Source: Methanothermococcus sp. Ax23 (GTDB lineage: Archaea; AGJL01; Methanococci; Methanococcales; Methanococcaceae). Taken from it: 64,000 bases of DNA. The notes below the pieces were generated by a model. It was not told the origin of the DNA. It was given only the letters and a program-made list of their open reading frames with translations, and made no database searches. A program made the position numbers and the translations under genes. Where the stretch lies: NCBI RefSeq assembly GCF_049075655.1, contig NZ_CP157522.1, forward strand, positions 32,001 through 96,000, in the 5' to 3' direction. How positions within the stretch are numbered: the first letter of the stretch is position 1; every line of letters begins with the position of its first letter. This document shows positions 1 to 64,000 of the stretch, piece after piece.

Positions 1-97
<97 letters not shown>

Positions 98-248
98 AAT
101 CACTTTGTGCTTTCAAAATTCAATGGTAATTTTATTGCTCACATGCTTTAAGTGAGATGAATATTATCATAAAAATTTATATAAATCATCTTCATATTCT
201 AATTATATGTTATTATTTTCAAGATATAAAAAAATAAAATGCAATTAT

Positions 249-267
249 AACCGAAAAGTTTAAATAG
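249..267 (+). promoter_or_regulatory. BRE/TATA promoter of histone gene
   Basis: AACCGAAAAGTTTAAATAG fits the Methanococcus strong-promoter consensus, about 80 bp upstream of the histone ATG. Confidence 0.65.
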
Positions 268-347
268 TGGTAAAATACCAATTTAAATTGTATTTAAAAT
301 ATATAACATACTTAAAACCAACTCTTAAATAAAAATAGGTGATATAT

Positions 348-548
348 ATGGCAGAACTTCCAGTAGCTCCAATGGAAAGAATATTGAAAAAAGCAGGTGC
401 TGAAAGAGTAAGCAGAGAAGCAGCAGTTCTCCTTGCTGAAGCATTAGAAGAAATAGCAATGGATATTGCTCAAACCTCCGTAGAATTAGCAAAACATGCT
501 GGTAGAAAAACAGTAAAAGCTGATGATGTAAAAATGGCATTAAAATAA
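348..548 (+). CDS. Archaeal histone (HMf/HmvA family)
   Basis: [22 protein letters not shown]...[13 protein letters not shown] histone fold; GGTGA RBS before ATG 348. Confidence 0.97.
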
Positions 549-625
549 TTAATCTATTTTAGATTTTCTATTTTTATGTCTTTAATTTGACTAAATCCCC
601 CTGTGTGTGGGGATAAACCAGTCGA

Positions 626-1633
626 TTATTTGTTAATAGATGATGGTGCTCTAGTTTTGCTTATTAGATAATCAAATAATTCGAATGCGTCATCCATTTT
701 TTCTAGTTCCCTTATATTGATAGTTTTTACACGCCCTATGTCTTTTGCCCCTTTTTCTAAGATTAATAATGAATGGCTATTTAATATTGATGATAGCTGA
801 TTTACAATTAATGCCTTTTTTCTAGTTTCTTCGGTTTCCATCTCTTCAATATTTGTTAATAACAATGTATTTATATGATATTCTTCATATTCATAAATAT
901 CATGTTTTTCAGCAACTGCATCAAATGGTGCTTTTTTTGTCTCAATCATGTTGAATCCTAATTCATTAAGTAAATTCATCACATGTAGTTTAAATTCCTC
1001 ATCGTATCTATTAACATATTTATTGTTATCATCACAGGTTTCAGTGTTGAAAGTTTCATCTTCGTTTATTTCTAATTCCAAAGGTATTCCTTTAACTAAT
1101 GGAACATCCAAATACTGCTCTATTTTTAAAGCAACTTCAATGGAAGGATTTGCTTTATTTTGTTCATATTTATATATTGTTTTTCTTGAAACATTTGAAA
1201 ATTCTGCGAGCTCCCCCACTGAAATATTTAATTTTTCCCTAGTTTCTCTTAAAACATTCCCGTCAATATTCACAAAGAATCCACCTCTGCCAGCATAAAT
1301 AACAGGAGGGCTTCCTTCTAAATACAATTTAAATGTTTCAAATGTTATCGCCTTTATATTGTGTCGTTCATACACAACATCATCTTCCATTGGAACATTT
1401 CGAGTTCTAACTCCAATTAATAATGGAATGGCATTTAATATTCGGGATATTTTTATAAGTTCCATAGATTGTTCATTGCTTAAACTATCTATGTTTTTTA
1501 GTACTTTTATTAAATATTTTACATCATTCTTTCTAGCCAGTATATCAAAGCACGACCTGCTGAATGATTGTGAAACTACAAAATTATATCTATTCAATAA
1601 ATTCATGCACTCTGAAATTATAATCTCTCTCAT
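626..1633 (-). CDS. Archaeal HTH (XRE/cro-C1) transcriptional regulator, MJ1164 family
   Basis: SCFDILARK..LIKVLKNIDS N-domain, YAGRGGFFVNIDG, central HTH (LNISVGELAEFSNVSRKTIYKYE); start reassigned to MREII behind GGTGGG. Confidence 0.85.
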   Translation of the reverse strand: MREIIISECMNLLNRYNFVVSQSFSRSCFDILARKNDVKYLIKVLKNIDSLSNEQSMELIKISRILNAIPLLIGVRTRNVPMEDDVVYERHNIKAITFETFKLYLEGSPPVIYAGRGGFFVNIDGNVLRETREKLNISVGELAEFSNVSRKTIYKYEQNKANPSIEVALKIEQYLDVPLVKGIPLELEINEDETFNTETCDDNNKYVNRYDEEFKLHVMNLLNELGFNMIETKKAPFDAVAEKHDIYEYEEYHINTLLLTNIEEMETEETRKKALIVNQLSSILNSHSLLILEKGAKDIGRVKTINIRELEKMDDAFELFDYLISKTRAPSSINK

Positions 1634-1805
1634 AATCCCACCTATCACTATTTTATATATATTCAAATACACCAATAATATCTAATTCTAAACTATCCAA
1701 TATATATTATTTACGGAAATATAATATAAATATATTTCTTTATATGATAGGTATAAATTATATCATACCTATTATTCCATAGATACACATGGTGAAAATG
1801 ATAAT

Positions 1806-2183
1806 ATGATAGAGTTAAGGGGAAAATCTGCAAAGGAACTTATTAAAAAGGTTGGCGACATAGATTTTGGAGATGAAAAAGAAATATATATAAACACGGA
1901 ATTATCCAAAAATTTGGTTATTGAGATATTGGAAAACTCGAATATTGAGACAATATACCTGCCAGAATCAAAATATAGGCGAACGAACAAAAAACTTATT
2001 GAAGCATTAGAAGGTATTGGTTTAGAAGTTAAGCCCGTAAAGGCAAAAACAGGAAGGCCTTCAAAAAATGAGGAAATTATATCCAAATATCTAGATAAAC
2101 ATCCAAAAGAGATTTCAAAACTAACAGGAATAAATTTGAAAACTGTTGAATATCACTACTATAAACTTAAATCAAAAGAATAG
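1806..2183 (+). CDS. DUF1699-like protein with C-terminal HTH
   Basis: IETIYLPESKYRRT motif, GRP linker, C-terminal HTH (PKEISKLTGINLKTVEYHY). Confidence 0.55.
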   Translation: MIELRGKSAKELIKKVGDIDFGDEKEIYINTELSKNLVIEILENSNIETIYLPESKYRRTNKKLIEALEGIGLEVKPVKAKTGRPSKNEEIISKYLDKHPKEISKLTGINLKTVEYHYYKLKSKE

Positions 2184-2234
2184 GATAATTTATAATTTAC
2201 TTTTTATTATTTATTATAAAATTGGTGAGCTCCT

Positions 2235-3281
2235 ATGGTGATTTGTTGTAAGGTTAATATTAAAGAAGGGGAAAAAATAAGAAGATTTCTTTTAGACAAT
2301 AAACTGTTGAATAAGGATTACAAATTAAAAAAGGAAGATGGTTATTTATATGTTCCACTAATAAATTTGAATAATGATATAAAAAAAGATATAAACAAAA
2401 TAATAAATGATAAAGTTGAATTTGTTGAAGTAGATGATGAATGTTTAAAAAAGGCACATAAAAAACAGATGAATTTTAGAGAGTATCTAATTAAAAACTT
2501 TAAAAAAGAAATAGAAGATGGTCTTATAGCACTATCCTACGATGTAGTTGGTGATATCGTAATAATCCAAATATCCGATGAAATAAACGAAGACATTAGA
2601 AAAAAGATAGGAGAAACTGCATTAAAATTGATTCCATCCATTAAGACAGTGTTTAGGAGAAAAAGCGACATAAAAGGAGAATTTAGAATCAGAGAGTTGG
2701 AGCTCCTCGCAGGAGACTATAAAACATTGACACTTTATAAAGAAAATGGTTATAGGTTATGGGTTGATGTTGAAAAGGTCTATTTTTCACCAAGATTGGG
2801 GTGGGAGCGAAAAAGAATTATGGAGAAAGTGAAATTTGATGATATTGTTGTAGATATGTTTTGCGGAGTTGGACCGTTCTCCATAGCATGCAAAAATGCA
2901 AAGAAGATTTATGCCATTGACATAAATCCCGATGCAATAGAACTGCTTAAAAAAAATATAGAATTAAATAAGCTTCAAAATAAAATAATTCCAATTCTCG
3001 AAGATGTAAGAAAAGTAAATGTGAAGGGAAACCGAATAATAATGAACCTTCCAAAATATGCCCATTTATTTGTGGATAAAGCTCTGGATATCGTCGAAGA
3101 AAATGGCATAATACATTACTACACCATAGGTAAGGATTTCAACGATGCTATTGAATTATTTAAGTCCAAATGTGATTGTGAGATTTTGGAAAAAAGAGTT
3201 GTAAAGTCCTATTCTCCGCGGGAGTATGTTTTAGTATTGGATATAAAAGTCAAACATAAAAATAAAATAAGTAAAACATAA
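2235..3281 (+). CDS. trm5: tRNA (guanine(37)-N1)-methyltransferase Trm5b
   Basis: SYDVVGDIVI, VYFSPRL..ER, DMFCGVGPF, IMNLPK motifs. Confidence 0.92.
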   Translation: MVICCKVNIKEGEKIRRFLLDNKLLNKDYKLKKEDGYLYVPLINLNNDIKKDINKIINDKVEFVEVDDECLKKAHKKQMNFREYLIKNFKKEIEDGLIALSYDVVGDIVIIQISDEINEDIRKKIGETALKLIPSIKTVFRRKSDIKGEFRIRELELLAGDYKTLTLYKENGYRLWVDVEKVYFSPRLGWERKRIMEKVKFDDIVVDMFCGVGPFSIACKNAKKIYAIDINPDAIELLKKNIELNKLQNKIIPILEDVRKVNVKGNRIIMNLPKYAHLFVDKALDIVEENGIIHYYTIGKDFNDAIELFKSKCDCEILEKRVVKSYSPREYVLVLDIKVKHKNKISKT

Positions 3282-3308
3282 AATAAAATAGAAAATATAA
3301 AAAATTTA

Positions 3309-4832
3309 TTAAAAAAACGCTTCCAAAGTTATTTGTTTTGATTTCTCTTTGTCTTTATCTGTTTTTTTATCTTTCTTTTTGGGAGCTCCGGATGATTTAG
3401 TAGTTCCATCATTTGTTTCATTTATCTCATTTTCATTTTTAATATCTTTGATAACTTCTTCAATACTAATATTTTTTAGGTCTTTAATTTCTTTTTCTAC
3501 CTTTTTATCTTTCTTTTTAGTTTTCTTCTTTTCTGCTTTCTTTTCATCTGTTTCAGCGGTTTTTGCTTTTGATTCTGCTTTTTTTTCTGATTTTTCCTTT
3601 ATTATTTTAAATATTTTTTTAGCCGTGGTCTTATTTGTTAAATATTCCAATTCATCATTAGTAAATTCATAAAATTCTACGAGCTCAGCCCCAAATTCTG
3701 GATTGGATTTAAGGATAACCTGCAAATATAGTATATCTTCCCTGGCTCTTTTAGTGGATACATGAGTTTTTAAACTTATTTTATTAAGTATTTTATTCAT
3801 AATATTTCGTTTTGCCTTTGTTTTAGTGAGTTTCGTAAATACCGTTGGTCTAACATAGGAAAAGAATCCTCTATATTTTTCATCCTTTGCAAGTGCCACT
3901 CCCGCAGTCATAAGTGCAGAAGCATACCTCCAAAGTCCATAATATTGTCTTTTATGAACTCTCCCCAAAAATATGTCTGCCTTTGAAAGATAGTCATAGG
4001 CACGAACTATATCCTCTTTCTTTTTGTATTCCCTCGGTATGTTCTCAGCAATCCATTCTTCAATAGTTCCAATGTCCTCTTTTACATCATATACCGAAGA
4101 TACTGCAATATCGTAGTGGGTTGTTTTTAATATAATTCTTATGGCATCGAAAATGCTTTTTTCAACATCCCTATCTGGGAGCTCCTTAACCTCTTCTAAA
4201 TTTAAATCATTTCCAATGGCAAGAGATTCTAAATCATTAATTGCCGCCCTAACATCACCGCCTGCATGTTTTGCTATTATTTTAAGAATCTTATCATCTA
4301 CATTAAAACCTTCTTTTAGTGCTATTCTTCTCAATACAGGCACTATGGAGTTTGTATGAACAGACCCTATCTTTACAATTTTACAGGCATTCCTTAAAGA
4401 CATTAATGATGGTTTGTAAATGTCATTTGCAGTTAATATTAATGGATTTTTTGCTGTTTTTATTATTTTTAATATCTCGCTCACTCCCCCCCGGTCGCTG
4501 TTTCCGGAGATTCCATCAACCTCATCCAAAATAATTAGTGCCCTTTTTCCAGACAACGACTTTGACATCGATGCACTTCCAACTACCTGCTTAATTACAT
4601 CCTTGTTTCTCTTGTCACTTGCATTTAATTCAATTACTTCAAAACCATAGTCATTTGCAAGAGCATTTGCAAGTGTTGTTTTACCGCATCCCGGAGGACC
4701 AACAAGAAGAATCGGTTTTACAGGATTGCCATGTAAATAATCTTCAATCCATTTTTTTAATTCTTCTTTAATTTTTGTATTTCCAACAACCTCCGCCATG
4801 GTTTTTGGTCTGTATTTTTCAACCCAGTTCAT
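3309..4832 (-). CDS. rfcL: Replication factor C large subunit
   Basis: WVEKYRPK, GPPGCGKT Walker A, ELNASD, DEVD, C-terminal PIP box QITLEAFF. Confidence 0.97.
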   Translation of the reverse strand: MNWVEKYRPKTMAEVVGNTKIKEELKKWIEDYLHGNPVKPILLVGPPGCGKTTLANALANDYGFEVIELNASDKRNKDVIKQVVGSASMSKSLSGKRALIILDEVDGISGNSDRGGVSEILKIIKTAKNPLILTANDIYKPSLMSLRNACKIVKIGSVHTNSIVPVLRRIALKEGFNVDDKILKIIAKHAGGDVRAAINDLESLAIGNDLNLEEVKELPDRDVEKSIFDAIRIILKTTHYDIAVSSVYDVKEDIGTIEEWIAENIPREYKKKEDIVRAYDYLSKADIFLGRVHKRQYYGLWRYASALMTAGVALAKDEKYRGFFSYVRPTVFTKLTKTKAKRNIMNKILNKISLKTHVSTKRAREDILYLQVILKSNPEFGAELVEFYEFTNDELEYLTNKTTAKKIFKIIKEKSEKKAESKAKTAETDEKKAEKKKTKKKDKKVEKEIKDLKNISIEEVIKDIKNENEINETNDGTTKSSGAPKKKDKKTDKDKEKSKQITLEAFF

Positions 4833-5092
4833 AAAATCACCAAAATGATAGATAATAATGACAATAATATATGGATTATAAATTATAAAGATTTTAAGAT
4901 AAAGATGAGATTAAGATAAAGAATATAATAACGATATATTATAAAAATAAATAATAAATGCCATTTATATATACATCCTGTAAAGATTGATGTTAGTTAA
5001 TAGGTTATTTATTTATAATTAATATTAAATATATATTAAATATATTAAATAGCAATGTATTATAGATTAACTAAATACTCTGTGATAGATAT

Positions 5093-5482
5093 ATGCTACC
5101 CGAAAGATTAGATTTTAAGAATTATGGAAAAGATTTAGATTTTTGGACATTCTTAGAGCAAGCCTACGAGAAAGATTTAAAATTGGATTTAGGTCATTTT
5201 ATAATATTATGTATATTGCTATATGTTAATGAAACATACGCTAAACTCATAGAAGAGTTTGGAAAAAAAAAGGCTAGAAAGATATTGGAAGAAAAAGAAA
5301 TATTTTCAAAAAATTCTGACTATATATCGGGAGAGTATTTAAAGAAGTATATCAAAAGAGATAGTCGTGGAGCTGTTCATTCAAGGATTAAAGACTTAAA
5401 AAGTTTGGGATTTGAGATACACACTAAACCGGGTTTTTTAGGGGGCTATAAGTTATTAAAAACTCCTGAATGGTTTAAATAA
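5093..5482 (+). CDS. Hypothetical protein, probable winged-helix domain
   Basis: C-terminal SRGAVHSRIKDLKSLGFEIHTKPG..GGYKL resembles a BirA/HTH_11 wHTH. Confidence 0.6.
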   Translation: MLPERLDFKNYGKDLDFWTFLEQAYEKDLKLDLGHFIILCILLYVNETYAKLIEEFGKKKARKILEEKEIFSKNSDYISGEYLKKYIKRDSRGAVHSRIKDLKSLGFEIHTKPGFLGGYKLLKTPEWFK

Positions 5483-5526
5483 TTTTACAATAATATAATA
5501 ATACTTTAATTATTTTTATCTTTATT

Positions 5527-5829
5527 TTAGTCGAAAATCTTTTTAATATATGGCTCAAATGGAACAATTTCATCCCTTTTCCTTGGACTTATTGTGGCGA
5601 TTTTTAATATCTTTTTTTCAGGAGATAGCCCAATGGTCAATGTTCCAGGTGTCAAGGTAATACTGCATGCTAAAAGAACCTGACCTATCAAACTATTAAT
5701 ATCAGTTTCTATTTCGATGATTTGCGGGTTTATACTTCCATTTATACTCCGCCTTACAACATCGAGCCATGCCTCGCTTAAAGCCTTCAATAAAACAAAT
5801 ATGTATCCTACAACACCAAAAACACTCAT
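5527..5829 (-). CDS. MnhE-like cation/H+ antiporter subunit (probable energy-converting hydrogenase B subunit A)
   Basis: [10 protein letters not shown]...[13 protein letters not shown] MnhE signature. Confidence 0.8.
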
Positions 5830-6001
5830 TATATGACACCTTATAAATATTTATATAATATATAAACATATACAACCATAATTAGAATCTATAATTATTA
5901 ATAATTACAAATAGATATATATAGTTTGTGATTTATAAATTACAAAAAATGTAAAAAAGGAATCTAAAAAGTATAAAATAAAGCATTATTAGGGTGAAAA
6001 A

Positions 6002-6436
6002 ATGAACGAAGAAATACAAAAACAATTTTATGAATTAGAATTATACAACCAGCAGGTTAAAAAACTCCAAGAAGAGCTCGGAAAGATAGAGATTATGAAA
6101 ATGGAGTTAATGAAATCAATAGAATCCATGGAAGGATTGAAAGAATCAAAAGAACTTTTAATCCCATTAGGCGGCGGAGCATTTGTAAAAGCAGAAGTTA
6201 TTGACAGCGAAAAAGTTATAGTTGGAGCAGGTGCAGACGTTTTCCTTGAAAAAAACATAGACGAAGTTATCGAAGACTTCAAAAAATCCTCAGAAGAACT
6301 AACCAATGCAGAAACGATGGTTAAAGAACAGATAGAAAAAACTGTTAAATTCATGGATAAAATGCAGCAAGATTTGGAGAAAAAAGTTAGATTAATGGAA
6401 GGCCAGCAGCAACCTCCTGCATCAACTTCTCAATAA
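6002..6436 (+). CDS. pfdA: Prefoldin subunit alpha
   Basis: [28 protein letters not shown] beta-hairpins between coiled coils. Confidence 0.95.
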
Positions 6437-6497
6437 TAAACTATATATACGATGGGGTTTAACTATAGTATGTTTTTAGTTAAATTTAGTTAAATTA

Positions 6498-6548
6498 AAA
6501 TTAGACGAAAACTTTCGGTTTTCGTTGTCCACTTACTTCGTAAGTGAG
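6498..6548. repeat. Short palindromic repeat (double hairpin)
   Basis: ACGAAAAC-TTTCG-GTTTTCGT plus CACTTAC-TTC-GTAAGTG; near-identical first hairpin at 34264 and 18754. Confidence 0.75.
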
Positions 6549-6607
6549 GGCATAACTTTTTTAATTTTTTAAAAGTTTTTTAATTTTTTTAGTAATTTAA
6601 CTAAAAA

Positions 6608-6715
6608 TGTGTGCTTCCACATTCGGCACTGTTGGATATCCAAGCATCGTGGAAGCACTGTGCTTCCACATATTGTGGTGCCCGAATCATCCAAAAGAGA
6701 AACAATTTTGGATGT
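6608..6715. repeat. Nested palindrome cluster
   Basis: GTGGAAGCAC-T-GTGCTTCCAC, TTGGATATCCAA, TTCGGCAC...GTGCCCGAA, CATCCAAAA...TTTTGGATG. Confidence 0.6.
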
Positions 6716-6921
6716 ATATTACAAGGAACATTATATAGCATATATTATTTACGAATGCTATATATAGTAAATGCTGTGGGAGCTCACATTTATAATAAAA
6801 ATTGGGGGAGATTCCAAACTTGCTTCTAACTATTTAACCATAATATTAGGAGTAGTTATGAAATTCGAAGATTTTGTTTTTGGACGCCCCCCCTGTGATA
6901 AAATTAAAATAGGTTGATTAT

Positions 6922-8517
6922 ATGACTATGACGGAATTTAAAGAATTAGGATTATCTGAAAATATGATAAATGCATTAGAAAAAAAAGGATTCACAAACC
7001 CAACACCAATCCAAAAGAAAGCAATACCTATCCTATTAGAAGGAAACTTGGATATTATAGGACAGGCACAAACTGGAACTGGAAAAACTGCGGCATTTGG
7101 AATTCCAATGGTTGAAACACTTAATGAAGGTTCAAAGGATGTTCAGGCACTTATACTCGCACCAACAAGAGAGCTCGCCATACAGGTTTCAGATGAGATA
7201 AACTCATTAAAAGGAAATAAAAATTTAAAGGTAATTCCAGTCTATGGGGGGCAGTCCATAACTGAACAGATAAGGAAATTAAAGAAAGGAGTAGATATTG
7301 TTGTAGGAACTCCGGGGAGAGTTTTAGACCACTTAAAAAGAGGAAATCTAAAATTGCACAATGTTTCCTATGTTGTTCTAGATGAAGCTGATGAAATGCT
7401 CGACATGGGATTCATAGACGATGTTGAGGAAATTTTAAGATATACAAATCCAGACAAAAAAATGCTTCTATTCTCAGCTACATTGCCTAGGAAAATTATG
7501 GGATTGGCTAAAAAATACATGAGAAAATATGAAGTAATAAGTGTTAAAAAGGAACAATTAACTACAAATACAGTGGAACAGATTTACTATGAAGTTAGGA
7601 GCTCCGATAAGTTCGAGGCATTGTGTAGAACAATAGATATGAACAATGACTTTTACGGATTGGTATTCTGTAAAACTAGGGCAGATGTAAATGATGTGGC
7701 AAATAAACTTGCAAATAGAGGATATAAAGCAGAAGGTATCCATGGAGATATCGTCCAAAATCAGAGAGAAAGGATATTATCCAGATTTAAAAACAAAAGG
7801 TCAAATATCCTTGTAGCAACAGATGTTGCAGCAAGAGGTATCGATATTAATAACCTCACCCATGTTATAAATTACTCGCTCCCACAGAATCCCGAATCCT
7901 ATGTTCATAGAATCGGAAGAACTGGAAGAGCTGGAAGAAGGGGAACTGCCATTACATTTGTTCAACCAGATGAGTTCAGAAAATTAAAATACATAAAAAA
8001 GATAGCAAAAACAGACATTGAAAAAAGAGAGCTCCCAACTGTGGAAGATATCATCAGTGCAAAGAAGTCATCAGTTATAGATAATATTTTAAAAATTGTG
8101 AGCTCCGAGGAATACAGCGAAGAATATCTTGATATTGCTAAGAAATTGTTGGAAGAAAATGATGCTGAAAAAGTTATAGCGTCCCTTTTAAAATACACAT
8201 TTCAAGATGAATTGAACGAAAAAAGATACGGTAAAATCAAACCTACCAGAAGTGTTAAAGAAGTTAAAGAAGGTCAGTCAAGATTGTTTGTAGCTCTTGG
8301 GAAAAAGGATGGAATAAATCCAAGAAAACTTGTTGAATACCTTGAAGATAAGACGAATGTAAGGGGAAGATATATAGATGATGTTGCAGTATTTGAAAAC
8401 TTCTCATACATCACAGTTTCTTCAAGAGATGCTGAAAAAATTATAAAAACCCTTGGTAGAGTTAGAAGAAATGGAAAATCCATTGTAGAACATGCTAAGA
8501 AAAGGAAAAACTATTAA
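6922..8517 (+). CDS. deaD: DEAD-box RNA helicase (DeaD/CshA type, C-terminal DbpA RNA-binding domain)
   Basis: Q motif, AQTGTGKT, PTRELA, DEAD, SAT, HRIGRTGRAG; RLFVALGKKDG DbpA domain. Confidence 0.95.
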   Translation: MTMTEFKELGLSENMINALEKKGFTNPTPIQKKAIPILLEGNLDIIGQAQTGTGKTAAFGIPMVETLNEGSKDVQALILAPTRELAIQVSDEINSLKGNKNLKVIPVYGGQSITEQIRKLKKGVDIVVGTPGRVLDHLKRGNLKLHNVSYVVLDEADEMLDMGFIDDVEEILRYTNPDKKMLLFSATLPRKIMGLAKKYMRKYEVISVKKEQLTTNTVEQIYYEVRSSDKFEALCRTIDMNNDFYGLVFCKTRADVNDVANKLANRGYKAEGIHGDIVQNQRERILSRFKNKRSNILVATDVAARGIDINNLTHVINYSLPQNPESYVHRIGRTGRAGRRGTAITFVQPDEFRKLKYIKKIAKTDIEKRELPTVEDIISAKKSSVIDNILKIVSSEEYSEEYLDIAKKLLEENDAEKVIASLLKYTFQDELNEKRYGKIKPTRSVKEVKEGQSRLFVALGKKDGINPRKLVEYLEDKTNVRGRYIDDVAVFENFSYITVSSRDAEKIIKTLGRVRRNGKSIVEHAKKRKNY

Positions 8518-8670
8518 ATAATTTATTAATTTTTTATTTTTTTATTTAATTAGATTTATATATGTATATTAATAGATATATATTTCCAAAATAAAAATAG
8601 TAAAACTTAGAACCTAAAATTTAACCATATATTCTAATTAATAAATATAGTTGCCTAAAATAAAAAATAG

Positions 8671-8744
8671 TGGGCCCAGCCGGATTCGAACCGGCGACCC
8701 TCGCCTTGTAAGGGCGATGTCATAGCCAACTAGACCATGGGCCC
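8671..8744 (-). tRNA. tRNA-Val (anticodon TAC), CCA not encoded
   Basis: GGGCCCATGGTCTAGTTGGCTATGACATCGCCCT-TAC-AAGGCGAGGGTCGCCGGTTCGAATCCGGCTGGGCCCA cloverleaf. Confidence 0.97.
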
Positions 8745-8829
8745 AATGTGCTTTTGATATTTCTTTTTTTAAGATTTCATGGGTTTTTCTTTCCCGCAAT
8801 CTTTCGACAAAATAACCAATGCAATCATA

Positions 8830-8849
8830 ATATATAAAGATTTCGGTTT
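8830..8849 (-). promoter_or_regulatory. BRE/TATA promoter of tRNA-Val
   Basis: Minus strand AAACCGAAATCTTTATATA. Confidence 0.65.
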
Positions 8850-8935
8850 AGTGATTATTTCTACACTACCATTAAAGATACTAATTAATAATATAAAATC
8901 ATAAAATATACTGCAATAGAATAAATGGTGTAATT

Positions 8936-10012
8936 ATGGAGAGCTCACATTTAAAAAATTTTTTAAGAGATAGGGATGAAATAATAAAGTGCTCAAAAGA
9001 AAGGGATAATAACAGCATAAATGAATTTAAAAAAATTATTGATAAAATTAAATCAAAAAAGGAGGCAGAGGGAGAACCAACCAATATTGTTGCAGATTTC
9101 ACAGAATACAATCCATTGCACAATGGACATAAGTATTGTTTAAATGAAGGTAAAAAATACGGTATCTTCATAAGCATACTTCCAGCACCACTTGAAAGAA
9201 GCGGGCGAGGTATTCCATATCTTGTTGATAGACATATTCGTTCTGAAATGGCCATAAAAGCCGGTGCAGATATTGTTGTTGAAGGTCCCCCTATGGGAAT
9301 AATGGGCTCTGGTCAATACATGCAGTGCCTTATAAAGATGTTTTACACTCTCGGCACCGAGATTATACCGAGAGGATATATTAAGGAGAGTTCTATGGAA
9401 AAGGTCATAAACTGCATAAACAATGGGCATCATATTAAGGTAAAACCATATAAGATATCATGTGTTGAAACTGGTGAGCTCCTTTGTGAAAAACTTGAAA
9501 TAGATAACTATGTCATAGCTTCCATGTCAAGCACTATTTATAAAGTTAATAAAAACTGCAACATTAACTTTAAACCAAAATTTGTTTTTGTAGAAAGAAT
9601 AGGGGGCATAAGTGGAACGAAAATTAGAGAGGGGATATTTAGCGGGAAATTTGATGAAATAAAAAACATGCTTCCAGAAACTACTTTGAATATTTTAAAG
9701 AAGTATTATGATAAAGGAGAACTGGATAATATTATTTTAAAAAGGTTTGAAGACAGGATATTGGAAACTGCAAATGAATATGAATTAAAAAATTACATTC
9801 CCGACTATGTAGCAAATATTTTAGAAAAAAACAGACCATTTAACAGTATTGATGAGATTAGACAGGCAATTCCCTATGGATTTTCAAGGCATTACAAAGA
9901 ACGAATCTTGTCAAAGCTCGAAGCTCGAATAGAAAACGAGGTTATTTCAGAGTATATAAAAAACTATCCTTCAAAGATAAAAATACTTGCAGTAAATGAT
10001 GTTATTAATTAA
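8936..10012 (+). CDS. HIGH-motif nucleotidyltransferase, UPF0348/TmcAL-like
   Basis: [35 protein letters not shown]. Confidence 0.8.
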
Positions 10013-10028
10013 ATAAAACGGTGATATT

Positions 10029-10706
10029 TTGCAAAAACAAAGATTTTGTTTAGACACTACGGCAATTACAGATAGTGAGGTTAGGAAATCACTTAGGGCA
10101 AATACGATTTCTGAATCTGCTGAGATGATACTTGATTTAATAGCAGAATCCAGGGTTCATTTGGATATTTCATGCCACATCCCATATCCCAGCGTATATG
10201 ATGAGCTCGTTGGATTTTTAAAAAGGGAAGGATGCCCAGAAGAGGTTTTAATTAAAGTGGATACATGGCTTGTAAAGAAAACACCAAATAGATATGAAAT
10301 AAAGCTTCCAGCAGAGATACTTTATGAATATATAAGGGATTTAAGGGAGAGAATAAACAAAGGCATGAGAATAAGCGAAAATGCAATGTATGAAACAGCA
10401 TCAGAGGCTTATGTGCTTTCACAGGATGAAGAATCAAAAGATAAAAAGGCATTAATAGATGATGTTTTATCGAAAACTGTAAATTCATTTAGGAATAAAT
10501 ACAGAAGTGCTTTGAGAACTGGGACTCTTGACAGTGCCCCAGATTTAGATGTGTTATTACTTGCAAAGGAGCTCGACGCCGCAGTGGTTGCAAGTGATGA
10601 AGGTATTGAAAAATGGGCTCAGCGTCTTGGGTTGAGATTTGTTAAAGCAAGAGATTTTCCATTTATACTTAAAGAATATCTAAATATCTACGGGAAAAAG
10701 ATTTAA
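10029..10706 (+). CDS. RNA-free ribonuclease P (HARP, PIN domain, UPF0278)
   Basis: FCLDTTA, RERINKGMRISE, YRSALRTGTLDSAPDLDVLLLAKELDAAVVASDEGI; TTG start. Confidence 0.9.
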   Translation: MQKQRFCLDTTAITDSEVRKSLRANTISESAEMILDLIAESRVHLDISCHIPYPSVYDELVGFLKREGCPEEVLIKVDTWLVKKTPNRYEIKLPAEILYEYIRDLRERINKGMRISENAMYETASEAYVLSQDEESKDKKALIDDVLSKTVNSFRNKYRSALRTGTLDSAPDLDVLLLAKELDAAVVASDEGIEKWAQRLGLRFVKARDFPFILKEYLNIYGKKI

Positions 10707-10971
10707 TTAATTATTTATTGATTATATATTAAAACAGAAAAACGGATGAATTAACAGACATAATTTTTAAACAGGTATTGACCTATATTAAGATTAACCT
10801 TAACTGCATAATACTAAAATAATGAATAACCAATATTGGATAAATCAATTAACTTTATAAATTAAAAACATTTAAAAAAGATAAGACATAATTTACAAAA
10901 ATATAAAAGATTTTATCTCGATACTAAATGAGAAAAGATAAAAGAAACAGAAGAAACACGGTGAAAAAGCT

Positions 10972-11454
10972 ATGGTATTACTACTTATCAGGGGCGATAA
11001 TTACGAAAAGATTAAAAATGCACTGGCAGATATCCACAGACATGCAAAATTAACAATAATTGGAAAACCAAAAATCATGGTTCCCGAAGCTGCGGATGAG
11101 CTCCTAAAATACATACTTGGAAATATTAAAAAACCATGTAAAAAAGCATGCCTAGTTAAAATCGAAGAAAACGCTCCAAGAGCAATAGATAAAATAAGAA
11201 AAATCCACCCCCCTGCACATATTGTGGTGATAAGTGAAAGACATGAACCATACCCTTACCTTATTGAAGATTTTCCGAAAATGCCTCCATTGAAAGGATA
11301 TTATAAAAGTAAGGGTGGCGATGAAGAAGAGGATGAAAAAGAAAAGAATGGCAAACCTCCAAAAAAACAGAAAGTTTCCAAATCTTCTTCTGTTCAGGGC
11401 AAATCTAAATTCAAACATAAAAAACCAAAAACAACAACAAAGAATAAAAAATAA
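10972..11454 (+). CDS. DUF356 family protein
   Basis: LIRGDNYEK..NALADIHRHAKL...IHPPAHIVV; K-rich tail. Confidence 0.8.
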   Translation: MVLLLIRGDNYEKIKNALADIHRHAKLTIIGKPKIMVPEAADELLKYILGNIKKPCKKACLVKIEENAPRAIDKIRKIHPPAHIVVISERHEPYPYLIEDFPKMPPLKGYYKSKGGDEEEDEKEKNGKPPKKQKVSKSSSVQGKSKFKHKKPKTTTKNKK

Positions 11455-11465
11455 AGGGTGAAGGT

Positions 11466-14400
11466 ATGAAAGAGGTTAAAGGAACAGTTAATTTTAGAGA
11501 AATGGATAAAGAAATAAAAAAATTTTGGGAAGATAATGAAATATACCAAAAGGTAAAAAAACTAAACGAACACTATCCAGAATATTATTTTGTAGATGGT
11601 CCTCCATACTGTTCTGGTGCGATACATTTGGGAACTGCATGGAATAAAACAATAAAAGACACAGTATTGAGATTTAAGAGAATGCAAAATTATAATGTTC
11701 TCGATAAAGCGGGCTGGGATATGCACGGGCTTCCTATTGAAGTAAAGGTTGAAAATGAATTCAACATAAAATCAAAAAAGGACATTGAAACAAAAATTGG
11801 AACAACAGAATTTATTGAAAAATGTAAGGAATTTGCACTGAGAAATAAGGAAGTAATGGAGAATCAGTTTAAAAATTTAGGAATATGGCTTGACTGGGAA
11901 AATGCATACATGCCTATAAAAAACGACTATATAGAGTCAGGATGGTGGAGTTTAAAAAAGGCACATGAAAAAAATCTTCTTTCAAAAGATTTAAGGGTTG
12001 GATATTGGTGTCCAAGATGTGAAACTTCACTTGCAGAACATGAGGTAAGAGGAGAATATAAAGAAGTTCTCGACCCATCAGTTTATGTTAAATTTAAACT
12101 AATGGATGAAAAAGAAAAAGATACCTACCTTGTAATTTGGACAACAACACCATGGACTTTAATGTCAAATCTTCTTGTTTCAGTTCATCCAGATTTCGAT
12201 TATGCCTATGTTGAAGTTGTTTTAGAAAGAGATGGAGAAGAGATAAAAGAAACATGGATAATAGCTGAGGCATTAGTTGAGGAAGTGATGAAAAAGGCAG
12301 GTAAAAGCAACAATATAAAATCTTACAACATAATAAAGACAGTAAAAGGAGCGGATTTAGAAGGGATAAAATATATACATCCACTGCTGGAAGAAAACGA
12401 AAGACAGAAAGAATTTGCAGAAATCGAAAATGCCCATACTGTGGTATTGGGCGAGCATGTTAGTTTAGATGGTGGAACAGGTTTAGTTCATACTGCACCA
12501 GGGTTTGGTGAAGAGGACTTTGAAGTTGGTAAAAAATACGATGTTCCGATATATTCCCCAATAGATGACGAAGGAAGATATATAGAAGGAAAATGGAAAG
12601 GAACCTTTGTAAAAGATGCTGATGACGATGTAATAGAAACATTAAAAAATAAAAATCTCTTAGTTTCAGCTGGAAAGATAAAGCACACGTATCCGCACTG
12701 TTGGAGATGTAAAACACCACTTTTATTTAGAGCTACGGAGCAATGGTTCTTAACTATATCAAAGATAAAGGATGACATAATAGAGCATGCAAAAACCGTT
12801 GATTGGGTGCCAAACTGGGTAGAAACAAGGTATATAAATGGAGTTAAGTTCGTTGGAGACTGGAATATATCAAGGCAGAGATACTGGGGAATACCACTTC
12901 CAATATGGGTATGTGAAGAATGCGGAAAATATGAAGTTATAGGAAGTGTTGAAGAATTAAAGGAAAAAATGATAAACGACATTCCATTGGATGATTTGCA
13001 TAAACCAACAGTTGATAAGATTATTTTAAAATGTAGCTGTGGAAAGGAAATGAAGAGGGTGCCTGATGTTCTCGATGTCTGGTATGATTCAGGACTTGCT
13101 CCTTATGCTTCAATAAATGCCAAAGAACTTAAAAAAGCTGATTTCATCGTTGAAGGAAATGACCAAGTTACAAAATGGTTCTATTCCCAGCATGCATTAA
13201 GTGCAATTGTATTTAACGATATACCATACAAAAAATGTATGATGCACGGATTTGCACTTGATGAAAACGGAAACAAAATGAGTAAAAGTTTAGGAAATGT
13301 TGTAAATCCTGATGAAGTAGTGGAAGAGTATGGTGCGGATTTACTGAGGTATTATTTACTTAGTGCAAACAAGGCATGGGAAGATATAAGATTCTCATAC
13401 AATGAGCTCGGCGAGGTAAAAAGTTTATTCAATACACTTTGGAACTCATACACATTTGCAGTTAATTATATGGTGCTTGATAACTTTGTTCCAAATGAGG
13501 AATATATGAATTATTTAAGGGATGAAGATAAATGGATAATAAGCAAAATAAACAGCTTAACAAAGGAAATAATTGAGGATTTAGAAATTCCGCATCTCCA
13601 TTCATACACATGGAAATTAAGGGAATTCATACTTAATGATTTAAGCAGATGGTATATTAAACTCATAAGAAGCAGAACATGGATGGAGAAGGACGACCCT
13701 GACAAGCTTTCAGCATACCAAACATTATACTATGTTTTAATGAAATTGATTACAATCCTATCGCCAGTTGCACCGCACATAAGCGAAAAGATATATCAAA
13801 ACATGAAAACAGAGGATATGCCAGAAAGTGTATTCATGAATAAAATAACTATTGATGAGGAACTCATAGACAGAACACTTGAAGAAGATATTGAGGTTGT
13901 AAGGGAAATTGTAGATGCCATATTGAGAGGAAGGGACAAGGTAAAACACACACTGAGGTATCCAATATCAAAAATAATACTTCCAAAGAGCATTGAAAAT
14001 GTAGTGGAAAAATACGGATATATCATAAAAGAACAAGGCAATGTTAAAGAAATAGATGTTGAAGAGTTCAAAGGAAACATGACTGTTAAGCCAAATTATA
14101 GAGAGCTCGGAAAGGTATTCAAAAGTGAAGTTCCAAATGTTGTAAAAATCATTAACTCCATGAATCCAAATGAGCTCAGTGAAAAATTGAAAGAAGAAGG
14201 AAAAATAACAATTGATGGATATGAGATAAAACCTGAATATGTTGAGTTTAAAATAGAAATTCCAGAAAACATTGTTGGTATGGAGTTTTCAAAAGGAAAT
14301 GTTTATATAAACATTGAACTAACTGAGGATATTATAAAAGAAGGGCTTATGAGGGAGGTAATTAGAAGAATCCAGTCAATGAGAAAAGATATGGATTTGG

Positions 14401-14588
14401 ATATTGAAGAGAAGATAAAGGTAAAAATGGAAGGCATTGAATTCAGTGAAGATACATTAAAATCCATTGAGAAAGAGGTTAGAGGAACATTCTTTGATGA
14501 AATAAAACCAGATTATGAACAGGAATGGGAAATAAAGACACCAAATAAGGAAGTTTATAGGATAAAAATAGGGGTAGAAAAATTATAA
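11466..14588 (+). CDS. ileS: Isoleucine--tRNA ligase
   Basis: DGPPY..GAIHLG, WTTTPWTL, GTGLVHTAP, KMSKS. Confidence 0.98.
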   Translation: MKEVKGTVNFREMDKEIKKFWEDNEIYQKVKKLNEHYPEYYFVDGPPYCSGAIHLGTAWNKTIKDTVLRFKRMQNYNVLDKAGWDMHGLPIEVKVENEFNIKSKKDIETKIGTTEFIEKCKEFALRNKEVMENQFKNLGIWLDWENAYMPIKNDYIESGWWSLKKAHEKNLLSKDLRVGYWCPRCETSLAEHEVRGEYKEVLDPSVYVKFKLMDEKEKDTYLVIWTTTPWTLMSNLLVSVHPDFDYAYVEVVLERDGEEIKETWIIAEALVEEVMKKAGKSNNIKSYNIIKTVKGADLEGIKYIHPLLEENERQKEFAEIENAHTVVLGEHVSLDGGTGLVHTAPGFGEEDFEVGKKYDVPIYSPIDDEGRYIEGKWKGTFVKDADDDVIETLKNKNLLVSAGKIKHTYPHCWRCKTPLLFRATEQWFLTISKIKDDIIEHAKTVDWVPNWVETRYINGVKFVGDWNISRQRYWGIPLPIWVCEECGKYEVIGSVEELKEKMINDIPLDDLHKPTVDKIILKCSCGKEMKRVPDVLDVWYDSGLAPYASINAKELKKADFIVEGNDQVTKWFYSQHALSAIVFNDIPYKKCMMHGFALDENGNKMSKSLGNVVNPDEVVEEYGADLLRYYLLSANKAWEDIRFSYNELGEVKSLFNTLWNSYTFAVNYMVLDNFVPNEEYMNYLRDEDKWIISKINSLTKEIIEDLEIPHLHSYTWKLREFILNDLSRWYIKLIRSRTWMEKDDPDKLSAYQTLYYVLMKLITILSPVAPHISEKIYQNMKTEDMPESVFMNKITIDEELIDRTLEEDIEVVREIVDAILRGRDKVKHTLRYPISKIILPKSIENVVEKYGYIIKEQGNVKEIDVEEFKGNMTVKPNYRELGKVFKSEVPNVVKIINSMNPNELSEKLKEEGKITIDGYEIKPEYVEFKIEIPENIVGMEFSKGNVYINIELTEDIIKEGLMREVIRRIQSMRKDMDLDIEEKIKVKMEGIEFSEDTLKSIEKEVRGTFFDEIKPDYEQEWEIKTPNKEVYRIKIGVEKL

Positions 14589-14590
14589 GG

Positions 14591-14650
14591 TTCCAGCCGA
14601 AGCGATAGCGAGGCTGGAATTTTGGATGCACACTTTTTTAAAGGGTGCAT
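14591..14650. repeat. Palindromic double hairpin between ileS and IS607
   Basis: TTCCAGCC...GGCTGGAA and ATGCAC...GTGCAT. Confidence 0.6.
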
Positions 14651-14711
14651 AAAAACGCCTTCCGAAACTGTTATATATTAGATGGGTGTTAGTTATTATT
14701 GGTGAGTAAAT

Positions 14712-15341
14712 GTGAGTTTAGAAAGAGTATATACGATGAAGGAAGCTTGTGAATTGTTGGGAGTTCATATAAAAACACTACAAAAATGGGATAGGGAGGG
14801 AAAAATTAAATGTGTTAGAACCATAGGAGGAAAGAGAAGAGTTCCAGAGAGTGAGATAAAACAAATCTTAGGAATTAAAGACAAAGAACAAAGAAAAATT
14901 ATCGGATATGTAAGAGTATCATCAAATACACAAAAGGATGATTTAGAAAGACAAATGGACATGATAAAATCATACGCAAGAGATTTAAATTGGAATGTGG
15001 AAATATTAAAAGATATTGGTAGTGGATTAAATGAAAAGAGGAAAAACTACAAAAAACTTTTAAAAATGGTTATAAACCGAGAAGTTGAGAAAGTAATAAT
15101 TACTTACCCAGATAGATTGACGAGATTTGGTTTTGAAACATTAAAAGAATTCTTCAAATCTTATGGAACAGAGATAATTGTTATTAATAAAAAATATAAG
15201 ACACCACGAGAAGAGTTAGTAGAGGACTTAATAACTATCGTCTCCCATTTCGCAGGAAAATTATACGGAATGCGTTCCCATAAGTATAAAAAACTTACAA
15301 AAACCATTCAAGAAATTGTAAGTGATAATAATGCCAAATAA
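14712..15341 (+). CDS. tnpA: IS607 transposase (MerR-like HTH + serine recombinase)
   Basis: N-terminal HTH ([17 protein letters not shown]), GYVRVSS catalytic Ser, [24 protein letters not shown]. Confidence 0.95.
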
Positions 15342-16638
15342 AAACAAAATCCCAACCGAAATCATCCTAACATACAAAGTTAAACACAATTACGATTTAA
15401 AAAACCTACCAGAAGAATTTCTAAAAATCTCAAATGAAGCCATTAATATTATTTGGAAAAATATAAATTGGAAAGAAAAGACAATTAAACATCGATACAA
15501 AGTAGGAAAGAAATACAAATACTACAAAACTACTCGACTAATCCCAGAAATTCCAAAGGATAATGATTTCAAAAGAGAGTTAAGAAATCACTCATTAAAA
15601 GGTTGGGAGTTTGCATCTCATTATATCGATGGAGCTATTAAAACCGCCTACTCTACAATAAACAGTTGGAAATCAAATTATTTAAACGGTAACAGGGAAA
15701 TAAACAAACCAACATTCAAAAGACCTTTTGTTAGAGTTAAAAACACCCTAATAAGACATGATAAAGAAAATGGAAATATAAGAATTACCATAAAACCGAG
15801 AAAGGAGTATTTGGTTTTAAATATTAAGGATGCGTGGTTCTACGAAAAAATTAAGAACTTTAATGTTGGAGAGGTTATTTTAAAGGATAATGAGGCATTA
15901 ATAACCTTCAAAAGACAGTTGGATTTATCTGATAAGGAAGTAATTATTGGAATTGATAGTAATTTAAAGTCATTGGACTTATATCACTCAGAAAAAGGTT
16001 GGATTAGAGTTGATTTGTCTGAATTGCATAGGATTAAGGGGATTTATGATGTAATAATCGATAGGTTAAAATCAATCTATAAAAAAGCCCCTAAGAGGAT
16101 TAGCAAACTACTTAGAAAATACTGGAATAGGAGAAAAAATCGAGTTAATGATTTTATTAACAAACTCACTTCCCAACTATCTAAACTCTTTCCTAATGCA
16201 ATTTTAGTATTTGAAGATTTAGATAAGTTTAACATGTATGGTAAAAACTCTAAATTCAATAGGGATTTAGATAGAAGTAATTGGAGAAGAATAGCTGGGA
16301 AATTAGAGTATAAGAGTGTTGTTGTTTATGTTAATCCCCACTACACTTCAAAAACCTGTCCCGTATGCGGGAGTAGAATGGAGTCCCAAGAGGGGGAGGT
16401 TGTTAAATGCAATAATTGTGGGGATTTTAATAGGCAATTTGTTGGTTGTTTTAATGTATTTAAAAGAGGAATTAAATTAGTTGAAAAATTATTAGGCGGA
16501 GTTGGGGTTCCCGTGACTGGGGTGAAGGTCGATGATTTACTCTCCGATGAACCCAGAGGAGAGTTGAGATTGATGCCACCCAATCCCGATGTGAGTTATA
16601 TTGTAGATTTAAATGGTAGAGCTCTTTTACAAGTATAA
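15331..16638 (+). CDS. tnpB: TnpB family RNA-guided endonuclease
   Basis: RuvC-I IGIDSN, Ruv[20 protein letters not shown]...CNNC zinc finger; RuvC-III is atypical (NRQFVG). Confidence 0.92.
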
Positions 16639-16812
16639 AAACTCACCAATACTCACATTGGGAAGACCCCTAGTAAGGAAGTTTATAAGATAAAAATAAT
16701 GCTTGAAAGAACAAATAATAAAAATTAATTTATTTTATTTAAAATCTTTTAGAAACACTTAAATACTATTTTATCATATATGCATGATAAATTCTCAAAT
16801 CTCGGTGAAATT

Positions 16813-17979
16813 GTGGATATATATTTAATGTTTTTTATAATAATTACATCCATATTTATAATGCCCATTATATTAAAAAGGTTTAATATTCCAGGTATTA
16901 CATCAGTAATGCTGGCGGGTATTCTTATTGGACCTTATGGGCTTGGGTTAATAGACATGAACGAAGCATTAACTATATTTTCAGAATTTGGAGCAATTTT
17001 CCTAATGTTTTTAGCTGGAATGGAGGTTGATAACGAAACATTGAGAGAAGAATTTAAAAATTCAACAGTTGTAAGCCTGTTCTCTCTGGTAATACCTGCT
17101 ATTGGGGGATATATCATAGGAAAATTGTTTGGGCTTGATTTTATTGGTGCTTTGCTTTATGCGGCAATATTTTCATCACATTCCGTTGGTATAGTATATA
17201 GCTTAATGAACGAATTAAACTTAACAAAATCAAGATTTGGAACAACTGCACTGAGTGCCACAATAGTTGTTGATTTAGTAAGTTTAATTGTATTATCTGT
17301 AATAATAAAGATGAGCACGAATATCCAGAATTCTGATATATTCTATTTTATACTGATGGTATTGCTGTATATCTCAGGACTCCTTCTGACGATACCCTAC
17401 ATTTCAAAAATAATATTCAAAAGATGTGCGCATCTCCACATTAAAAAAATACATTTTGTATTATTCATAATACTTGTTTCAATACTTGCTGGGGAGCTTA
17501 TAGGACTCCACCCAATCATTGGAGCATTTATTACTGGAGTGGCAGTTTCAGAGGCTCTTACAAAAGAGGAACATGACGAACTATTGAATAAAAATTTAAA
17601 TGCAATAGGATATGGTTTTTTTATACCTATATTTTTCCTCACATTGGGTATGACTACGGACATTAGAGTATTAACTGATTTGAAGAACATCTGGTTGGTA
17701 TTGGCAACCATAGTTGGAGCCTCAATTCTAAAAGTGACTTCCGGATACTTCTCCTTTAAGCTTATTGGGTACGATAAAATAAAAAGCTTCTGCGGCGGGT
17801 TGCTAACTATACCAAAAATATCCGCTTCATTAGTAGCCGCATCAGTCGGTCTTGAACTCGGAATTATTTCAAGAGAATTTTTTGTCGCAATAGTAGTTCT
17901 GTCTCTGGTGAGCTCTATGATAACACCAATATTTGTTAAAAACCTTGTTGTCAAATATAATCGGGCATTTGTTGAATAA
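16813..17979 (+). CDS. Cation:proton antiporter (CPA2/NapA-Kef family)
   Basis: LAGILIGPYGLG, FLMFLAGME, ATIVVD, IIGAF..G, GFFIPIFF; GTG start behind GGTGA. Confidence 0.9.
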   Translation: MDIYLMFFIIITSIFIMPIILKRFNIPGITSVMLAGILIGPYGLGLIDMNEALTIFSEFGAIFLMFLAGMEVDNETLREEFKNSTVVSLFSLVIPAIGGYIIGKLFGLDFIGALLYAAIFSSHSVGIVYSLMNELNLTKSRFGTTALSATIVVDLVSLIVLSVIIKMSTNIQNSDIFYFILMVLLYISGLLLTIPYISKIIFKRCAHLHIKKIHFVLFIILVSILAGELIGLHPIIGAFITGVAVSEALTKEEHDELLNKNLNAIGYGFFIPIFFLTLGMTTDIRVLTDLKNIWLVLATIVGASILKVTSGYFSFKLIGYDKIKSFCGGLLTIPKISASLVAASVGLELGIISREFFVAIVVLSLVSSMITPIFVKNLVVKYNRAFVE

Positions 17980-17989
17980 AAATAAAAAA

Positions 17990-18961
17990 TTAAAAAAATT
18001 CAAATCCAAATTCTTTTCGCATAAATCTTTTTCCTTTATTTAACTTGTATGTTAATTCCTTTTCAAATACATTATCAACCAAAAGTTTTGACAATGACGG
18101 GCTTATTTCCAAACCTGCTATGGATGTTGTTATTCTTGGATTTATTTCAAGTATGTATATATCATCACCATTTACAAGAACATCAACACCAACATAGCCG
18201 TTCAATCCATTTATTCTTTTTAATGCCTTCTCTGATTCTTCAATTATTTTATCTTTTAATGGATGAGATACGTTTATTTCACCGCCGCAGTATTTTTCAT
18301 CAATATATTGCTTATTTAAGCATAATGGATATATTTTTCTGTTAGAACCTCTATTTTGAACTATAAAACTTACGGAATATGATTCTCCTTCCACAAACTC
18401 TTGAATAATATGATTTTCATCTATTACTTGGTGAGCTCCCCCACATCCATCAACTTCTTTTGCGATATACTTTTTTAATGAAAATGTTTTTGGTGTTTTT
18501 ACATAATCTTTAATTTTATTATATGTTAAATATTTATTTCCCGCTATTTTAATGCCTTTTGAAGAGGAGCCTAAATTTATAACATTTTGTTCTTCAACAA
18601 TTTTAGTTAAATCGTATAGTATGTTATCACATTCTGGTGCAATTATTAACACCATATCTATATCTCTATTAGCCAGTAATTCATTCAATTTTGATTTATA
18701 ATCTTTTCCAGGCGTATATACTTCTAAATTAGGTATATTTTTTAATAAATTGAATGAAAACCTTCGGTTTTCATAGCTCTTCGCTTCGCTCCGATTGTAA
18801 TAATCTCTACTAGTTTTATCATCAACAATGGAAACAACAGAAAAACCATCATTTAAAAAGCTGTTAAGTAATTTATCAAACATTAATTTTCCTTCTTCAA
18901 AGATATTATTTTCTACGATTTCACCGCTACCTACGGCATATTCAAAAAGCAATATCTTCAT
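17990..18961 (-). CDS. mfnD: ATP-grasp protein, probable tyramine--L-glutamate ligase (methanofuran biosynthesis)
   Basis: LLFEYA, EGKLM, IIAPE, GYVGVD, LEINPRITTS. Confidence 0.8.
   Translation of the reverse strand: MKILLFEYAVGSGEIVENNIFEEGKLMFDKLLNSFLNDGFSVVSIVDDKTSRDYYNRSEAKSYENRRFSFNLLKNIPNLEVYTPGKDYKSKLNELLANRDIDMVLIIAPECDNILYDLTKIVEEQNVINLGSSSKGIKIAGNKYLTYNKIKDYVKTPKTFSLKKYIAKEVDGCGGAHQVIDENHIIQEFVEGESYSVSFIVQNRGSNRKIYPLCLNKQYIDEKYCGGEINVSHPLKDKIIEESEKALKRINGLNGYVGVDVLVNGDDIYILEINPRITTSIAGLEISPSLSKLLVDNVFEKELTYKLNKGKRFMRKEFGFEFF
18754..18797. repeat. Palindromic repeat inserted in frame in mfnD
   Basis: ATGAAAACC-TTC-GGTTTTCAT plus TCGCTTCGCT; translated as NRSEAKSYENRRFS. Confidence 0.7.
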
Positions 18962-19013
18962 AAAATCACCGAAAATAGCATTAAATTTAAAATTAAAAAA
19001 TAATATTTTTATA

Positions 19014-19370
19014 TTAATGATACCTTTTTATCTCATCAATAATGTATTCCATAGCCAAAAATGCCTCTTTTCTATGCCTTGCAAATACGTAATATGATGA
19101 AACAATTTCCCCAACGCCAAGAGTTCCTTTGTTGTGATATATGATTACATCTAAAAGATTAAATTTTTCAATTGCATCTTTTCTAATATCCACCAATTTA
19201 TCAAGAATATCAGGAATTTCCATCTTATCAGCAGGGACTTTTTCCCCTTCCTTAATCTCATAATTTCTTACAAATCCTGTAAATGAAGTATAACATCCCA
19301 TTTCTCCCTTATTATTTTCTATCAACTCATCGACTTTTTCTTTAAACTTTTCATAATCGCCAAATATCAT
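19014..19370 (-). CDS. moaE: Molybdopterin synthase catalytic subunit MoaE
   Basis: GCYTSFTGFVRN, IYHNKGTLGVGE, ARHRKEAF. Confidence 0.88.
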   Translation of the reverse strand: MIFGDYEKFKEKVDELIENNKGEMGCYTSFTGFVRNYEIKEGEKVPADKMEIPDILDKLVDIRKDAIEKFNLLDVIIYHNKGTLGVGEIVSSYYVFARHRKEAFLAMEYIIDEIKRYH

Positions 19371-19382
19371 TTTTTCACCAAG

Positions 19383-20219
19383 TTATTTAAATGAATTACA
19401 AATCGCCTTTTTCATAACATCAATATTTGGTTTAACGCCCGTCCATATCTCAAAAGAGATTGCCCCCTGATACACCAACATCCCGAGCCCATTGATTGTT
19501 TTTGCTCCCTGTTTTTTTGCCTCTCTTAAAAGGACGGTTTCTTCTGGATTATATATTAAATCCATTACAACCATATTTTCTTCAATTTTATTGGTATCTA
19601 TTATAGGTTGCACATTAACATTTGGATACATACCTATCGGTGTGGTGTGAATAATTATATCGAAATCACCAATATCTATATTTAAATTATTGTAATATAT
19701 ATGTTTATTTAATTTTTCAGATATTTCTTTTGCAAGGAGCTCCGCTTTTTCAACAGTCCTATTTATAATTGTCAAGTGATTGTTTTTTGCAAGTTCAAAT
19801 GCCACGGCTCTTGCAGCCCCGCCTGCACCAATTATCAATATATTTTTATTCTCTACCTTCCCGATTTCTTCTTCAAGGGACATTCTTGCCCCTAACCCAT
19901 CGGTGTTATATCCTATCGCTCTATCCTTTTCTATCTTTACAGTATTTACTGCACCTATGAGCTCAGCCTCTTTATCTATTTCATCAAGGTATTTCATTAT
20001 TTCCACTTTATGTGGAATGGTTATATTAAATCCACCTACTGTCCCAAGAGATTTTACTCCATCAACAACATATTTCAAATTTTCGGGAAGAACATCAAAT
20101 GCGAGATAAACATAATTTAGATTTTTATCCCTTAATGCCTCATTATGCATTATTGGAGATAAGGAATGTTCAACAGGATGACCTATAAGTCCCAAAAGTT
20201 TAGTTTTTGAATCTATCAT
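19383..20219 (-). CDS. aroE: Shikimate dehydrogenase
   Basis: GHPVEHSLSP.MHN, NITIPHK, GAVNT, NTDG, GAGGAARA. Confidence 0.97.
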   Translation of the reverse strand: MIDSKTKLLGLIGHPVEHSLSPIMHNEALRDKNLNYVYLAFDVLPENLKYVVDGVKSLGTVGGFNITIPHKVEIMKYLDEIDKEAELIGAVNTVKIEKDRAIGYNTDGLGARMSLEEEIGKVENKNILIIGAGGAARAVAFELAKNNHLTIINRTVEKAELLAKEISEKLNKHIYYNNLNIDIGDFDIIIHTTPIGMYPNVNVQPIIDTNKIEENMVVMDLIYNPEETVLLREAKKQGAKTINGLGMLVYQGAISFEIWTGVKPNIDVMKKAICNSFK

Positions 20220-20385
20220 ATTATCACTTTTTTCTTTTCTTTTTTCTTTCTTTTTTTATTATTTTTTTATATATTAATAATATATAAAAAGTTAAATTTA
20301 ATATAATTAATAATATGCAATATAAATTGTATAAATTATGTTAATATTGTAAATAAAAATATAAATAATGGATGGGATTTAAAAA

Positions 20386-21390
20386 ATGGAAGCGCTAGAA
20401 CGGATAAAATTAGGAATTGGAATAATAGGAACGATTATATTATTGGCAACCATCGGACTCATGTATTTTGAGGGTTGGGATTTTTTTACAGCGTTATATG
20501 TCGCAATAATCACAATATCCACCGTAGGATATGGTGACATAATTCCCACTACATTTGAAGGAAGAGTTTTAACATTGGTATATATTATATGCGGTGCTGG
20601 GGCAATGGCATACACATTTGCATCCATTGCAGGATTTTTTATAGAAGGGCAGTTTAAAAAAATTATAAGGTTGAAAAAAATGCAAACCAAATTAAAAATG
20701 ATAAATGGACATTACATTATATGTGGATTTGGAAAGATTGGAAAATTTGTGGCAAAAAAATTTGATGATGCAGGAGTTCCTTTTGTTGTAATTGACATGG
20801 ATGAAAAAAAGATTTTAGATGGGCTCGACAATTATAAAAATATGATATACATTGTTGGTGATGCAACATCAGATGATATATTAAATAGGGCTGGTGTAAA
20901 AAGAGCCAAGGGGTTGGTTGCAACTGTCAACTCAGATGCTGAAAATTTATTCATCACCCTATCAGCGAAGGAGCTCAACCCCAATATCTATGTTGTTGCC
21001 AAGGCAGAGAATAATGCCACTATTGACAAACTTTTGAAAGCAGGTGCAGATAGGGTAGTATCACCATATAGTATTGGAGGTTTAAGAATGGCAGAAATGG
21101 CTTTAAGACCTGAGATTTTAGATTTTGTAACTACTTTAATGGACACCACTCGTGATATGGAAATAGGAAGATTTACAATCTCGCCACAATCTGAGATTGT
21201 GGGGAAAACTCTTTATGACTCTAAAATACGGCAAAAAACAGGTGCAACAATCCTTGCCATAAAAAAGAAAAACGATAACGTGATTGTTAACCCAAGTCCC
21301 GATATTGTTTTAGATGAACGGGATGTTATATATGCATTTGGAACCAAAAAACATCTTGAAGAGCTCAAAAAAATATTGAAAGATATTTAA
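20386..21390 (+). CDS. Potassium channel (2TM + RCK/TrkA domains)
   Basis: TISTVGYGD selectivity filter, HYIICGFGKIG RCK_N, C-terminal RCK_C. Confidence 0.93.
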   Translation: MEALERIKLGIGIIGTIILLATIGLMYFEGWDFFTALYVAIITISTVGYGDIIPTTFEGRVLTLVYIICGAGAMAYTFASIAGFFIEGQFKKIIRLKKMQTKLKMINGHYIICGFGKIGKFVAKKFDDAGVPFVVIDMDEKKILDGLDNYKNMIYIVGDATSDDILNRAGVKRAKGLVATVNSDAENLFITLSAKELNPNIYVVAKAENNATIDKLLKAGADRVVSPYSIGGLRMAEMALRPEILDFVTTLMDTTRDMEIGRFTISPQSEIVGKTLYDSKIRQKTGATILAIKKKNDNVIVNPSPDIVLDERDVIYAFGTKKHLEELKKILKDI

Positions 21391-21391
21391 A

Positions 21392-22108
21392 TTATTTCTT
21401 ATGGAACAATACGAATTTTGCAACCTCCTTCATAACATCCAATATCTTTTTTGTTGTAATGTAGGATGTTGCATCAGGGTGATATTCAATTTCAATATAT
21501 TCTTCAACAATTTTAGCATTCTTTTTTGCCAATTGAAGGGCCATTAAATGCTCCACACTATATCCTTCACCGAAATATACATTATTTAAAAAATCGCTTT
21601 TAATAATTCTAAATCCGCTCTGTATATCTTTGAAAAAGTAAATTTTTTTAGAATATATGGAAACTACCAAAGACATGAAAATACTTGCCATAAAATTTGA
21701 TATTTGCCTATGGAATGGAATATGATTATATTTCCTAATACCAAAAACAGCGTCTGCATTTGTTTCCTTTAATTTTTTAAACATTTTTGGGATATCACTT
21801 GGTTTGTGCTGATAATCTCCATCCATATATACAATATATTCGTATCCTTGTTTTAACGCCAATTTAGTTCCATCCTCCAATGCTTTTGATTTTCCTTCAT
21901 TTTTGTTTTTAAATATTGGATATATCTTATTTTTAGTTGTATTGTTTTTGATATAATTTTCAATAACAGATTTTGTCCCATCCAAACTTCCATCATCTAT
22001 AACTATTGAATCAATGCTAAGATTATCCAAATCATTTAAAACTTTTAAGATATTTTTTTCTTCATTATATGCAGGTATCACTACAACTAATTTATCCATG
22101 TTATCCAC
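21392..22108 (-). CDS. Glycosyltransferase family 2 (DPM1-like)
   Basis: VVIPAYNEE, IDDGS.D, MDGDYQH, DIQSGFR. Confidence 0.92.
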   Translation of the reverse strand: MDNMDKLVVVIPAYNEEKNILKVLNDLDNLSIDSIVIDDGSLDGTKSVIENYIKNNTTKNKIYPIFKNKNEGKSKALEDGTKLALKQGYEYIVYMDGDYQHKPSDIPKMFKKLKETNADAVFGIRKYNHIPFHRQISNFMASIFMSLVVSIYSKKIYFFKDIQSGFRIIKSDFLNNVYFGEGYSVEHLMALQLAKKNAKIVEEYIEIEYHPDATSYITTKKILDVMKEVAKFVLFHKK

Positions 22109-22160
22109 TTTGAAACTTAAACACTAATAACATAAAATATGGAATATAAAAATAGTGGGT

Positions 22161-22850
22161 TTATATGTCATAAATATATAATACTACCACAGCAATAATA
22201 GCACCAAATATTAAACCAAGTATGCCATAAAATATATAATTCAACTGATTTTCATTTGAGGATTTACTTTCAACTGCACTAGAATTTATAGGTTCTACTG
22301 AATCTATTTCAGTTGTTTTTTCTTTTGGTTCATTTTCATTTTTCGGCGTTATATTTATTGTGTAATTGTCATTATCAATGCTTTTGTTATCGGCTGATTT
22401 ATTCAATGATATATTCGTCGTGTTTGATATATTATTCAATTCATGATATTTTGGTTTTGTTTTATTTATTATTAGTTCAGAGTTATTGACCCTATAAACA
22501 TGAAAATGTTTTATATAGCTTATTAACGAGTCGTTTAATATGTATTTAACTGATACAATAATATCATAATCGTTTATGGTTTTGTTTATAATTCTACCAC
22601 TAAAATTTTTACATATTCCTTTGTATTCTTCGATATATGACATATTTATTGAATTATTTTTAAACTCTATGCTATCCGAACCTAAATTCAAAGTAAAATT
22701 GTATATCGGAAGTGAATTATTTAATTTATACACAATATAGATATTATCCGTGTTATTATCTACTAATTTTGGAATTATAGTTGTAGCCTCATGACCATAG
22801 TTTATGGTTGTTAATATTAAAAGAGATATTATTAAAAATAACTTTTTCAT
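22161..22850 (-). CDS. Hypothetical secreted, C-terminally anchored protein
   Basis: MKK-hydrophobic signal peptide, many N-x-S/T sequons, C-terminal TM helix. Confidence 0.7.
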   Translation of the reverse strand: MKKLFLIISLLILTTINYGHEATTIIPKLVDNNTDNIYIVYKLNNSLPIYNFTLNLGSDSIEFKNNSINMSYIEEYKGICKNFSGRIINKTINDYDIIVSVKYILNDSLISYIKHFHVYRVNNSELIINKTKPKYHELNNISNTTNISLNKSADNKSIDNDNYTINITPKNENEPKEKTTEIDSVEPINSSAVESKSSNENQLNYIFYGILGLIFGAIIAVVVLYIYDI

Positions 22851-22959
22851 ATTATCACAGCATGTGTATTTTTAATAATTTTAAAATAACAAAATAAATA
22901 ATTTTATAGAGGGTAAATCCTTTGGATTCGCTACTTACAAATCCTTTGGTTTTTCAAAA

Positions 22960-23139
22960 TTATAATGTTTTAATTCTCTTTAATCTCTCATTTAACTTTT
23001 CCACCTCTTCCCGAGTGAGTCTTGTAGATTGTTTAACATTGTCCAATTCTTTTTTCAATTGCATAAGTTTAATAAATAAGATAATATTTATCAATAAGCT
23101 AACAACAACTATTGTAAGGACTACTGATGTATCTATCAT
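22960..23139 (-). CDS. Small single-TM coiled-coil protein (59 aa), translationally coupled to minD; missing from the ORF track
   Basis: MIDTSVVLTIVVVSLLINIILFIKLMQLKKELDNVKQSTRLTREEVEKLNERLKRIKTL*; ATGA overlap with the minD stop and GGAGG RBS. Confidence 0.75.
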   Translation of the reverse strand: MIDTSVVLTIVVVSLLINIILFIKLMQLKKELDNVKQSTRLTREEVEKLNERLKRIKTL

Positions 23140-23512
23140 TTTCTCCCTCCAAATAACCCTTTGATAAACTTTTTAATAAATGATTTTTCCTCAGTTTGTT
23201 TAGGAATATATTCTCTTCCAGTTAATCTTGCCGCAATTTGCATTATAGCCTGTGAAGCAGGAGAATTAGGATATCTTATTACAATGGGTTCTCCAAATGC
23301 CGCACATCTTCTTACATTTGGGTCCTCAGGAATTACTCCGAGTATGGGAACTTCGAGTATTGTTTCAATAGCCTTCGAGCTCAGTTCAGAATCCTCCATG
23401 GTGGTTCTATTAATTATTGTCCCCAATATATTAGTTTCAAATCTTCTTGCAATAGCCACAACCTTTAAAGCGTCAGAAATGGATGATATTTCAGGATTTA
23501 CTATTAATATTA

Positions 23513-24667
23513 CTGACAGTGTGATTATGATATTCCTTTCTTTATTAGTTCTTTACCACACTTTTTAACGATTTCATAAAACGATAATCCATAGTTGTAG
23601 CTTAAGTATTCGATGCAGTTTGATACTACCGCCATAAATCTAATGAATCCAATATTACTCTTTTCAGAAGTTATGTAATTCCCTTCAACTTCTAAAATCG
23701 ATTTATCCCTTTTATGTTTTTCTTCTATCTTTGGTCTCTTCATATACTCGATTATAATGTTCTCTGCCTTCTTTTTATAGTTTGTAGAGACTAAATACTT
23801 AGGTTTTTTCTGATTTTCCATTTGCACAGCAACGATTTTAACCTTGCCAACATTTGGAATATTCACAATCCTATCGGATAATTTGAACTCTATTCCATTA
23901 ATCGTCCTTAATTTGAACTTTCTTTTTTGAAAATCCTTTTCGAACAATTCTTCCACTTTAACCTTCTTACTGAAAAACTCGATTATAATGTTTTTCCTAA
24001 GTTTGCCAATGTATTCGATTCCCAATCCCTTACATCCCTTTAGAATTTTCTTTGTTGTGATAAAACTGTCCCCTATAACCGTCCTGATGTTAGTTTGAGA
24101 TAAAAATTCAATGATTTCAATAAATATGTTTGTGGATTTTTTGTCGAGTGGTTTTATCGTAGTGTGAATAGTATAAAGCCCTTTTTTTTGTGATAGATAC
24201 AGCAGTTTATTTGCTCTTGATATAGTTTGCTATGATTTTCGATGTAATTGTATCTAATACTACAACCATAAATATTTTCACTCCATCTTCTTAATAATGT
24301 TGAATCGATTATTGCAGCGTATTTAAATCTATTGTCATTCAAAATGTCGGGAAGGTTTAATAATTGAGCGTATAAGTAAAACTCTTCTTCGAAGAGTTTT
24401 TGCAAGTTTTTAACGATAGTTGTTCTGTGGATTTTTGAAATACTTTCTGAAAATGCTTTAATAGTTTTTATCGGCGTTAACGTTCTAACCAATGCAAACT
24501 TAGATAATTCTTCCGAACAGTTAAATCCTAAACTATTTATAGAATTAGTGAGCATATTACTTAATGTCTTTAGCATGCTGAATTCACCGTTTTTTAATGA
24601 GATATTTAACTACTACCTATTTCTATTTTTTGATTTTAAAGATGGTATTGTTAATTCACACTGTCAG
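23513..24667 (-). mobile_element. 1155-bp DDE insertion sequence (IS4/IS701/ISH3-like)
   Basis: Terminal inverted repeats CTGACAGTGTGA/TCACACTGTCAG; 8-bp TSD TAATATTA at 23505-23512 and 24668-24675. Confidence 0.93.
23525..24576 (-). CDS. DDE transposase in two frames joined by a -1 shift at an A8 run near 24185
   Basis: Frame 1 carries IIDST; the -1 frame continues KGLYTIH...VIGDSF...YMKRPKIEEKHKRDK (Y..R..IE motif). Confidence 0.8.
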
Positions 24668-25099
24668 TAATATTAAATGTTCAGCAGTTGATATTGCAGT
24701 CAGTGCTTCCTTTCCAATACCTGCTGGGCAATCTATTATTATAATATCCCCCAATTCATGCAACTTTGATAATACCTCCAATAATTTCTCAGGTTTAGCC
24801 TTTTTAAAACCATCCAATGATACACCAGCAGGAACTACCTTTACACCACCGGGTCCTTCATAAATAGCCTGCTCTACACTTGCACTACCTGCAAGAACAT
24901 CATTTAAGGTTATTGGCTTCCCATCCAAACCCATTACAAGTTCCAAATTCGCCATAGCGATATCTGCATCAAGCACAATAACGTCTTTCCCAAATTTTGA
25001 AAGTGCCACTGATAAATTGGCCGAAATTGTAGTTTTACCAGTGCCTCCCTTGCCAGAAGCTATTGCAATAGTTATTGCCATCTTTTCACCTAAGGTGTT

Positions 25100-26422
25100 T
25101 TATTTAGTATTATCAATTAGAATATTTTCTAATTTTTCAACTGCAACAATAATATCTTCATTTTTAACACCAATTGCTGCATTCATAACAATGTAACTAT
25201 ATGGATAATTGCTCAAATAACAATTACCAAATTTATCTGATACCCTTACACCTCTTGGACCAGTAATCCTTAGATTGTATAATTTTCCTGCAATTTCCAC
25301 AGGGTCTGAATCTACGGTAATGCATAAGGATATTGGGTTTTTAATATTTAAAACTTTATTATTTGTCTTTTCTGCTAATTCCATTGAAAGATTACCCAAA
25401 AGTTTTCTACTTTCCCTTTGCTGTTTCATAAGCTCCAAATATTTATTTAACCCTAATGACAACATTGAAACCAATATATTTACAATTGGTGTTGCACATG
25501 CTCTGCCTGGATAACAGAGAGAAATCTCATTTAAAAATTCTTTGTCTTTTGAATATATTATACCGCCCCCTATTGGAGTCAGTAAATTTTTATCAGAGGA
25601 GCTCACCACTGCATCCACTCTATATTTAAATGCTTTGTTTAATTTATTGATGTAAAATTTATTTTGAATGGCATAGGCACCATTTATAATATGCGGAATA
25701 TCATACTCATCACAAATTTTTGCTATCTCTTCGATATCATCCCCCTCTCTTGGCGGGAAAAATGTGAGGGTGCTTAAAACGCATGGATTGTTGTTGGATT
25801 TTATTTCCTTTTTTATGGCATCTTCTATGTCCCCAACATCAACTTTTACAGCATCTTCGTATAATTTAGTTTCAACTAGTCGCATTCTAAGTCCTGCAAA
25901 AGATACAGCCTTTATTGGACTTTTATGTGCTGCATAAGGATATACAACCACATTTGAATTGTATTTTTTCCTTGCCGCACTTAAACACAGTGCTATTGAC
26001 ATCCCAGTTGCTACTGGCGTGGCTATTGAATAAACATTTAATCCCAAATTTTTTAAAAAACTTTTTAAAATGCTGTTTGTTAATCCATACATCACACTTG
26101 CTCCGGGAGCCTTTGGCTGAGGGTCGGTTAAATTTCCACTTCTCCCAACACCATGGCAAAAGCCAGAAACCAACTCTTCCTGAATCTTTGATGATAATCG
26201 TCCTTCTCTCTCCCCTATTCTTATAGATTTAGGGTCTTTATCTGTATCCATAAGAGAAAGTAATTTTAAAAATAGTTTTATTTTTTCATCATCTAATCCA
26301 TTTTTTGGTATGGCCCTATGATTTAAGATTTCTTCAATCTCTTTTAAATTGTCCTTTAATACCAGCATGCCCCTATTTTCCATATTTTTAGGAAGCATTC
26401 CACTTATATTTAAATTAAACAT
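25100..26422 (-). CDS. spcS: O-phosphoseryl-tRNA(Sec) selenium transferase (SepSecS)
   Basis: IGEREGR, HGVGRSGNL..PQPKAPGAS, SSSDKNLLTPIGG, YPGRA. Confidence 0.95.
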   Translation of the reverse strand: MFNLNISGMLPKNMENRGMLVLKDNLKEIEEILNHRAIPKNGLDDEKIKLFLKLLSLMDTDKDPKSIRIGEREGRLSSKIQEELVSGFCHGVGRSGNLTDPQPKAPGASVMYGLTNSILKSFLKNLGLNVYSIATPVATGMSIALCLSAARKKYNSNVVVYPYAAHKSPIKAVSFAGLRMRLVETKLYEDAVKVDVGDIEDAIKKEIKSNNNPCVLSTLTFFPPREGDDIEEIAKICDEYDIPHIINGAYAIQNKFYINKLNKAFKYRVDAVVSSSDKNLLTPIGGGIIYSKDKEFLNEISLCYPGRACATPIVNILVSMLSLGLNKYLELMKQQRESRKLLGNLSMELAEKTNNKVLNIKNPISLCITVDSDPVEIAGKLYNLRITGPRGVRVSDKFGNCYLSNYPYSYIVMNAAIGVKNEDIIVAVEKLENILIDNTK

Positions 26423-26593
26423 AATATCACTTTGACATTTAAATATTTATATATTATCTAATAATAAAACAGTTATTATATATTATTGATAACTAATATT
26501 AAAATATATTTTATATTTCATATATTATTTATTAAGTATGATATTAATATATTATAAAATTATTATTTAGAAAATTACTATTTAGGCGAGATT

Positions 26594-27382
26594 ATGAAGA
26601 TAGCAATTACTGGAAAAGGTGGAGTAGGAAAAACATTTATATCATCCACATTGGCACGACTATTTGAAAAAAATGGATATAAGGTTATAGCTGTTGATGC
26701 AGACCCTGATATGAATCTTGCATGTGCATTAGGGATTGATGAGGAAATAACGCCCCTATCCAAAATGGACGACCTAATAGAGGAGCGAACCGGTGCAAAG
26801 GTCGGGGAATACGGGAGTGTTTTTAAAATCAATCCTAAGGTAGATGACATTGTTGAAAACTACTCTTACAGGGCGGGAAATGGGAACATACATTTGCTTG
26901 TTATGGGAACTATTGAACAGGGAGGGGGAGGATGCGTATGCCCTGCTTCAGTTTTACTGAGGCGACTTTTAAGGCATTTGATATTAAAAAGAAATGAAGT
27001 CGTTATAATGGACATGGAAGCAGGTATAGAGCATCTTGGAAGAAAAACTACTGAAAATGTCGATTTAATGATTGTTGTAATAGAACCTTCTAAAAAATCC
27101 TTGCTAACTGCAAAAAGAATAAAAAAACTTGCAAATGACATAAACATATCAAATCTATATGCCGTGGTGAATAAAATAAAAAACGATGAAGAAAAAGAAA
27201 CATTTGGAAAAATATTTGAAAAAGAGGTGAATATACCGATAATTGGTTATATTCCATACAGCGACGAAGTCTCTTCATCCGATTTATTAGGAAAACCTAT
27301 TGATTTAAATTCTGATGTTGGAAAAGAAGTTGAAAGATTATTCAATGAAATAATAAATATAAAAAATAAAAACAACAAATAA
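26594..27382 (+). CDS. CooC/AcsF family nickel-insertion ATPase
   Basis: GKGGVGKT, DADPD.NL, GGGCVCP, DMEAGIEHLGR. Confidence 0.9.
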   Translation: MKIAITGKGGVGKTFISSTLARLFEKNGYKVIAVDADPDMNLACALGIDEEITPLSKMDDLIEERTGAKVGEYGSVFKINPKVDDIVENYSYRAGNGNIHLLVMGTIEQGGGGCVCPASVLLRRLLRHLILKRNEVVIMDMEAGIEHLGRKTTENVDLMIVVIEPSKKSLLTAKRIKKLANDINISNLYAVVNKIKNDEEKETFGKIFEKEVNIPIIGYIPYSDEVSSSDLLGKPIDLNSDVGKEVERLFNEIINIKNKNNK

Positions 27383-27401
27383 AAAAGTTAAATGTGAAAA
27401 T

Positions 27402-28436
27402 ATGCAATTTTTCATAATATTATGCGTCTGCATTTTAAGCATGTTTAATTTAGTGGCTTTAACGAAAATCATCTCTTCTTTTTTTGCAGTGTTGATATAT
27501 TTAATTAATTTGGTGGAGTCTTTAAATAATAATAAAAAATTTAAAGATACAATTATAAAATTAATAGTAGCATTTAATGTATTAATGGCAGTATTTTCAT
27601 TCTATTTAGATATAAAGCCTATATATGCAGGTATCTTTTTAACAACATCGCTATTATCTACGATTTTATTAATTAATAAAAATATTTTCAATTTCTTTGT
27701 AAAAAAATTAAATATGAATATCCAGTGGGGTAAAATAACTCATAGAACCTTTTTTCCCCTATCGTTATATATATTGCTAAATCCAATAGTGTATCTCACC
27801 ACAATGGGAGCTCACCTAATGATATCATTAAGTAGTTTTTTTCAAATAATTGACCAATTGGGCTTTCAAATATTGTTGTTTGCATACTCTTTTATAGGGG
27901 TTGGATTTGGAACAAGAAGGGGATTAAAAGACTGCATAAACCGATTAAGTATAGGTATTCCGAATATAAAGTATGCTATTGTTGGATTTGTGGGAATATA
28001 CTTAATTGACTATATTATTTGGAATGTCCCCTTATTCATTGATAATTTAATATCATTGATAGTCCCAAATCTTGGGAGCGACATTGCTACAAAAATGGCA
28101 GTAGAGTCATCAAATGTGGAACAGGTTGTCCAATCTATAAAACATGTTGTTCCCACCCTTACTGAAATAGCATTTTTATCCATTGTTGTAGGTATAAGTG
28201 AGGAACTCCTATTCAGAGGGGCACTGCAACCAAGATTTGGAAATTTATATACGAGCTTATTATTTACTGTCCTGCATTTTCAGTATTTTTCAATTGTGGC
28301 TTTATTGGATATATTTTTAATTAGCTATATGCTTGGAATGATTAGGAACAAAACCAACACATCAACAACGGCATTGATACATACAATATATGATTTTATA
28401 TCCCTTGGGGGTTTAGTATTTTTATTTAATGTTTAA
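27402..28436 (+). CDS. CPBP (Abi/CAAX) family intramembrane metalloprotease
   Basis: Multi-TM, SEELLFRG, FTVLH, IHTIYD motifs. Confidence 0.87.
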   Translation: MQFFIILCVCILSMFNLVALTKIISSFFAVLIYLINLVESLNNNKKFKDTIIKLIVAFNVLMAVFSFYLDIKPIYAGIFLTTSLLSTILLINKNIFNFFVKKLNMNIQWGKITHRTFFPLSLYILLNPIVYLTTMGAHLMISLSSFFQIIDQLGFQILLFAYSFIGVGFGTRRGLKDCINRLSIGIPNIKYAIVGFVGIYLIDYIIWNVPLFIDNLISLIVPNLGSDIATKMAVESSNVEQVVQSIKHVVPTLTEIAFLSIVVGISEELLFRGALQPRFGNLYTSLLFTVLHFQYFSIVALLDIFLISYMLGMIRNKTNTSTTALIHTIYDFISLGGLVFLFNV

Positions 28437-28550
28437 ATCTAAAAAATATTTAAATAATCATGCATAATGGATTTTGACTAAAAAAATAAGATAATAAAAA
28501 AATAAGTAGCATCAAATAAGAATTGTTAATAACCGTGAAAAGGTGATATT

Positions 28551-29396
28551 GTGTATTTTGAAGATTTTTCTAAATATATATGTGCCTACTCTGATTTTGA
28601 AGATGCTGATTTTGTAATGTTCGGAATTCCATACGATGCCACAACTTCCTACAAACCAGGAACAAGATTTGGACCAGATGAAATAAGAAAGGCATCATGG
28701 GGGTTGGAAACATTCAGCCCAGTATTGAAAAAGGATTTAATTGATGTGAATGTATGTGATTTATACAATATCATCATTGAAGGAACCCAAATGGACATTA
28801 TTGAAAGGTCATACAACGCATCCAAAAATATTATGGAAAAAGGCAAAATACCAATAATGATGGGCGGAGAGCATTCCATTACCTATCCCGTAGTAAAGGC
28901 TGTAAAGGATGTATATAATGATTTTGTTTTAATACAGTTTGATGCCCATTGTGATTTAAGAGAAGAGTATTTAGGCAATGAATATTCCCATGCAAGTGTA
29001 ATAAGAAGATGTTTTGATTTAACAAAGGATATTTATCAGTTTGGAATAAGAAGCGGAGATAAAGAAGAATGGGAATTTGGATGGGAAAATACAAATATAT
29101 CCATGGATTTACCTACAAAGGAAGATATAAAAGAAATTAAATCATTGGATAAACCCGTATATATTACAATAGATATTGATGTTTTAGACCCTGCCTATGC
29201 CCCTGGGACTGGAACCCCTGAGCCATGCGGATTTTCCACAAAAGAACTGATAAATTCACTGTATTTATTTAAGGAATTGAAAGATAACATAATAGGTTTT
29301 GATGTTGTTGAGATATCACCGCATTACGATATTGGAAACATCACATCTATTGCAGCGGCAAAAATAATAAGGGAGCTCATGCTAACAATAAAATAA
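28551..29396 (+). CDS. speB: Agmatinase
   Basis: GGEHSIT, DAHCDLR, DIDVLDP, PGTGTPE. Confidence 0.93.
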
Positions 29397-29495
29397 AATA
29401 ATAAATTGGATAATAAATTAGATAATAAATTAAAAAAATCCACTTAATTTGCTGTTCGCCTACTACGTCGGCGAAATGCAGGAAAAGGAGATATA

Positions 29496-30662
29496 ATGAA
29501 TATAGGAACAGTTATTCACGGACCTGAAATAATCGACACTGGCTATGCAAAAAAGATTTTGGATATTTTAGAGGAATTTTCCAAAGAATATGGCATAAAT
29601 ATTAATATAAAGGCAAAACTCGGCGGAACTATGGGACGAGTAGCTGTAATAGATAATGGTTTGGAGGATGTAATTGATATTTCGGAAAAACTCGTCCCAT
29701 CCATGAGTTTGAAAAAATTAGGGAATAATGATATTTTAATTTTAATGAATTACGGAAAATCAAAGGAAACAGGGCACACATTTGGAAGAATCGTTGTAGG
29801 AAGAGCCGGAGTGCATAAACCAATAATACAGATAGAAAGACCAGGGGAAAAGGACGGAACAATTTTAATATGGAATAAAAATAAACATAATAATATTAAT
29901 AACGATATTGACAAAAATTTAAACCTTTTAATAGAATATCTCTCAAAAAAACTAAACTTGAATATTGAAGAATGCATAAGCAATGGGTTGGATGTTTGGG
30001 AAGAGGGAAACAAAGTATTTAGGAAACTACATGGTGTTGATGATGGAGAATCCATAATGATAAATGGCATAGTGGTGGGCAGAGCTCGGGGAGCTCCGGT
30101 AATTTTAGTATCCGAAAATAACAAATTAATAGATATAATCAACGGCGAGGTAAAATGGCATGGCGTTGAAAAACTGGGCGAGATTGATTTAAAAAGTGTT
30201 ATTATAAAGACAGGCATTCTAAGGAGGCATCCATCCAATATCAACAAGAATAAAAAAAATAAAACAATGGAAAAGAATAATTCGTCCAATGAATGCAATG
30301 AAGGGGAAATTGTCATTGTAAATCACGCAGGAGAGGATGTTTTAGAGGAAATAAAAAATAAAAATGTTTCTGCGGTAATCACTATTGGGGACGACACAAC
30401 AACCATTTGCGGAGACATTTTAGCAAGATTTGATATTAAGATAATAGGCATTACAGATGGGGACAGGGATGAGCTCTTAAAAAATCCAATAATCACAGAA
30501 GGCTCAAATATATTTTTAATAAAAAACTGCAAGGATGACGATGTAGGGAAGATGTTGGAAGGAAAATTAAAGAACAAAAAAATGACATATACTGATACCT
30601 TAAATTATATAAAAGAACTTCTAAATAAAAATAAAATTGATTATTGTATTGATGAATATTGA
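29496..30662 (+). CDS. DUF2117 family protein
   Basis: IHGPEIIDTG, LGGTMGRVAVID, IQIERP, TIGDDTT, GITDGD. Confidence 0.8.
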   Translation: MNIGTVIHGPEIIDTGYAKKILDILEEFSKEYGININIKAKLGGTMGRVAVIDNGLEDVIDISEKLVPSMSLKKLGNNDILILMNYGKSKETGHTFGRIVVGRAGVHKPIIQIERPGEKDGTILIWNKNKHNNINNDIDKNLNLLIEYLSKKLNLNIEECISNGLDVWEEGNKVFRKLHGVDDGESIMINGIVVGRARGAPVILVSENNKLIDIINGEVKWHGVEKLGEIDLKSVIIKTGILRRHPSNINKNKKNKTMEKNNSSNECNEGEIVIVNHAGEDVLEEIKNKNVSAVITIGDDTTTICGDILARFDIKIIGITDGDRDELLKNPIITEGSNIFLIKNCKDDDVGKMLEGKLKNKKMTYTDTLNYIKELLNKNKIDYCIDEY

Positions 30663-30686
30663 TTATAGTATAAAAAGGGGTAGATT

Positions 30687-31568
30687 ATGGATTTAGAAAA
30701 TTCATTTTTAAATGCAATTTCAGAAAGTTTTAAAGCATATGATAAATACGGAGCTCGAAGCAATAAAAAATTGATACCAATTCATAAATGGTTTGCGAAA
30801 GTTATTGAGAATAAATTAGGAGATAGATATTATACAAAATGTTTAGGCAATGGTGGAGAATATAAATTAAATGGTAAATACTACCCAAAAAATTTGGATA
30901 TATCCATATTCAATAAAGAAACTGATAAATTGGTAGCAACAATAAGTTTTAAATTCGTGACTTCTAACTATAAACAAAATGCTAATAATTATTTTGAAAA
31001 TTTATTGGGAGAAACGGCAAATATTAGACGAGTAAATGTAGGATTTGCACACTTTTTAGTATTACGGGGACATACGCCATATTACACAAAAAATAAAGGC
31101 AACTTAAGGGGAGAACTTAAAAAAATAGAATTAATTTCTGAAAAAGATTTAATGAAGTATATTAAATTATATAATGATTTAGATTTTCCACATAAACCAA
31201 ATGTTTTAGGAATTGCTTTAATAGATTTTGATGACAGTGAAAATGCGTATTTTGTAGATTTAGATAGCATGAAAATTTCAGAAGAGGATATTGGTAAGAT
31301 AAATAAAATATTAGAAAAAGCAGGATTTTCAAATGAAAAAATCAATGAAATAAATAAAAAGCTAAAAGAAGTAGGATTTTCAGAAGCAGATATTGAAGAA
31401 ATAGAGAAAGAGTTAAAAAAAGCAAAAATACCAAAAAAAGATATTAAAGAAATAAATAAATTTTTAAACAATATTGGATTTTCAGAAAAAGGTATTAAAG
31501 CATTAAATGAAATGTCGTTAAACAAATTTATAAAACGAGTTGTTGGATTATGTCAGCTGATGGATTGA
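30687..31568 (+). CDS. Putative type II restriction endonuclease with C-terminal 17-aa repeats
   Basis: PD-(D/E)xK-like K.LDISI...ISFKF..SNYKQNANNYFENLLGE; overlaps the downstream MTase gene. Confidence 0.7.
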   Translation: MDLENSFLNAISESFKAYDKYGARSNKKLIPIHKWFAKVIENKLGDRYYTKCLGNGGEYKLNGKYYPKNLDISIFNKETDKLVATISFKFVTSNYKQNANNYFENLLGETANIRRVNVGFAHFLVLRGHTPYYTKNKGNLRGELKKIELISEKDLMKYIKLYNDLDFPHKPNVLGIALIDFDDSENAYFVDLDSMKISEEDIGKINKILEKAGFSNEKINEINKKLKEVGFSEADIEEIEKELKKAKIPKKDIKEINKFLNNIGFSEKGIKALNEMSLNKFIKRVVGLCQLMD

Positions 31569-33253
31569 GCTCTAAAAAAATAGATAAAAATAAATTAAAC
31601 GGTGTGGTATATACCCCTAAATGGATAGTTGAAACAATTTTGGACAATTTAGGATATACTGTAAATAACAACATATATTATAAAAAAATAATTGACCCGT
31701 CTTGCGGGGATGGTGCTTTTTTAAAAGAAGTTGTTGAAAGGTTTATTACTGATGCCTTAAACTCAAATAAATCAATTTCCGAAATAAAAAATCTTTTAGA
31801 ACAGAATGTTTATGGAATAGATATTGATAAAAATGCTATTGAATTATGCAGAATTAATTTAACCAATATTGCTAAAAAATACGGCATCCATGATGTTAAT
31901 TGGAATTTGATAAATAATGATAGCACAGATAAAGCATGGATTTCAAAACTATTTAAAAAATTTGATTATGTTGTTGGAAACCCACCATATATTAGAATCC
32001 AAAATTTAGGAAAAGAAAAGCGAAATAAAATTCAAAAAGAATGGAAACTGTGCAAATCTGGCTCTACTGACATATATATAGCATTTTTTGAGTTGGGATA
32101 TTATTTATTAAACGATACTGGAAAATTAGGATATATCACGCCCAACACCTATATAAAAACATCAGCAGGAAAAGATTTAAGACTGTTTATCAAAAATAAA
32201 AAAATTTTGGAATTATTAATTGATTTTAGACATTACCAAGTATTCGAAAACGCCACTACCTATTCATTAATAACAATACTATCCAAATCATATAGACAAA
32301 ATAAGTTTAAACTGTATTATGGAGACTCCAATAAAAAAATTAAATTCATAGATGAAATTGATTTAAACAATTTGAACGATAATAATTGGATATTATGCAC
32401 CAATGATGTATTAATAAAGATTAAAGAGATAGAAAATAGAGGAGCTCCGCTTGGAAAGATAGCAGATATTCATGTTGGAATTACCACACTTGCAGATAGT
32501 TATTACATATTTAAAGACCCCATACTTAAAGAAAAAACTGCAATAATAAAATTAAAGGATGGTAGGGAGTTTGAAATTGAAAAGGACATTTTAAAACCAA
32601 TAGTAAAAGCATCAGTTTTAAAGAGCTCAGACGAGGAGCAAAATCGTTATGTAATTTTCCCATATAAACTTAAAAATAATAAACATGTAATAATACCCGA
32701 AAATGAATTAAAAGAAAAATATCCTTTAACATACAATTATTTCCTAAAAATTAAAGATATATTACTTGCGAGAGATAAGGGCAAACCAAATCCAGTAGCA
32801 TGGTATGCTTTTGGAAGAAGTCAAGGATTAGATACTTCATTTGGCAAAAAAATATTAACTTCACCGTTAAATAAAAAGCCAAACTTTATAGTATGGGAAA
32901 AAGAAGATTATACATTTTATGCTGGATATTGTATAAAATACGATGGAGATTTGTATGAATTGGCAAAGGAATTAAACAGTTCAGATATGGAATTTTATAT
33001 AAATCATGTAAGTAGGAGTTATCAAAATAATTATAAATCATATTCAAAAACATTCATTAAAAATTTTGGAATATCCAACCCGAAAATTATTGGAAAATTT
33101 AAAAATAATCGCACATCGGTAAAAGAAGTCAATAAAAATGGGGATAACTATAAAGATAAAAATAAAAATAAGGGCAAAAATACCAAACAAACTACATTAA
33201 CAAATTATTTAACTAAGGCAGATGATTTATTAAGTATAAATACCAATCTATAA
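31550..33253 (+). CDS. N6-adenine DNA methyltransferase (gamma class, Eco57I/TaqI-like)
   Basis: VYTP, IDPSCGDGAF (motif I), VVGNPPY (motif IV), C-terminal TRD. Confidence 0.9.
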   Translation: MSADGLSSKKIDKNKLNGVVYTPKWIVETILDNLGYTVNNNIYYKKIIDPSCGDGAFLKEVVERFITDALNSNKSISEIKNLLEQNVYGIDIDKNAIELCRINLTNIAKKYGIHDVNWNLINNDSTDKAWISKLFKKFDYVVGNPPYIRIQNLGKEKRNKIQKEWKLCKSGSTDIYIAFFELGYYLLNDTGKLGYITPNTYIKTSAGKDLRLFIKNKKILELLIDFRHYQVFENATTYSLITILSKSYRQNKFKLYYGDSNKKIKFIDEIDLNNLNDNNWILCTNDVLIKIKEIENRGAPLGKIADIHVGITTLADSYYIFKDPILKEKTAIIKLKDGREFEIEKDILKPIVKASVLKSSDEEQNRYVIFPYKLKNNKHVIIPENELKEKYPLTYNYFLKIKDILLARDKGKPNPVAWYAFGRSQGLDTSFGKKILTSPLNKKPNFIVWEKEDYTFYAGYCIKYDGDLYELAKELNSSDMEFYINHVSRSYQNNYKSYSKTFIKNFGISNPKIIGKFKNNRTSVKEVNKNGDNYKDKNKNKGKNTKQTTLTNYLTKADDLLSINTNL

Positions 33254-33261
33254 GGGATAAA

Positions 33262-34836
33262 ATGAAATTTACAGATGCAATATTAGATTTTTTAATGGAA
33301 AATAATATAAAAACAGTTTTTTCATATCCTGGGGAGCAGATTCTTCCATTGTATAATGCCCTAAATGAATCATCTATAAAAAATATAATGGTCAGGCATG
33401 AACAGGGAGCTCTACACATGGCAGATGGATACAGCAGAATTACAAACTATGTTGGAGTATGTTTGGCAACTGCGGGACCTGGTGCTACAAATTTGATGAC
33501 AGGCGTTGCTACGGCATACAAGGATTCATCATCTGTAATTGCCATTACTGGAAGATGCGAGCGAAAATACATAAATAAGAATTATTTTCAAGAAATGCAA
33601 ATGGATTTTTTAAATATATATAAAGGATACTTTGTAGATAAACCAGATGTAAGTTATTTCAAGAATGCACTTTCTGAAAGTTTAAATAGTAAAAAACCCA
33701 TTCATTTAAATGTCCCAAGTGATGTTCTTAAATTGGATGCAGATGATTACTCCACTAAATATGATGATGATAAAGATGAAGACATAAACTTAAAATGTGG
33801 CATAAATATAAAAGATATTAAAAATATTAAGGATATTAAAAAGCCATTATTGCTTATAGGTCAGGGCATTTATGGAACCTTATCATACAAAGAAATGCTG
33901 AAAATAAATAATATATTAAAAAACAGTAATATCCTCATTACAACAACCTATCCTGCAAGGGGAGTTATCGACGAAAAGGATAAAAACTGTTTAGGATTGA
34001 TTGGAAGAAGAGGAAACTTTATAGCAAATAAATACCTTTTGGAATGTGATGCCATATTTTCAATTGGTGCAAGTTTTTCATACAACACAATACCTGAAAG
34101 TATCCGAACAGAAGTTTTAAAGAAAATAATTGATTTAGATGCCAAAATTAATAATTTAAACGACATTAAGGCTTTGATTGACGCGTTAAATGATTTAAGG
34201 CATAGTTATACCCATGTAAATACAGATGGTAGCAATAAAGAAGACATTAGTAAATATAATTATAAATTAGACGAAAACCGAAGGTTTTCGTTGCTCGCTT
34301 GCTATCACAAGCGATTAGGTGATTATTCCCTAAAAATTAAGGAGATACTGGATAATTTACCAGATGACGCAATAATTACCACAGATGCTGGAAATCATAC
34401 GGTTTTTGTATCATTATTAAAAAAATGCGTAGTCCCAAGAAATATTATTTCATCTCACAGTATGGGAACCATGGGATTTGGACTTCCAGCTTCAATTGGA
34501 GTTAAATTTGGATGTTTAGATTATAACATTAATAGAGAAGTAGTTTCAATAAATGGTGATGGCGGTTTCCAGATGAATTTGCAAGAGCTCGCAACAGTAT
34601 CGGAAAATGATTTAAAAATACTTATTGTAATAATGAAAAACAACAGATTAAATGTATTTGGAGATATAAAGAACCCAGATTTCAACAAAATAGCAGATGC
34701 TTATGATATTGATAATGTTTATATAGAAGATATTGATGAGATAAGGGGAAACATAAAATATTATTTAAATAATAACAAACCTTATTTGATGGTAGTTGAA
34801 TGTGAAAATGAGGGGCTACCTAAACCTTTTGTTTAA
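33262..34836 (+). CDS. Thiamine-pyrophosphate-binding protein (acetolactate synthase large-subunit-like)
   Basis: YPGEQ, RHEQGA, GPGATN, GTMGFGLPA, GDGGF TPP motif. Confidence 0.88.
   Translation: MKFTDAILDFLMENNIKTVFSYPGEQILPLYNALNESSIKNIMVRHEQGALHMADGYSRITNYVGVCLATAGPGATNLMTGVATAYKDSSSVIAITGRCERKYINKNYFQEMQMDFLNIYKGYFVDKPDVSYFKNALSESLNSKKPIHLNVPSDVLKLDADDYSTKYDDDKDEDINLKCGINIKDIKNIKDIKKPLLLIGQGIYGTLSYKEMLKINNILKNSNILITTTYPARGVIDEKDKNCLGLIGRRGNFIANKYLLECDAIFSIGASFSYNTIPESIRTEVLKKIIDLDAKINNLNDIKALIDALNDLRHSYTHVNTDGSNKEDISKYNYKLDENRRFSLLACYHKRLGDYSLKIKEILDNLPDDAIITTDAGNHTVFVSLLKKCVVPRNIISSHSMGTMGFGLPASIGVKFGCLDYNINREVVSINGDGGFQMNLQELATVSENDLKILIVIMKNNRLNVFGDIKNPDFNKIADAYDIDNVYIEDIDEIRGNIKYYLNNNKPYLMVVECENEGLPKPFV
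34264..34314. repeat. Palindromic repeat inserted in frame in the TPP-enzyme gene
   Basis: ACGAAAACC-GAA-GGTTTTCGT plus TCGCTTG-CTATCA-CAAGCGA; translated KLDENRRFSLLACYHKR. Confidence 0.75.
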
Positions 34837-34931
34837 GTGATAAAATTAATAAATATTTGGAATGATTGATTAAATTTATTTAAATAATCATAACTATTAA
34901 ACTAAAATCTGAATATAACGGAGGAATAAAT

Positions 34932-35798
34932 ATGGACGAATTATTTAAAACATTAACAAGCAACATGCACTTTAACGCAACGGAATTAAGCGACAAAACA
35001 TGGAATCAAAACTGGAAAGTTCCAGAGGGACTTATATCAATAATAGGATTAAAAAACGGAAAAAGCCCTGTTTTTTACTATGGATTAACAGAGAACTGCA
35101 AAGAAGATTACGTATTGAAAAAAGGAGTTTCCGACAATAAGAATAAATTTATAAATGCAAGACTTTATTTCAAATTTGACAGAGCAGATATAATTGAAAA
35201 AGAAAAGTATGTTGTAGCAAATGGGTTTAACGGTCTTTTGTTGTGTGTGAAAATCGATAAGGAAAAATTCATAAACACTTTTGAAAAGATGCTCTTGGAA
35301 GGATATAATAATGGAGATGAGCATATAATTGATGTTTTAGAAAGAATGAAAGAAAGAAATATGTTCAATTCAGTTGAAGAAAGTGCAAGATACATTGCAA
35401 ACAGGGATTACAACTGGTTAATAGGTAGATTAAAATACAAAGCAGGTCTTTTTAACTACTCTGGGCAGGGATATTGGTTATTACCATTAAAAACAAAAAT
35501 GGAGATTACAAAAGGATTCGAGGTAAATAATAAGGAACTTATTGTTGATTTAGAAAATACGGAACTGTTTAAGAATTATTTGATATATGTGGATATTAAA
35601 AACAATGTAATAAGATACAACAAAAACAGATTATGCAAAAGCGGATTTTCATTTGTGGATGAGGTAAGAAAGCAGATGCACGATGATATATGTCCGTGGT
35701 GCGGTGGAAAGCTGAGATTGGTAAAAACTAAAAGAGGAGAGTTTTTAGGATGTTCAAACTATCCGGGTTGTCTTTATAGAAGGTTTTTAAAGAAATAA
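34932..35798 (+). CDS. Hypothetical protein with C-terminal topoisomerase-type C4 zinc finger
   Basis: CPWCGGKL....KRGEFLGCSNYPGC. Confidence 0.8.
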   Translation: MDELFKTLTSNMHFNATELSDKTWNQNWKVPEGLISIIGLKNGKSPVFYYGLTENCKEDYVLKKGVSDNKNKFINARLYFKFDRADIIEKEKYVVANGFNGLLLCVKIDKEKFINTFEKMLLEGYNNGDEHIIDVLERMKERNMFNSVEESARYIANRDYNWLIGRLKYKAGLFNYSGQGYWLLPLKTKMEITKGFEVNNKELIVDLENTELFKNYLIYVDIKNNVIRYNKNRLCKSGFSFVDEVRKQMHDDICPWCGGKLRLVKTKRGEFLGCSNYPGCLYRRFLKK

Positions 35799-35887
35799 AA
35801 TAAATATCAAGTATAATAAATATTAATTATTTTTTGTTTATTCTTTTTTTATGAAAATTTATTTAATTTCTCTTTTAAAGTGGTAGT

Positions 35888-38245
35888 ATGATAAAAAAGA
35901 TAATTGTAAAAGGTATAGTCCAAGGCGTGGGATTTAGACCTTTTGTTTATAGAATTGCTAAAAATAATAATTTAAAGGGATATGTAAAAAACATGGGAAA
36001 TTATGTTGAAATAGTTGTAATGGGAAATAAAGACGATATAAACTCTTTTTTAGATGATTTAATGACTAAAAAACCACCATTAGCACAGATTAATGAAATA
36101 AATGTTTTTGATGAATTGAATGAATCCAATTACAAATCTAATTATGAGGATTTCATTATAGAAAAAAGTCAGGAAAATAAAGGTAATAAGGAAGAAGGAA
36201 CAATTCCACCAGATGTGGCAATATGTGAGGATTGTTTAAAGGAGATAATGGATAAAAACGACAGAAGATACAGATATCCATTTACTGCATGCACTAACTG
36301 CGGTGCAAGATTCACAATAGTAAAGGAGCTCCCATACGATAGGGAAAATACATCCATGGATGAGTTCCCATTATGCGAGGATTGTTTAAATGAATACAAA
36401 AATCCTATGGATAGGAGATTCCATGCTCAGGCGACATGCTGTCCAAAATGCGGTCCAGAGGTATTTTTAACAGACAAAAATGGGAATATTCTATATAAAA
36501 AAGATGATGCTGTCCAAAATGCTGTAAAACTTCTAAAAGATGGATACATACTTGCAATAAAGGGAGTTGGTGGAACTCATTTGGCATGCTGTTGTGATGA
36601 CGATAATGTGGTTTTAAATTTAAGAAACCGCCTAAACCGTCCAACTCAGCCCTTTGCTGTGATGACAAAACCAGAAAATTTAAATCTATTTGCCAATTTT
36701 GATGATGACGAGTTAAATCTTTTAAAATCGCCAAAACGACCTATTGTAGTCCTTGAAAAAAATGAAGATTATGATAAATATTTTTCAAAATATGTATCAA
36801 ATTTAAATTCCATTGGGGTTATGTTTCAGTATTCTGCATTACATCATCTTTTATTGGAAACTGATAAAATTGCATACATTATGACATCTGCAAACCTTCC
36901 AGGTCTTCCAATGGCTATAAAAAACGACGATATACTAAATAATTTAAAAGATATTGCCGATTATTTTTTGCTTCATAACCGTGAGATAGTAAATAGATGC
37001 GATGACAGCGTATTGAAGAAAATAAACAATAGAATGATATTTTTAAGGCGGTCAAGAGGATATGCACCAGAGCCCATTATTGTAAATAATAATCCAGCCA
37101 TTAAAAACAACGACAAAAATATATTATGCGTAGGTCCCGAGCTCAACTCAACGGCATGTTTAGTTAAGGGCAATAAGTTTTATTTGACTCAATATATTGG
37201 AAAAACATCCAAATACGAGACATTTAATTATCTCAACGATGCAATAAAGAATTTGATGAAAATTACAAATACAAATAAAATAGATGCGGTGGTCTGTGAT
37301 TTGCATCCAAACTACAATTCTACAAAACTTGCTTATGAATTGGCTGAGAGGTTTGGGGCGGAGCTCTACAAAATCCAACATCATAAGGCACATGCCTATT
37401 CATTGATGGGGGATAATGATGTATTTGAAGATGGCATTTTCATTGCCATTGATGGACTTGGATATGGTGAGGATGGAAATATTTGGGGTGGTGAGGTTTT
37501 AAAATACGATAAAAATAAAAATAAAATGGAAAGAATAGGACATTTAGAAGAGCAATATCAGGCAGGCGGAGATTTAGCTACAAAATATCCACTTAGGATG
37601 CTTTTATCCATATTGTATAAAAAATTAAGTCGTGATGAATTAATTGAGTTTATCAAAGGATACGACTTTTTCAGTGATAAGGATTTAAAGCTTATGCTGT
37701 TTCAATTGGATAAAAAAATTAATGTTGTTAATACCACATCATGCGGAAGAATACTTGATTCTGTCTCGGCGATGCTTTCGGTGTGCTACGAGAGAACCTA
37801 CGATGGAGAATACGCCATTAGGTTGGAAAGTGTGGCTGAGAACTTTGTAAAAAAATATCCAAAAGATTATAAAAAATGCGTGGAAATGGTTAAAAACGAT
37901 ATAAAAATAAAAAATAATATATTGAATACAACTGATTTGGTTTATAACTGTTATAAAATGCTATTGGGCGGATTTGAAAAGGAATTTATTGCCTATTATA
38001 TTCATTTAGCCCTTGCTGATGGACTTTCAGAAATTGCTATAAAAAACGCAGAACACGAAGGCATTAACTATATCGGCTTAACTGGTGGAGTTTCCTATAA
38101 TAAAATCATATCTGAGAGAATAAGGCAAAATGTGGAAAGTAATGGATTTAAATTTTTGTATCATAGGCGAGCTCCGAACGGTGATGGAGGTATTAGTTTT
38201 GGTCAGGGTGTTGGATATATTTTAAATAGATGCTATGACTATTAA
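35888..38245 (+). CDS. hypF: Carbamoyltransferase HypF
   Basis: GIVQGVGFRPFVY acylphosphatase domain, CxxC zinc fingers, QHHKAH, GDGGISFGQ. Confidence 0.97.
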   Translation: MIKKIIVKGIVQGVGFRPFVYRIAKNNNLKGYVKNMGNYVEIVVMGNKDDINSFLDDLMTKKPPLAQINEINVFDELNESNYKSNYEDFIIEKSQENKGNKEEGTIPPDVAICEDCLKEIMDKNDRRYRYPFTACTNCGARFTIVKELPYDRENTSMDEFPLCEDCLNEYKNPMDRRFHAQATCCPKCGPEVFLTDKNGNILYKKDDAVQNAVKLLKDGYILAIKGVGGTHLACCCDDDNVVLNLRNRLNRPTQPFAVMTKPENLNLFANFDDDELNLLKSPKRPIVVLEKNEDYDKYFSKYVSNLNSIGVMFQYSALHHLLLETDKIAYIMTSANLPGLPMAIKNDDILNNLKDIADYFLLHNREIVNRCDDSVLKKINNRMIFLRRSRGYAPEPIIVNNNPAIKNNDKNILCVGPELNSTACLVKGNKFYLTQYIGKTSKYETFNYLNDAIKNLMKITNTNKIDAVVCDLHPNYNSTKLAYELAERFGAELYKIQHHKAHAYSLMGDNDVFEDGIFIAIDGLGYGEDGNIWGGEVLKYDKNKNKMERIGHLEEQYQAGGDLATKYPLRMLLSILYKKLSRDELIEFIKGYDFFSDKDLKLMLFQLDKKINVVNTTSCGRILDSVSAMLSVCYERTYDGEYAIRLESVAENFVKKYPKDYKKCVEMVKNDIKIKNNILNTTDLVYNCYKMLLGGFEKEFIAYYIHLALADGLSEIAIKNAEHEGINYIGLTGGVSYNKIISERIRQNVESNGFKFLYHRRAPNGDGGISFGQGVGYILNRCYDY

Positions 38246-38271
38246 TAAATTAGAAGCATTGAGGGGAGATT

Positions 38272-41200
38272 ATGGAAATAGAGCATATATTAATTAATAA
38301 AAATGTGTTAAAGGAGAGGTTAAGCAATTTTGATTTAAATGAAATACCAGATTTAGAGGAAAAACGAAAAATAATAGATAGTTGGATAACTGAAATAGAG
38401 GATAAAGGAATAGAAAAAATAAAAGAGGAATCATTAAAGGGTAAATTTTTAGAGGATATATTTTCAAAAGTATTGGGTTATAAATCAGTAATTGGAAATA
38501 AAGAATGGAATTTAGAAGTGGAGCAAAAAACACGGGTTGATAGTAAAAAGGCAGACGGTGCATTGGGATTTTTTAGCAATGATAAAAAAGATATTCATGC
38601 AGTAATTGAATTGAAAGATGGTAAAACCAACTTAGATTTAAAACAGAGCTCGCGAAAAGACAACAGAACACCAGTAGAACAGGCGTTTGATTATGCCACT
38701 AAATCGGGGAAAAACTGTAAATGGGTCATAGTTTCAAATTTTAAAGAGATACGACTCTATAATTACACAAATACGAGAATGGAAGAGTATCATCTTTTTG
38801 ATATATCAAAACTTAGGGATGATGAGAAATTTAAAGAATTTTATTATATATTGAACTTTAACAATTTAATAAATAAAAACGGAGAGTCAGAAACTGAAAA
38901 ACTTTGTTCTGAAACTGTAATTCGTGAAAAAGAAATTACTAAAAAGTTTTACAATGAAATTAAGAATATTAGGATAAATTTATTTGAGACGCTTAAAAAA
39001 GAAAATCCAAATATTGATGAGCTCACCTTATTTGAAAAGACACAGAAACTTATTGATAGGTTTTTATTTGTTTATTTTGCAGAGGATAAGGGAATTCTGC
39101 CACCAAATACGGTTTATAGAGTAAGTAAGGAGGCAAAATCGAGCGGATTTATAAAAATTACTCAATGGGATGCGTTTAAGCAATTATTTGAATATATTAA
39201 CGAAGGATGCCCCGACTTTGGAATATATGCCTATAACGGCGGTTTGTTTAAAAAGGATGAGGTATTGGACAATTTAAATATACCTGATGAAATTATTATG
39301 GAGCTCGTGCAATTATCGGAATATGATTTTGATGGGGATTTAAATGTTAATATTTTAGGGCATATATTTGAGCAGTCCATATCTGATATTGAGGAAATAA
39401 AGGCATCAATCAATGGAGAACCTTATGATGAAAAACAGGGGAAGAGGAAAAAGGACGGTATTTTTTATACTCCTGAATTTATAACAAGGTATATTGTTGA
39501 AAAATCCATTGGTGGATGGCTTGAAGATAGAAAAAGGGAAATAGGGATTGAATTATTTGAAAGTATATCTCCTGAACAGATGGGGAAAGATAAAATTAAA
39601 AAAGGAAAGAAATTTGAATATAAAAAGAATTCCAAATCATACAAATCGTTAATGGCGTGGAAAAAATATAAGGAGATTTTAAAGAACATTAAGGTAATAG
39701 ACCCCGCTTGTGGTTCTGGTGCGTTTTTAATTCAAGCATTAAATTATTTGGTTGAAGAAGGGGATAAAGTAAATAAGGCAATTAGGGAATTGCAGGGGGG
39801 AACAGAGGAATTATTCACATTAAAAGCGGATATTTTAAAAAATAACCTTTATGGAGTTGATATAAATAGGGAGTCCGTAGAAATTACAAAACTATCTTTA
39901 TGGCTTAATTCTGTTAGGAAAGGGGAAAAACTGACATCACTTGATGACAATATAAAATGTGGCAATAGTTTATTTTTTGATTGGCATGGTGAATTTAAAG
40001 AAATATTTGAAAATGGGGGCTTTGATGTTGTAATTGGTAATCCCCCCTATGTTAGACAGGAAAGAATTACCGAAATAAAACCAGAATTGGAAGGAAATTA
40101 TAAAACATACTCGGGAACAGCTGATTTATTTGTTTATTTCTATGAATTGGGATATAATATTTTAAAAGATGGGGGATATTTAGGATACATTACAAGTAAT
40201 AAATGGATGAGGGCGAAATATGGGGAAAATTTAAGGGAGTTTTTAAAGGAAAATGTATTAATAAGAGAGATTGTAGATTTAGGCGGTGCAAAAATCTTTG
40301 AAGATGCCAGTGTTGATACAAATATACTAATATTTAAAAAAGAAGATGATAAGGGAATTATTAGAAACAACAAATTTAAAGCAGTTTTATTTAATGATTT
40401 TAAAAATAATGAAGAGTTTGAGGAACATATAAAAAATAAAGGATTTACAATGTGTCAGAGCTCGCTAAGTAAGGACGGATTTATTCTTATAGATAAGAAT
40501 ATTTTAAATCTTAAAAAGAAGATTGAAAAAATTGGAATTCCTTTAAAGGATTGGGATATAAAAATAAATTTTGGAATTAAAACAGGCTTTAACGATGCCT
40601 TTATTATTGATGGAAAAACTAAGGATGAATTAATTAAAAAAGACCCAAAGAACAAAGAGATAATAAAGCCGATTTTAAGGGGAAGGGATATAAAAAGGTA
40701 TGGTTATGAATTTGCGGATTTATGGCTTATAAATACGCACAATGGATTAAAAAATAAAAATATTCCACCTGTGGATGTTCCCAAAGATTATCCTGTAATT
40801 TATGAATGGTTAAAACAATTTGAGGAAAAACTTAAAAAAAGAAGAGATAAAGGGGATAATTGGTGGAATTTAAGAAATTGTGCTTATTTAGAGGAATTTG
40901 AGAAAGAAAAAATAATCTTTTCTAGGATAGTTAAAAAACCCCAATTTTCATATGATGAAAATGGATGTTATGCAGAAGCTACAACTTACATTCTTACAGG
41001 AAATGAAAATTTGAAATATTTACTATTGCTGTTAAATTGTAGTGCAATATATAATATATTTTATAAATTCTATTCAGGTGGTGGCATAGATGGTGAAATT
41101 AAAATATATAAATTGAATGACCTACCTATCCCAAAAATCCCCGAAAACGAACAAATCCCATTCATAGAAAAAGCTGATAAAATGATTGAATTAAATAAAA

Positions 41201-41508
41201 AATTCATAAACAAGAAAAATAAATTTTTAAATAGGTTAAAAGGAATTGGAGTAAATAAAATTTCCAAAAAATTAGAAAACTTCCATACATTAGACTTTAA
41301 CGAACTTATAAAAGAATTAAAAAAGCAGAAAATAAAACTCTCCCTAAAAGAACAAGATGAATGGGAAGACTATTTCAACGACTACAAAAATGAATTAAAC
41401 GAAATTCTATCAGAAATAGAAAAAACAGATAAAGAAATCGACAAAATGGTTTATAAATTATACAACTTAACAGATGAAGAAATTAATATAATTGAAAACA
41501 TAAACTAA
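38272..41508 (+). CDS. Type IIG restriction-modification enzyme (Eco57I family, fused REase-MTase-TRD)
   Basis: ADGAL..IELK nuclease, NGGLF, GIFYTP, DPACGSGAFL, IGNPPY, TaqI-like C-terminal TRD. Confidence 0.92.
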   Translation: MEIEHILINKNVLKERLSNFDLNEIPDLEEKRKIIDSWITEIEDKGIEKIKEESLKGKFLEDIFSKVLGYKSVIGNKEWNLEVEQKTRVDSKKADGALGFFSNDKKDIHAVIELKDGKTNLDLKQSSRKDNRTPVEQAFDYATKSGKNCKWVIVSNFKEIRLYNYTNTRMEEYHLFDISKLRDDEKFKEFYYILNFNNLINKNGESETEKLCSETVIREKEITKKFYNEIKNIRINLFETLKKENPNIDELTLFEKTQKLIDRFLFVYFAEDKGILPPNTVYRVSKEAKSSGFIKITQWDAFKQLFEYINEGCPDFGIYAYNGGLFKKDEVLDNLNIPDEIIMELVQLSEYDFDGDLNVNILGHIFEQSISDIEEIKASINGEPYDEKQGKRKKDGIFYTPEFITRYIVEKSIGGWLEDRKREIGIELFESISPEQMGKDKIKKGKKFEYKKNSKSYKSLMAWKKYKEILKNIKVIDPACGSGAFLIQALNYLVEEGDKVNKAIRELQGGTEELFTLKADILKNNLYGVDINRESVEITKLSLWLNSVRKGEKLTSLDDNIKCGNSLFFDWHGEFKEIFENGGFDVVIGNPPYVRQERITEIKPELEGNYKTYSGTADLFVYFYELGYNILKDGGYLGYITSNKWMRAKYGENLREFLKENVLIREIVDLGGAKIFEDASVDTNILIFKKEDDKGIIRNNKFKAVLFNDFKNNEEFEEHIKNKGFTMCQSSLSKDGFILIDKNILNLKKKIEKIGIPLKDWDIKINFGIKTGFNDAFIIDGKTKDELIKKDPKNKEIIKPILRGRDIKRYGYEFADLWLINTHNGLKNKNIPPVDVPKDYPVIYEWLKQFEEKLKKRRDKGDNWWNLRNCAYLEEFEKEKIIFSRIVKKPQFSYDENGCYAEATTYILTGNENLKYLLLLLNCSAIYNIFYKFYSGGGIDGEIKIYKLNDLPIPKIPENEQIPFIEKADKMIELNKKFINKKNKFLNRLKGIGVNKISKKLENFHTLDFNELIKELKKQKIKLSLKEQDEWEDYFNDYKNELNEILSEIEKTDKEIDKMVYKLYNLTDEEINIIENIN

Positions 41509-41697
41509 TTTAATTTTTTTATTATTTTTAGAGTTGTTATTTTGGGAGCTCCTATATTATATATCTCATTATTCGAATTTAAATTAAATTATATATTGAA
41601 TTAGATAAAGTAAAAAATAATAAATAATACGGAGTTATATTCAATTTAGCGAATAATAAACCTTTATTTTTTGATTGATAAATTACGGGGTTTAAAT

Positions 41698-41922
41698 ATG
41701 TCAAATAAAAAAGAACTTCTATTAAATATGATTTTTGAAATTTTCAAAATAATATTTACCGTGGAATTAACATTATTGGCTGGTGTGATTTTAAAAATAG
41801 CATTTGAACCGCAATATATATTTATGGGTTTAAAAGTAATTGTATTTGGATTGTTTATTATATTAATTACATTGTGGTCTTTCGGAGCTCCTATATTTTA
41901 CTTATATAATCGCATTGATTAA
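41698..41922 (+). CDS. Small two-TM hypothetical protein
   Basis: MSNKKELL... with two hydrophobic segments. Confidence 0.5.
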   Translation: MSNKKELLLNMIFEIFKIIFTVELTLLAGVILKIAFEPQYIFMGLKVIVFGLFIILITLWSFGAPIFYLYNRID

Positions 41923-42041
41923 CTTCGTTCTGCTAATTCCTTACCGCCAAATTTAAAGAACCACACATAAAATCCAATTGATAAAAAACCTAAAATTGCC
42001 ATTACAACAATCATTGTAATGGTAAAAGCATCTAATTCCAT
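41919..42041 (-). CDS. Small single-TM protein (40 aa), missing from the ORF track
   Basis: MELDAFTITMIVVMAILGFLSIGFYVWFFKFGGKELAERS* with GGTGGT RBS. Confidence 0.6.
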   Translation of the reverse strand: MELDAFTITMIVVMAILGFLSIGFYVWFFKFGGKELAERS

Positions 42042-42161
42042 AATACCACCAGGTATGTATATAGTATTACAAATATAAATAATTTTTGAATTTAAAAATA
42101 GTTTAAAAATAATAAAAACACCTTTGATTTTAAATTTCCCCCAATATTCAAAATAATAAAA

Positions 42162-43055
42162 TCATTCCTTAAAATACGGCTCTCGCCTATTTATACATTC
42201 AACAAAACATTTTTCAATATCTTCCCCATTTCTTAAAGGGGTTAAAACATCAATTAAATTATCATCCCTAAGTAGGCAGGGTTTCAAAAATCCGTCATAA
42301 GTTAATCTAATTCTTGTGCAATGACTACAAAATTCTGTATTATCCATAGGTCTAACAAATTCCACTTCCAAACCATCTACATAATATTTTTTTCTGTTCT
42401 GCATGAACTGTCGAGTAATTACTTTATCCGACTGTTCTGCTATTTTATTTTCTATTGGTGCTATATCTACATAGTATTTTTTCAAACTTTCATTTAATGG
42501 AATAAACTCTATTACCTGCAAAATAGCACCGAGCTCCCTACAATAGTTCATTATATCATCTAAATCATCAATGGTGTTTTTCATTGCTAAATAATTTATC
42601 TTTAAAGGAGTTAAGCCCACATCTATCGCTTCTTTTACACCATTTTTTACCTTCTCAATGTCTCCACAATAGGTTATTTTTTTATACTTCTCTGGATTGA
42701 GTGTATCTATGCTAACATTTACTCTATTAAGCCCCGCATCTTTAAGCTTTTTAGCATATTCTTCTAAAAAAATGCCGTTGGTGGTTAATGAAATATCCTT
42801 TAATCTACTATCTGCCATATTTTCAATTATTTGAGGCAAATCAGTTCTTAAAAGAGGTTCCCCCCCCGAGATTTTTATCTTCTTTACGCCGAAATTTAGA
42901 GAGGTTTTTACAATTTTTCCAATTTCCTCAGGACTCATTAAACTAATATTTTTACCATCATGTCCCTCCTTATGACAGTAAAAACACTTTAAATTACATT
43001 CTGGTGTTATCGAAATTCTCAGAGACCTTATTTCTCTACCAAATGGGTCTTTCAT
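42162..43055 (-). CDS. moaA: GTP 3',8-cyclase MoaA
   Basis: MKDPFGR, CNLKCFYC, GGEPLLR, FCSHCTRIRLT..G.LKPCL. Confidence 0.96.
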   Translation of the reverse strand: MKDPFGREIRSLRISITPECNLKCFYCHKEGHDGKNISLMSPEEIGKIVKTSLNFGVKKIKISGGEPLLRTDLPQIIENMADSRLKDISLTTNGIFLEEYAKKLKDAGLNRVNVSIDTLNPEKYKKITYCGDIEKVKNGVKEAIDVGLTPLKINYLAMKNTIDDLDDIMNYCRELGAILQVIEFIPLNESLKKYYVDIAPIENKIAEQSDKVITRQFMQNRKKYYVDGLEVEFVRPMDNTEFCSHCTRIRLTYDGFLKPCLLRDDNLIDVLTPLRNGEDIEKCFVECINRREPYFKE

Positions 43056-43225
43056 AATATCACTTTGACATACCGACTTAACATAAAAAATAGTGGATTA
43101 ATTATTATCCTTTAACATATTTATACTTAATTAATCAAATATAAAAATGTAAATTAAATATAAAAAATAAAAAAGCGAATTTTAAATCATAATAGGCATT
43201 TCAATTTCATTGGTTATATATATAT

Positions 43226-43918
43226 TTATTCTTCCTTTTTCCCTTCTTTTTTCTTTAAAAAAGTATCTACGAATGATACCTTTTCAACATCGAGTCTTTT
43301 TATAATTTCATTAGCAACTGCCATTTTAACCATTTGAAGGTTATTCATAAATACAGCACTTTCTGGGAGGTTTATTGTAGCAGTATTTTTTGTTAATTTT
43401 ATTTTTAAATCATCTGTGTTTAGTCTTGGCATGTATAATTTGATTAATTCTTTAACAATTTCTTCTGGTTCTTCAACAGCTTCTTCAACTTTTAAAACAT
43501 ATTTTACAGGTTTTCCAGCTAATTCATGGTTGAAATCAACTAAAACTCTTCCACCATTTACGCTTGCAACTTTTCCAGCATTTCCATCGATAGTTATAGG
43601 CATCCCAACAACTGGATTTACTTTATGTTTTTTAAACTCTTTAATTGAAACAATTTTAACTTTTGAAGGGTCTCTTTTACCAAATGCTTTTTCCGGTGTG
43701 AGCTCTAACTCTCTCTCTTCTCCAACTTCCATTTCCAACAATGCCTCATCCAAACCTGGAACTAACATTCCTGAACCTACTGAAACAGTAACTGGACCAT
43801 ACACCATCATTGGGTTGTATATCCCTTCTTTTTTAGCCATCTCTTCATCTGTGGTATCAAATAATTTTCCATTTACATATCCGTTGTATGTTATCTTCAC
43901 AAGTTTTCCTTCTTCCAT
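43226..43918 (-). CDS. FKBP-type peptidyl-prolyl isomerase (long archaeal type)
   Basis: [28 protein letters not shown]. Confidence 0.93.
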
Positions 43919-44142
43919 TAATCACACCTTCTATATTTTTTACTTTTATTTTGGCATAATTTCCGTTTTTAATGAACTCTTTTAAATTAAGCAAATAACC
44001 ATATAAATAACTAATATATATAATTTTGTTCAACTGAACCAAAGCATAGGTTAAACGATAATATGGTTTTATAATTCCCTATTGTTCATTAAAAACTTAA
44101 ATTAATAAATCATTATAATTACATAAGATTAATTGTGATATT

Positions 44143-44805
44143 ATGGTTATGATTTCGGCAATTATACTATCGGGCGGAAATGCGACAAGAATGGGAGGTG
44201 AAAAACCTTTCAGAAAACTAAACAACAACAATTATTTGATAGAAAATATTGCAAATGTGCTTATTGAAATGAATATCCCTTTTACGATAGTATTTAAACA
44301 TTTGAATAATCTCGATTCTGAAAATATACAGAAACAACATTATATGTTTGAAAAATACCGTCAAACAATAACATGGGACATTTTAAACGATAAGGGACCA
44401 ATTATTGGAATATTATCTGGTATGAGGATACTAAATACAGAATGGGTAATGGTGCTACCCTGTGATATGCCACTTATAAACAAAATTTCAATAGATAAAT
44501 TATTAAATTACATACCTATTGCAGATTCTGAAAAATATGATTGCATTATACCAAAACATGAAAATGGATATATAGAACCTCTATTCTCAATATATAAAAA
44601 ATCATCAATAAATATTTTGGAGGAGCTCGTTAAACAGGTAATTAAAGATGGTAGAACTATCCCAATAAGAAGTTTTATAGATGAATTAAACCCGTTATAT
44701 GTTCCGGTGGATGAAATAGACCACACAAAAAAGACTTTTGTAAATGTAAATACTCATGATGATTTAAAAGCCATAATAAAACACAAAAACAGTAATAAAA
44801 AGTAA
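44143..44805 (+). CDS. mobA: Molybdenum cofactor guanylyltransferase
   Basis: ILSGGNATRMGGEK, GPIIGI, PCDMP, EPL, NVNT..D. Confidence 0.9.
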   Translation: MVMISAIILSGGNATRMGGEKPFRKLNNNNYLIENIANVLIEMNIPFTIVFKHLNNLDSENIQKQHYMFEKYRQTITWDILNDKGPIIGILSGMRILNTEWVMVLPCDMPLINKISIDKLLNYIPIADSEKYDCIIPKHENGYIEPLFSIYKKSSINILEELVKQVIKDGRTIPIRSFIDELNPLYVPVDEIDHTKKTFVNVNTHDDLKAIIKHKNSNKK

Positions 44806-44855
44806 AAATAACAGTAAAAACTAAAATAAAAAAAGGATAAAAAAATAAAATATAT

Positions 44856-45911
<1,056 letters not shown>

Positions 45912-45946
45912 CTATAAAATTTTATTTATCTTTACTTCACGAATCA

Positions 45947-46219
45947 TTAGGCAGGAAGCCCACGATTTCAATCGTTATACAAAACAATGTTTTGTAAAAT
46001 CTCTTACGAGATGGGAGGAATGCCAAAAAATTTATATAACATAGATGGTATAATAATAGTTAAGCCCTAAGGCACGAAGCTCGATAGAGTGGATACGGTT
46101 AAAAGGGTTTATTATTAAGAATAATATAGGGTTGCCTGTCAGCCAGCCTAATGTCCTCCGCCCTAATTATTAAGGGAGTTGGAAGGGCAAGCCAACGGAT
46201 TTATCCGTTGGTAGCTGAC
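45947..46219 (+). mobile_element. Non-autonomous IS200/IS605-type element (end hairpins + omega-RNA-like right end, no ORF)
   Basis: Left hairpin GAAGCCCACGAT-TTCA-ATCGT[insert]GGGAG; right end CAAGCCAACGGAT-TT-ATCCGTTGGTAGCTGAC, with GTCAGC at 46138 pairing to the terminal GCTGAC. Confidence 0.65.
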
Positions 46220-46605
46220 CTTAAACATTCTATTTGGAAATTTTATTTTTGATAATCTCGTTAATATTAATTGTGTTTTTATCGTGCCACTTATGTATTT
46301 TTTAGATAATATACCTTAGCATTACTTTTTATATATTATATTTTTTCTTTCTTTAAGGTCTGCTTCCATGTTATTTAGTAATTATGTAATTATAATATAT
46401 TCAAATATGTTAGTTTTAGTTTAAGATATTTAAGTATATTTAAGTATATTTAGTTAGGTAAAATATTTTATTGTAAGTTAATATATTGTAGATTATATCC
46501 TTTTGATTAAAAGATAATATACATAAATAAATATTGTAATGATTAAAAATAATATATAGTTTATTCGATTTAAAATTAATATTTATAGCTAAATTTGGTG
46601 AAACC

Positions 46606-46998
46606 GTGATTTCTTCAAATATTGAGGATTATCTAGAAAGAATTTATTTATTTATTCAAAAACATAAAAGACCTGTAAAAACCACTGAGCTCGCAAAAAT
46701 ATTGAATGTTAATCCATCTGCAATAACTAGCATGGCTAAAAAATTACACTCAGAAGGGTATGTAATTTACGAACCCTATGTTGGTATCCTATTAAGTAAA
46801 AAAGGAGAAGAGGTTGCTAAAAAAACCATAAGAAAACATAGGATTATTGAAACATTTCTCAGAGATTGTCTTGGCATGGATGCAGATAAATCATCGGAGG
46901 AGGCATGCAGAATAGAGCATGCAATTTCAGAAGAAACTATTGAAAAACTTTATGAGTTTATAAATAAATTAAAATCTAAAAAGGGGAACGAAAATTAG
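46606..46998 (+). CDS. DtxR/MntR family metal-dependent regulator
   Basis: EDYLERIY, RKHRIIETFL, EACRIEH. Confidence 0.93.
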   Translation: MISSNIEDYLERIYLFIQKHKRPVKTTELAKILNVNPSAITSMAKKLHSEGYVIYEPYVGILLSKKGEEVAKKTIRKHRIIETFLRDCLGMDADKSSEEACRIEHAISEETIEKLYEFINKLKSKKGNEN

Positions 46999-47005
46999 TG
47001 AAACC

Positions 47006-47674
47006 ATGAAAAAAAGGCATTTAGAAATAATACTTGATAATTTAAAACCTCATCCAAGCCCAAAATCCCATTTAGAACAATATACAATAGAAGGGAAGCT
47101 TGCCAGTGAAATACTATTTTTTGCAAAAGAGGATATTTTAAACAATTTTGTAATAGATTTAGGATGTGGAACTGGAAAGTTAGCAATTGGAGCAAAATTG
47201 CTTGGAGCAAAAAAGGTCTTAGGAATTGACATTGACAAGGAAACAATAGAATTTGCAAAGGAGAATGTAAAGGGAATGGCTCATATCGATATAGTTAACA
47301 AACTTAATTTGGATATAAATGATTGTATTAATAACATTGTATTTTTACAGGAGGATGTTAAAAATATTAATGAGAATTTTATAAATAAATACAAACCAGA
47401 TGAAGAAATAAAAAACATAGTCATTCAAAATCCACCATTTGGCTCCCAAAAAAAATATGCCGATAGAGTATTTTTAGATAAAGCTTTGGAGATAGGGGAT
47501 GTAATATATACAATACACAATACGCCAACAAGGGAGTTTGTAATAAATTACATAAAAGAAAAAGAAAGAACAATTACAAATATTTTTCAGGCAAATTTTA
47601 GAATACCAAAAATATATGAATTCCATAAGAAGAAATATTTGGAAGTTCCTGTTGATATTTACAGGATTGAATAA
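47006..47674 (+). CDS. METTL5 family SAM-dependent methyltransferase
   Basis: LEQY, DLGCGTGKL, NPPFG, FHKK. Confidence 0.9.
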   Translation: MKKRHLEIILDNLKPHPSPKSHLEQYTIEGKLASEILFFAKEDILNNFVIDLGCGTGKLAIGAKLLGAKKVLGIDIDKETIEFAKENVKGMAHIDIVNKLNLDINDCINNIVFLQEDVKNINENFINKYKPDEEIKNIVIQNPPFGSQKKYADRVFLDKALEIGDVIYTIHNTPTREFVINYIKEKERTITNIFQANFRIPKIYEFHKKKYLEVPVDIYRIE

Positions 47675-47774
47675 ATAAATTAATAAAATGTTATAAATAT
47701 TTATATATTATAAAATTAATCATATTATGAAATATGGATATATAATCTAATCAATAATAGAATATGGTGAGTTT

Positions 47775-48593
47775 ATGAAAGTATTTGAAAATATCAAAAA
47801 TGTTGGTAAAGTTATCAGATTGGAGAGAGTATTCAACAAAAAATCAGAAAAAACAGTTATTATTCCTATGGACCATGGAGTATCATCAGGACCCTTGGAT
47901 GGCTTAAAAGATATGAAAAAAGCCATTAATTCAGTAGCGGATGGCGGGGCAAATGCAGTATTGGTTCATAAAGGTATTGTTAGACATGGGCATAGGGGAT
48001 ACGGAAAGGACATAGGTTTAATAATTCACCTTTCAGCTGGAACTTCATTATCGCCAGACCCAAACGAAAAGGTCGTAGTCACAACAGTTGAAGAAGCTAT
48101 AAGAATGGGGGCTGATGCGGTTTCAATCCATGTGAATGTTGGAGCAGATACTGACTGTGAAATGTACAAAGACTTAGGTAAAATAGCAGAAGTTTGTGAA
48201 TACTGGGGAATGCCTTTAATAGCTATGATGTACCCAAGAGGTAAAAAAATACCTGATGAGAGAGACCCAGAAGTTGTAGCACATGCGGCAAGACTCGGTG
48301 CCGAGCTCGGGGCAGACATTATAAAAACAAGTTACACAGGAGACATAGACTCATTTAGGGAAGTCGTAAAGGGATGTCCAGCACCAATCGTAATTGCAGG
48401 AGGACCTAAAACAAATACTGATAAGGAGTTCTTACAAATGGTTAAAGACGCCATAGAAGCAGGTGCAGCAGGAGTTGCAACAGGAAGAAATGTGTTCCAA
48501 CATAAAGATGTTTCAGGAATAACAAAGGCAATATCAATGGTTGTTCATGAAAATGCTGATATTGATGAAGCTTTGAAAGTAATTAAAAATTAA
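47775..48593 (+). CDS. aroA': 2-amino-3,7-dideoxy-D-threo-hept-6-ulosonate synthase (AroA', class I aldolase)
   Basis: [29 protein letters not shown]. Confidence 0.9.
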
Positions 48594-48670
48594 AGGAATA
48601 ACTAAAACTTGATGATGATATAGCGAGATATATATGGTTAAATAGTAATAATTAAATTGTAGTTAAATAA

Positions 48671-49381
<711 letters not shown>

Positions 49382-49458
49382 ATTATACTTCTCTTTTTGT
49401 TTTGATATTTTAAAAAGCTATAAATATTAAAAATAATATATGTTCTTTTGGTGGTATT

Positions 49459-49737
49459 ATGAAAGAAAATAATATTGGACAATTAATAGACGCGTTAAGC
49501 AATAAAGAATTGATAATAAGGGTGGATTTGAATAAAAATCTTAAAATATCAAAGTTTAAAATAGGCTCCCTTGAATTGAATGGGGAATTGGGGATAAGTT
49601 TTAGGGATATTAAAGAGGAAATAAAAGAAGAAGAAATTGAAGAGAAAGAGTTGAAGGAAAAGATTGAGGAAATAAGTAAAGAAATTGAAAAAGAAGAATC
49701 TGGGGAAGAAAAAACCAAAAATATTGAAGTAGAATAA
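49459..49737 (+). CDS. Hypothetical protein with acidic tail
   Basis: GGTGGT RBS + ATG, 92 aa ORF. Confidence 0.65.
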   Translation: MKENNIGQLIDALSNKELIIRVDLNKNLKISKFKIGSLELNGELGISFRDIKEEIKEEEIEEKELKEKIEEISKEIEKEESGEEKTKNIEVE

Positions 49738-49876
49738 CTGCTAAAATATACCATAATTACATACTATTTTTTATTTTACTGTTTATCATATAATATTATT
49801 TTTTTATAAAATATTATATAAAATTCTTAATTTTTTACAATAATATATAGGGTAATTTCTATTTTAAGGTGATATT

Positions 49877-50416
49877 ATGGTAAAAATACTTGATGCGTCT
49901 TCATTTATTCATGGCTACAATCCCGCAGTTGAAGAGGGGGAACATTATACTACTTATGGCATTATAGAAGAGGTTAAAACAAAAAAAGATGTTGTCGAGC
50001 TCGCCATTGAATATGGAAAGTTGAAGGTGAGAGAGCCTCAGCCTGAAACCGTTGCAAAGGTTAAAGAAATGTCCATAAAAACTGGGGACACACTATCTAA
50101 AAACGATATGGATATACTAGCTCTTGCAGTAGATTTAAAGGGTATATTATATACCGATGATTATGGACTTCAAAATGTGGCAGAGCGATTAAGTGTTAAG
50201 GTAAAATGTATAGTATCCGAAGGAATTAAAGAGAGATTTATATGGAAACTTGTATGTAGGGGCTGTAAAAAGATGTATAATATAGATTACTTTGATGAAG
50301 CATGTGAAATATGCGGAAGCCCTTTGGAACGAAAAATGGTTAAAAATAGAATGAATAAACAATCGAATACTAAAAAAGGTAAAAAGCACAAAAATAAGAA
50401 AAAAAGTAATAAATAA
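49877..50416 (+). CDS. nob1: Endoribonuclease Nob1 (PIN + zinc ribbon)
   Basis: ILDAS.FI, LS..D..ILALA, TDDYGLQN, CRGC..CEICG. Confidence 0.88.
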   Translation: MVKILDASSFIHGYNPAVEEGEHYTTYGIIEEVKTKKDVVELAIEYGKLKVREPQPETVAKVKEMSIKTGDTLSKNDMDILALAVDLKGILYTDDYGLQNVAERLSVKVKCIVSEGIKERFIWKLVCRGCKKMYNIDYFDEACEICGSPLERKMVKNRMNKQSNTKKGKKHKNKKKSNK

Positions 50417-50454
50417 AATAATGAAAATAATAACACTAATAATTTGGTGAATGT

Positions 50455-51822
50455 ATGAGCTCCGATACTAATGGTAATAATATTAATAATAATTCCATAG
50501 ATTTCAATGAATTTAAAATGATTACAAATGTGGAATTGATTAAGAATGAAAACAAAAATCAGTTGATTATTGAAATAAACAAAAATTACGAAACATCGAT
50601 TACTTTGGATTATGATGTTCAATTGAAGGATGGCATACTTTTTTTAGTTGATGATAGCCTTAAAAAAATAAATAGAAATAGGCTTGAATCTATTAAATCT
50701 GGTATTCTAAATCTAATATCTATAAATATATCCCAGAATTTGATAAATAAAACTACTAAGAGAAAAACATACTACATACACCCGCCAATCCCTTTAATCG
50801 GACATACTGCCTTTGGACTTATAGATAGAGGGACAAATATAATTCAAGTGCGAGGATTAAGTGGATGCAATATAAACTGTCCATTCTGTTCAGTTGATGA
50901 GGGAAGGTATTCAAAAACACGAAAAAATGATTATTATGTTGATTTAGATTATTTAATAGATGAATATAAAAAAATAGTTGAATTTAAAGGAAACAAACAC
51001 ATAGAGGCTCATTTGGATGGTCAGGGAGAGCCATCTTTATATTATCCACTACCTGATTTAGTTCAAAAATTGAATGAAATTAACAAGAAAGGAAAGGGCA
51101 TTGTATCCATGCAGTCAAATGGTATGAACTTAACATATAAGCTAATCGATGAATTGGAAGAAGCAGGGCTACACAGAATGAACCTATCTATAAATGCCAT
51201 AGATGAAAAAATGAGCAGAATTTTATCAGGTAGTAGGGATTATAATATTAATCATGTATTGGACATTGCGGAGTATATAAAAAATTCAAAAATCCATCTC
51301 TTAATAGCACCGCTACTTTTGCCAAATGTCAATGATGAAGAATTTAAAAAAGTAATAGACTACGCCGTTCAGTTGGAAATGAAAAATCCTCAGAATATAA
51401 TAAATCCTATCACCAATAAGAAAAATCCAATAGTAGGAGCTCAGCTATGCCTCACATATCAGTTTGGCAGGAAAATCAAAAAAATGAAGGTATGGAAATT
51501 TAAAAAATTCTATGATTTATTGAAATATTATGAAAATGAATATAAAAAGAACGGCATTGATGTTCAATTGGATACACCGTTATCAAAGGCATTTGGAAAC
51601 CATAGAAGGAAAAAACTTCCAAGTCCATTTAAATTAAACGAAATTATAAGGGCAAAGGTTGTTTTAGATGGAAGGGTAAATGGAGAGGTAATTGGAGTTG
51701 CAAAAGATAGAGTTATCCAGATAATAAATGTCCATCAAAACTATGAAAAACTCATGGGAAAATCTGTTAAAGTTAAAATTTTAAGAACGAAGGATAATGT
51801 ATTTGTCGGAGCTCCGATTTAA
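50455..51822 (+). CDS. Radical SAM protein with C-terminal TRAM domain
   Basis: PLIG..AFGLIDRGTN..QVR, CNINCPFCSVD, DGQGEP. Confidence 0.88.
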   Translation: MSSDTNGNNINNNSIDFNEFKMITNVELIKNENKNQLIIEINKNYETSITLDYDVQLKDGILFLVDDSLKKINRNRLESIKSGILNLISINISQNLINKTTKRKTYYIHPPIPLIGHTAFGLIDRGTNIIQVRGLSGCNINCPFCSVDEGRYSKTRKNDYYVDLDYLIDEYKKIVEFKGNKHIEAHLDGQGEPSLYYPLPDLVQKLNEINKKGKGIVSMQSNGMNLTYKLIDELEEAGLHRMNLSINAIDEKMSRILSGSRDYNINHVLDIAEYIKNSKIHLLIAPLLLPNVNDEEFKKVIDYAVQLEMKNPQNIINPITNKKNPIVGAQLCLTYQFGRKIKKMKVWKFKKFYDLLKYYENEYKKNGIDVQLDTPLSKAFGNHRRKKLPSPFKLNEIIRAKVVLDGRVNGEVIGVAKDRVIQIINVHQNYEKLMGKSVKVKILRTKDNVFVGAPI

Positions 51823-51948
51823 ATAAAAAATAATTAAAATAATTAAGTTTGATAAATTATAAATATTAGGTTTTATGTTAGATATTTATTATTCTATTTT
51901 ATTCTATTTATTTTAGCATTTTATTTTATTAAATTAAGGAGGAAAAGC

Positions 51949-54153
51949 ATGGATTTAAACGATTTAAAATATATAGAGGAAAAACTTGGAAGAAAGCCAA
52001 ACGATGTGGAAATTGGAATGTTTGAAAACCTTTGGAGCGAACATTGTTCATACAGAAGCACAAAAAATGTTTTAAGATTATTTGGAAAGACTATAAAAGA
52101 AAATCAAAATATCGTCGTAGGTCCAGGAGATGACGCAGCATTGATAAAAATAGATGAAGAAAATGATTTATGCGTTGCCATGGCAATGGAGAGCCACAAC
52201 CACCCATCATACATAGACCCATACAACGGTGCGGCAACAGGAGTTGGAGGAATTGTAAGGGATATAATTTCCATGAATGCTAAACCGATAGCATTAATGG
52301 ATGCTTTGAGGTTTGGGGATATAAACGGAGAGGAGCAGGACAAAGTAAGATGGCTTGTTGAAGGAGTTGTTGAAGGTATTGGAGACTATGGAAATAGAAT
52401 CGGTGTTCCAACTGTTGGAGGAGAGTGTGAATTCGATAAATCCTACGACTACAACAATCTTGTAAATGTGGTATGTATTGGACTTGTAAAGGAAAAGGAC
52501 ATAATCACAGGAAAGGCAAAAGAGCCTAATTTATCCATTATACTTGTTGGAAGCACTGGAAGGGATGGAATAGGCGGAGCTTCATTTGCATCAAAAGACC
52601 TTACAAGCGAAAGTGAGGAGGACAGACCAAGTGTTCAGATTGGGGATGCCTTCACAGAAAAATGTTTAATAGATGCCACATTGGAGGCATGCAAAACTGG
52701 AAAGGTTAAGGCAATGAAAGACCTCGGAGCTGCGGGAATTACCTCATCATGCTCTGAAATGTGTTATAGTGGTGGTGTTGGTGCCGAGCTCCATCTTGAA
52801 AATGTCATACTGAGAGAAGAGGGCATGACTCCTTATGAAATAATGGTTTCAGAATCACAGGAGAGAATGCTTTTAGCTGTTGAAGAGGGAAGCGAAGATG
52901 AAGTTATAAAAATATTTGAAAAGTATGAGCTCCCTGCATCAGTGATAGGAAAAACCACCGATACAAAAAAGTTAGTGGCAAAAATGAACGGGGAAATAGT
53001 TGTAGATTTGCCTTTGGAATTGCTCTGTGAAGCTACACTTGTAGATAGGGAAGAAAAAGAATGCATATTGGAAACTCCCGATAATAAGGATGAAATACCT
53101 CAGCCAGAGGATTTAAATGATGTTTTATTAAAATTGTTGAAGAGTCCAAATATCAACTCAAAGGAATGGATTTACGAAAGATACGACCACGAGGTTCAGG
53201 TAAGAACAGTTGTAAAACCTGGAAAGGATGGTGCAGTATTGCGACTTATTGAAGGTTATCCAAAAGGACTTGCCTTAACAACTGATTGTAATCCAACATA
53301 CTGTAAATTAAACCCATACATTGGAAGTGTTAATTTAGTATGTGAATCAGTTAGAAATTTAGCTACTGTTGGGGCAAAACCTATTGGAATGCTTGACAAT
53401 TTGAATTTTGGAAATCCTGAAAGACCTGAAAGAATGTATCAGATAAAAAAATGTGTTGAAGGACTTGCTGACTGTGCAGAGTTCTTCAATATTCCAGTAG
53501 TTGGAGGAAATGTAAGTTTATACAACGAAACCATAATTGATGGAAAGGACTACCCAATAAACCCAACCCCAACAATCTGCATAGTTGGAAAGATTGAAGA
53601 TGTTGAAAAGGTTCCTTCCGTATATAATAAGGTAAAAGAAGGGGATGTATTAATAATTACAAATGAAACAAAGGATGAAATGGGAGGAAGCGAATACTAC
53701 AAATACATACACAACACAGAAAAAGGAATGGTTCCAAGAGCAGATTTAGAGAAGGAAAAAACAATATACAGCACAGTAGTTGAATTGGTAAATGAAGGAC
53801 TGGTAAACGAAGCTTCCGACTGTTCAAGAGGAGGTCTTGCTGTTGCCATCTCAAAAATGTGCATAAGCAACAACATTGGTGCAGAGCTCCACTTAACCAA
53901 CTACAATAAAAACAATTTAAGGGACGATATATTGTTATTCTCAGAGACATCTGGAAGAATAATACTTGCTGTAAGTGAGGAAAATAAAGATAAAGTTATG
54001 GGAGCTCTTGGGGAAAATGGATATGTAATAGGAAAAATCGGCGGAAGTTCGTTAAAAATAATTAACAACAACAAAGAAATTGTAAATATGGATGTGGAAG
54101 AGATGAAAAAAGGATATAAAAATGCATTCTCCGAAATGATGGGAGAAATGTAA
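51949..54153 (+). CDS. purL: Phosphoribosylformylglycinamidine synthase subunit PurL
   Basis: [32 protein letters not shown]. Confidence 0.97.
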
Positions 54154-54181
54154 TAAAATAAATAATAATAAAAAATAAAAA

Positions 54182-54967
54182 TTATTCTAACTCCATATTT
54201 TTTAATCTGTTGGAAATATAACTTAACATCTCTTTTAAATTTTCTTTATTATCATATTCATCTATAATTTTTCGGAGCTCCTGTTTATCTATTTTTTTAT
54301 ATTCTTTAATATATTTTGTTAATAATGGGATACATCTTGTCAATTCATCCACTATTGTAATAGTTGATTTCCTCGCAGTTCTTGAAAGTGGGTTTAAATC
54401 AATAGAAATTACTTTCTTACCCATATTTACGAGAGCTTCTGTTCTATCTCCATCTTCCAAAGGAACAAGCACAACATCTGAGGAATATATCCCTTCTTCT
54501 GAAACCTTGCCTCTTAAACTGTCCAAATTTGGTATTTGCTTATCTGCATCGTCTATTCCAAGTAGTTTTATTTTATTATCTTCTATTTTTTCTTTTATAT
54601 TTGAATCTTCTTCAAAAGCTTTTTTTATATTTTCTTCTCTTTCTTTTGTCCTGTAAAATAGATTTACCTCTATTTTGCCGTTTAATTCTTCTGCAAGTTG
54701 GACAATTTCCTCTTTTGCAAGGGCTATCGTATTTCCATTGATTGAAATTACAGGATTTTCTGCTAATACGAGCATTGCCGCAGAGGCTTTTATTGATTTT
54801 AATGCTATATCTGTGGTTTCCTCACCAATAAGGTAATCAAATGCTTCTCCTCTACCGTGTGCAGTAAGCCCAGCTTTTGCAAGTATTCCTTTATCTAATG
54901 CCTCCACTACCTTTTCACGATTTAATAATGATTTGTATCTTGGATGTGTTTTTGGAACAAATGTCAT
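54182..54967 (-). CDS. 4-phosphopantoate--beta-alanine ligase (phosphopantothenate synthetase)
   Basis: [40 protein letters not shown]. Confidence 0.93.
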
Positions 54968-55025
54968 AATCTCCCTTTTAATTTTTTATATATCGAGTTA
55001 AACTAGGATAATTTATATTAATAAT

Positions 55026-55589
55026 TTATAAATTCCCAACATATTCCAAAATAATGGCCACAACAACTGGAAGGAGTAAATTATCATCAATTTTTATTTT
55101 TTTACTTACAAACTCAATGCAAGCACCAATAAATGCAACAATAATTCCATACATCCCATAAGGATGATATAATATAACACATGCTGAAATAAGGAATGCC
55201 AAAAATCCTTCAATGGTTTTTCCAAAATATTTTATTTTAAGCTTTCCTCTAACTCCAATTAATGTGGCAAGTCCATCTCCAATCGCAAAAACAAGTATGG
55301 AATAAAATGCAGAGTTAATATCTTCAATTATAATCAATGTTATCAACAAACCAATTGCAAATAGAATAGCTCCTTTTCCACATTCATTTTCTCTTCCACA
55401 TGCTTCAAGTAAATCAGATATTATTGGAATATAATGCTCTTTTAAATAATAATACAATAAAATTCCAATTAATATTAAAATAAATAATGGTAGTATAAGG
55501 GGTGTTTTTCCGATATATAGGACGGAAAAAGCTACAATGATTCCAAATATTATATGTAAAGTCTGCCGGTATATTTCTCTTATTATCAT
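55026..55589 (-). CDS. Diacylglycerol/polyprenol (dolichol/phytol) kinase family membrane protein
   Basis: RQTLH, GDGLATLIG, KTIEG, IDDNL. Confidence 0.87.
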   Translation of the reverse strand: MIIREIYRQTLHIIFGIIVAFSVLYIGKTPLILPLFILILIGILLYYYLKEHYIPIISDLLEACGRENECGKGAILFAIGLLITLIIIEDINSAFYSILVFAIGDGLATLIGVRGKLKIKYFGKTIEGFLAFLISACVILYHPYGMYGIIVAFIGACIEFVSKKIKIDDNLLLPVVVAIILEYVGNL

Positions 55590-55639
55590 AATAATACCTA
55601 AGTTATTAATTAGTCAATATCCAATATTATTTACTAAAA

Positions 55640-57037
55640 TTATAAACTTTCTTTAATTGCTTCATATAATTTATCACATAAAAACTTTATTTCTTCCTCA
55701 GTAATTGTCAAGGGTGGAATAATTATCAGCGTATTAAATATGGGTCTCATATATATGCCCTTTTCGAGCAATTTATCCGCAACCTTATATCCTGCCTTAA
55801 ATTCATAGGGGTATGGCTCTTTTGTTTCTTTATTTTTTACGAGCTCTATACCAATCATGAAACCTTTCTTTCTAACATCTCCCACATGTTCCAGTTCCTT
55901 CAATTTATCCAGTGAGTCGTGAAGCAGTTTTATTTTTTCCCCAATATTTTCAAATACTCTATCGTTTTTTAATATATCCATTGTGGCAATTGACGCCGCA
56001 CATAATATTTGATTCCCTGTATATGTGTGTCCATGGAAAAACTGCCTGCATTCTTCAAAATCTCCTAAAAACTGGTTATATATTTCTTCCGTTGTAATAG
56101 TTGCCGCAAGTGGCACATATCCTCCGGTTATTCCTTTTCCAAGGGTGATGATATCTGGTTTTTCCAGTTTCTTTAATGTTTCATTGTCTGAAAATAAATA
56201 TTTTCCAAGTCTTCCAAAGGTTGCCACTTCATCTAGTATAAGGATTATATCGTGTTCCTTACATTTTTTTGCAACTTCTTCAATATAGCCATCAGGATAT
56301 GGAATTATACCTGCTGAACCCATTACTCCCGCTTCAAGAATTACGCAAAACAATTCGTTTTTGTGCTCTTCTATAAGGTTCAGCATGTTTTCAAGGCATT
56401 TCATACTGCATCCTTTTTCATTCCTCTCATCGGTATCCTTGAAATTGTGGTATTCACACCTATAACAATAGGGAGCTCCTGCATGATAGCCCTTAAACAA
56501 AAGTGGTTTAAAAAATCCGTGAAATGTTTCACTACCTCCTACACTCATTGTTCCAATCGTATCTCCATGATAACCTTCTTTTACTGAAACAAACTTTGTT
56601 CTGTTTTTATTTTTATCCGAATCCTTTAATTGATAGTATTCAAAAGCCATTTTAACAGCTATTTCAACAGCTTCCGCACCATCCTCTGAATAAAACACCT
56701 TTTTTAAATGTGGCGGGGCAATTTCTACCAATTTTTTTGCCAAAACTATTGAAGGGACATTTCCACAGCCCAAAAGCGTAGAATGGCATATTTTTTCAGC
56801 TTGATTTTTTATTGCATCGATTATTCTTTTTTCACTGTGGCCGAACAGATTGCACCATATGGACGAAACTGCATCAAGGTATTTTTTTCCGTTTATGTCG
56901 ATTAAATAGTTTCCTTCCCCCCTCTCTACAATTATATTTTTTGATGGCGGGTCATATTCTTTCATCTGTGTATATGGATGCCAAACATATTTTTTATCCC
57001 ATTCAACAAGCTGTTCTGGGTTCAATTTATCATTCAT
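55640..57037 (-). CDS. bioA: Adenosylmethionine--8-amino-7-oxononanoate transaminase
   Basis: VWHPYTQM, SSIWCN, YHGDT, DEVATFGR, GKGITGGY, HGHTYTGN; start at MNDKL. Confidence 0.95.
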   Translation of the reverse strand: MNDKLNPEQLVEWDKKYVWHPYTQMKEYDPPSKNIIVERGEGNYLIDINGKKYLDAVSSIWCNLFGHSEKRIIDAIKNQAEKICHSTLLGCGNVPSIVLAKKLVEIAPPHLKKVFYSEDGAEAVEIAVKMAFEYYQLKDSDKNKNRTKFVSVKEGYHGDTIGTMSVGGSETFHGFFKPLLFKGYHAGAPYCYRCEYHNFKDTDERNEKGCSMKCLENMLNLIEEHKNELFCVILEAGVMGSAGIIPYPDGYIEEVAKKCKEHDIILILDEVATFGRLGKYLFSDNETLKKLEKPDIITLGKGITGGYVPLAATITTEEIYNQFLGDFEECRQFFHGHTYTGNQILCAASIATMDILKNDRVFENIGEKIKLLHDSLDKLKELEHVGDVRKKGFMIGIELVKNKETKEPYPYEFKAGYKVADKLLEKGIYMRPIFNTLIIIPPLTITEEEIKFLCDKLYEAIKESL

Positions 57038-57137
57038 CTTATCACCATCCATAAATGCTACCTTAAAAATCGGAGATTGTTTATTATGGGACAATTATCA
57101 TAAATAAAAATTAAAAAGTAGAATATGTTAATTATAA

Positions 57138-57824
57138 TTAATTTGTTCCCTTCCAAATTCCAACAAATAACATGTGGTCTTTTTCAAATGGCTCAATATT
57201 TATTTCGTCAATGATTTCAAAACCGCCATTTATTAAAATCTCCTTCTGTTCTTCAAATATTTCTTTTGGATTTCTCACAACATCGACACTTCTGGCTTTT
57301 ATGGAAATCATTCCATATCCATTTTCTTTTAAGAACCATTTTGCATTTTTTACAAGTATCTCTGCCTGATTTGGCTGTGCAACATCTTCAAAAATTACAT
57401 CAACTTTCTCAACTACATTTGAATAAGTATTTGGGGCATTTGCATCCCCCAATATTGGAATTAAATTTTTCCTATCGTTGCAGACTTCTAAAAACTCCCT
57501 CATAATCCTTGGTGCAAATTCCACAGAATAAACTGGTGAATTTTCCGTAATATCTGCAACATGGGATGGTGTCGTTCCTGCGGATACACCCAAATAAAGA
57601 ACTTTCGTGTTTCTTTTGATTGGCATGTGTTTTAATCCATTTATTATGGAAGCCCCTAACTTACTCTTATTGGGATTCCAAATTCTGTACTCTACACCAT
57701 CCACTTCAATTAATTTTTCCCCATATACCCTTTTTGATGGGACCAATGATTTTGTAGCGATTCTTCTTAATCCATCGCCCATATCTACTTCATAAATATT
57801 ATCAAAAATTTCCTTAATTTTCAC
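57138..57824 (-). CDS. flpA: Fibrillarin-like rRNA/tRNA 2'-O-methyltransferase
   Basis: VYGE, YRIWNP.KSKL, LYLG..AGTT.SH, DVAQPNQ. Confidence 0.97.
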   Translation of the reverse strand: MKIKEIFDNIYEVDMGDGLRRIATKSLVPSKRVYGEKLIEVDGVEYRIWNPNKSKLGASIINGLKHMPIKRNTKVLYLGVSAGTTPSHVADITENSPVYSVEFAPRIMREFLEVCNDRKNLIPILGDANAPNTYSNVVEKVDVIFEDVAQPNQAEILVKNAKWFLKENGYGMISIKARSVDVVRNPKEIFEEQKEILINGGFEIIDEINIEPFEKDHMLFVGIWKGTN

Positions 57825-57845
57825 AGTATCACCGAATATTTTAAT

Positions 57846-59228
57846 TTATAATTTAGAGGATGTTTTTCCTATTACTTTTCTCTCAGTTTTTGGTCTGTCT
57901 TTTTTATGATTTTTCTGTTTTGTTCTTTCTGATTTTTTCTTAGGTTTTGATGATTTTTCTGGTTGATTACCTTTTCCTTTTCCACTAGGTTTGCCTTTAC
58001 CCCTATCCTCTTTCCTACCTTTTCCCTTACCTTTTGCTTCTCCCCTTCCTTTTCCTTTTTTACCTCTTCTATCCTCGTCTCTTCTTACTGGTTTTTTCTT
58101 CCTTGGTTCTGGGTATTTTTCCTTTATGGATTCAACCTTTTTATTGAGGTCTTCCATGAGCTCATCTGCAATATAGTTTCCGAATACATCTGCCCTAACT
58201 GCAATTGAAAGTTTGCATGCGAGAGCTCTTGCAACCTTACCTTTAATCCACCATGGTGATGATTGAAGAAGAGGATGCTGGAATATCACACCATGTTTTG
58301 GAGGTAGAGCTCCTTCTCTTAAATGTGCAAATAATGCCTTTTCCGCACCTATCACCTGTATTGTGGATGCTGGAAGTTTTGATAATCTGTCAATCCCACC
58401 AGTTAAACTTATTAACCTTGCACCTAATGATGAGCCAGCTATTTTTGTTAAGTTTGGGGCAGTCTCTTCCATTAATTCTTCCAAATACTTCTGTAAATTT
58501 TCTCTGAGATTATACATTGATTTTATTTCTTCTGCAAATATTTTTATAACGGACAAATCCCTCTCTGACAACTCTGCACCCATTGATTTTTTTGCAACTG
58601 TGGATAATGTTCTTGCAAGCTTTGAAGGAAGGGATTTTTTCAACCTTGTTCTTGTGTAATTGTCCCTTTCCGTGTATGTGGATGCTACATCTACATAGAG
58701 CTCGTGTTTTTTTATCAATTTATCCATCTCTGGGAAGTATAATGAATACCATTCTCTAAATCTCTCGGAGAATAAATTTAGGGTTTCATCTAAATCATCC
58801 AGTGCACTTACAGTTTGGATTATTAACTTATCTCCTTCCTCGGAAGATTTTTTCATGAGTAATTTTGTAAATTCAGTGCCCCATAAATTCATTTTTTCAA
58901 TAAAATCATCATAATCTTTAAAAACATTGTATTTATTGCCGAGCTCATATAGGTTTTTCCTTACGAGCTCCCCTGCAATATTTGGCTCGTTTTCAGATAG
59001 TTCAATATTTATTTCTTCCTCCATTCCTTCGTCGTTAGTTAAATTCCATTCTTTTTTTAGCTCCTCAACAATCTCAAAATTTCCATTCCTTAAATCATAC
59101 ATAATCTTAGGAATATCCTCTTCTTCAAAGATTTTGTAGTATTTTAAGTCATCTATTGTTAAACTCTCTAAATTTCCATCCGATTCCAAAGCAAATGCTC
59201 CATAAGGTGCAAATGTTAAATATATCAT
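57846..59228 (-). CDS. nop5: C/D box RNP protein Nop5 (Nop56/58)
   Basis: REWYSLYFPE, APNL, PASTIQVIGAEKALF, PKHG.IF; basic tail. Confidence 0.96.
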   Translation of the reverse strand: MIYLTFAPYGAFALESDGNLESLTIDDLKYYKIFEEEDIPKIMYDLRNGNFEIVEELKKEWNLTNDEGMEEEINIELSENEPNIAGELVRKNLYELGNKYNVFKDYDDFIEKMNLWGTEFTKLLMKKSSEEGDKLIIQTVSALDDLDETLNLFSERFREWYSLYFPEMDKLIKKHELYVDVASTYTERDNYTRTRLKKSLPSKLARTLSTVAKKSMGAELSERDLSVIKIFAEEIKSMYNLRENLQKYLEELMEETAPNLTKIAGSSLGARLISLTGGIDRLSKLPASTIQVIGAEKALFAHLREGALPPKHGVIFQHPLLQSSPWWIKGKVARALACKLSIAVRADVFGNYIADELMEDLNKKVESIKEKYPEPRKKKPVRRDEDRRGKKGKGRGEAKGKGKGRKEDRGKGKPSGKGKGNQPEKSSKPKKKSERTKQKNHKKDRPKTERKVIGKTSSKL

Positions 59229-59566
59229 AAAATCACCGTTGATTTAATATAAAATTTAATATAAATAATTATTATATATTATAAAAATAGATATTTTTTA
59301 TCTTAAATAATATATTTATAATATTTAAACTATGGTATTTTTAAAGTAGGTGTTGTTTATTTTCTATACACATCATTTTTCATCAGAAAACTATATATAT
59401 CATAGTATATATTATGCTATTGTTCAATTTTTTAAAGTAGTTTAACCGCTAAAACAAAACACAAATTAAATATAAATACAAATATTAAATTAAACATAAT
59501 AATAATCTAAATGAAACAAATGGCTTTGTTTTTAAGCCAGAAAACCACTTTTTTGGAGGAGCAAAT

Positions 59567-60226
59567 ATGACAGATGAAAACCTATTGACAACATTGGACA
59601 CATATTTGGCGTCTGGAATTCATATAGGAACTCAGCAAAAAACAGAAGACATGAAAAGGTTCATTTACAGAGTAAGGTCTGATGGACTCTATGTTTTGGA
59701 CGTTAGAAAAACAGATGAGAGAATAAGATTAGCTGCAAAATTCTTATCAAACTACGAACCAGAAGATATTTTAGCAGTTTCAAGAAGAATCTACTCAGTA
59801 GGTCCTTTGAAGAAATTCGGTCAAACAACAGGAATAACCACAGTTGCAGGAAGGTTTGTTCCAGGAACATTAACAAACCCATCATCAAGAAAGTTCCTTG
59901 AACCAGAAGTTCTATTTTTAAGCGACCCTAGAGTAGATAGACAGGCATTAAAAGAAGCTATTGAGATTGGAATTCCAGTTGTAGGAATGTGCGACACAGA
60001 ACACTTAACATCATTCATTGACTTCATAATCCCAACAAATAACAAAGGTAGAAAAGCAGTTTCATTAATATACTACCTCATAGCAAGAGAATACATGAAA
60101 AACAGAGGATTGATTGGTGAAGATGTGCCATTTACATACGAAGAATTCTTAGAAAAAGCTATGAATGTTAAGGTAAAAATCACACCACAACAGTTCCAGA
60201 GAGGCAGAGGAAGGAGAAGAAGATAA
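59567..60226 (+). CDS. rps2: 30S ribosomal protein S2 (uS2)
   Basis: [28 protein letters not shown]. Confidence 0.97.
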
Positions 60227-60311
60227 ATATAAAAAAGTTAATATATATTAATATAAATAAAATTGAGGATGTAATAATATATTTATTTCGCATGCCTCAC
60301 TATGCCATAGG

Positions 60312-60926
60312 ATGATGAAAATGGATGAAGAATTATTATTTGAATGCCCAATTTGCGACGACATAACCCCTCATGACATATTAAAAAGGCAGGAATCAAA
60401 AAAACACATAAAGCTAACTGTAAAGTGTTTGAACTGCGGATATGTCCATGAGATTGAAAAAACTATAAAACTAAAAGATGTGAAGGTAATTATAAGCAGA
60501 TACGGGGAATCTGAAAAAAAGGTTTCTCAGCTTCCAGTGGATGAGGTTTTAAAAGTCGGGGATATCATAAATATTTTTGGAGAGGATGTGGAAATAACCA
60601 GTATAGAAACTACAAAGAGGGTTATGTCATCAAAGGTTGAAGATATACAAACAATATGGGCAAAATCCCTAAACATACCTAAAAAGGTTGGTATTTCTAT
60701 AAACGATAGAGATACCACCTATTCCATCAATATATTAGTTCCCCAAGATTATGTATTCGATAATGAAACAACATATCGAGTAGGAAGAATGTTCTTTAAA
60801 ATAAAGATGATAAAAACTGAAAAAGGAACATTCAAAAGGGAAATTGCAAGAAAAATAAAAAGAATATATGCAAACTCTTCAAGACCTGTTAGAAATTATG
60901 AGGATTTAACTGAAAATATTGTGTAA
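60312..60926 (+). CDS. HVO_0476-family zinc finger protein
   Basis: CPIC..H.ILK...VKC..CG.VH, I.TIWA. Confidence 0.8.
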   Translation: MMKMDEELLFECPICDDITPHDILKRQESKKHIKLTVKCLNCGYVHEIEKTIKLKDVKVIISRYGESEKKVSQLPVDEVLKVGDIINIFGEDVEITSIETTKRVMSSKVEDIQTIWAKSLNIPKKVGISINDRDTTYSINILVPQDYVFDNETTYRVGRMFFKIKMIKTEKGTFKREIARKIKRIYANSSRPVRNYEDLTENIV

Positions 60927-61029
60927 ATAAAATTAAAAATACCTCCTATATATCGCCCATATATTTATTCATATATCATATATCAATTAATTACCCAAAT
61001 ATAATAATATCACTAATGAGGTGTAATTC

Positions 61030-61725
61030 ATGGCAAGAATGAAAGCTAGAGCTGGCAAAGGAAGAAGAGTAGCCAGAGATACTTGGAAAACAAAATCATG
61101 GTATAATATATATACTCCACAGTCATTCGGTGGAGATTTAATAGGTCATACCCCTGCAAACGACCCATCATTAGTTATTGGAAGAGTTGCAGAAACAAGC
61201 TTAAAAGACCTAACAAATGACCACTCAAAACACATGATAAGAATGTACTTCAAAATAGATGGAGTTAGTGGAACAAACGCAACAACCCAATTTGTTGGTC
61301 ATGACACAACAAGAGAATATTTAAAATCCTTAATTAGAAGAAGAAGAAGTAAAATAACAACTATCACAGATGTAAGAACAAAAGATGGATACAAGTTAAG
61401 AGTTAAAGCTATGGTTTTAACAGCAGTTAGAGCAAGAGACCACCATAAAACAGACATAAGAAAGAAAATGGAAGAAATTGTCAGAGATATGGCTAAAAAC
61501 GCAACATTCCCAGAATTTGTTCAAGCTATGTTGTTAGGTGGATTAGGTTCAAAAATATACGGGGAGTGCAAAAAAATATTCCCTATGAAAAGAGTAGAAG
61601 TTTATAAATCAGAAGTTTTAGAGTTTGGAAAACCAGTAGAAGCTCCTGAACCAGAAGAAACAGAAGAAGCTACCGCAGAAGTAGAAGAAAAGGCAGAAGA
61701 AACAGAAGAAGTAAAAGAAGAATAA
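61030..61725 (+). CDS. rps3ae: 30S ribosomal protein S3Ae (eS1)
   Basis: DTWKTKSWY, LIRRRRSKI, KKIFP..RVEV.K. Confidence 0.97.
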   Translation: MARMKARAGKGRRVARDTWKTKSWYNIYTPQSFGGDLIGHTPANDPSLVIGRVAETSLKDLTNDHSKHMIRMYFKIDGVSGTNATTQFVGHDTTREYLKSLIRRRRSKITTITDVRTKDGYKLRVKAMVLTAVRARDHHKTDIRKKMEEIVRDMAKNATFPEFVQAMLLGGLGSKIYGECKKIFPMKRVEVYKSEVLEFGKPVEAPEPEETEEATAEVEEKAEETEEVKEE

Positions 61726-61901
61726 ATTAAATAACTTTTTTCTTTTTTATTTGGTATTATAAATAAAATAAAATTTTCATTATTTTTAGAGTTTTTCGTA
61801 ACTATGGATTATGGTGGATTAATTCAGGTCATGCAATTGGTTTCAAATGTTTCAAAGTATATCAACTGATATACTCATATAAACCACTGCTTTATAAGTC
61901 T

Positions 61902-62066
61902 CATTGTTGGTTTCGTTGCCGTCCCCAACTCGGCTTATGGGATGTGACCCGCACCCTCCTACCCGGTACTGAATTCCCGGTTCGCTTTTCTTAGATAATT
62001 AAAGAACAAGAAGCCCGACTAACACCAACACAAGTCGATATGTTAATATTCACAAACCAACAGTGT
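61902..62066 (-). ncRNA. Putative structured ncRNA, family unassigned
   Basis: GC-rich island in AT-rich spacer; terminal stem TGTTGGTTT/AAACCAACA enclosing several hairpins; TATA-like ATATAAATA about 25 nt upstream on the minus strand. Confidence 0.55.
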
Positions 62067-62207
62067 ATAATTTACACTTAATACTATTTATATTTTGTTA
62101 ATAGAATAATTAGTATTATCAAATAATACTATTTGAAACATTTGGTTTAAAATTGTTTATGATATTTGATATTTTTGTTTTCCACACATTTTTTAATATG
62201 TTTTTCT

Positions 62208-62373
62208 CTATTTGATAAGCCCCTTTTTTCCAGTCTTTACCTTAGTTCTCCACTCATCAAATAATTTCAGTGCTCGGGTCTCTACTTCTTCTTTTAATTT
62301 TAAATACCCTCCAAAACAAAAAGATTAAAACAACTACCAATAACAATACCATTAAATTTAAAATTAAATCCAT
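62208..62373 (-). pseudogene. Possible degraded membrane-anchored protein gene
   Basis: TM-encoding start MDLILNLMVLLLVVVLIFLFWR; a shifted frame continues YLKLKEEVETRALKLFDEWRTK before stopping. Confidence 0.3.
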
Positions 62374-62457
62374 ACTATCAACTTCAACTTATCAAAATAA
62401 TTAAAATAAGTAAATAAATATATAATTATAATTATTAAAATAATATGGGGTGAGATT

Positions 62458-63063
62458 ATTAAAAATAAATTTACAATGATAAGTATAATGTTTATAAGTA
62501 TTCTTATAACTTTTTCTGGATGTTTAGATATATTACCAAATAATAATTATGATGATAATAATTATGGTTATACAAATCCAAATGATTTCCTCAATAACCA
62601 TGAGTATTTTACTGCCAAGGTCGTAAAAATTACCGATGGAGATACAATATGGGTTATGGCTGAAAACGGAACAAAATATAAAATAAGACTTTTGGGCGTT
62701 GATACGCCAGAAATATATCACAAGAACAGCCCGCAAAAATTTTATATTGATAACAATCATCCAATTACCAATATAAGTTATTTGAAAGTTTGGGGGTATA
62801 AAGCAAAAGATTATGCAAAAAATAGACTGGAAAATAAAACTGTTATTGTAGTTTTTGACAATAAGGCACCAAAAAAAGGATATTATGGCAGATATCTCGC
62901 ATACATATATGTAGATGGAAGAGATTTCAACGAAGAATTGATTAAAAATGGATATGCTAGGGTTTATGTGTCTAATTTTGAATTAAAAAATGAATATTTA
63001 AAAGAAGAAAGATATGCAAAAGAAAATAAAATAGGATTATGGAATTTAAGTAATAATAATTAA
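62458..63063 (+). CDS. Thermonuclease (SNase) family lipoprotein
   Basis: FSGC lipobox, DGDT, IRLLGVDTPE, YGRYLAY, G.ARV, GLW; start may be ATT 62458 or ATG 62476. Confidence 0.9.
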   Translation: MKNKFTMISIMFISILITFSGCLDILPNNNYDDNNYGYTNPNDFLNNHEYFTAKVVKITDGDTIWVMAENGTKYKIRLLGVDTPEIYHKNSPQKFYIDNNHPITNISYLKVWGYKAKDYAKNRLENKTVIVVFDNKAPKKGYYGRYLAYIYVDGRDFNEELIKNGYARVYVSNFELKNEYLKEERYAKENKIGLWNLSNNN

Positions 63064-63123
63064 AATAATTAATAATTAGTTTTTTAATGCATGAGCTCTA
63101 CAAGGTATTAATCTAACTATTTA

Positions 63124-63570
63124 TTATTCAATATCAATGCCTTTTTTGATAGATACTTCACTCTTTGGTAAATCAACTATAAGCACACCATTTTCAAATT
63201 TAGCAGATGCTGTATCTTCTTTCACAGTTGCAGGTAATTTTATTGTTCTATATATCTCTTCGTCCTCAGGAATCTCTGAATAAATAATTCTTTCGGATTC
63301 TGTTACCATTAATGGTGTTCTTTTTGCTCTGATTTCTAAGGTGTTTCCAATAGCATTAACTACTATATCTTCCTTATTTACTCCTGGAATCATTGCTATA
63401 ACTTTTATATTATTGTCTCCTTCAATCAATGTAATTGGCATGTATCCTTTACCGGAAATTTCAAGACCACCTGAGCTCATGGTTCTCATGGTAGTCATTC
63501 CAGTCATTGGAGACATAAACATTTCAGTCATTAATTTTTCAATTTCTGAAAATGGATCTCTTCCAAACAT
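63124..63570 (-). CDS. Small heat shock protein Hsp20 (Hsp16.5 type)
   Basis: [39 protein letters not shown]. Confidence 0.95.
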
Positions 63571-63612
63571 AATTCTCACCCCATTTTTTTCTATAATAAT
63601 ATGCCTTAATAG

Positions 63613-63634
63613 TTCTATATAAATATTTCGGTTT
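63613..63634 (-). promoter_or_regulatory. BRE/TATA promoter of hsp20
   Basis: Minus strand AAACCGAAATATTTATATAGAA. Confidence 0.65.
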
Positions 63635-63744
63635 AGTGCATGGTTATGCCACAATTACAAACAATCAATAAAAATAACTATAAAAATAAAAAGACCCATT
63701 TATTTAATAAATCATATATTCATATTTTTATTTATGGTGGTATC

Positions 63745-64000
63745 ATGTTTGGAAGTTTAAAGGAAAAGTTAAGTAAAACTGTTTCAAAATTAACTGAAAA
63801 GATATATTCAAAGGGAAAAACAGAAGAAAATCCCGAAGAAAGCTTTGCTAATGCCAATACTGAAACTTATAAGGAACCGCAAAAGACGAATGAAATAAAG
63901 AATGAAAAGAAAGAAAAATCAGGCTCTGAAAAAAAAGGAATAGCTAAATTAATCAGCTTAGGAAAAAAAGAAGAAGTAGGGTCTAAAACAGATGCAGATA
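63745..64000 (+). CDS. ftsY: Signal recognition particle-docking protein FtsY, 5' part
   Basis: GGTGGT RBS; MFGSLKEKLSKTVSKLTEKI followed by a charged linker; GTPase domain lies outside the window. Confidence 0.7.
   Translation, partial: MFGSLKEKLSKTVSKLTEKIYSKGKTEENPEESFANANTETYKEPQKTNEIKNEKKEKSGSEKKGIAKLISLGKKEEVGSKTDAD

Follow-up and report, generated by a model that had tools for sequence, protein, structure and literature searches.

GAGCTC is a lineage-specific highly iterated palindrome in the genome of Methanothermococcus sp. Ax23

The window, a 64-kb stretch of the Methanothermococcus sp. Ax23 genome (G000; other G-numbers denote Methanococcales relatives), has a GC content of 0.28-0.34. 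It carries an isoleucyl-tRNA synthetase gene (IleRS; 11466-14588, + strand), our marker for the tree and the comparison of orthologous sites, and genes for an Eco57I-family DNA methyltransferase of 567 aa (31550-33253, + strand) and an MmeI-like Type IIG restriction-modification enzyme of 1078 aa (38272-41508, + strand). An exact search for the palindrome GAGCTC, to which no strand is assigned, located 76 sites spanning 1208-63478. These start at 1208, 2227, 2700, 3383, 3681, 4179, 6074, 6780, 7171, 7599, 8029, 8100, 8941, 9476, 10203, 10569, 11098, 13404, 14103, 14172, 16619, 17910, 18433, 19737, 19959, 20971, 21361, 23377, 25599, 27808, 29373, 30082, 30091, 30471, 30751, 31567, 32442, 32623, 33407, 34585, 36326, 37139, 37361, 38169, 38646, 39019, 39301, 40458, 41546, 41885, 42531, 43700, 44623, 44969, 46687, 48303, 49361, 49997, 50457, 51437, 51809, 52786, 52927, 53884, 54002, 54275, 55841, 56473, 58158, 58223, 58307, 58698, 58941, 58965, 63093 and 63473. 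An earlier sequence-only reading had counted at least 76 by hand, and every coordinate that it listed was found.

By our ORF calls, 42 sites lie in the frame GAG-CTC, 17 in xGA-GCT-Cxx and 11 in xxG-AGC-TCx, while six fall outside ORFs. Four of the latter are intergenic: 2227-2232 (between ORFs 1806-2183 and 2235-3281), 6780-6785 (between ORFs 6002-6436 and 6922-8517), 41546-41551 (downstream of the Type IIG gene ending at 41508) and 63093-63098 (between ORFs 62476-63063 and 63124-63570); the others are at 41885-41890 and 46687-46692. The sequence-only reading had placed sites in all three frames and between genes, and its four intergenic examples are all among the six. The longer palindromes that it described around the motif are exact (GCGGAGCTCCGC, 12 bp, 44966-44977; TCGGAGCTCCGA, 12 bp, 51806-51817; CCGAGCTCGG, 10 bp, 48301-48310), but such extension is at chance level: perfect palindromes of 6, 8, 10 and 12 bp surround 53, 19, 2 and 2 of the 76 sites, against 54.3, 15.5, 4.4 and 1.8 expected.

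Dinucleotide-preserving shuffles of the window (n=100) gave an expectation of 3.72 sites (sd 2.03, largest 9), close to the earlier estimate of about four, and none reached 76. Genome-wide there are 2089 sites, or about one every 800 bp, a 16.7-fold excess over the zero-order expectation, and every other hexamer is far below GAGCTC in over-representation. The excess is a property of the hexamer and not of its AGCT core. GAGCTC has 4178 strand-counts, against 281-650 for each of the 15 other NAGCTN words, none of which exceeds expectation; the overall O/E of AGCT is 1.03, and the flanks are near-random. The maximal-order Markov O/E is still 1.60, even with an expectation derived from pentamers, 4178 of the 5138 GAGCT pentamers (81%) lying within GAGCTC itself.

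Synonymous shuffling within each gene (30 replicates) leaves 184.9 ± 8.6 sites (largest 201) in the coding sequences of G000, where 1910 are observed, and GAG-CTC is used for 1075 of 3890 Glu-Leu pairs against 65.8 expected. Coding sites divide 1074/614/221 by frame over the whole genome. Non-coding DNA contains 180 sites where 10.3 are expected (O/E 17.4). The doubt already voiced that codon usage was the cause is thus borne out, and with codons and the AGCT core taken into account, by the shuffles and the NAGCTN counts, O/E does not come near 1. G005 hardly ever uses the motif to encode the orthologous peptides (9 of 3627 opportunities). The low Markov value might point to a compositional or coding artefact, whether from codon or dipeptide usage, the AGCT content or a dispersed repeat, but this is refuted by these hexamer counts, shuffles, non-coding O/E and G005 columns, and the near-random flanks also speak against it. 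As a highly iterated palindrome GAGCTC is real and lineage-specific, neither a repeat element nor a coding by-product.

Positions one or two synonymous changes away from the motif are nearly saturated with it. Where it comes cheaply, G000 uses it for 67 of 68 Gly-Ala-His, 125 of 128 Gly-Ala-Pro and 29 of 31 Arg-Ala-Gln peptides; in orthologous columns, [GR]-A-[PHQ] is written with the motif in 248 of 258 cases in G000, 99 of 124 in G013 and 3 of 151 in G005. The bias appears strong enough to shift peptide content, as over the same columns G000 and G005 contain 258 and 151 [GR]-A-[PHQ], 2645 and 2253 E-L, and 988 and 800 x-S-S, respectively. The most depleted Glu-Leu encodings are the transition neighbours GAA-CTC (O/E 0.30) and GAG-CTT (O/E 0.32). 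Among non-coding one-off neighbours AAGCTC/GAGCTT is the sole depleted class (27 against 58.8 expected), GAACTC/GAGTTC being present at 58 against 58.8. The strength of the bias, F, varies by context, with values of about 186, 64, 40 and 13, and 17 in non-coding DNA.

The sites arise in place by substitution, are randomly spaced and are occupied independently of their neighbours. Nearest-neighbour spacing in G000 is approximately exponential (CV 1.09), counts per 5 kb have a mean of 6.27 and a variance of 7.59 and show no relation to GC (r = 0.02), and Glu-Leu occupancy is flat at 0.28-0.30 whatever the distance to the next site (0-1000 bp). Sites touch an alignment gap in 0.6% of cases, against 0.7% of all codons, and the motif is absent from all of the 116 and all of the 106 two-codon insertions. 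The enrichment reflects a resident process. The 7.7-kb resident plasmid C2 has four sites, core genes carry 1.48 sites per kb and accessory genes 0.97, and accessory genes also make up the bulk of most of the longest stretches that lack sites.

Of the 40 Methanococcales genomes compared, only five are enriched; they occupy at least three places on the single-gene IleRS tree. The lowest density among them is that of G003. Other Methanothermococcus genomes hold 4-115 sites, and congeners avoid AGCT (O/E 0.11 in G005). The three sites in the IleRS gene (13404, 14103 and 14172) are common to G003 and G012 and absent from G010, G013 and G005. Close-pair comparisons cover 8,000-10,000 codons. G000 and G012 have the motif in common at 27 positions, with 8 in G000 alone and 7 in G012 alone, where the average hexamer identity is 0.436; the corresponding numbers for G000 and G010 (about 8,700 aligned codons) are 8, 33 and 28. 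For G000 and G003, 14 sites are private to the former and 3 to the latter, the differences being mostly transitions. In these alignments, sites are kept between close relatives and turned over between distant ones, and many were gained independently in distant enriched lineages; with about 30 sites private to G000 and as many to G010, many were gained after the split of these two. Where one genome alone has the motif, the two hexamers differ by 2.40 positions (1.58 in same-composition controls; P = 0.0008, n = 15) and, in a larger set, by 2.98 (2.03 in controls; n = 61). A process that generates and maintains GAGCTC, as the sequence-only reading had suggested, agrees with these data, and it is lineage-specific.

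In the literature searched we found no description of iterated GAGCTC in Methanococcales, as that reading had also stated. Its comparison with cyanobacterial HIP1 (GCGATCGC) is sound for the pattern, that of a palindrome in more than tenfold excess in all frames and between genes, which codon or dipeptide usage does not explain; it fails for the link to a methyltransferase. HIP1 and other cyanobacterial HIPs are likewise described as short perfect palindromes, more than tenfold over-represented at about one per kb, found in all frames and between genes, conserved above background and patchy among relatives (PMC4390886, PMC5861425). GAGCTC differs in being archaeal and 6 bp rather than 8 bp in length, in its random nearest-neighbour spacing (kb-scale periodicity is reported for HIP1), in having sister lineages which avoid its core, and in lacking a co-distributed methyltransferase such as the GATC and CGATCG methylases that HIP1 follows. 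Restriction-site avoidance, as with AGCT in G005, is also a genome-wide bias on 4-6-bp palindromes of the Type II-enzyme kind, but of the opposite sign. According to a survey of thousands of genomes, over-representation is rare and modest (Kr about 1.4-1.5), and mainly concerns CCGG in Helicobacter (PMC4687349).

We tentatively favour a site-autonomous, sequence-specific fixation bias, that is, biased repair or gene conversion toward the exact hexamer, as the force which may create and hold GAGCTC. Counting against it, no enzyme was found for the bias, and depletion in non-coding DNA is limited to AAGCTC/GAGCTT. Nor does a single per-site equilibrium bias predict the context-dependent values of F, so that added assumptions are required; these might be slow mutational paths or the cost of the rare codons CTC and AGC.

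Selection on each site would account just as well for the excess conservation between G000 and G012. GAGCTC would then be a functional binding or marking site, either for a nucleoid or chromosome-organising protein or as a Chi-like nuclease-stopping self-mark. Conservation above background has been used as an argument for selection on HIP1 (PMC5861425), and the enriched plasmid and the uniformity along the chromosome also fit. The independence of spacing and occupancy from neighbouring sites does not, and there is neither a conserved flank nor an extended motif, nor did we find a candidate reader. With some 2000 sites a tiny benefit per site is expected, yet occupancy reaches 95-98% where the motif is cheap, which a conversion bias would attain more easily than weak additive selection. 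We consider selection of this kind rather unlikely.

Somewhat less probable still is that GAGCTC serves as a signal for DNA uptake or recombination in archaea, in which case it would accumulate by molecular drive through a preference for fragments carrying it. Bacterial uptake sequences (USS in Pasteurellaceae, DUS in Neisseriaceae) can accumulate by drive without per-site function and also occur at about one per kb, inside genes where tolerated and in lineage-specific dialects; one GAGCTC per 0.8 kb resembles this density, and the trait is patchy in a dialect-like manner. With 4-115 sites in other Methanothermococcus genomes, it would be a sharp discriminator between lineages. Known uptake sequences are, however, longer (9-12 nt), non-palindromic and read by a pilin or an unknown receptor, and the flat occupancy down to 0-30 bp between sites reveals no interference, which would be unexpected if one signal per fragment suffices. 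ComEC was searched for and not found. In favour of uptake, the relative M. maripaludis is naturally transformed through type IV-like pili, with the DNA receptor and archaeal transporter given as unknown (PMC10133366), and HIP1 is reported to have raised transformation efficiency in a cyanobacterium (bioRxiv 10.1101/2024.09.10.611283). Apart from rRNA, about 8 kb in four or five segments is common to G000 and G013 at 89-91% DNA identity, half of G013 having been compared, and complete G005 has no comparable segment; as evidence of exchange between lineages these are nonetheless very few.

A methyltransferase acting on GAGCTC or AGCT, coupled to VSP-like repair of deaminated methyl-cytosine or to methyl-directed mismatch repair, could also create and keep the sites, and Elhai reportedly proposed methyl-directed mismatch repair for HIP1. 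Stand-alone Type-II-like methyltransferases occur in all enriched genomes, at least one in each, though the families differ; coding DNA is short of the transition neighbours; and low-density G003 has a stop codon in its orthologue of the 300-aa methylase of G000. Dcm/Vsr very-short-patch repair in E. coli likewise leaves a short palindrome (CCWGG) in excess and its transition neighbours deficient, although that effect is far smaller, and the inner-C transition product of GAGCTC is not depleted in non-coding DNA. The gene searches run against the repair link made by the sequence-only reading. No Vsr (PF03852) was detected in any of 31 genomes, nor MutS_V or NucS_C in any of 5. The C5-methyltransferase domain PF00145 gave nothing above cut-off in G000, G003, G010 and G012 (sub-threshold matches in the last two, none in the first two), and the C5 methylase of G013 resembles genes of non-enriched genomes. 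No amino-methyltransferase of G000 is common to the other enriched genomes, nor does any methyltransferase occur in every one of them. For the 300-aa methylase of G000, 74-77% identical orthologues occur in five non-enriched genomes (one partial), and there is none in G010, G012 or G013. The Eco57I-family enzyme was rejected as the determinant, being present in G000 and G003 alone. A full-length copy of Type IIG enzyme H occurs in G000 and G013 only. The MmeI-like enzyme, of a class which we take to read asymmetric sites, has no relative above 33% identity among the related genomes, as judged from searches queried with two other enzymes. In sum, no methyltransferase, Vsr, MutS, NucS, SacI-type, McrBC or AlkD gene was found to track the trait, as the earlier reading had proposed that an orphan methyltransferase or Vsr-like gene might. 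Non-orthologous methyltransferases of the same specificity, one per lineage, are possible. In favour of methylation, cyanobacterial HIPs are described as mostly co-occurring with methyltransferases of different classes (PMC4390886), and AGCT-specific m4C or m5C enzymes are listed for several archaea (PMC11033074). The SMRT methylome of M. aeolicus PL15/Hp, as given in PMC10113651, is without a GAGCTC motif, though that strain could not be matched to any of the genomes compared. Overall we hold methylation-linked repair to be improbable.

That GAGCTC is the decaying relic of a process no longer operating is very improbable. The missing machinery and the counts in G003, lower than those of its sisters and with a transition-rich imbalance of private sites (3 against 14), would suit it, but the roughly 30 private sites in each of G000 and G010, the balanced private sites of G000 and G012 with sharing far above the hexamer background, and saturation hard to keep against AT pressure without a force all contradict it.

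Under the fixation bias that we favour, point substitutions would make GAGCTC in place wherever the local sequence tolerates the change, and the bias, acting on each hexamer independently, would hold it, most likely by repairing or converting near-cognate sequences into the exact motif. Relatives of this archaeon are polyploid and even out their genome copies through gene conversion; conversion between genome copies is reported in M. maripaludis (Hildenbrand et al. 2011, as cited in PMC4056108). The force would then be a conversion-type drive rather than selection on each site, and its putative reader is probably a protein that acts as a dimer, as restriction enzymes do.

The window contains exactly 76 copies of GAGCTC, at the positions that the sequence-only reading had given, whereas 100 dinucleotide-preserving shuffles of this DNA (GC 0.28-0.34) give an expectation of 3.72 ± 2.03 copies (at most 9). 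The observation stands in full, and it reaches beyond the window to the entire genome and to four others. The Ax23 genome (G000; GC 31.9%) consists of one contig of 1,662,948 bp (C1, with the window at 32001-96000) and one of 7,732 bp (C2), and carries 2089 sites, one per 800 bp, against a base-composition expectation of 124.7. GAGCTC is the top-ranked hexamer of the genome, and the runners-up, AGCTCC/GGAGCT (observed/expected, O/E, 7.8), overlap the motif. With an O/E of 16.75, this perfect palindrome shows the order-of-magnitude, genome-wide excess that is typical of the highly iterated palindromes (HIP).

The enrichment signal sits in the hexamer, not in its AGCT core. On both strands GAGCTC occurs 4178 times and the remaining 15 NAGCTN words 281-650 times each; taken over all contexts, AGCT is as common as expected (O/E 1.03). 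The flanks of the sites are near background, the strongest preference being for G at -1 / C at +1, found at 0.38 of sites. The three longer palindromes that had been singled out in the window are real, but extension occurs there at chance level: palindromes of 6, 8, 10 and 12 bp number 53, 19, 2 and 2, against 54.3, 15.5, 4.4 and 1.8 expected, and longer palindromes were rejected on this ground. The genome-wide maximal-order Markov O/E (1.60) is low because its expectation is drawn from the pentamers GAGCT and AGCTC, each with 4178 of its 5138 occurrences inside the motif, and so absorbs the signal being tested.

Nor is the excess a coding artefact. Crude ORF calls (1587 ORFs, 84% of the genome) place 1909 sites in coding DNA (1.36/kb), of which 1074 are read as GAG-CTC, 614 as xGA-GCT-Cxx and 221 as xxG-AGC-TCx. 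Non-coding DNA, with a GC content of 26%, holds 180 sites (0.68/kb) where 10.3 are expected, an O/E of 17.4 and thus a fold excess equal to that of the whole genome. Permutation of synonymous codons within genes (30 replicates) yields 184.9 ± 8.6 coding sites where 1910 are observed; together with the use of three frames and the non-coding excess, this bears out the earlier judgement that codon usage is an unlikely cause. Although CTC is a rare codon elsewhere, Glu-Leu is written as GAG-CTC more often than in any other way (1075 of 3890, where codon usage predicts 65.8), and the most depleted Glu-Leu encodings are the single-transition neighbours of GAG-CTC, namely GAA-CTC (O/E 0.30) and GAG-CTT (O/E 0.32). 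Among one-off neighbours in non-coding DNA, GAGTTC/GAACTC occur 58 times and GAGCTT/AAGCTC 27 times, the expectation being 58.8 for each. It is in these counts, coding and non-coding, that Dcm/Vsr-type repair would leave a deficit of the deamination product of a methylated C.

Five of the 40 Methanococcales genomes are enriched: that of Ax23 with its 2089 sites, and the relatives G012 (2070), G010 (1645), G013 (1515) and G003 (1321, in a MAG assembly of 1.4 Mb that is 90% complete). The other 35 have 4-229 sites, and widening the scan to the phylum brought up the same Methanococcales genomes with nothing new. A maximum-likelihood tree of a single gene, that for isoleucyl-tRNA synthetase (IleRS), drawn from 29 genomes, puts the enriched ones at three positions: G000 clusters with G003 and G012, G010 branches deeply on its own within the same genus, and G013 belongs to the sister clade (a different genus), adjoining three non-enriched genomes. 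Seven Methanothermococcus genomes, all non-enriched, make up a well-supported clade inside the genus. This scattered placement, in a single-gene tree, implies a minimum of two or three evolutionary events (gains, losses or transfers). The complete non-enriched congener G005 avoids AGCT in every context (535 sites, O/E 0.11) and has 14 copies of GAGCTC. Across the 880 kb of G013 that were examined the enrichment is hexamer-specific too (GAGCTC O/E 10.0, other NAGCTN words 0.46-1.92). The IleRS loci, of about 6 kb, contain 0-8 AGCT in the seven-genome non-enriched clade versus 13-21 in the enriched genomes.

Where a synonymous route to the motif is cheap, requiring one or two choices, it has almost always been taken in Ax23: GAGCTC encodes 67 of 68 Gly-Ala-His, 125 of 128 Gly-Ala-Pro, 34 of 37 Arg-Ala-Pro and 29 of 31 Arg-Ala-Gln tripeptides. 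Occupancy falls as the mutational path lengthens (Gly-Ala-Leu 177/271, Glu-Leu 1074/3868, x-Ser-Ser 220/1144). Measured against codon usage outside motifs, the odds ratio of the bias is about 186 for G-A-[PHQ], 64 for R-A-[PHQ], 40 for E-L, 13 for [MW]-S-S and 17 for non-coding DNA. In orthologous columns, [GR]-A-[PHQ] is encoded by the motif in 248 of 258 cases in G000, 99 of 124 in the independently enriched G013 and 3 of 151 in the non-enriched G005. The motif-compatible peptides themselves are more numerous in G000 than in G005 in these columns ([GR]-A-[PHQ] 258 vs 151, E-L 2645 vs 2253, x-S-S 988 vs 800), with the exception of [GR]-A-[LR] (381 vs 423). Amino-acid differences are above background at frame-2 sites of G000 (103 of 136, against about 61% expected), and no such excess was found in frames 0 and 1. 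From the peptide and occupancy comparisons, the pressure acts on the DNA and appears to have shifted protein sequence somewhat.

Turnover of the sites was followed in codon alignments of the loci available for each pair of genomes, a small sample. Between G000 and G012 (8006 codons, 87.6% amino-acid identity) 27 motifs are present in both, 8 in G000 only and 7 in G012 only; this sharing of 77-79%, against 43.6% identity for the average hexamer, indicates that sites are held between close relatives. The G000-G010 pair (8673 codons, 76.1%) has 8 motifs in both, 33 in G000 only and 28 in G010 only, a sharing not above the hexamer background of 21.7%. Conservation of sites above background, another feature of the HIP type, is therefore found in the small G000-G012 sample and not between G000 and G010. 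For G000-G003 (10,363 codons, 89.1%) the counts are 28 in both, 14 in G000 only and 3 in G003 only. The losses in G003 are mostly transitions (GAACTC, GAGTTC, GAGCTT, AAGTTT), and its intermediate density is possibly a decaying one. Foreign DNA was rejected as the source of its clustered losses, since contig C19 of this assembly has a normal AGCT content and avoids GATC as G000 does. Among Glu-Leu pairs conserved between G000 and G013, the motif is used by G013 at 89 of the 299 that carry it in G000 and at 89 of the 740 that lack it there; genome-wide, the Glu-Leu motif occupancies of the two are weakly correlated. Where just one genome of a pair has the motif, the two hexamers differ by more than same-composition controls for G000-G012 (2.40 vs 1.58 differences, n=15, P = 0.0008) and G000-G010 (2.98 vs 2.03, n=61); the figures for G000-G003 are 1.71 vs 1.54 (n=17, not significant). 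The excess of differences fits a word that is held against AT and codon pressure and is quickly built or decaying.

The sites arise in place through substitution. Sites touch alignment gaps no more than codons in general do (0.6% vs 0.7% of all codons), and the motif lies inside none of 116 two-codon insertions between G000 and G005 and none of 106 between G000 and G013; gap contact at background and motif-free insertions rule out an origin by insertion. These two results, with the near-background flanks, also dispose of a dispersed repeat of the REP or MITE type. Nearest-neighbour spacing is near exponential (mean 797, median 532 vs 552 expected, CV 1.09); distances below 20 bp are too few (24 vs 52 expected) and those of 20-50 bp slightly too many (117 vs 75). 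The number of sites per 5 kb follows a near-Poisson distribution (mean 6.27, variance 7.59) and is unrelated to GC (r = 0.02). HIP1 is reported to be periodic along the chromosome at the kb scale; for GAGCTC the distribution was examined through nearest-neighbour spacing and 5-kb counts. Glu-Leu occupancy stays flat at 0.28-0.30 at any distance (0-1000 bp) to the nearest other site. Neither spacing control nor diminishing returns are seen, and the hexamers therefore behave independently. Along genes the sites are spread evenly over all deciles except for a dip in the first, and intergenic sites favour no class of region and keep no fixed distance to a start codon, which together rule out regulatory placement.

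An extended context, CGGAGCTCC followed by a TAT-like sequence, is found at just 7 intergenic sites, some of them upstream of paralogous small genes. In G000 it occurs, with a TAT-rich stretch, at C1:190457, 191122, 1233000 and 1233658, just upstream of paralogous genes of about 100 aa; these resemble toxin-antitoxin pairs, and one is 99% identical at the protein level to a G013 gene. The small contig C2, presumed to be a plasmid, has 4 sites in 7.7 kb. G000 genes with a G005 homologue carry 1.48 sites/kb and those without one 0.97/kb, and four of the six longest site-free stretches examined consist mainly of accessory genes; a lower density in accessory genes is what slow accumulation in resident DNA would give. 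No GAGCTC occurs in the 11.1 kb of C1:113847-124945, where 4 of 9 genes have no G005 homologue, and a single one in the 12.5 kb of C1:1342926-1355392, where this holds for 9 of 11 genes. Both stretches have a GC content of 0.26-0.27 and runs of 320-430-aa genes, and the latter looks like an acquired island.

Among several processes, the sequence-only reading had suggested methylation-directed repair as the source of the motif, with a methyltransferase or Vsr-like gene to look for, and gene content does not support this. Profiles of four methyltransferase families (PF00145, PF01555, PF02086, PF02384) were searched, and three G000 enzymes were followed across 31 genomes. The C5-methyltransferase family PF00145 has no match in G000 or G003 and sub-threshold matches alone in G010 and G012; the C5 methyltransferase of G013 resembles genes of non-enriched genomes. 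Vsr (PF03852) was found in 0 of the 31 genomes, the control being positive in E. coli, B. subtilis and Caulobacter. The DNA methyltransferases of G000 are a stand-alone 300-aa PF01555 enzyme, a Type III Mod-Res pair, a Type I HsdM, two MmeI-like Type IIG enzymes and a 567-aa Eco57I-family enzyme. Three of these could be set aside. The 300-aa beta-class (PF01555) methylase has a 92% identical orthologue with an in-frame stop in G003 and none in G010, G012 or G013, and is also present in five non-enriched genomes (74-77%, one partial); among the 31 genomes the Eco57I-family methylase is confined to G000 and G003, and one Type IIG enzyme (H) is full-length in G000 and G013 only. G012 has two HsdM, one D12-class and one plasmid-borne Type IIG enzyme, and G010 a single PF01555 candidate of 453 aa. 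We found no methyltransferase common to all five enriched genomes; it is possible that non-orthologous methyltransferases share one specificity in different lineages. In G003, whose motif density is the lowest of the enriched genomes, the orthologue of the 300-aa methylase (G003:C37:1957-2847, locus L024) is interrupted by an in-frame TAA, and a D12-class methylase (G003:C69:3568-4327, locus L125) is split into two ORFs; these disrupted genes could be real pseudogenes or MAG assembly errors.

Other candidate machinery fared no better. MutS (MutS_V), NucS (NucS_C) and ComEC were each found in none of five genomes (G000, G012, G010, G013, G005). The SacI restriction endonuclease family (RE_SacI, PF09566) matched 0 of 31 genomes, but its control likewise matched 0 of 14 reference genomes. 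A family-free screen compared the 1587 ORFs of G000 with the complete G005, as the one negative genome, and with the first 880 kb of G013, about half of that genome: 388 ORFs lack a good G005 match and 96 of these match G013. Thirty of the 96 were inspected by eye and 8 of those run through Pfam, which confirmed as DNA-related an McrBC pair, an AlkD-type glycosylase and a membrane-anchored PLD-type nuclease. McrBC occurs in 9 of 31 genomes, 7 of them non-enriched, is absent from G003, G010 and G012, and shows no link to the trait, and the AlkD-type enzyme, in 3 of 31, does not follow it either. All five enriched genomes encode the PLD-type nuclease, which was not found in the non-enriched G004 or G005 but does occur in the non-enriched G016. 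In G000 this PLD/HKD-type nuclease (C1:1153260-1153850) has 196 aa and an N-terminal membrane anchor, and the McrBC-type pair, of the modification-dependent Type IV, lies at C1:1527725-1531046, its 2-kb McrB-like gene being free of GAGCTC.

G000 strongly avoids GATC (O/E 0.03), GTAC (0.07), ACGT (0.10), CGCG and GCGC (0.13) and CTAG (0.14), as well as the hexamers GTCGAC, GTTAAC, GTATAC, GTGCAC, CTTAAG and CTATAG and also CTCGAG, which has 8 sites, none in non-coding DNA. G005 does not avoid GATC (1.23) or GTAC (1.04) and does avoid AGCT (0.11) and CGCG (0.04), a contrast that indicates very different restriction histories in the sister species. In the window, 5 kb separate two genes of restriction-modification type, with HypF and a TPP-dependent enzyme between them: the 567-aa Eco57I-family methylase, shared with G003 only (31550-33253), and an MmeI-like Type IIG enzyme of 1078 aa (38272-41508). 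A stretch of about 1.2 kb (~23505-24677) matches seven places in G012 at 76-82% identity and is therefore a multi-copy, IS-like element in that genome. Two 435-aa ORFs, at 15331-16638 of the window and at C1:1510598-1511905, match the same G013 locus at 53% identity and look like copies of a mobile-element gene. The window also encodes, on the minus strand, SepSecS (O-phosphoseryl-tRNA(Sec) selenium transferase; 25100-26422, Pfam E 3.9e-152), from which it follows that the organism uses selenocysteine, and a tRNA-Val(TAC) (8670-8744, minus strand), the sole structural RNA found there.

High-identity segments (89-91% at the DNA level) shared by G000 and G013, whose median protein identity is 74%, lie at C1:1516305-1521531, 355534-357513, 190670-191119 and 740946-741539. 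One segment covers a block of 7 genes with 92-98% protein identity, and another spans the C-terminal portion of Type IIG enzyme H together with its 216-aa partner, a protein that matches no Pfam family. The segments are probably horizontal transfers between two enriched lineages.

The data call for a protein that reads exactly GAGCTC and for a force by which the word is fixed site by site. The explanation that we prefer, with a confidence somewhat short of even, is a conversion-type drive that is autonomous at each site, because occupancy is independent of neighbours, cheap opportunities are nearly saturated over some 2000 sites, and peptide content is shifted. The related M. maripaludis is reported to even out its genome copies through gene conversion (Hildenbrand et al. 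2011, as cited in a passage of PMC4056108), and conversion of this kind would offer a substrate for such a bias. Several points weaken this reading: the searches yielded no enzyme for it, the bias factor varies more than tenfold among contexts, and in non-coding DNA one class of one-off neighbour is depleted and not the others. We also entertain, more tentatively, a genome-writing system in a subset of the Methanococcaceae, in which a restriction-enzyme-like reader of GAGCTC would act together with repair or gene conversion among the many genome copies of a polyploid archaeon and have no cognate methyltransferase. Near-cognate hexamers would then be converted to GAGCTC across chromosome and plasmid, strongly enough to alter protein sequences.

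Selection on each site, for a role in binding or self-marking, is credible if unlikely; conversion bias fits better, because the share of fitness that falls to any one of 2000 sites should be tiny. We give less credence to an uptake or recombination signal that spreads by drive. Uptake sequences of the USS/DUS type are non-palindromic words of 9-12 nt with an extended consensus, unlike GAGCTC, a 6-bp palindrome with weak flanks and chance-level extension; exponential spacing and an occupancy flat with distance likewise show neither a more even than random placement nor interference between nearby copies. In favour of such a signal, G000 shares four or five non-rRNA segments (about 8 kb, 89-91% identity, a tiny sample) with the half of G013 compared and no comparable segment with the complete G005, and natural transformation exists in M. 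maripaludis (excerpt of PMC10133366). Methylation-linked repair has a slim chance: the Dcm/Vsr-type excess depends on a C5 methyltransferase and Vsr, whereas PF00145 is unmatched in G000 and G003, Vsr was found in none of 31 genomes and the enriched genomes share no methyltransferase. That the sites are a relic of a defunct process is very improbable, as both G000 and G010 have gained many private sites since their split, and the chance of an artefact is negligible.

For about 30 years the highly iterated palindromes of cyanobacteria have defied explanation, mainly because HIP1 is present in almost all of these organisms and candidate methyltransferases are therefore confounded with phylogeny. 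HIP1 and the other cyanobacterial palindromes are the closest known phenomenon, and the analogy drawn from the window holds for the pattern: a palindrome in at least 10-fold excess, in all frames and in non-coding DNA, conserved between close relatives. It does not hold for the methyltransferase association, since HIP1 co-occurs with a methyltransferase for the motif or its core and the five enriched genomes share no such gene. GAGCTC thus looks like an independent archaeal case of a highly iterated palindrome, with a different word.

We found no description of GAGCTC enrichment in connection with Methanococcus, methylomes or archaea in the main texts of the open-licence literature, and an earlier report elsewhere, for example in methylome tables such as those of Blow et al. 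2016, is possible. The statement that none was known for the Methanococcales accordingly stands for open-licence main texts. A term search of the main text of Elhai 2015 gave no mention of archaea or GAGCTC, and by term search a review of archaeal restriction-modification (PMC11033074), the M. aeolicus methylome paper (PMC10113651) and a survey of restriction-site representation (PMC4687349) mention no enrichment of this type.

A useful feature of this system is that enriched and non-enriched species, one of them of intermediate density, occur within one genus. As the system has no shared methyltransferase and no Vsr, MutS or NucS, the phenomenon can be separated from the methylation hypothesis, and the effect, with near-saturated synonymous opportunities and shifted peptide content, is large enough to be measured. 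Provided that the sites are unmodified, SacI would make a cut in the enriched genomes roughly once per 800 bp. Among the relatives are some that are open to genetic manipulation and to natural transformation, so that selection versus biased conversion, and the identity of the reader, can be tested experimentally. Codon-pair statistics, the detection of horizontal transfer and phylogenetic models are distorted by a DNA-level force in these genomes. Should the genome-writing system be real, gene flow among vent methanogens would be shaped by whether a lineage has it, against a background of sister lineages that restrict AGCT.
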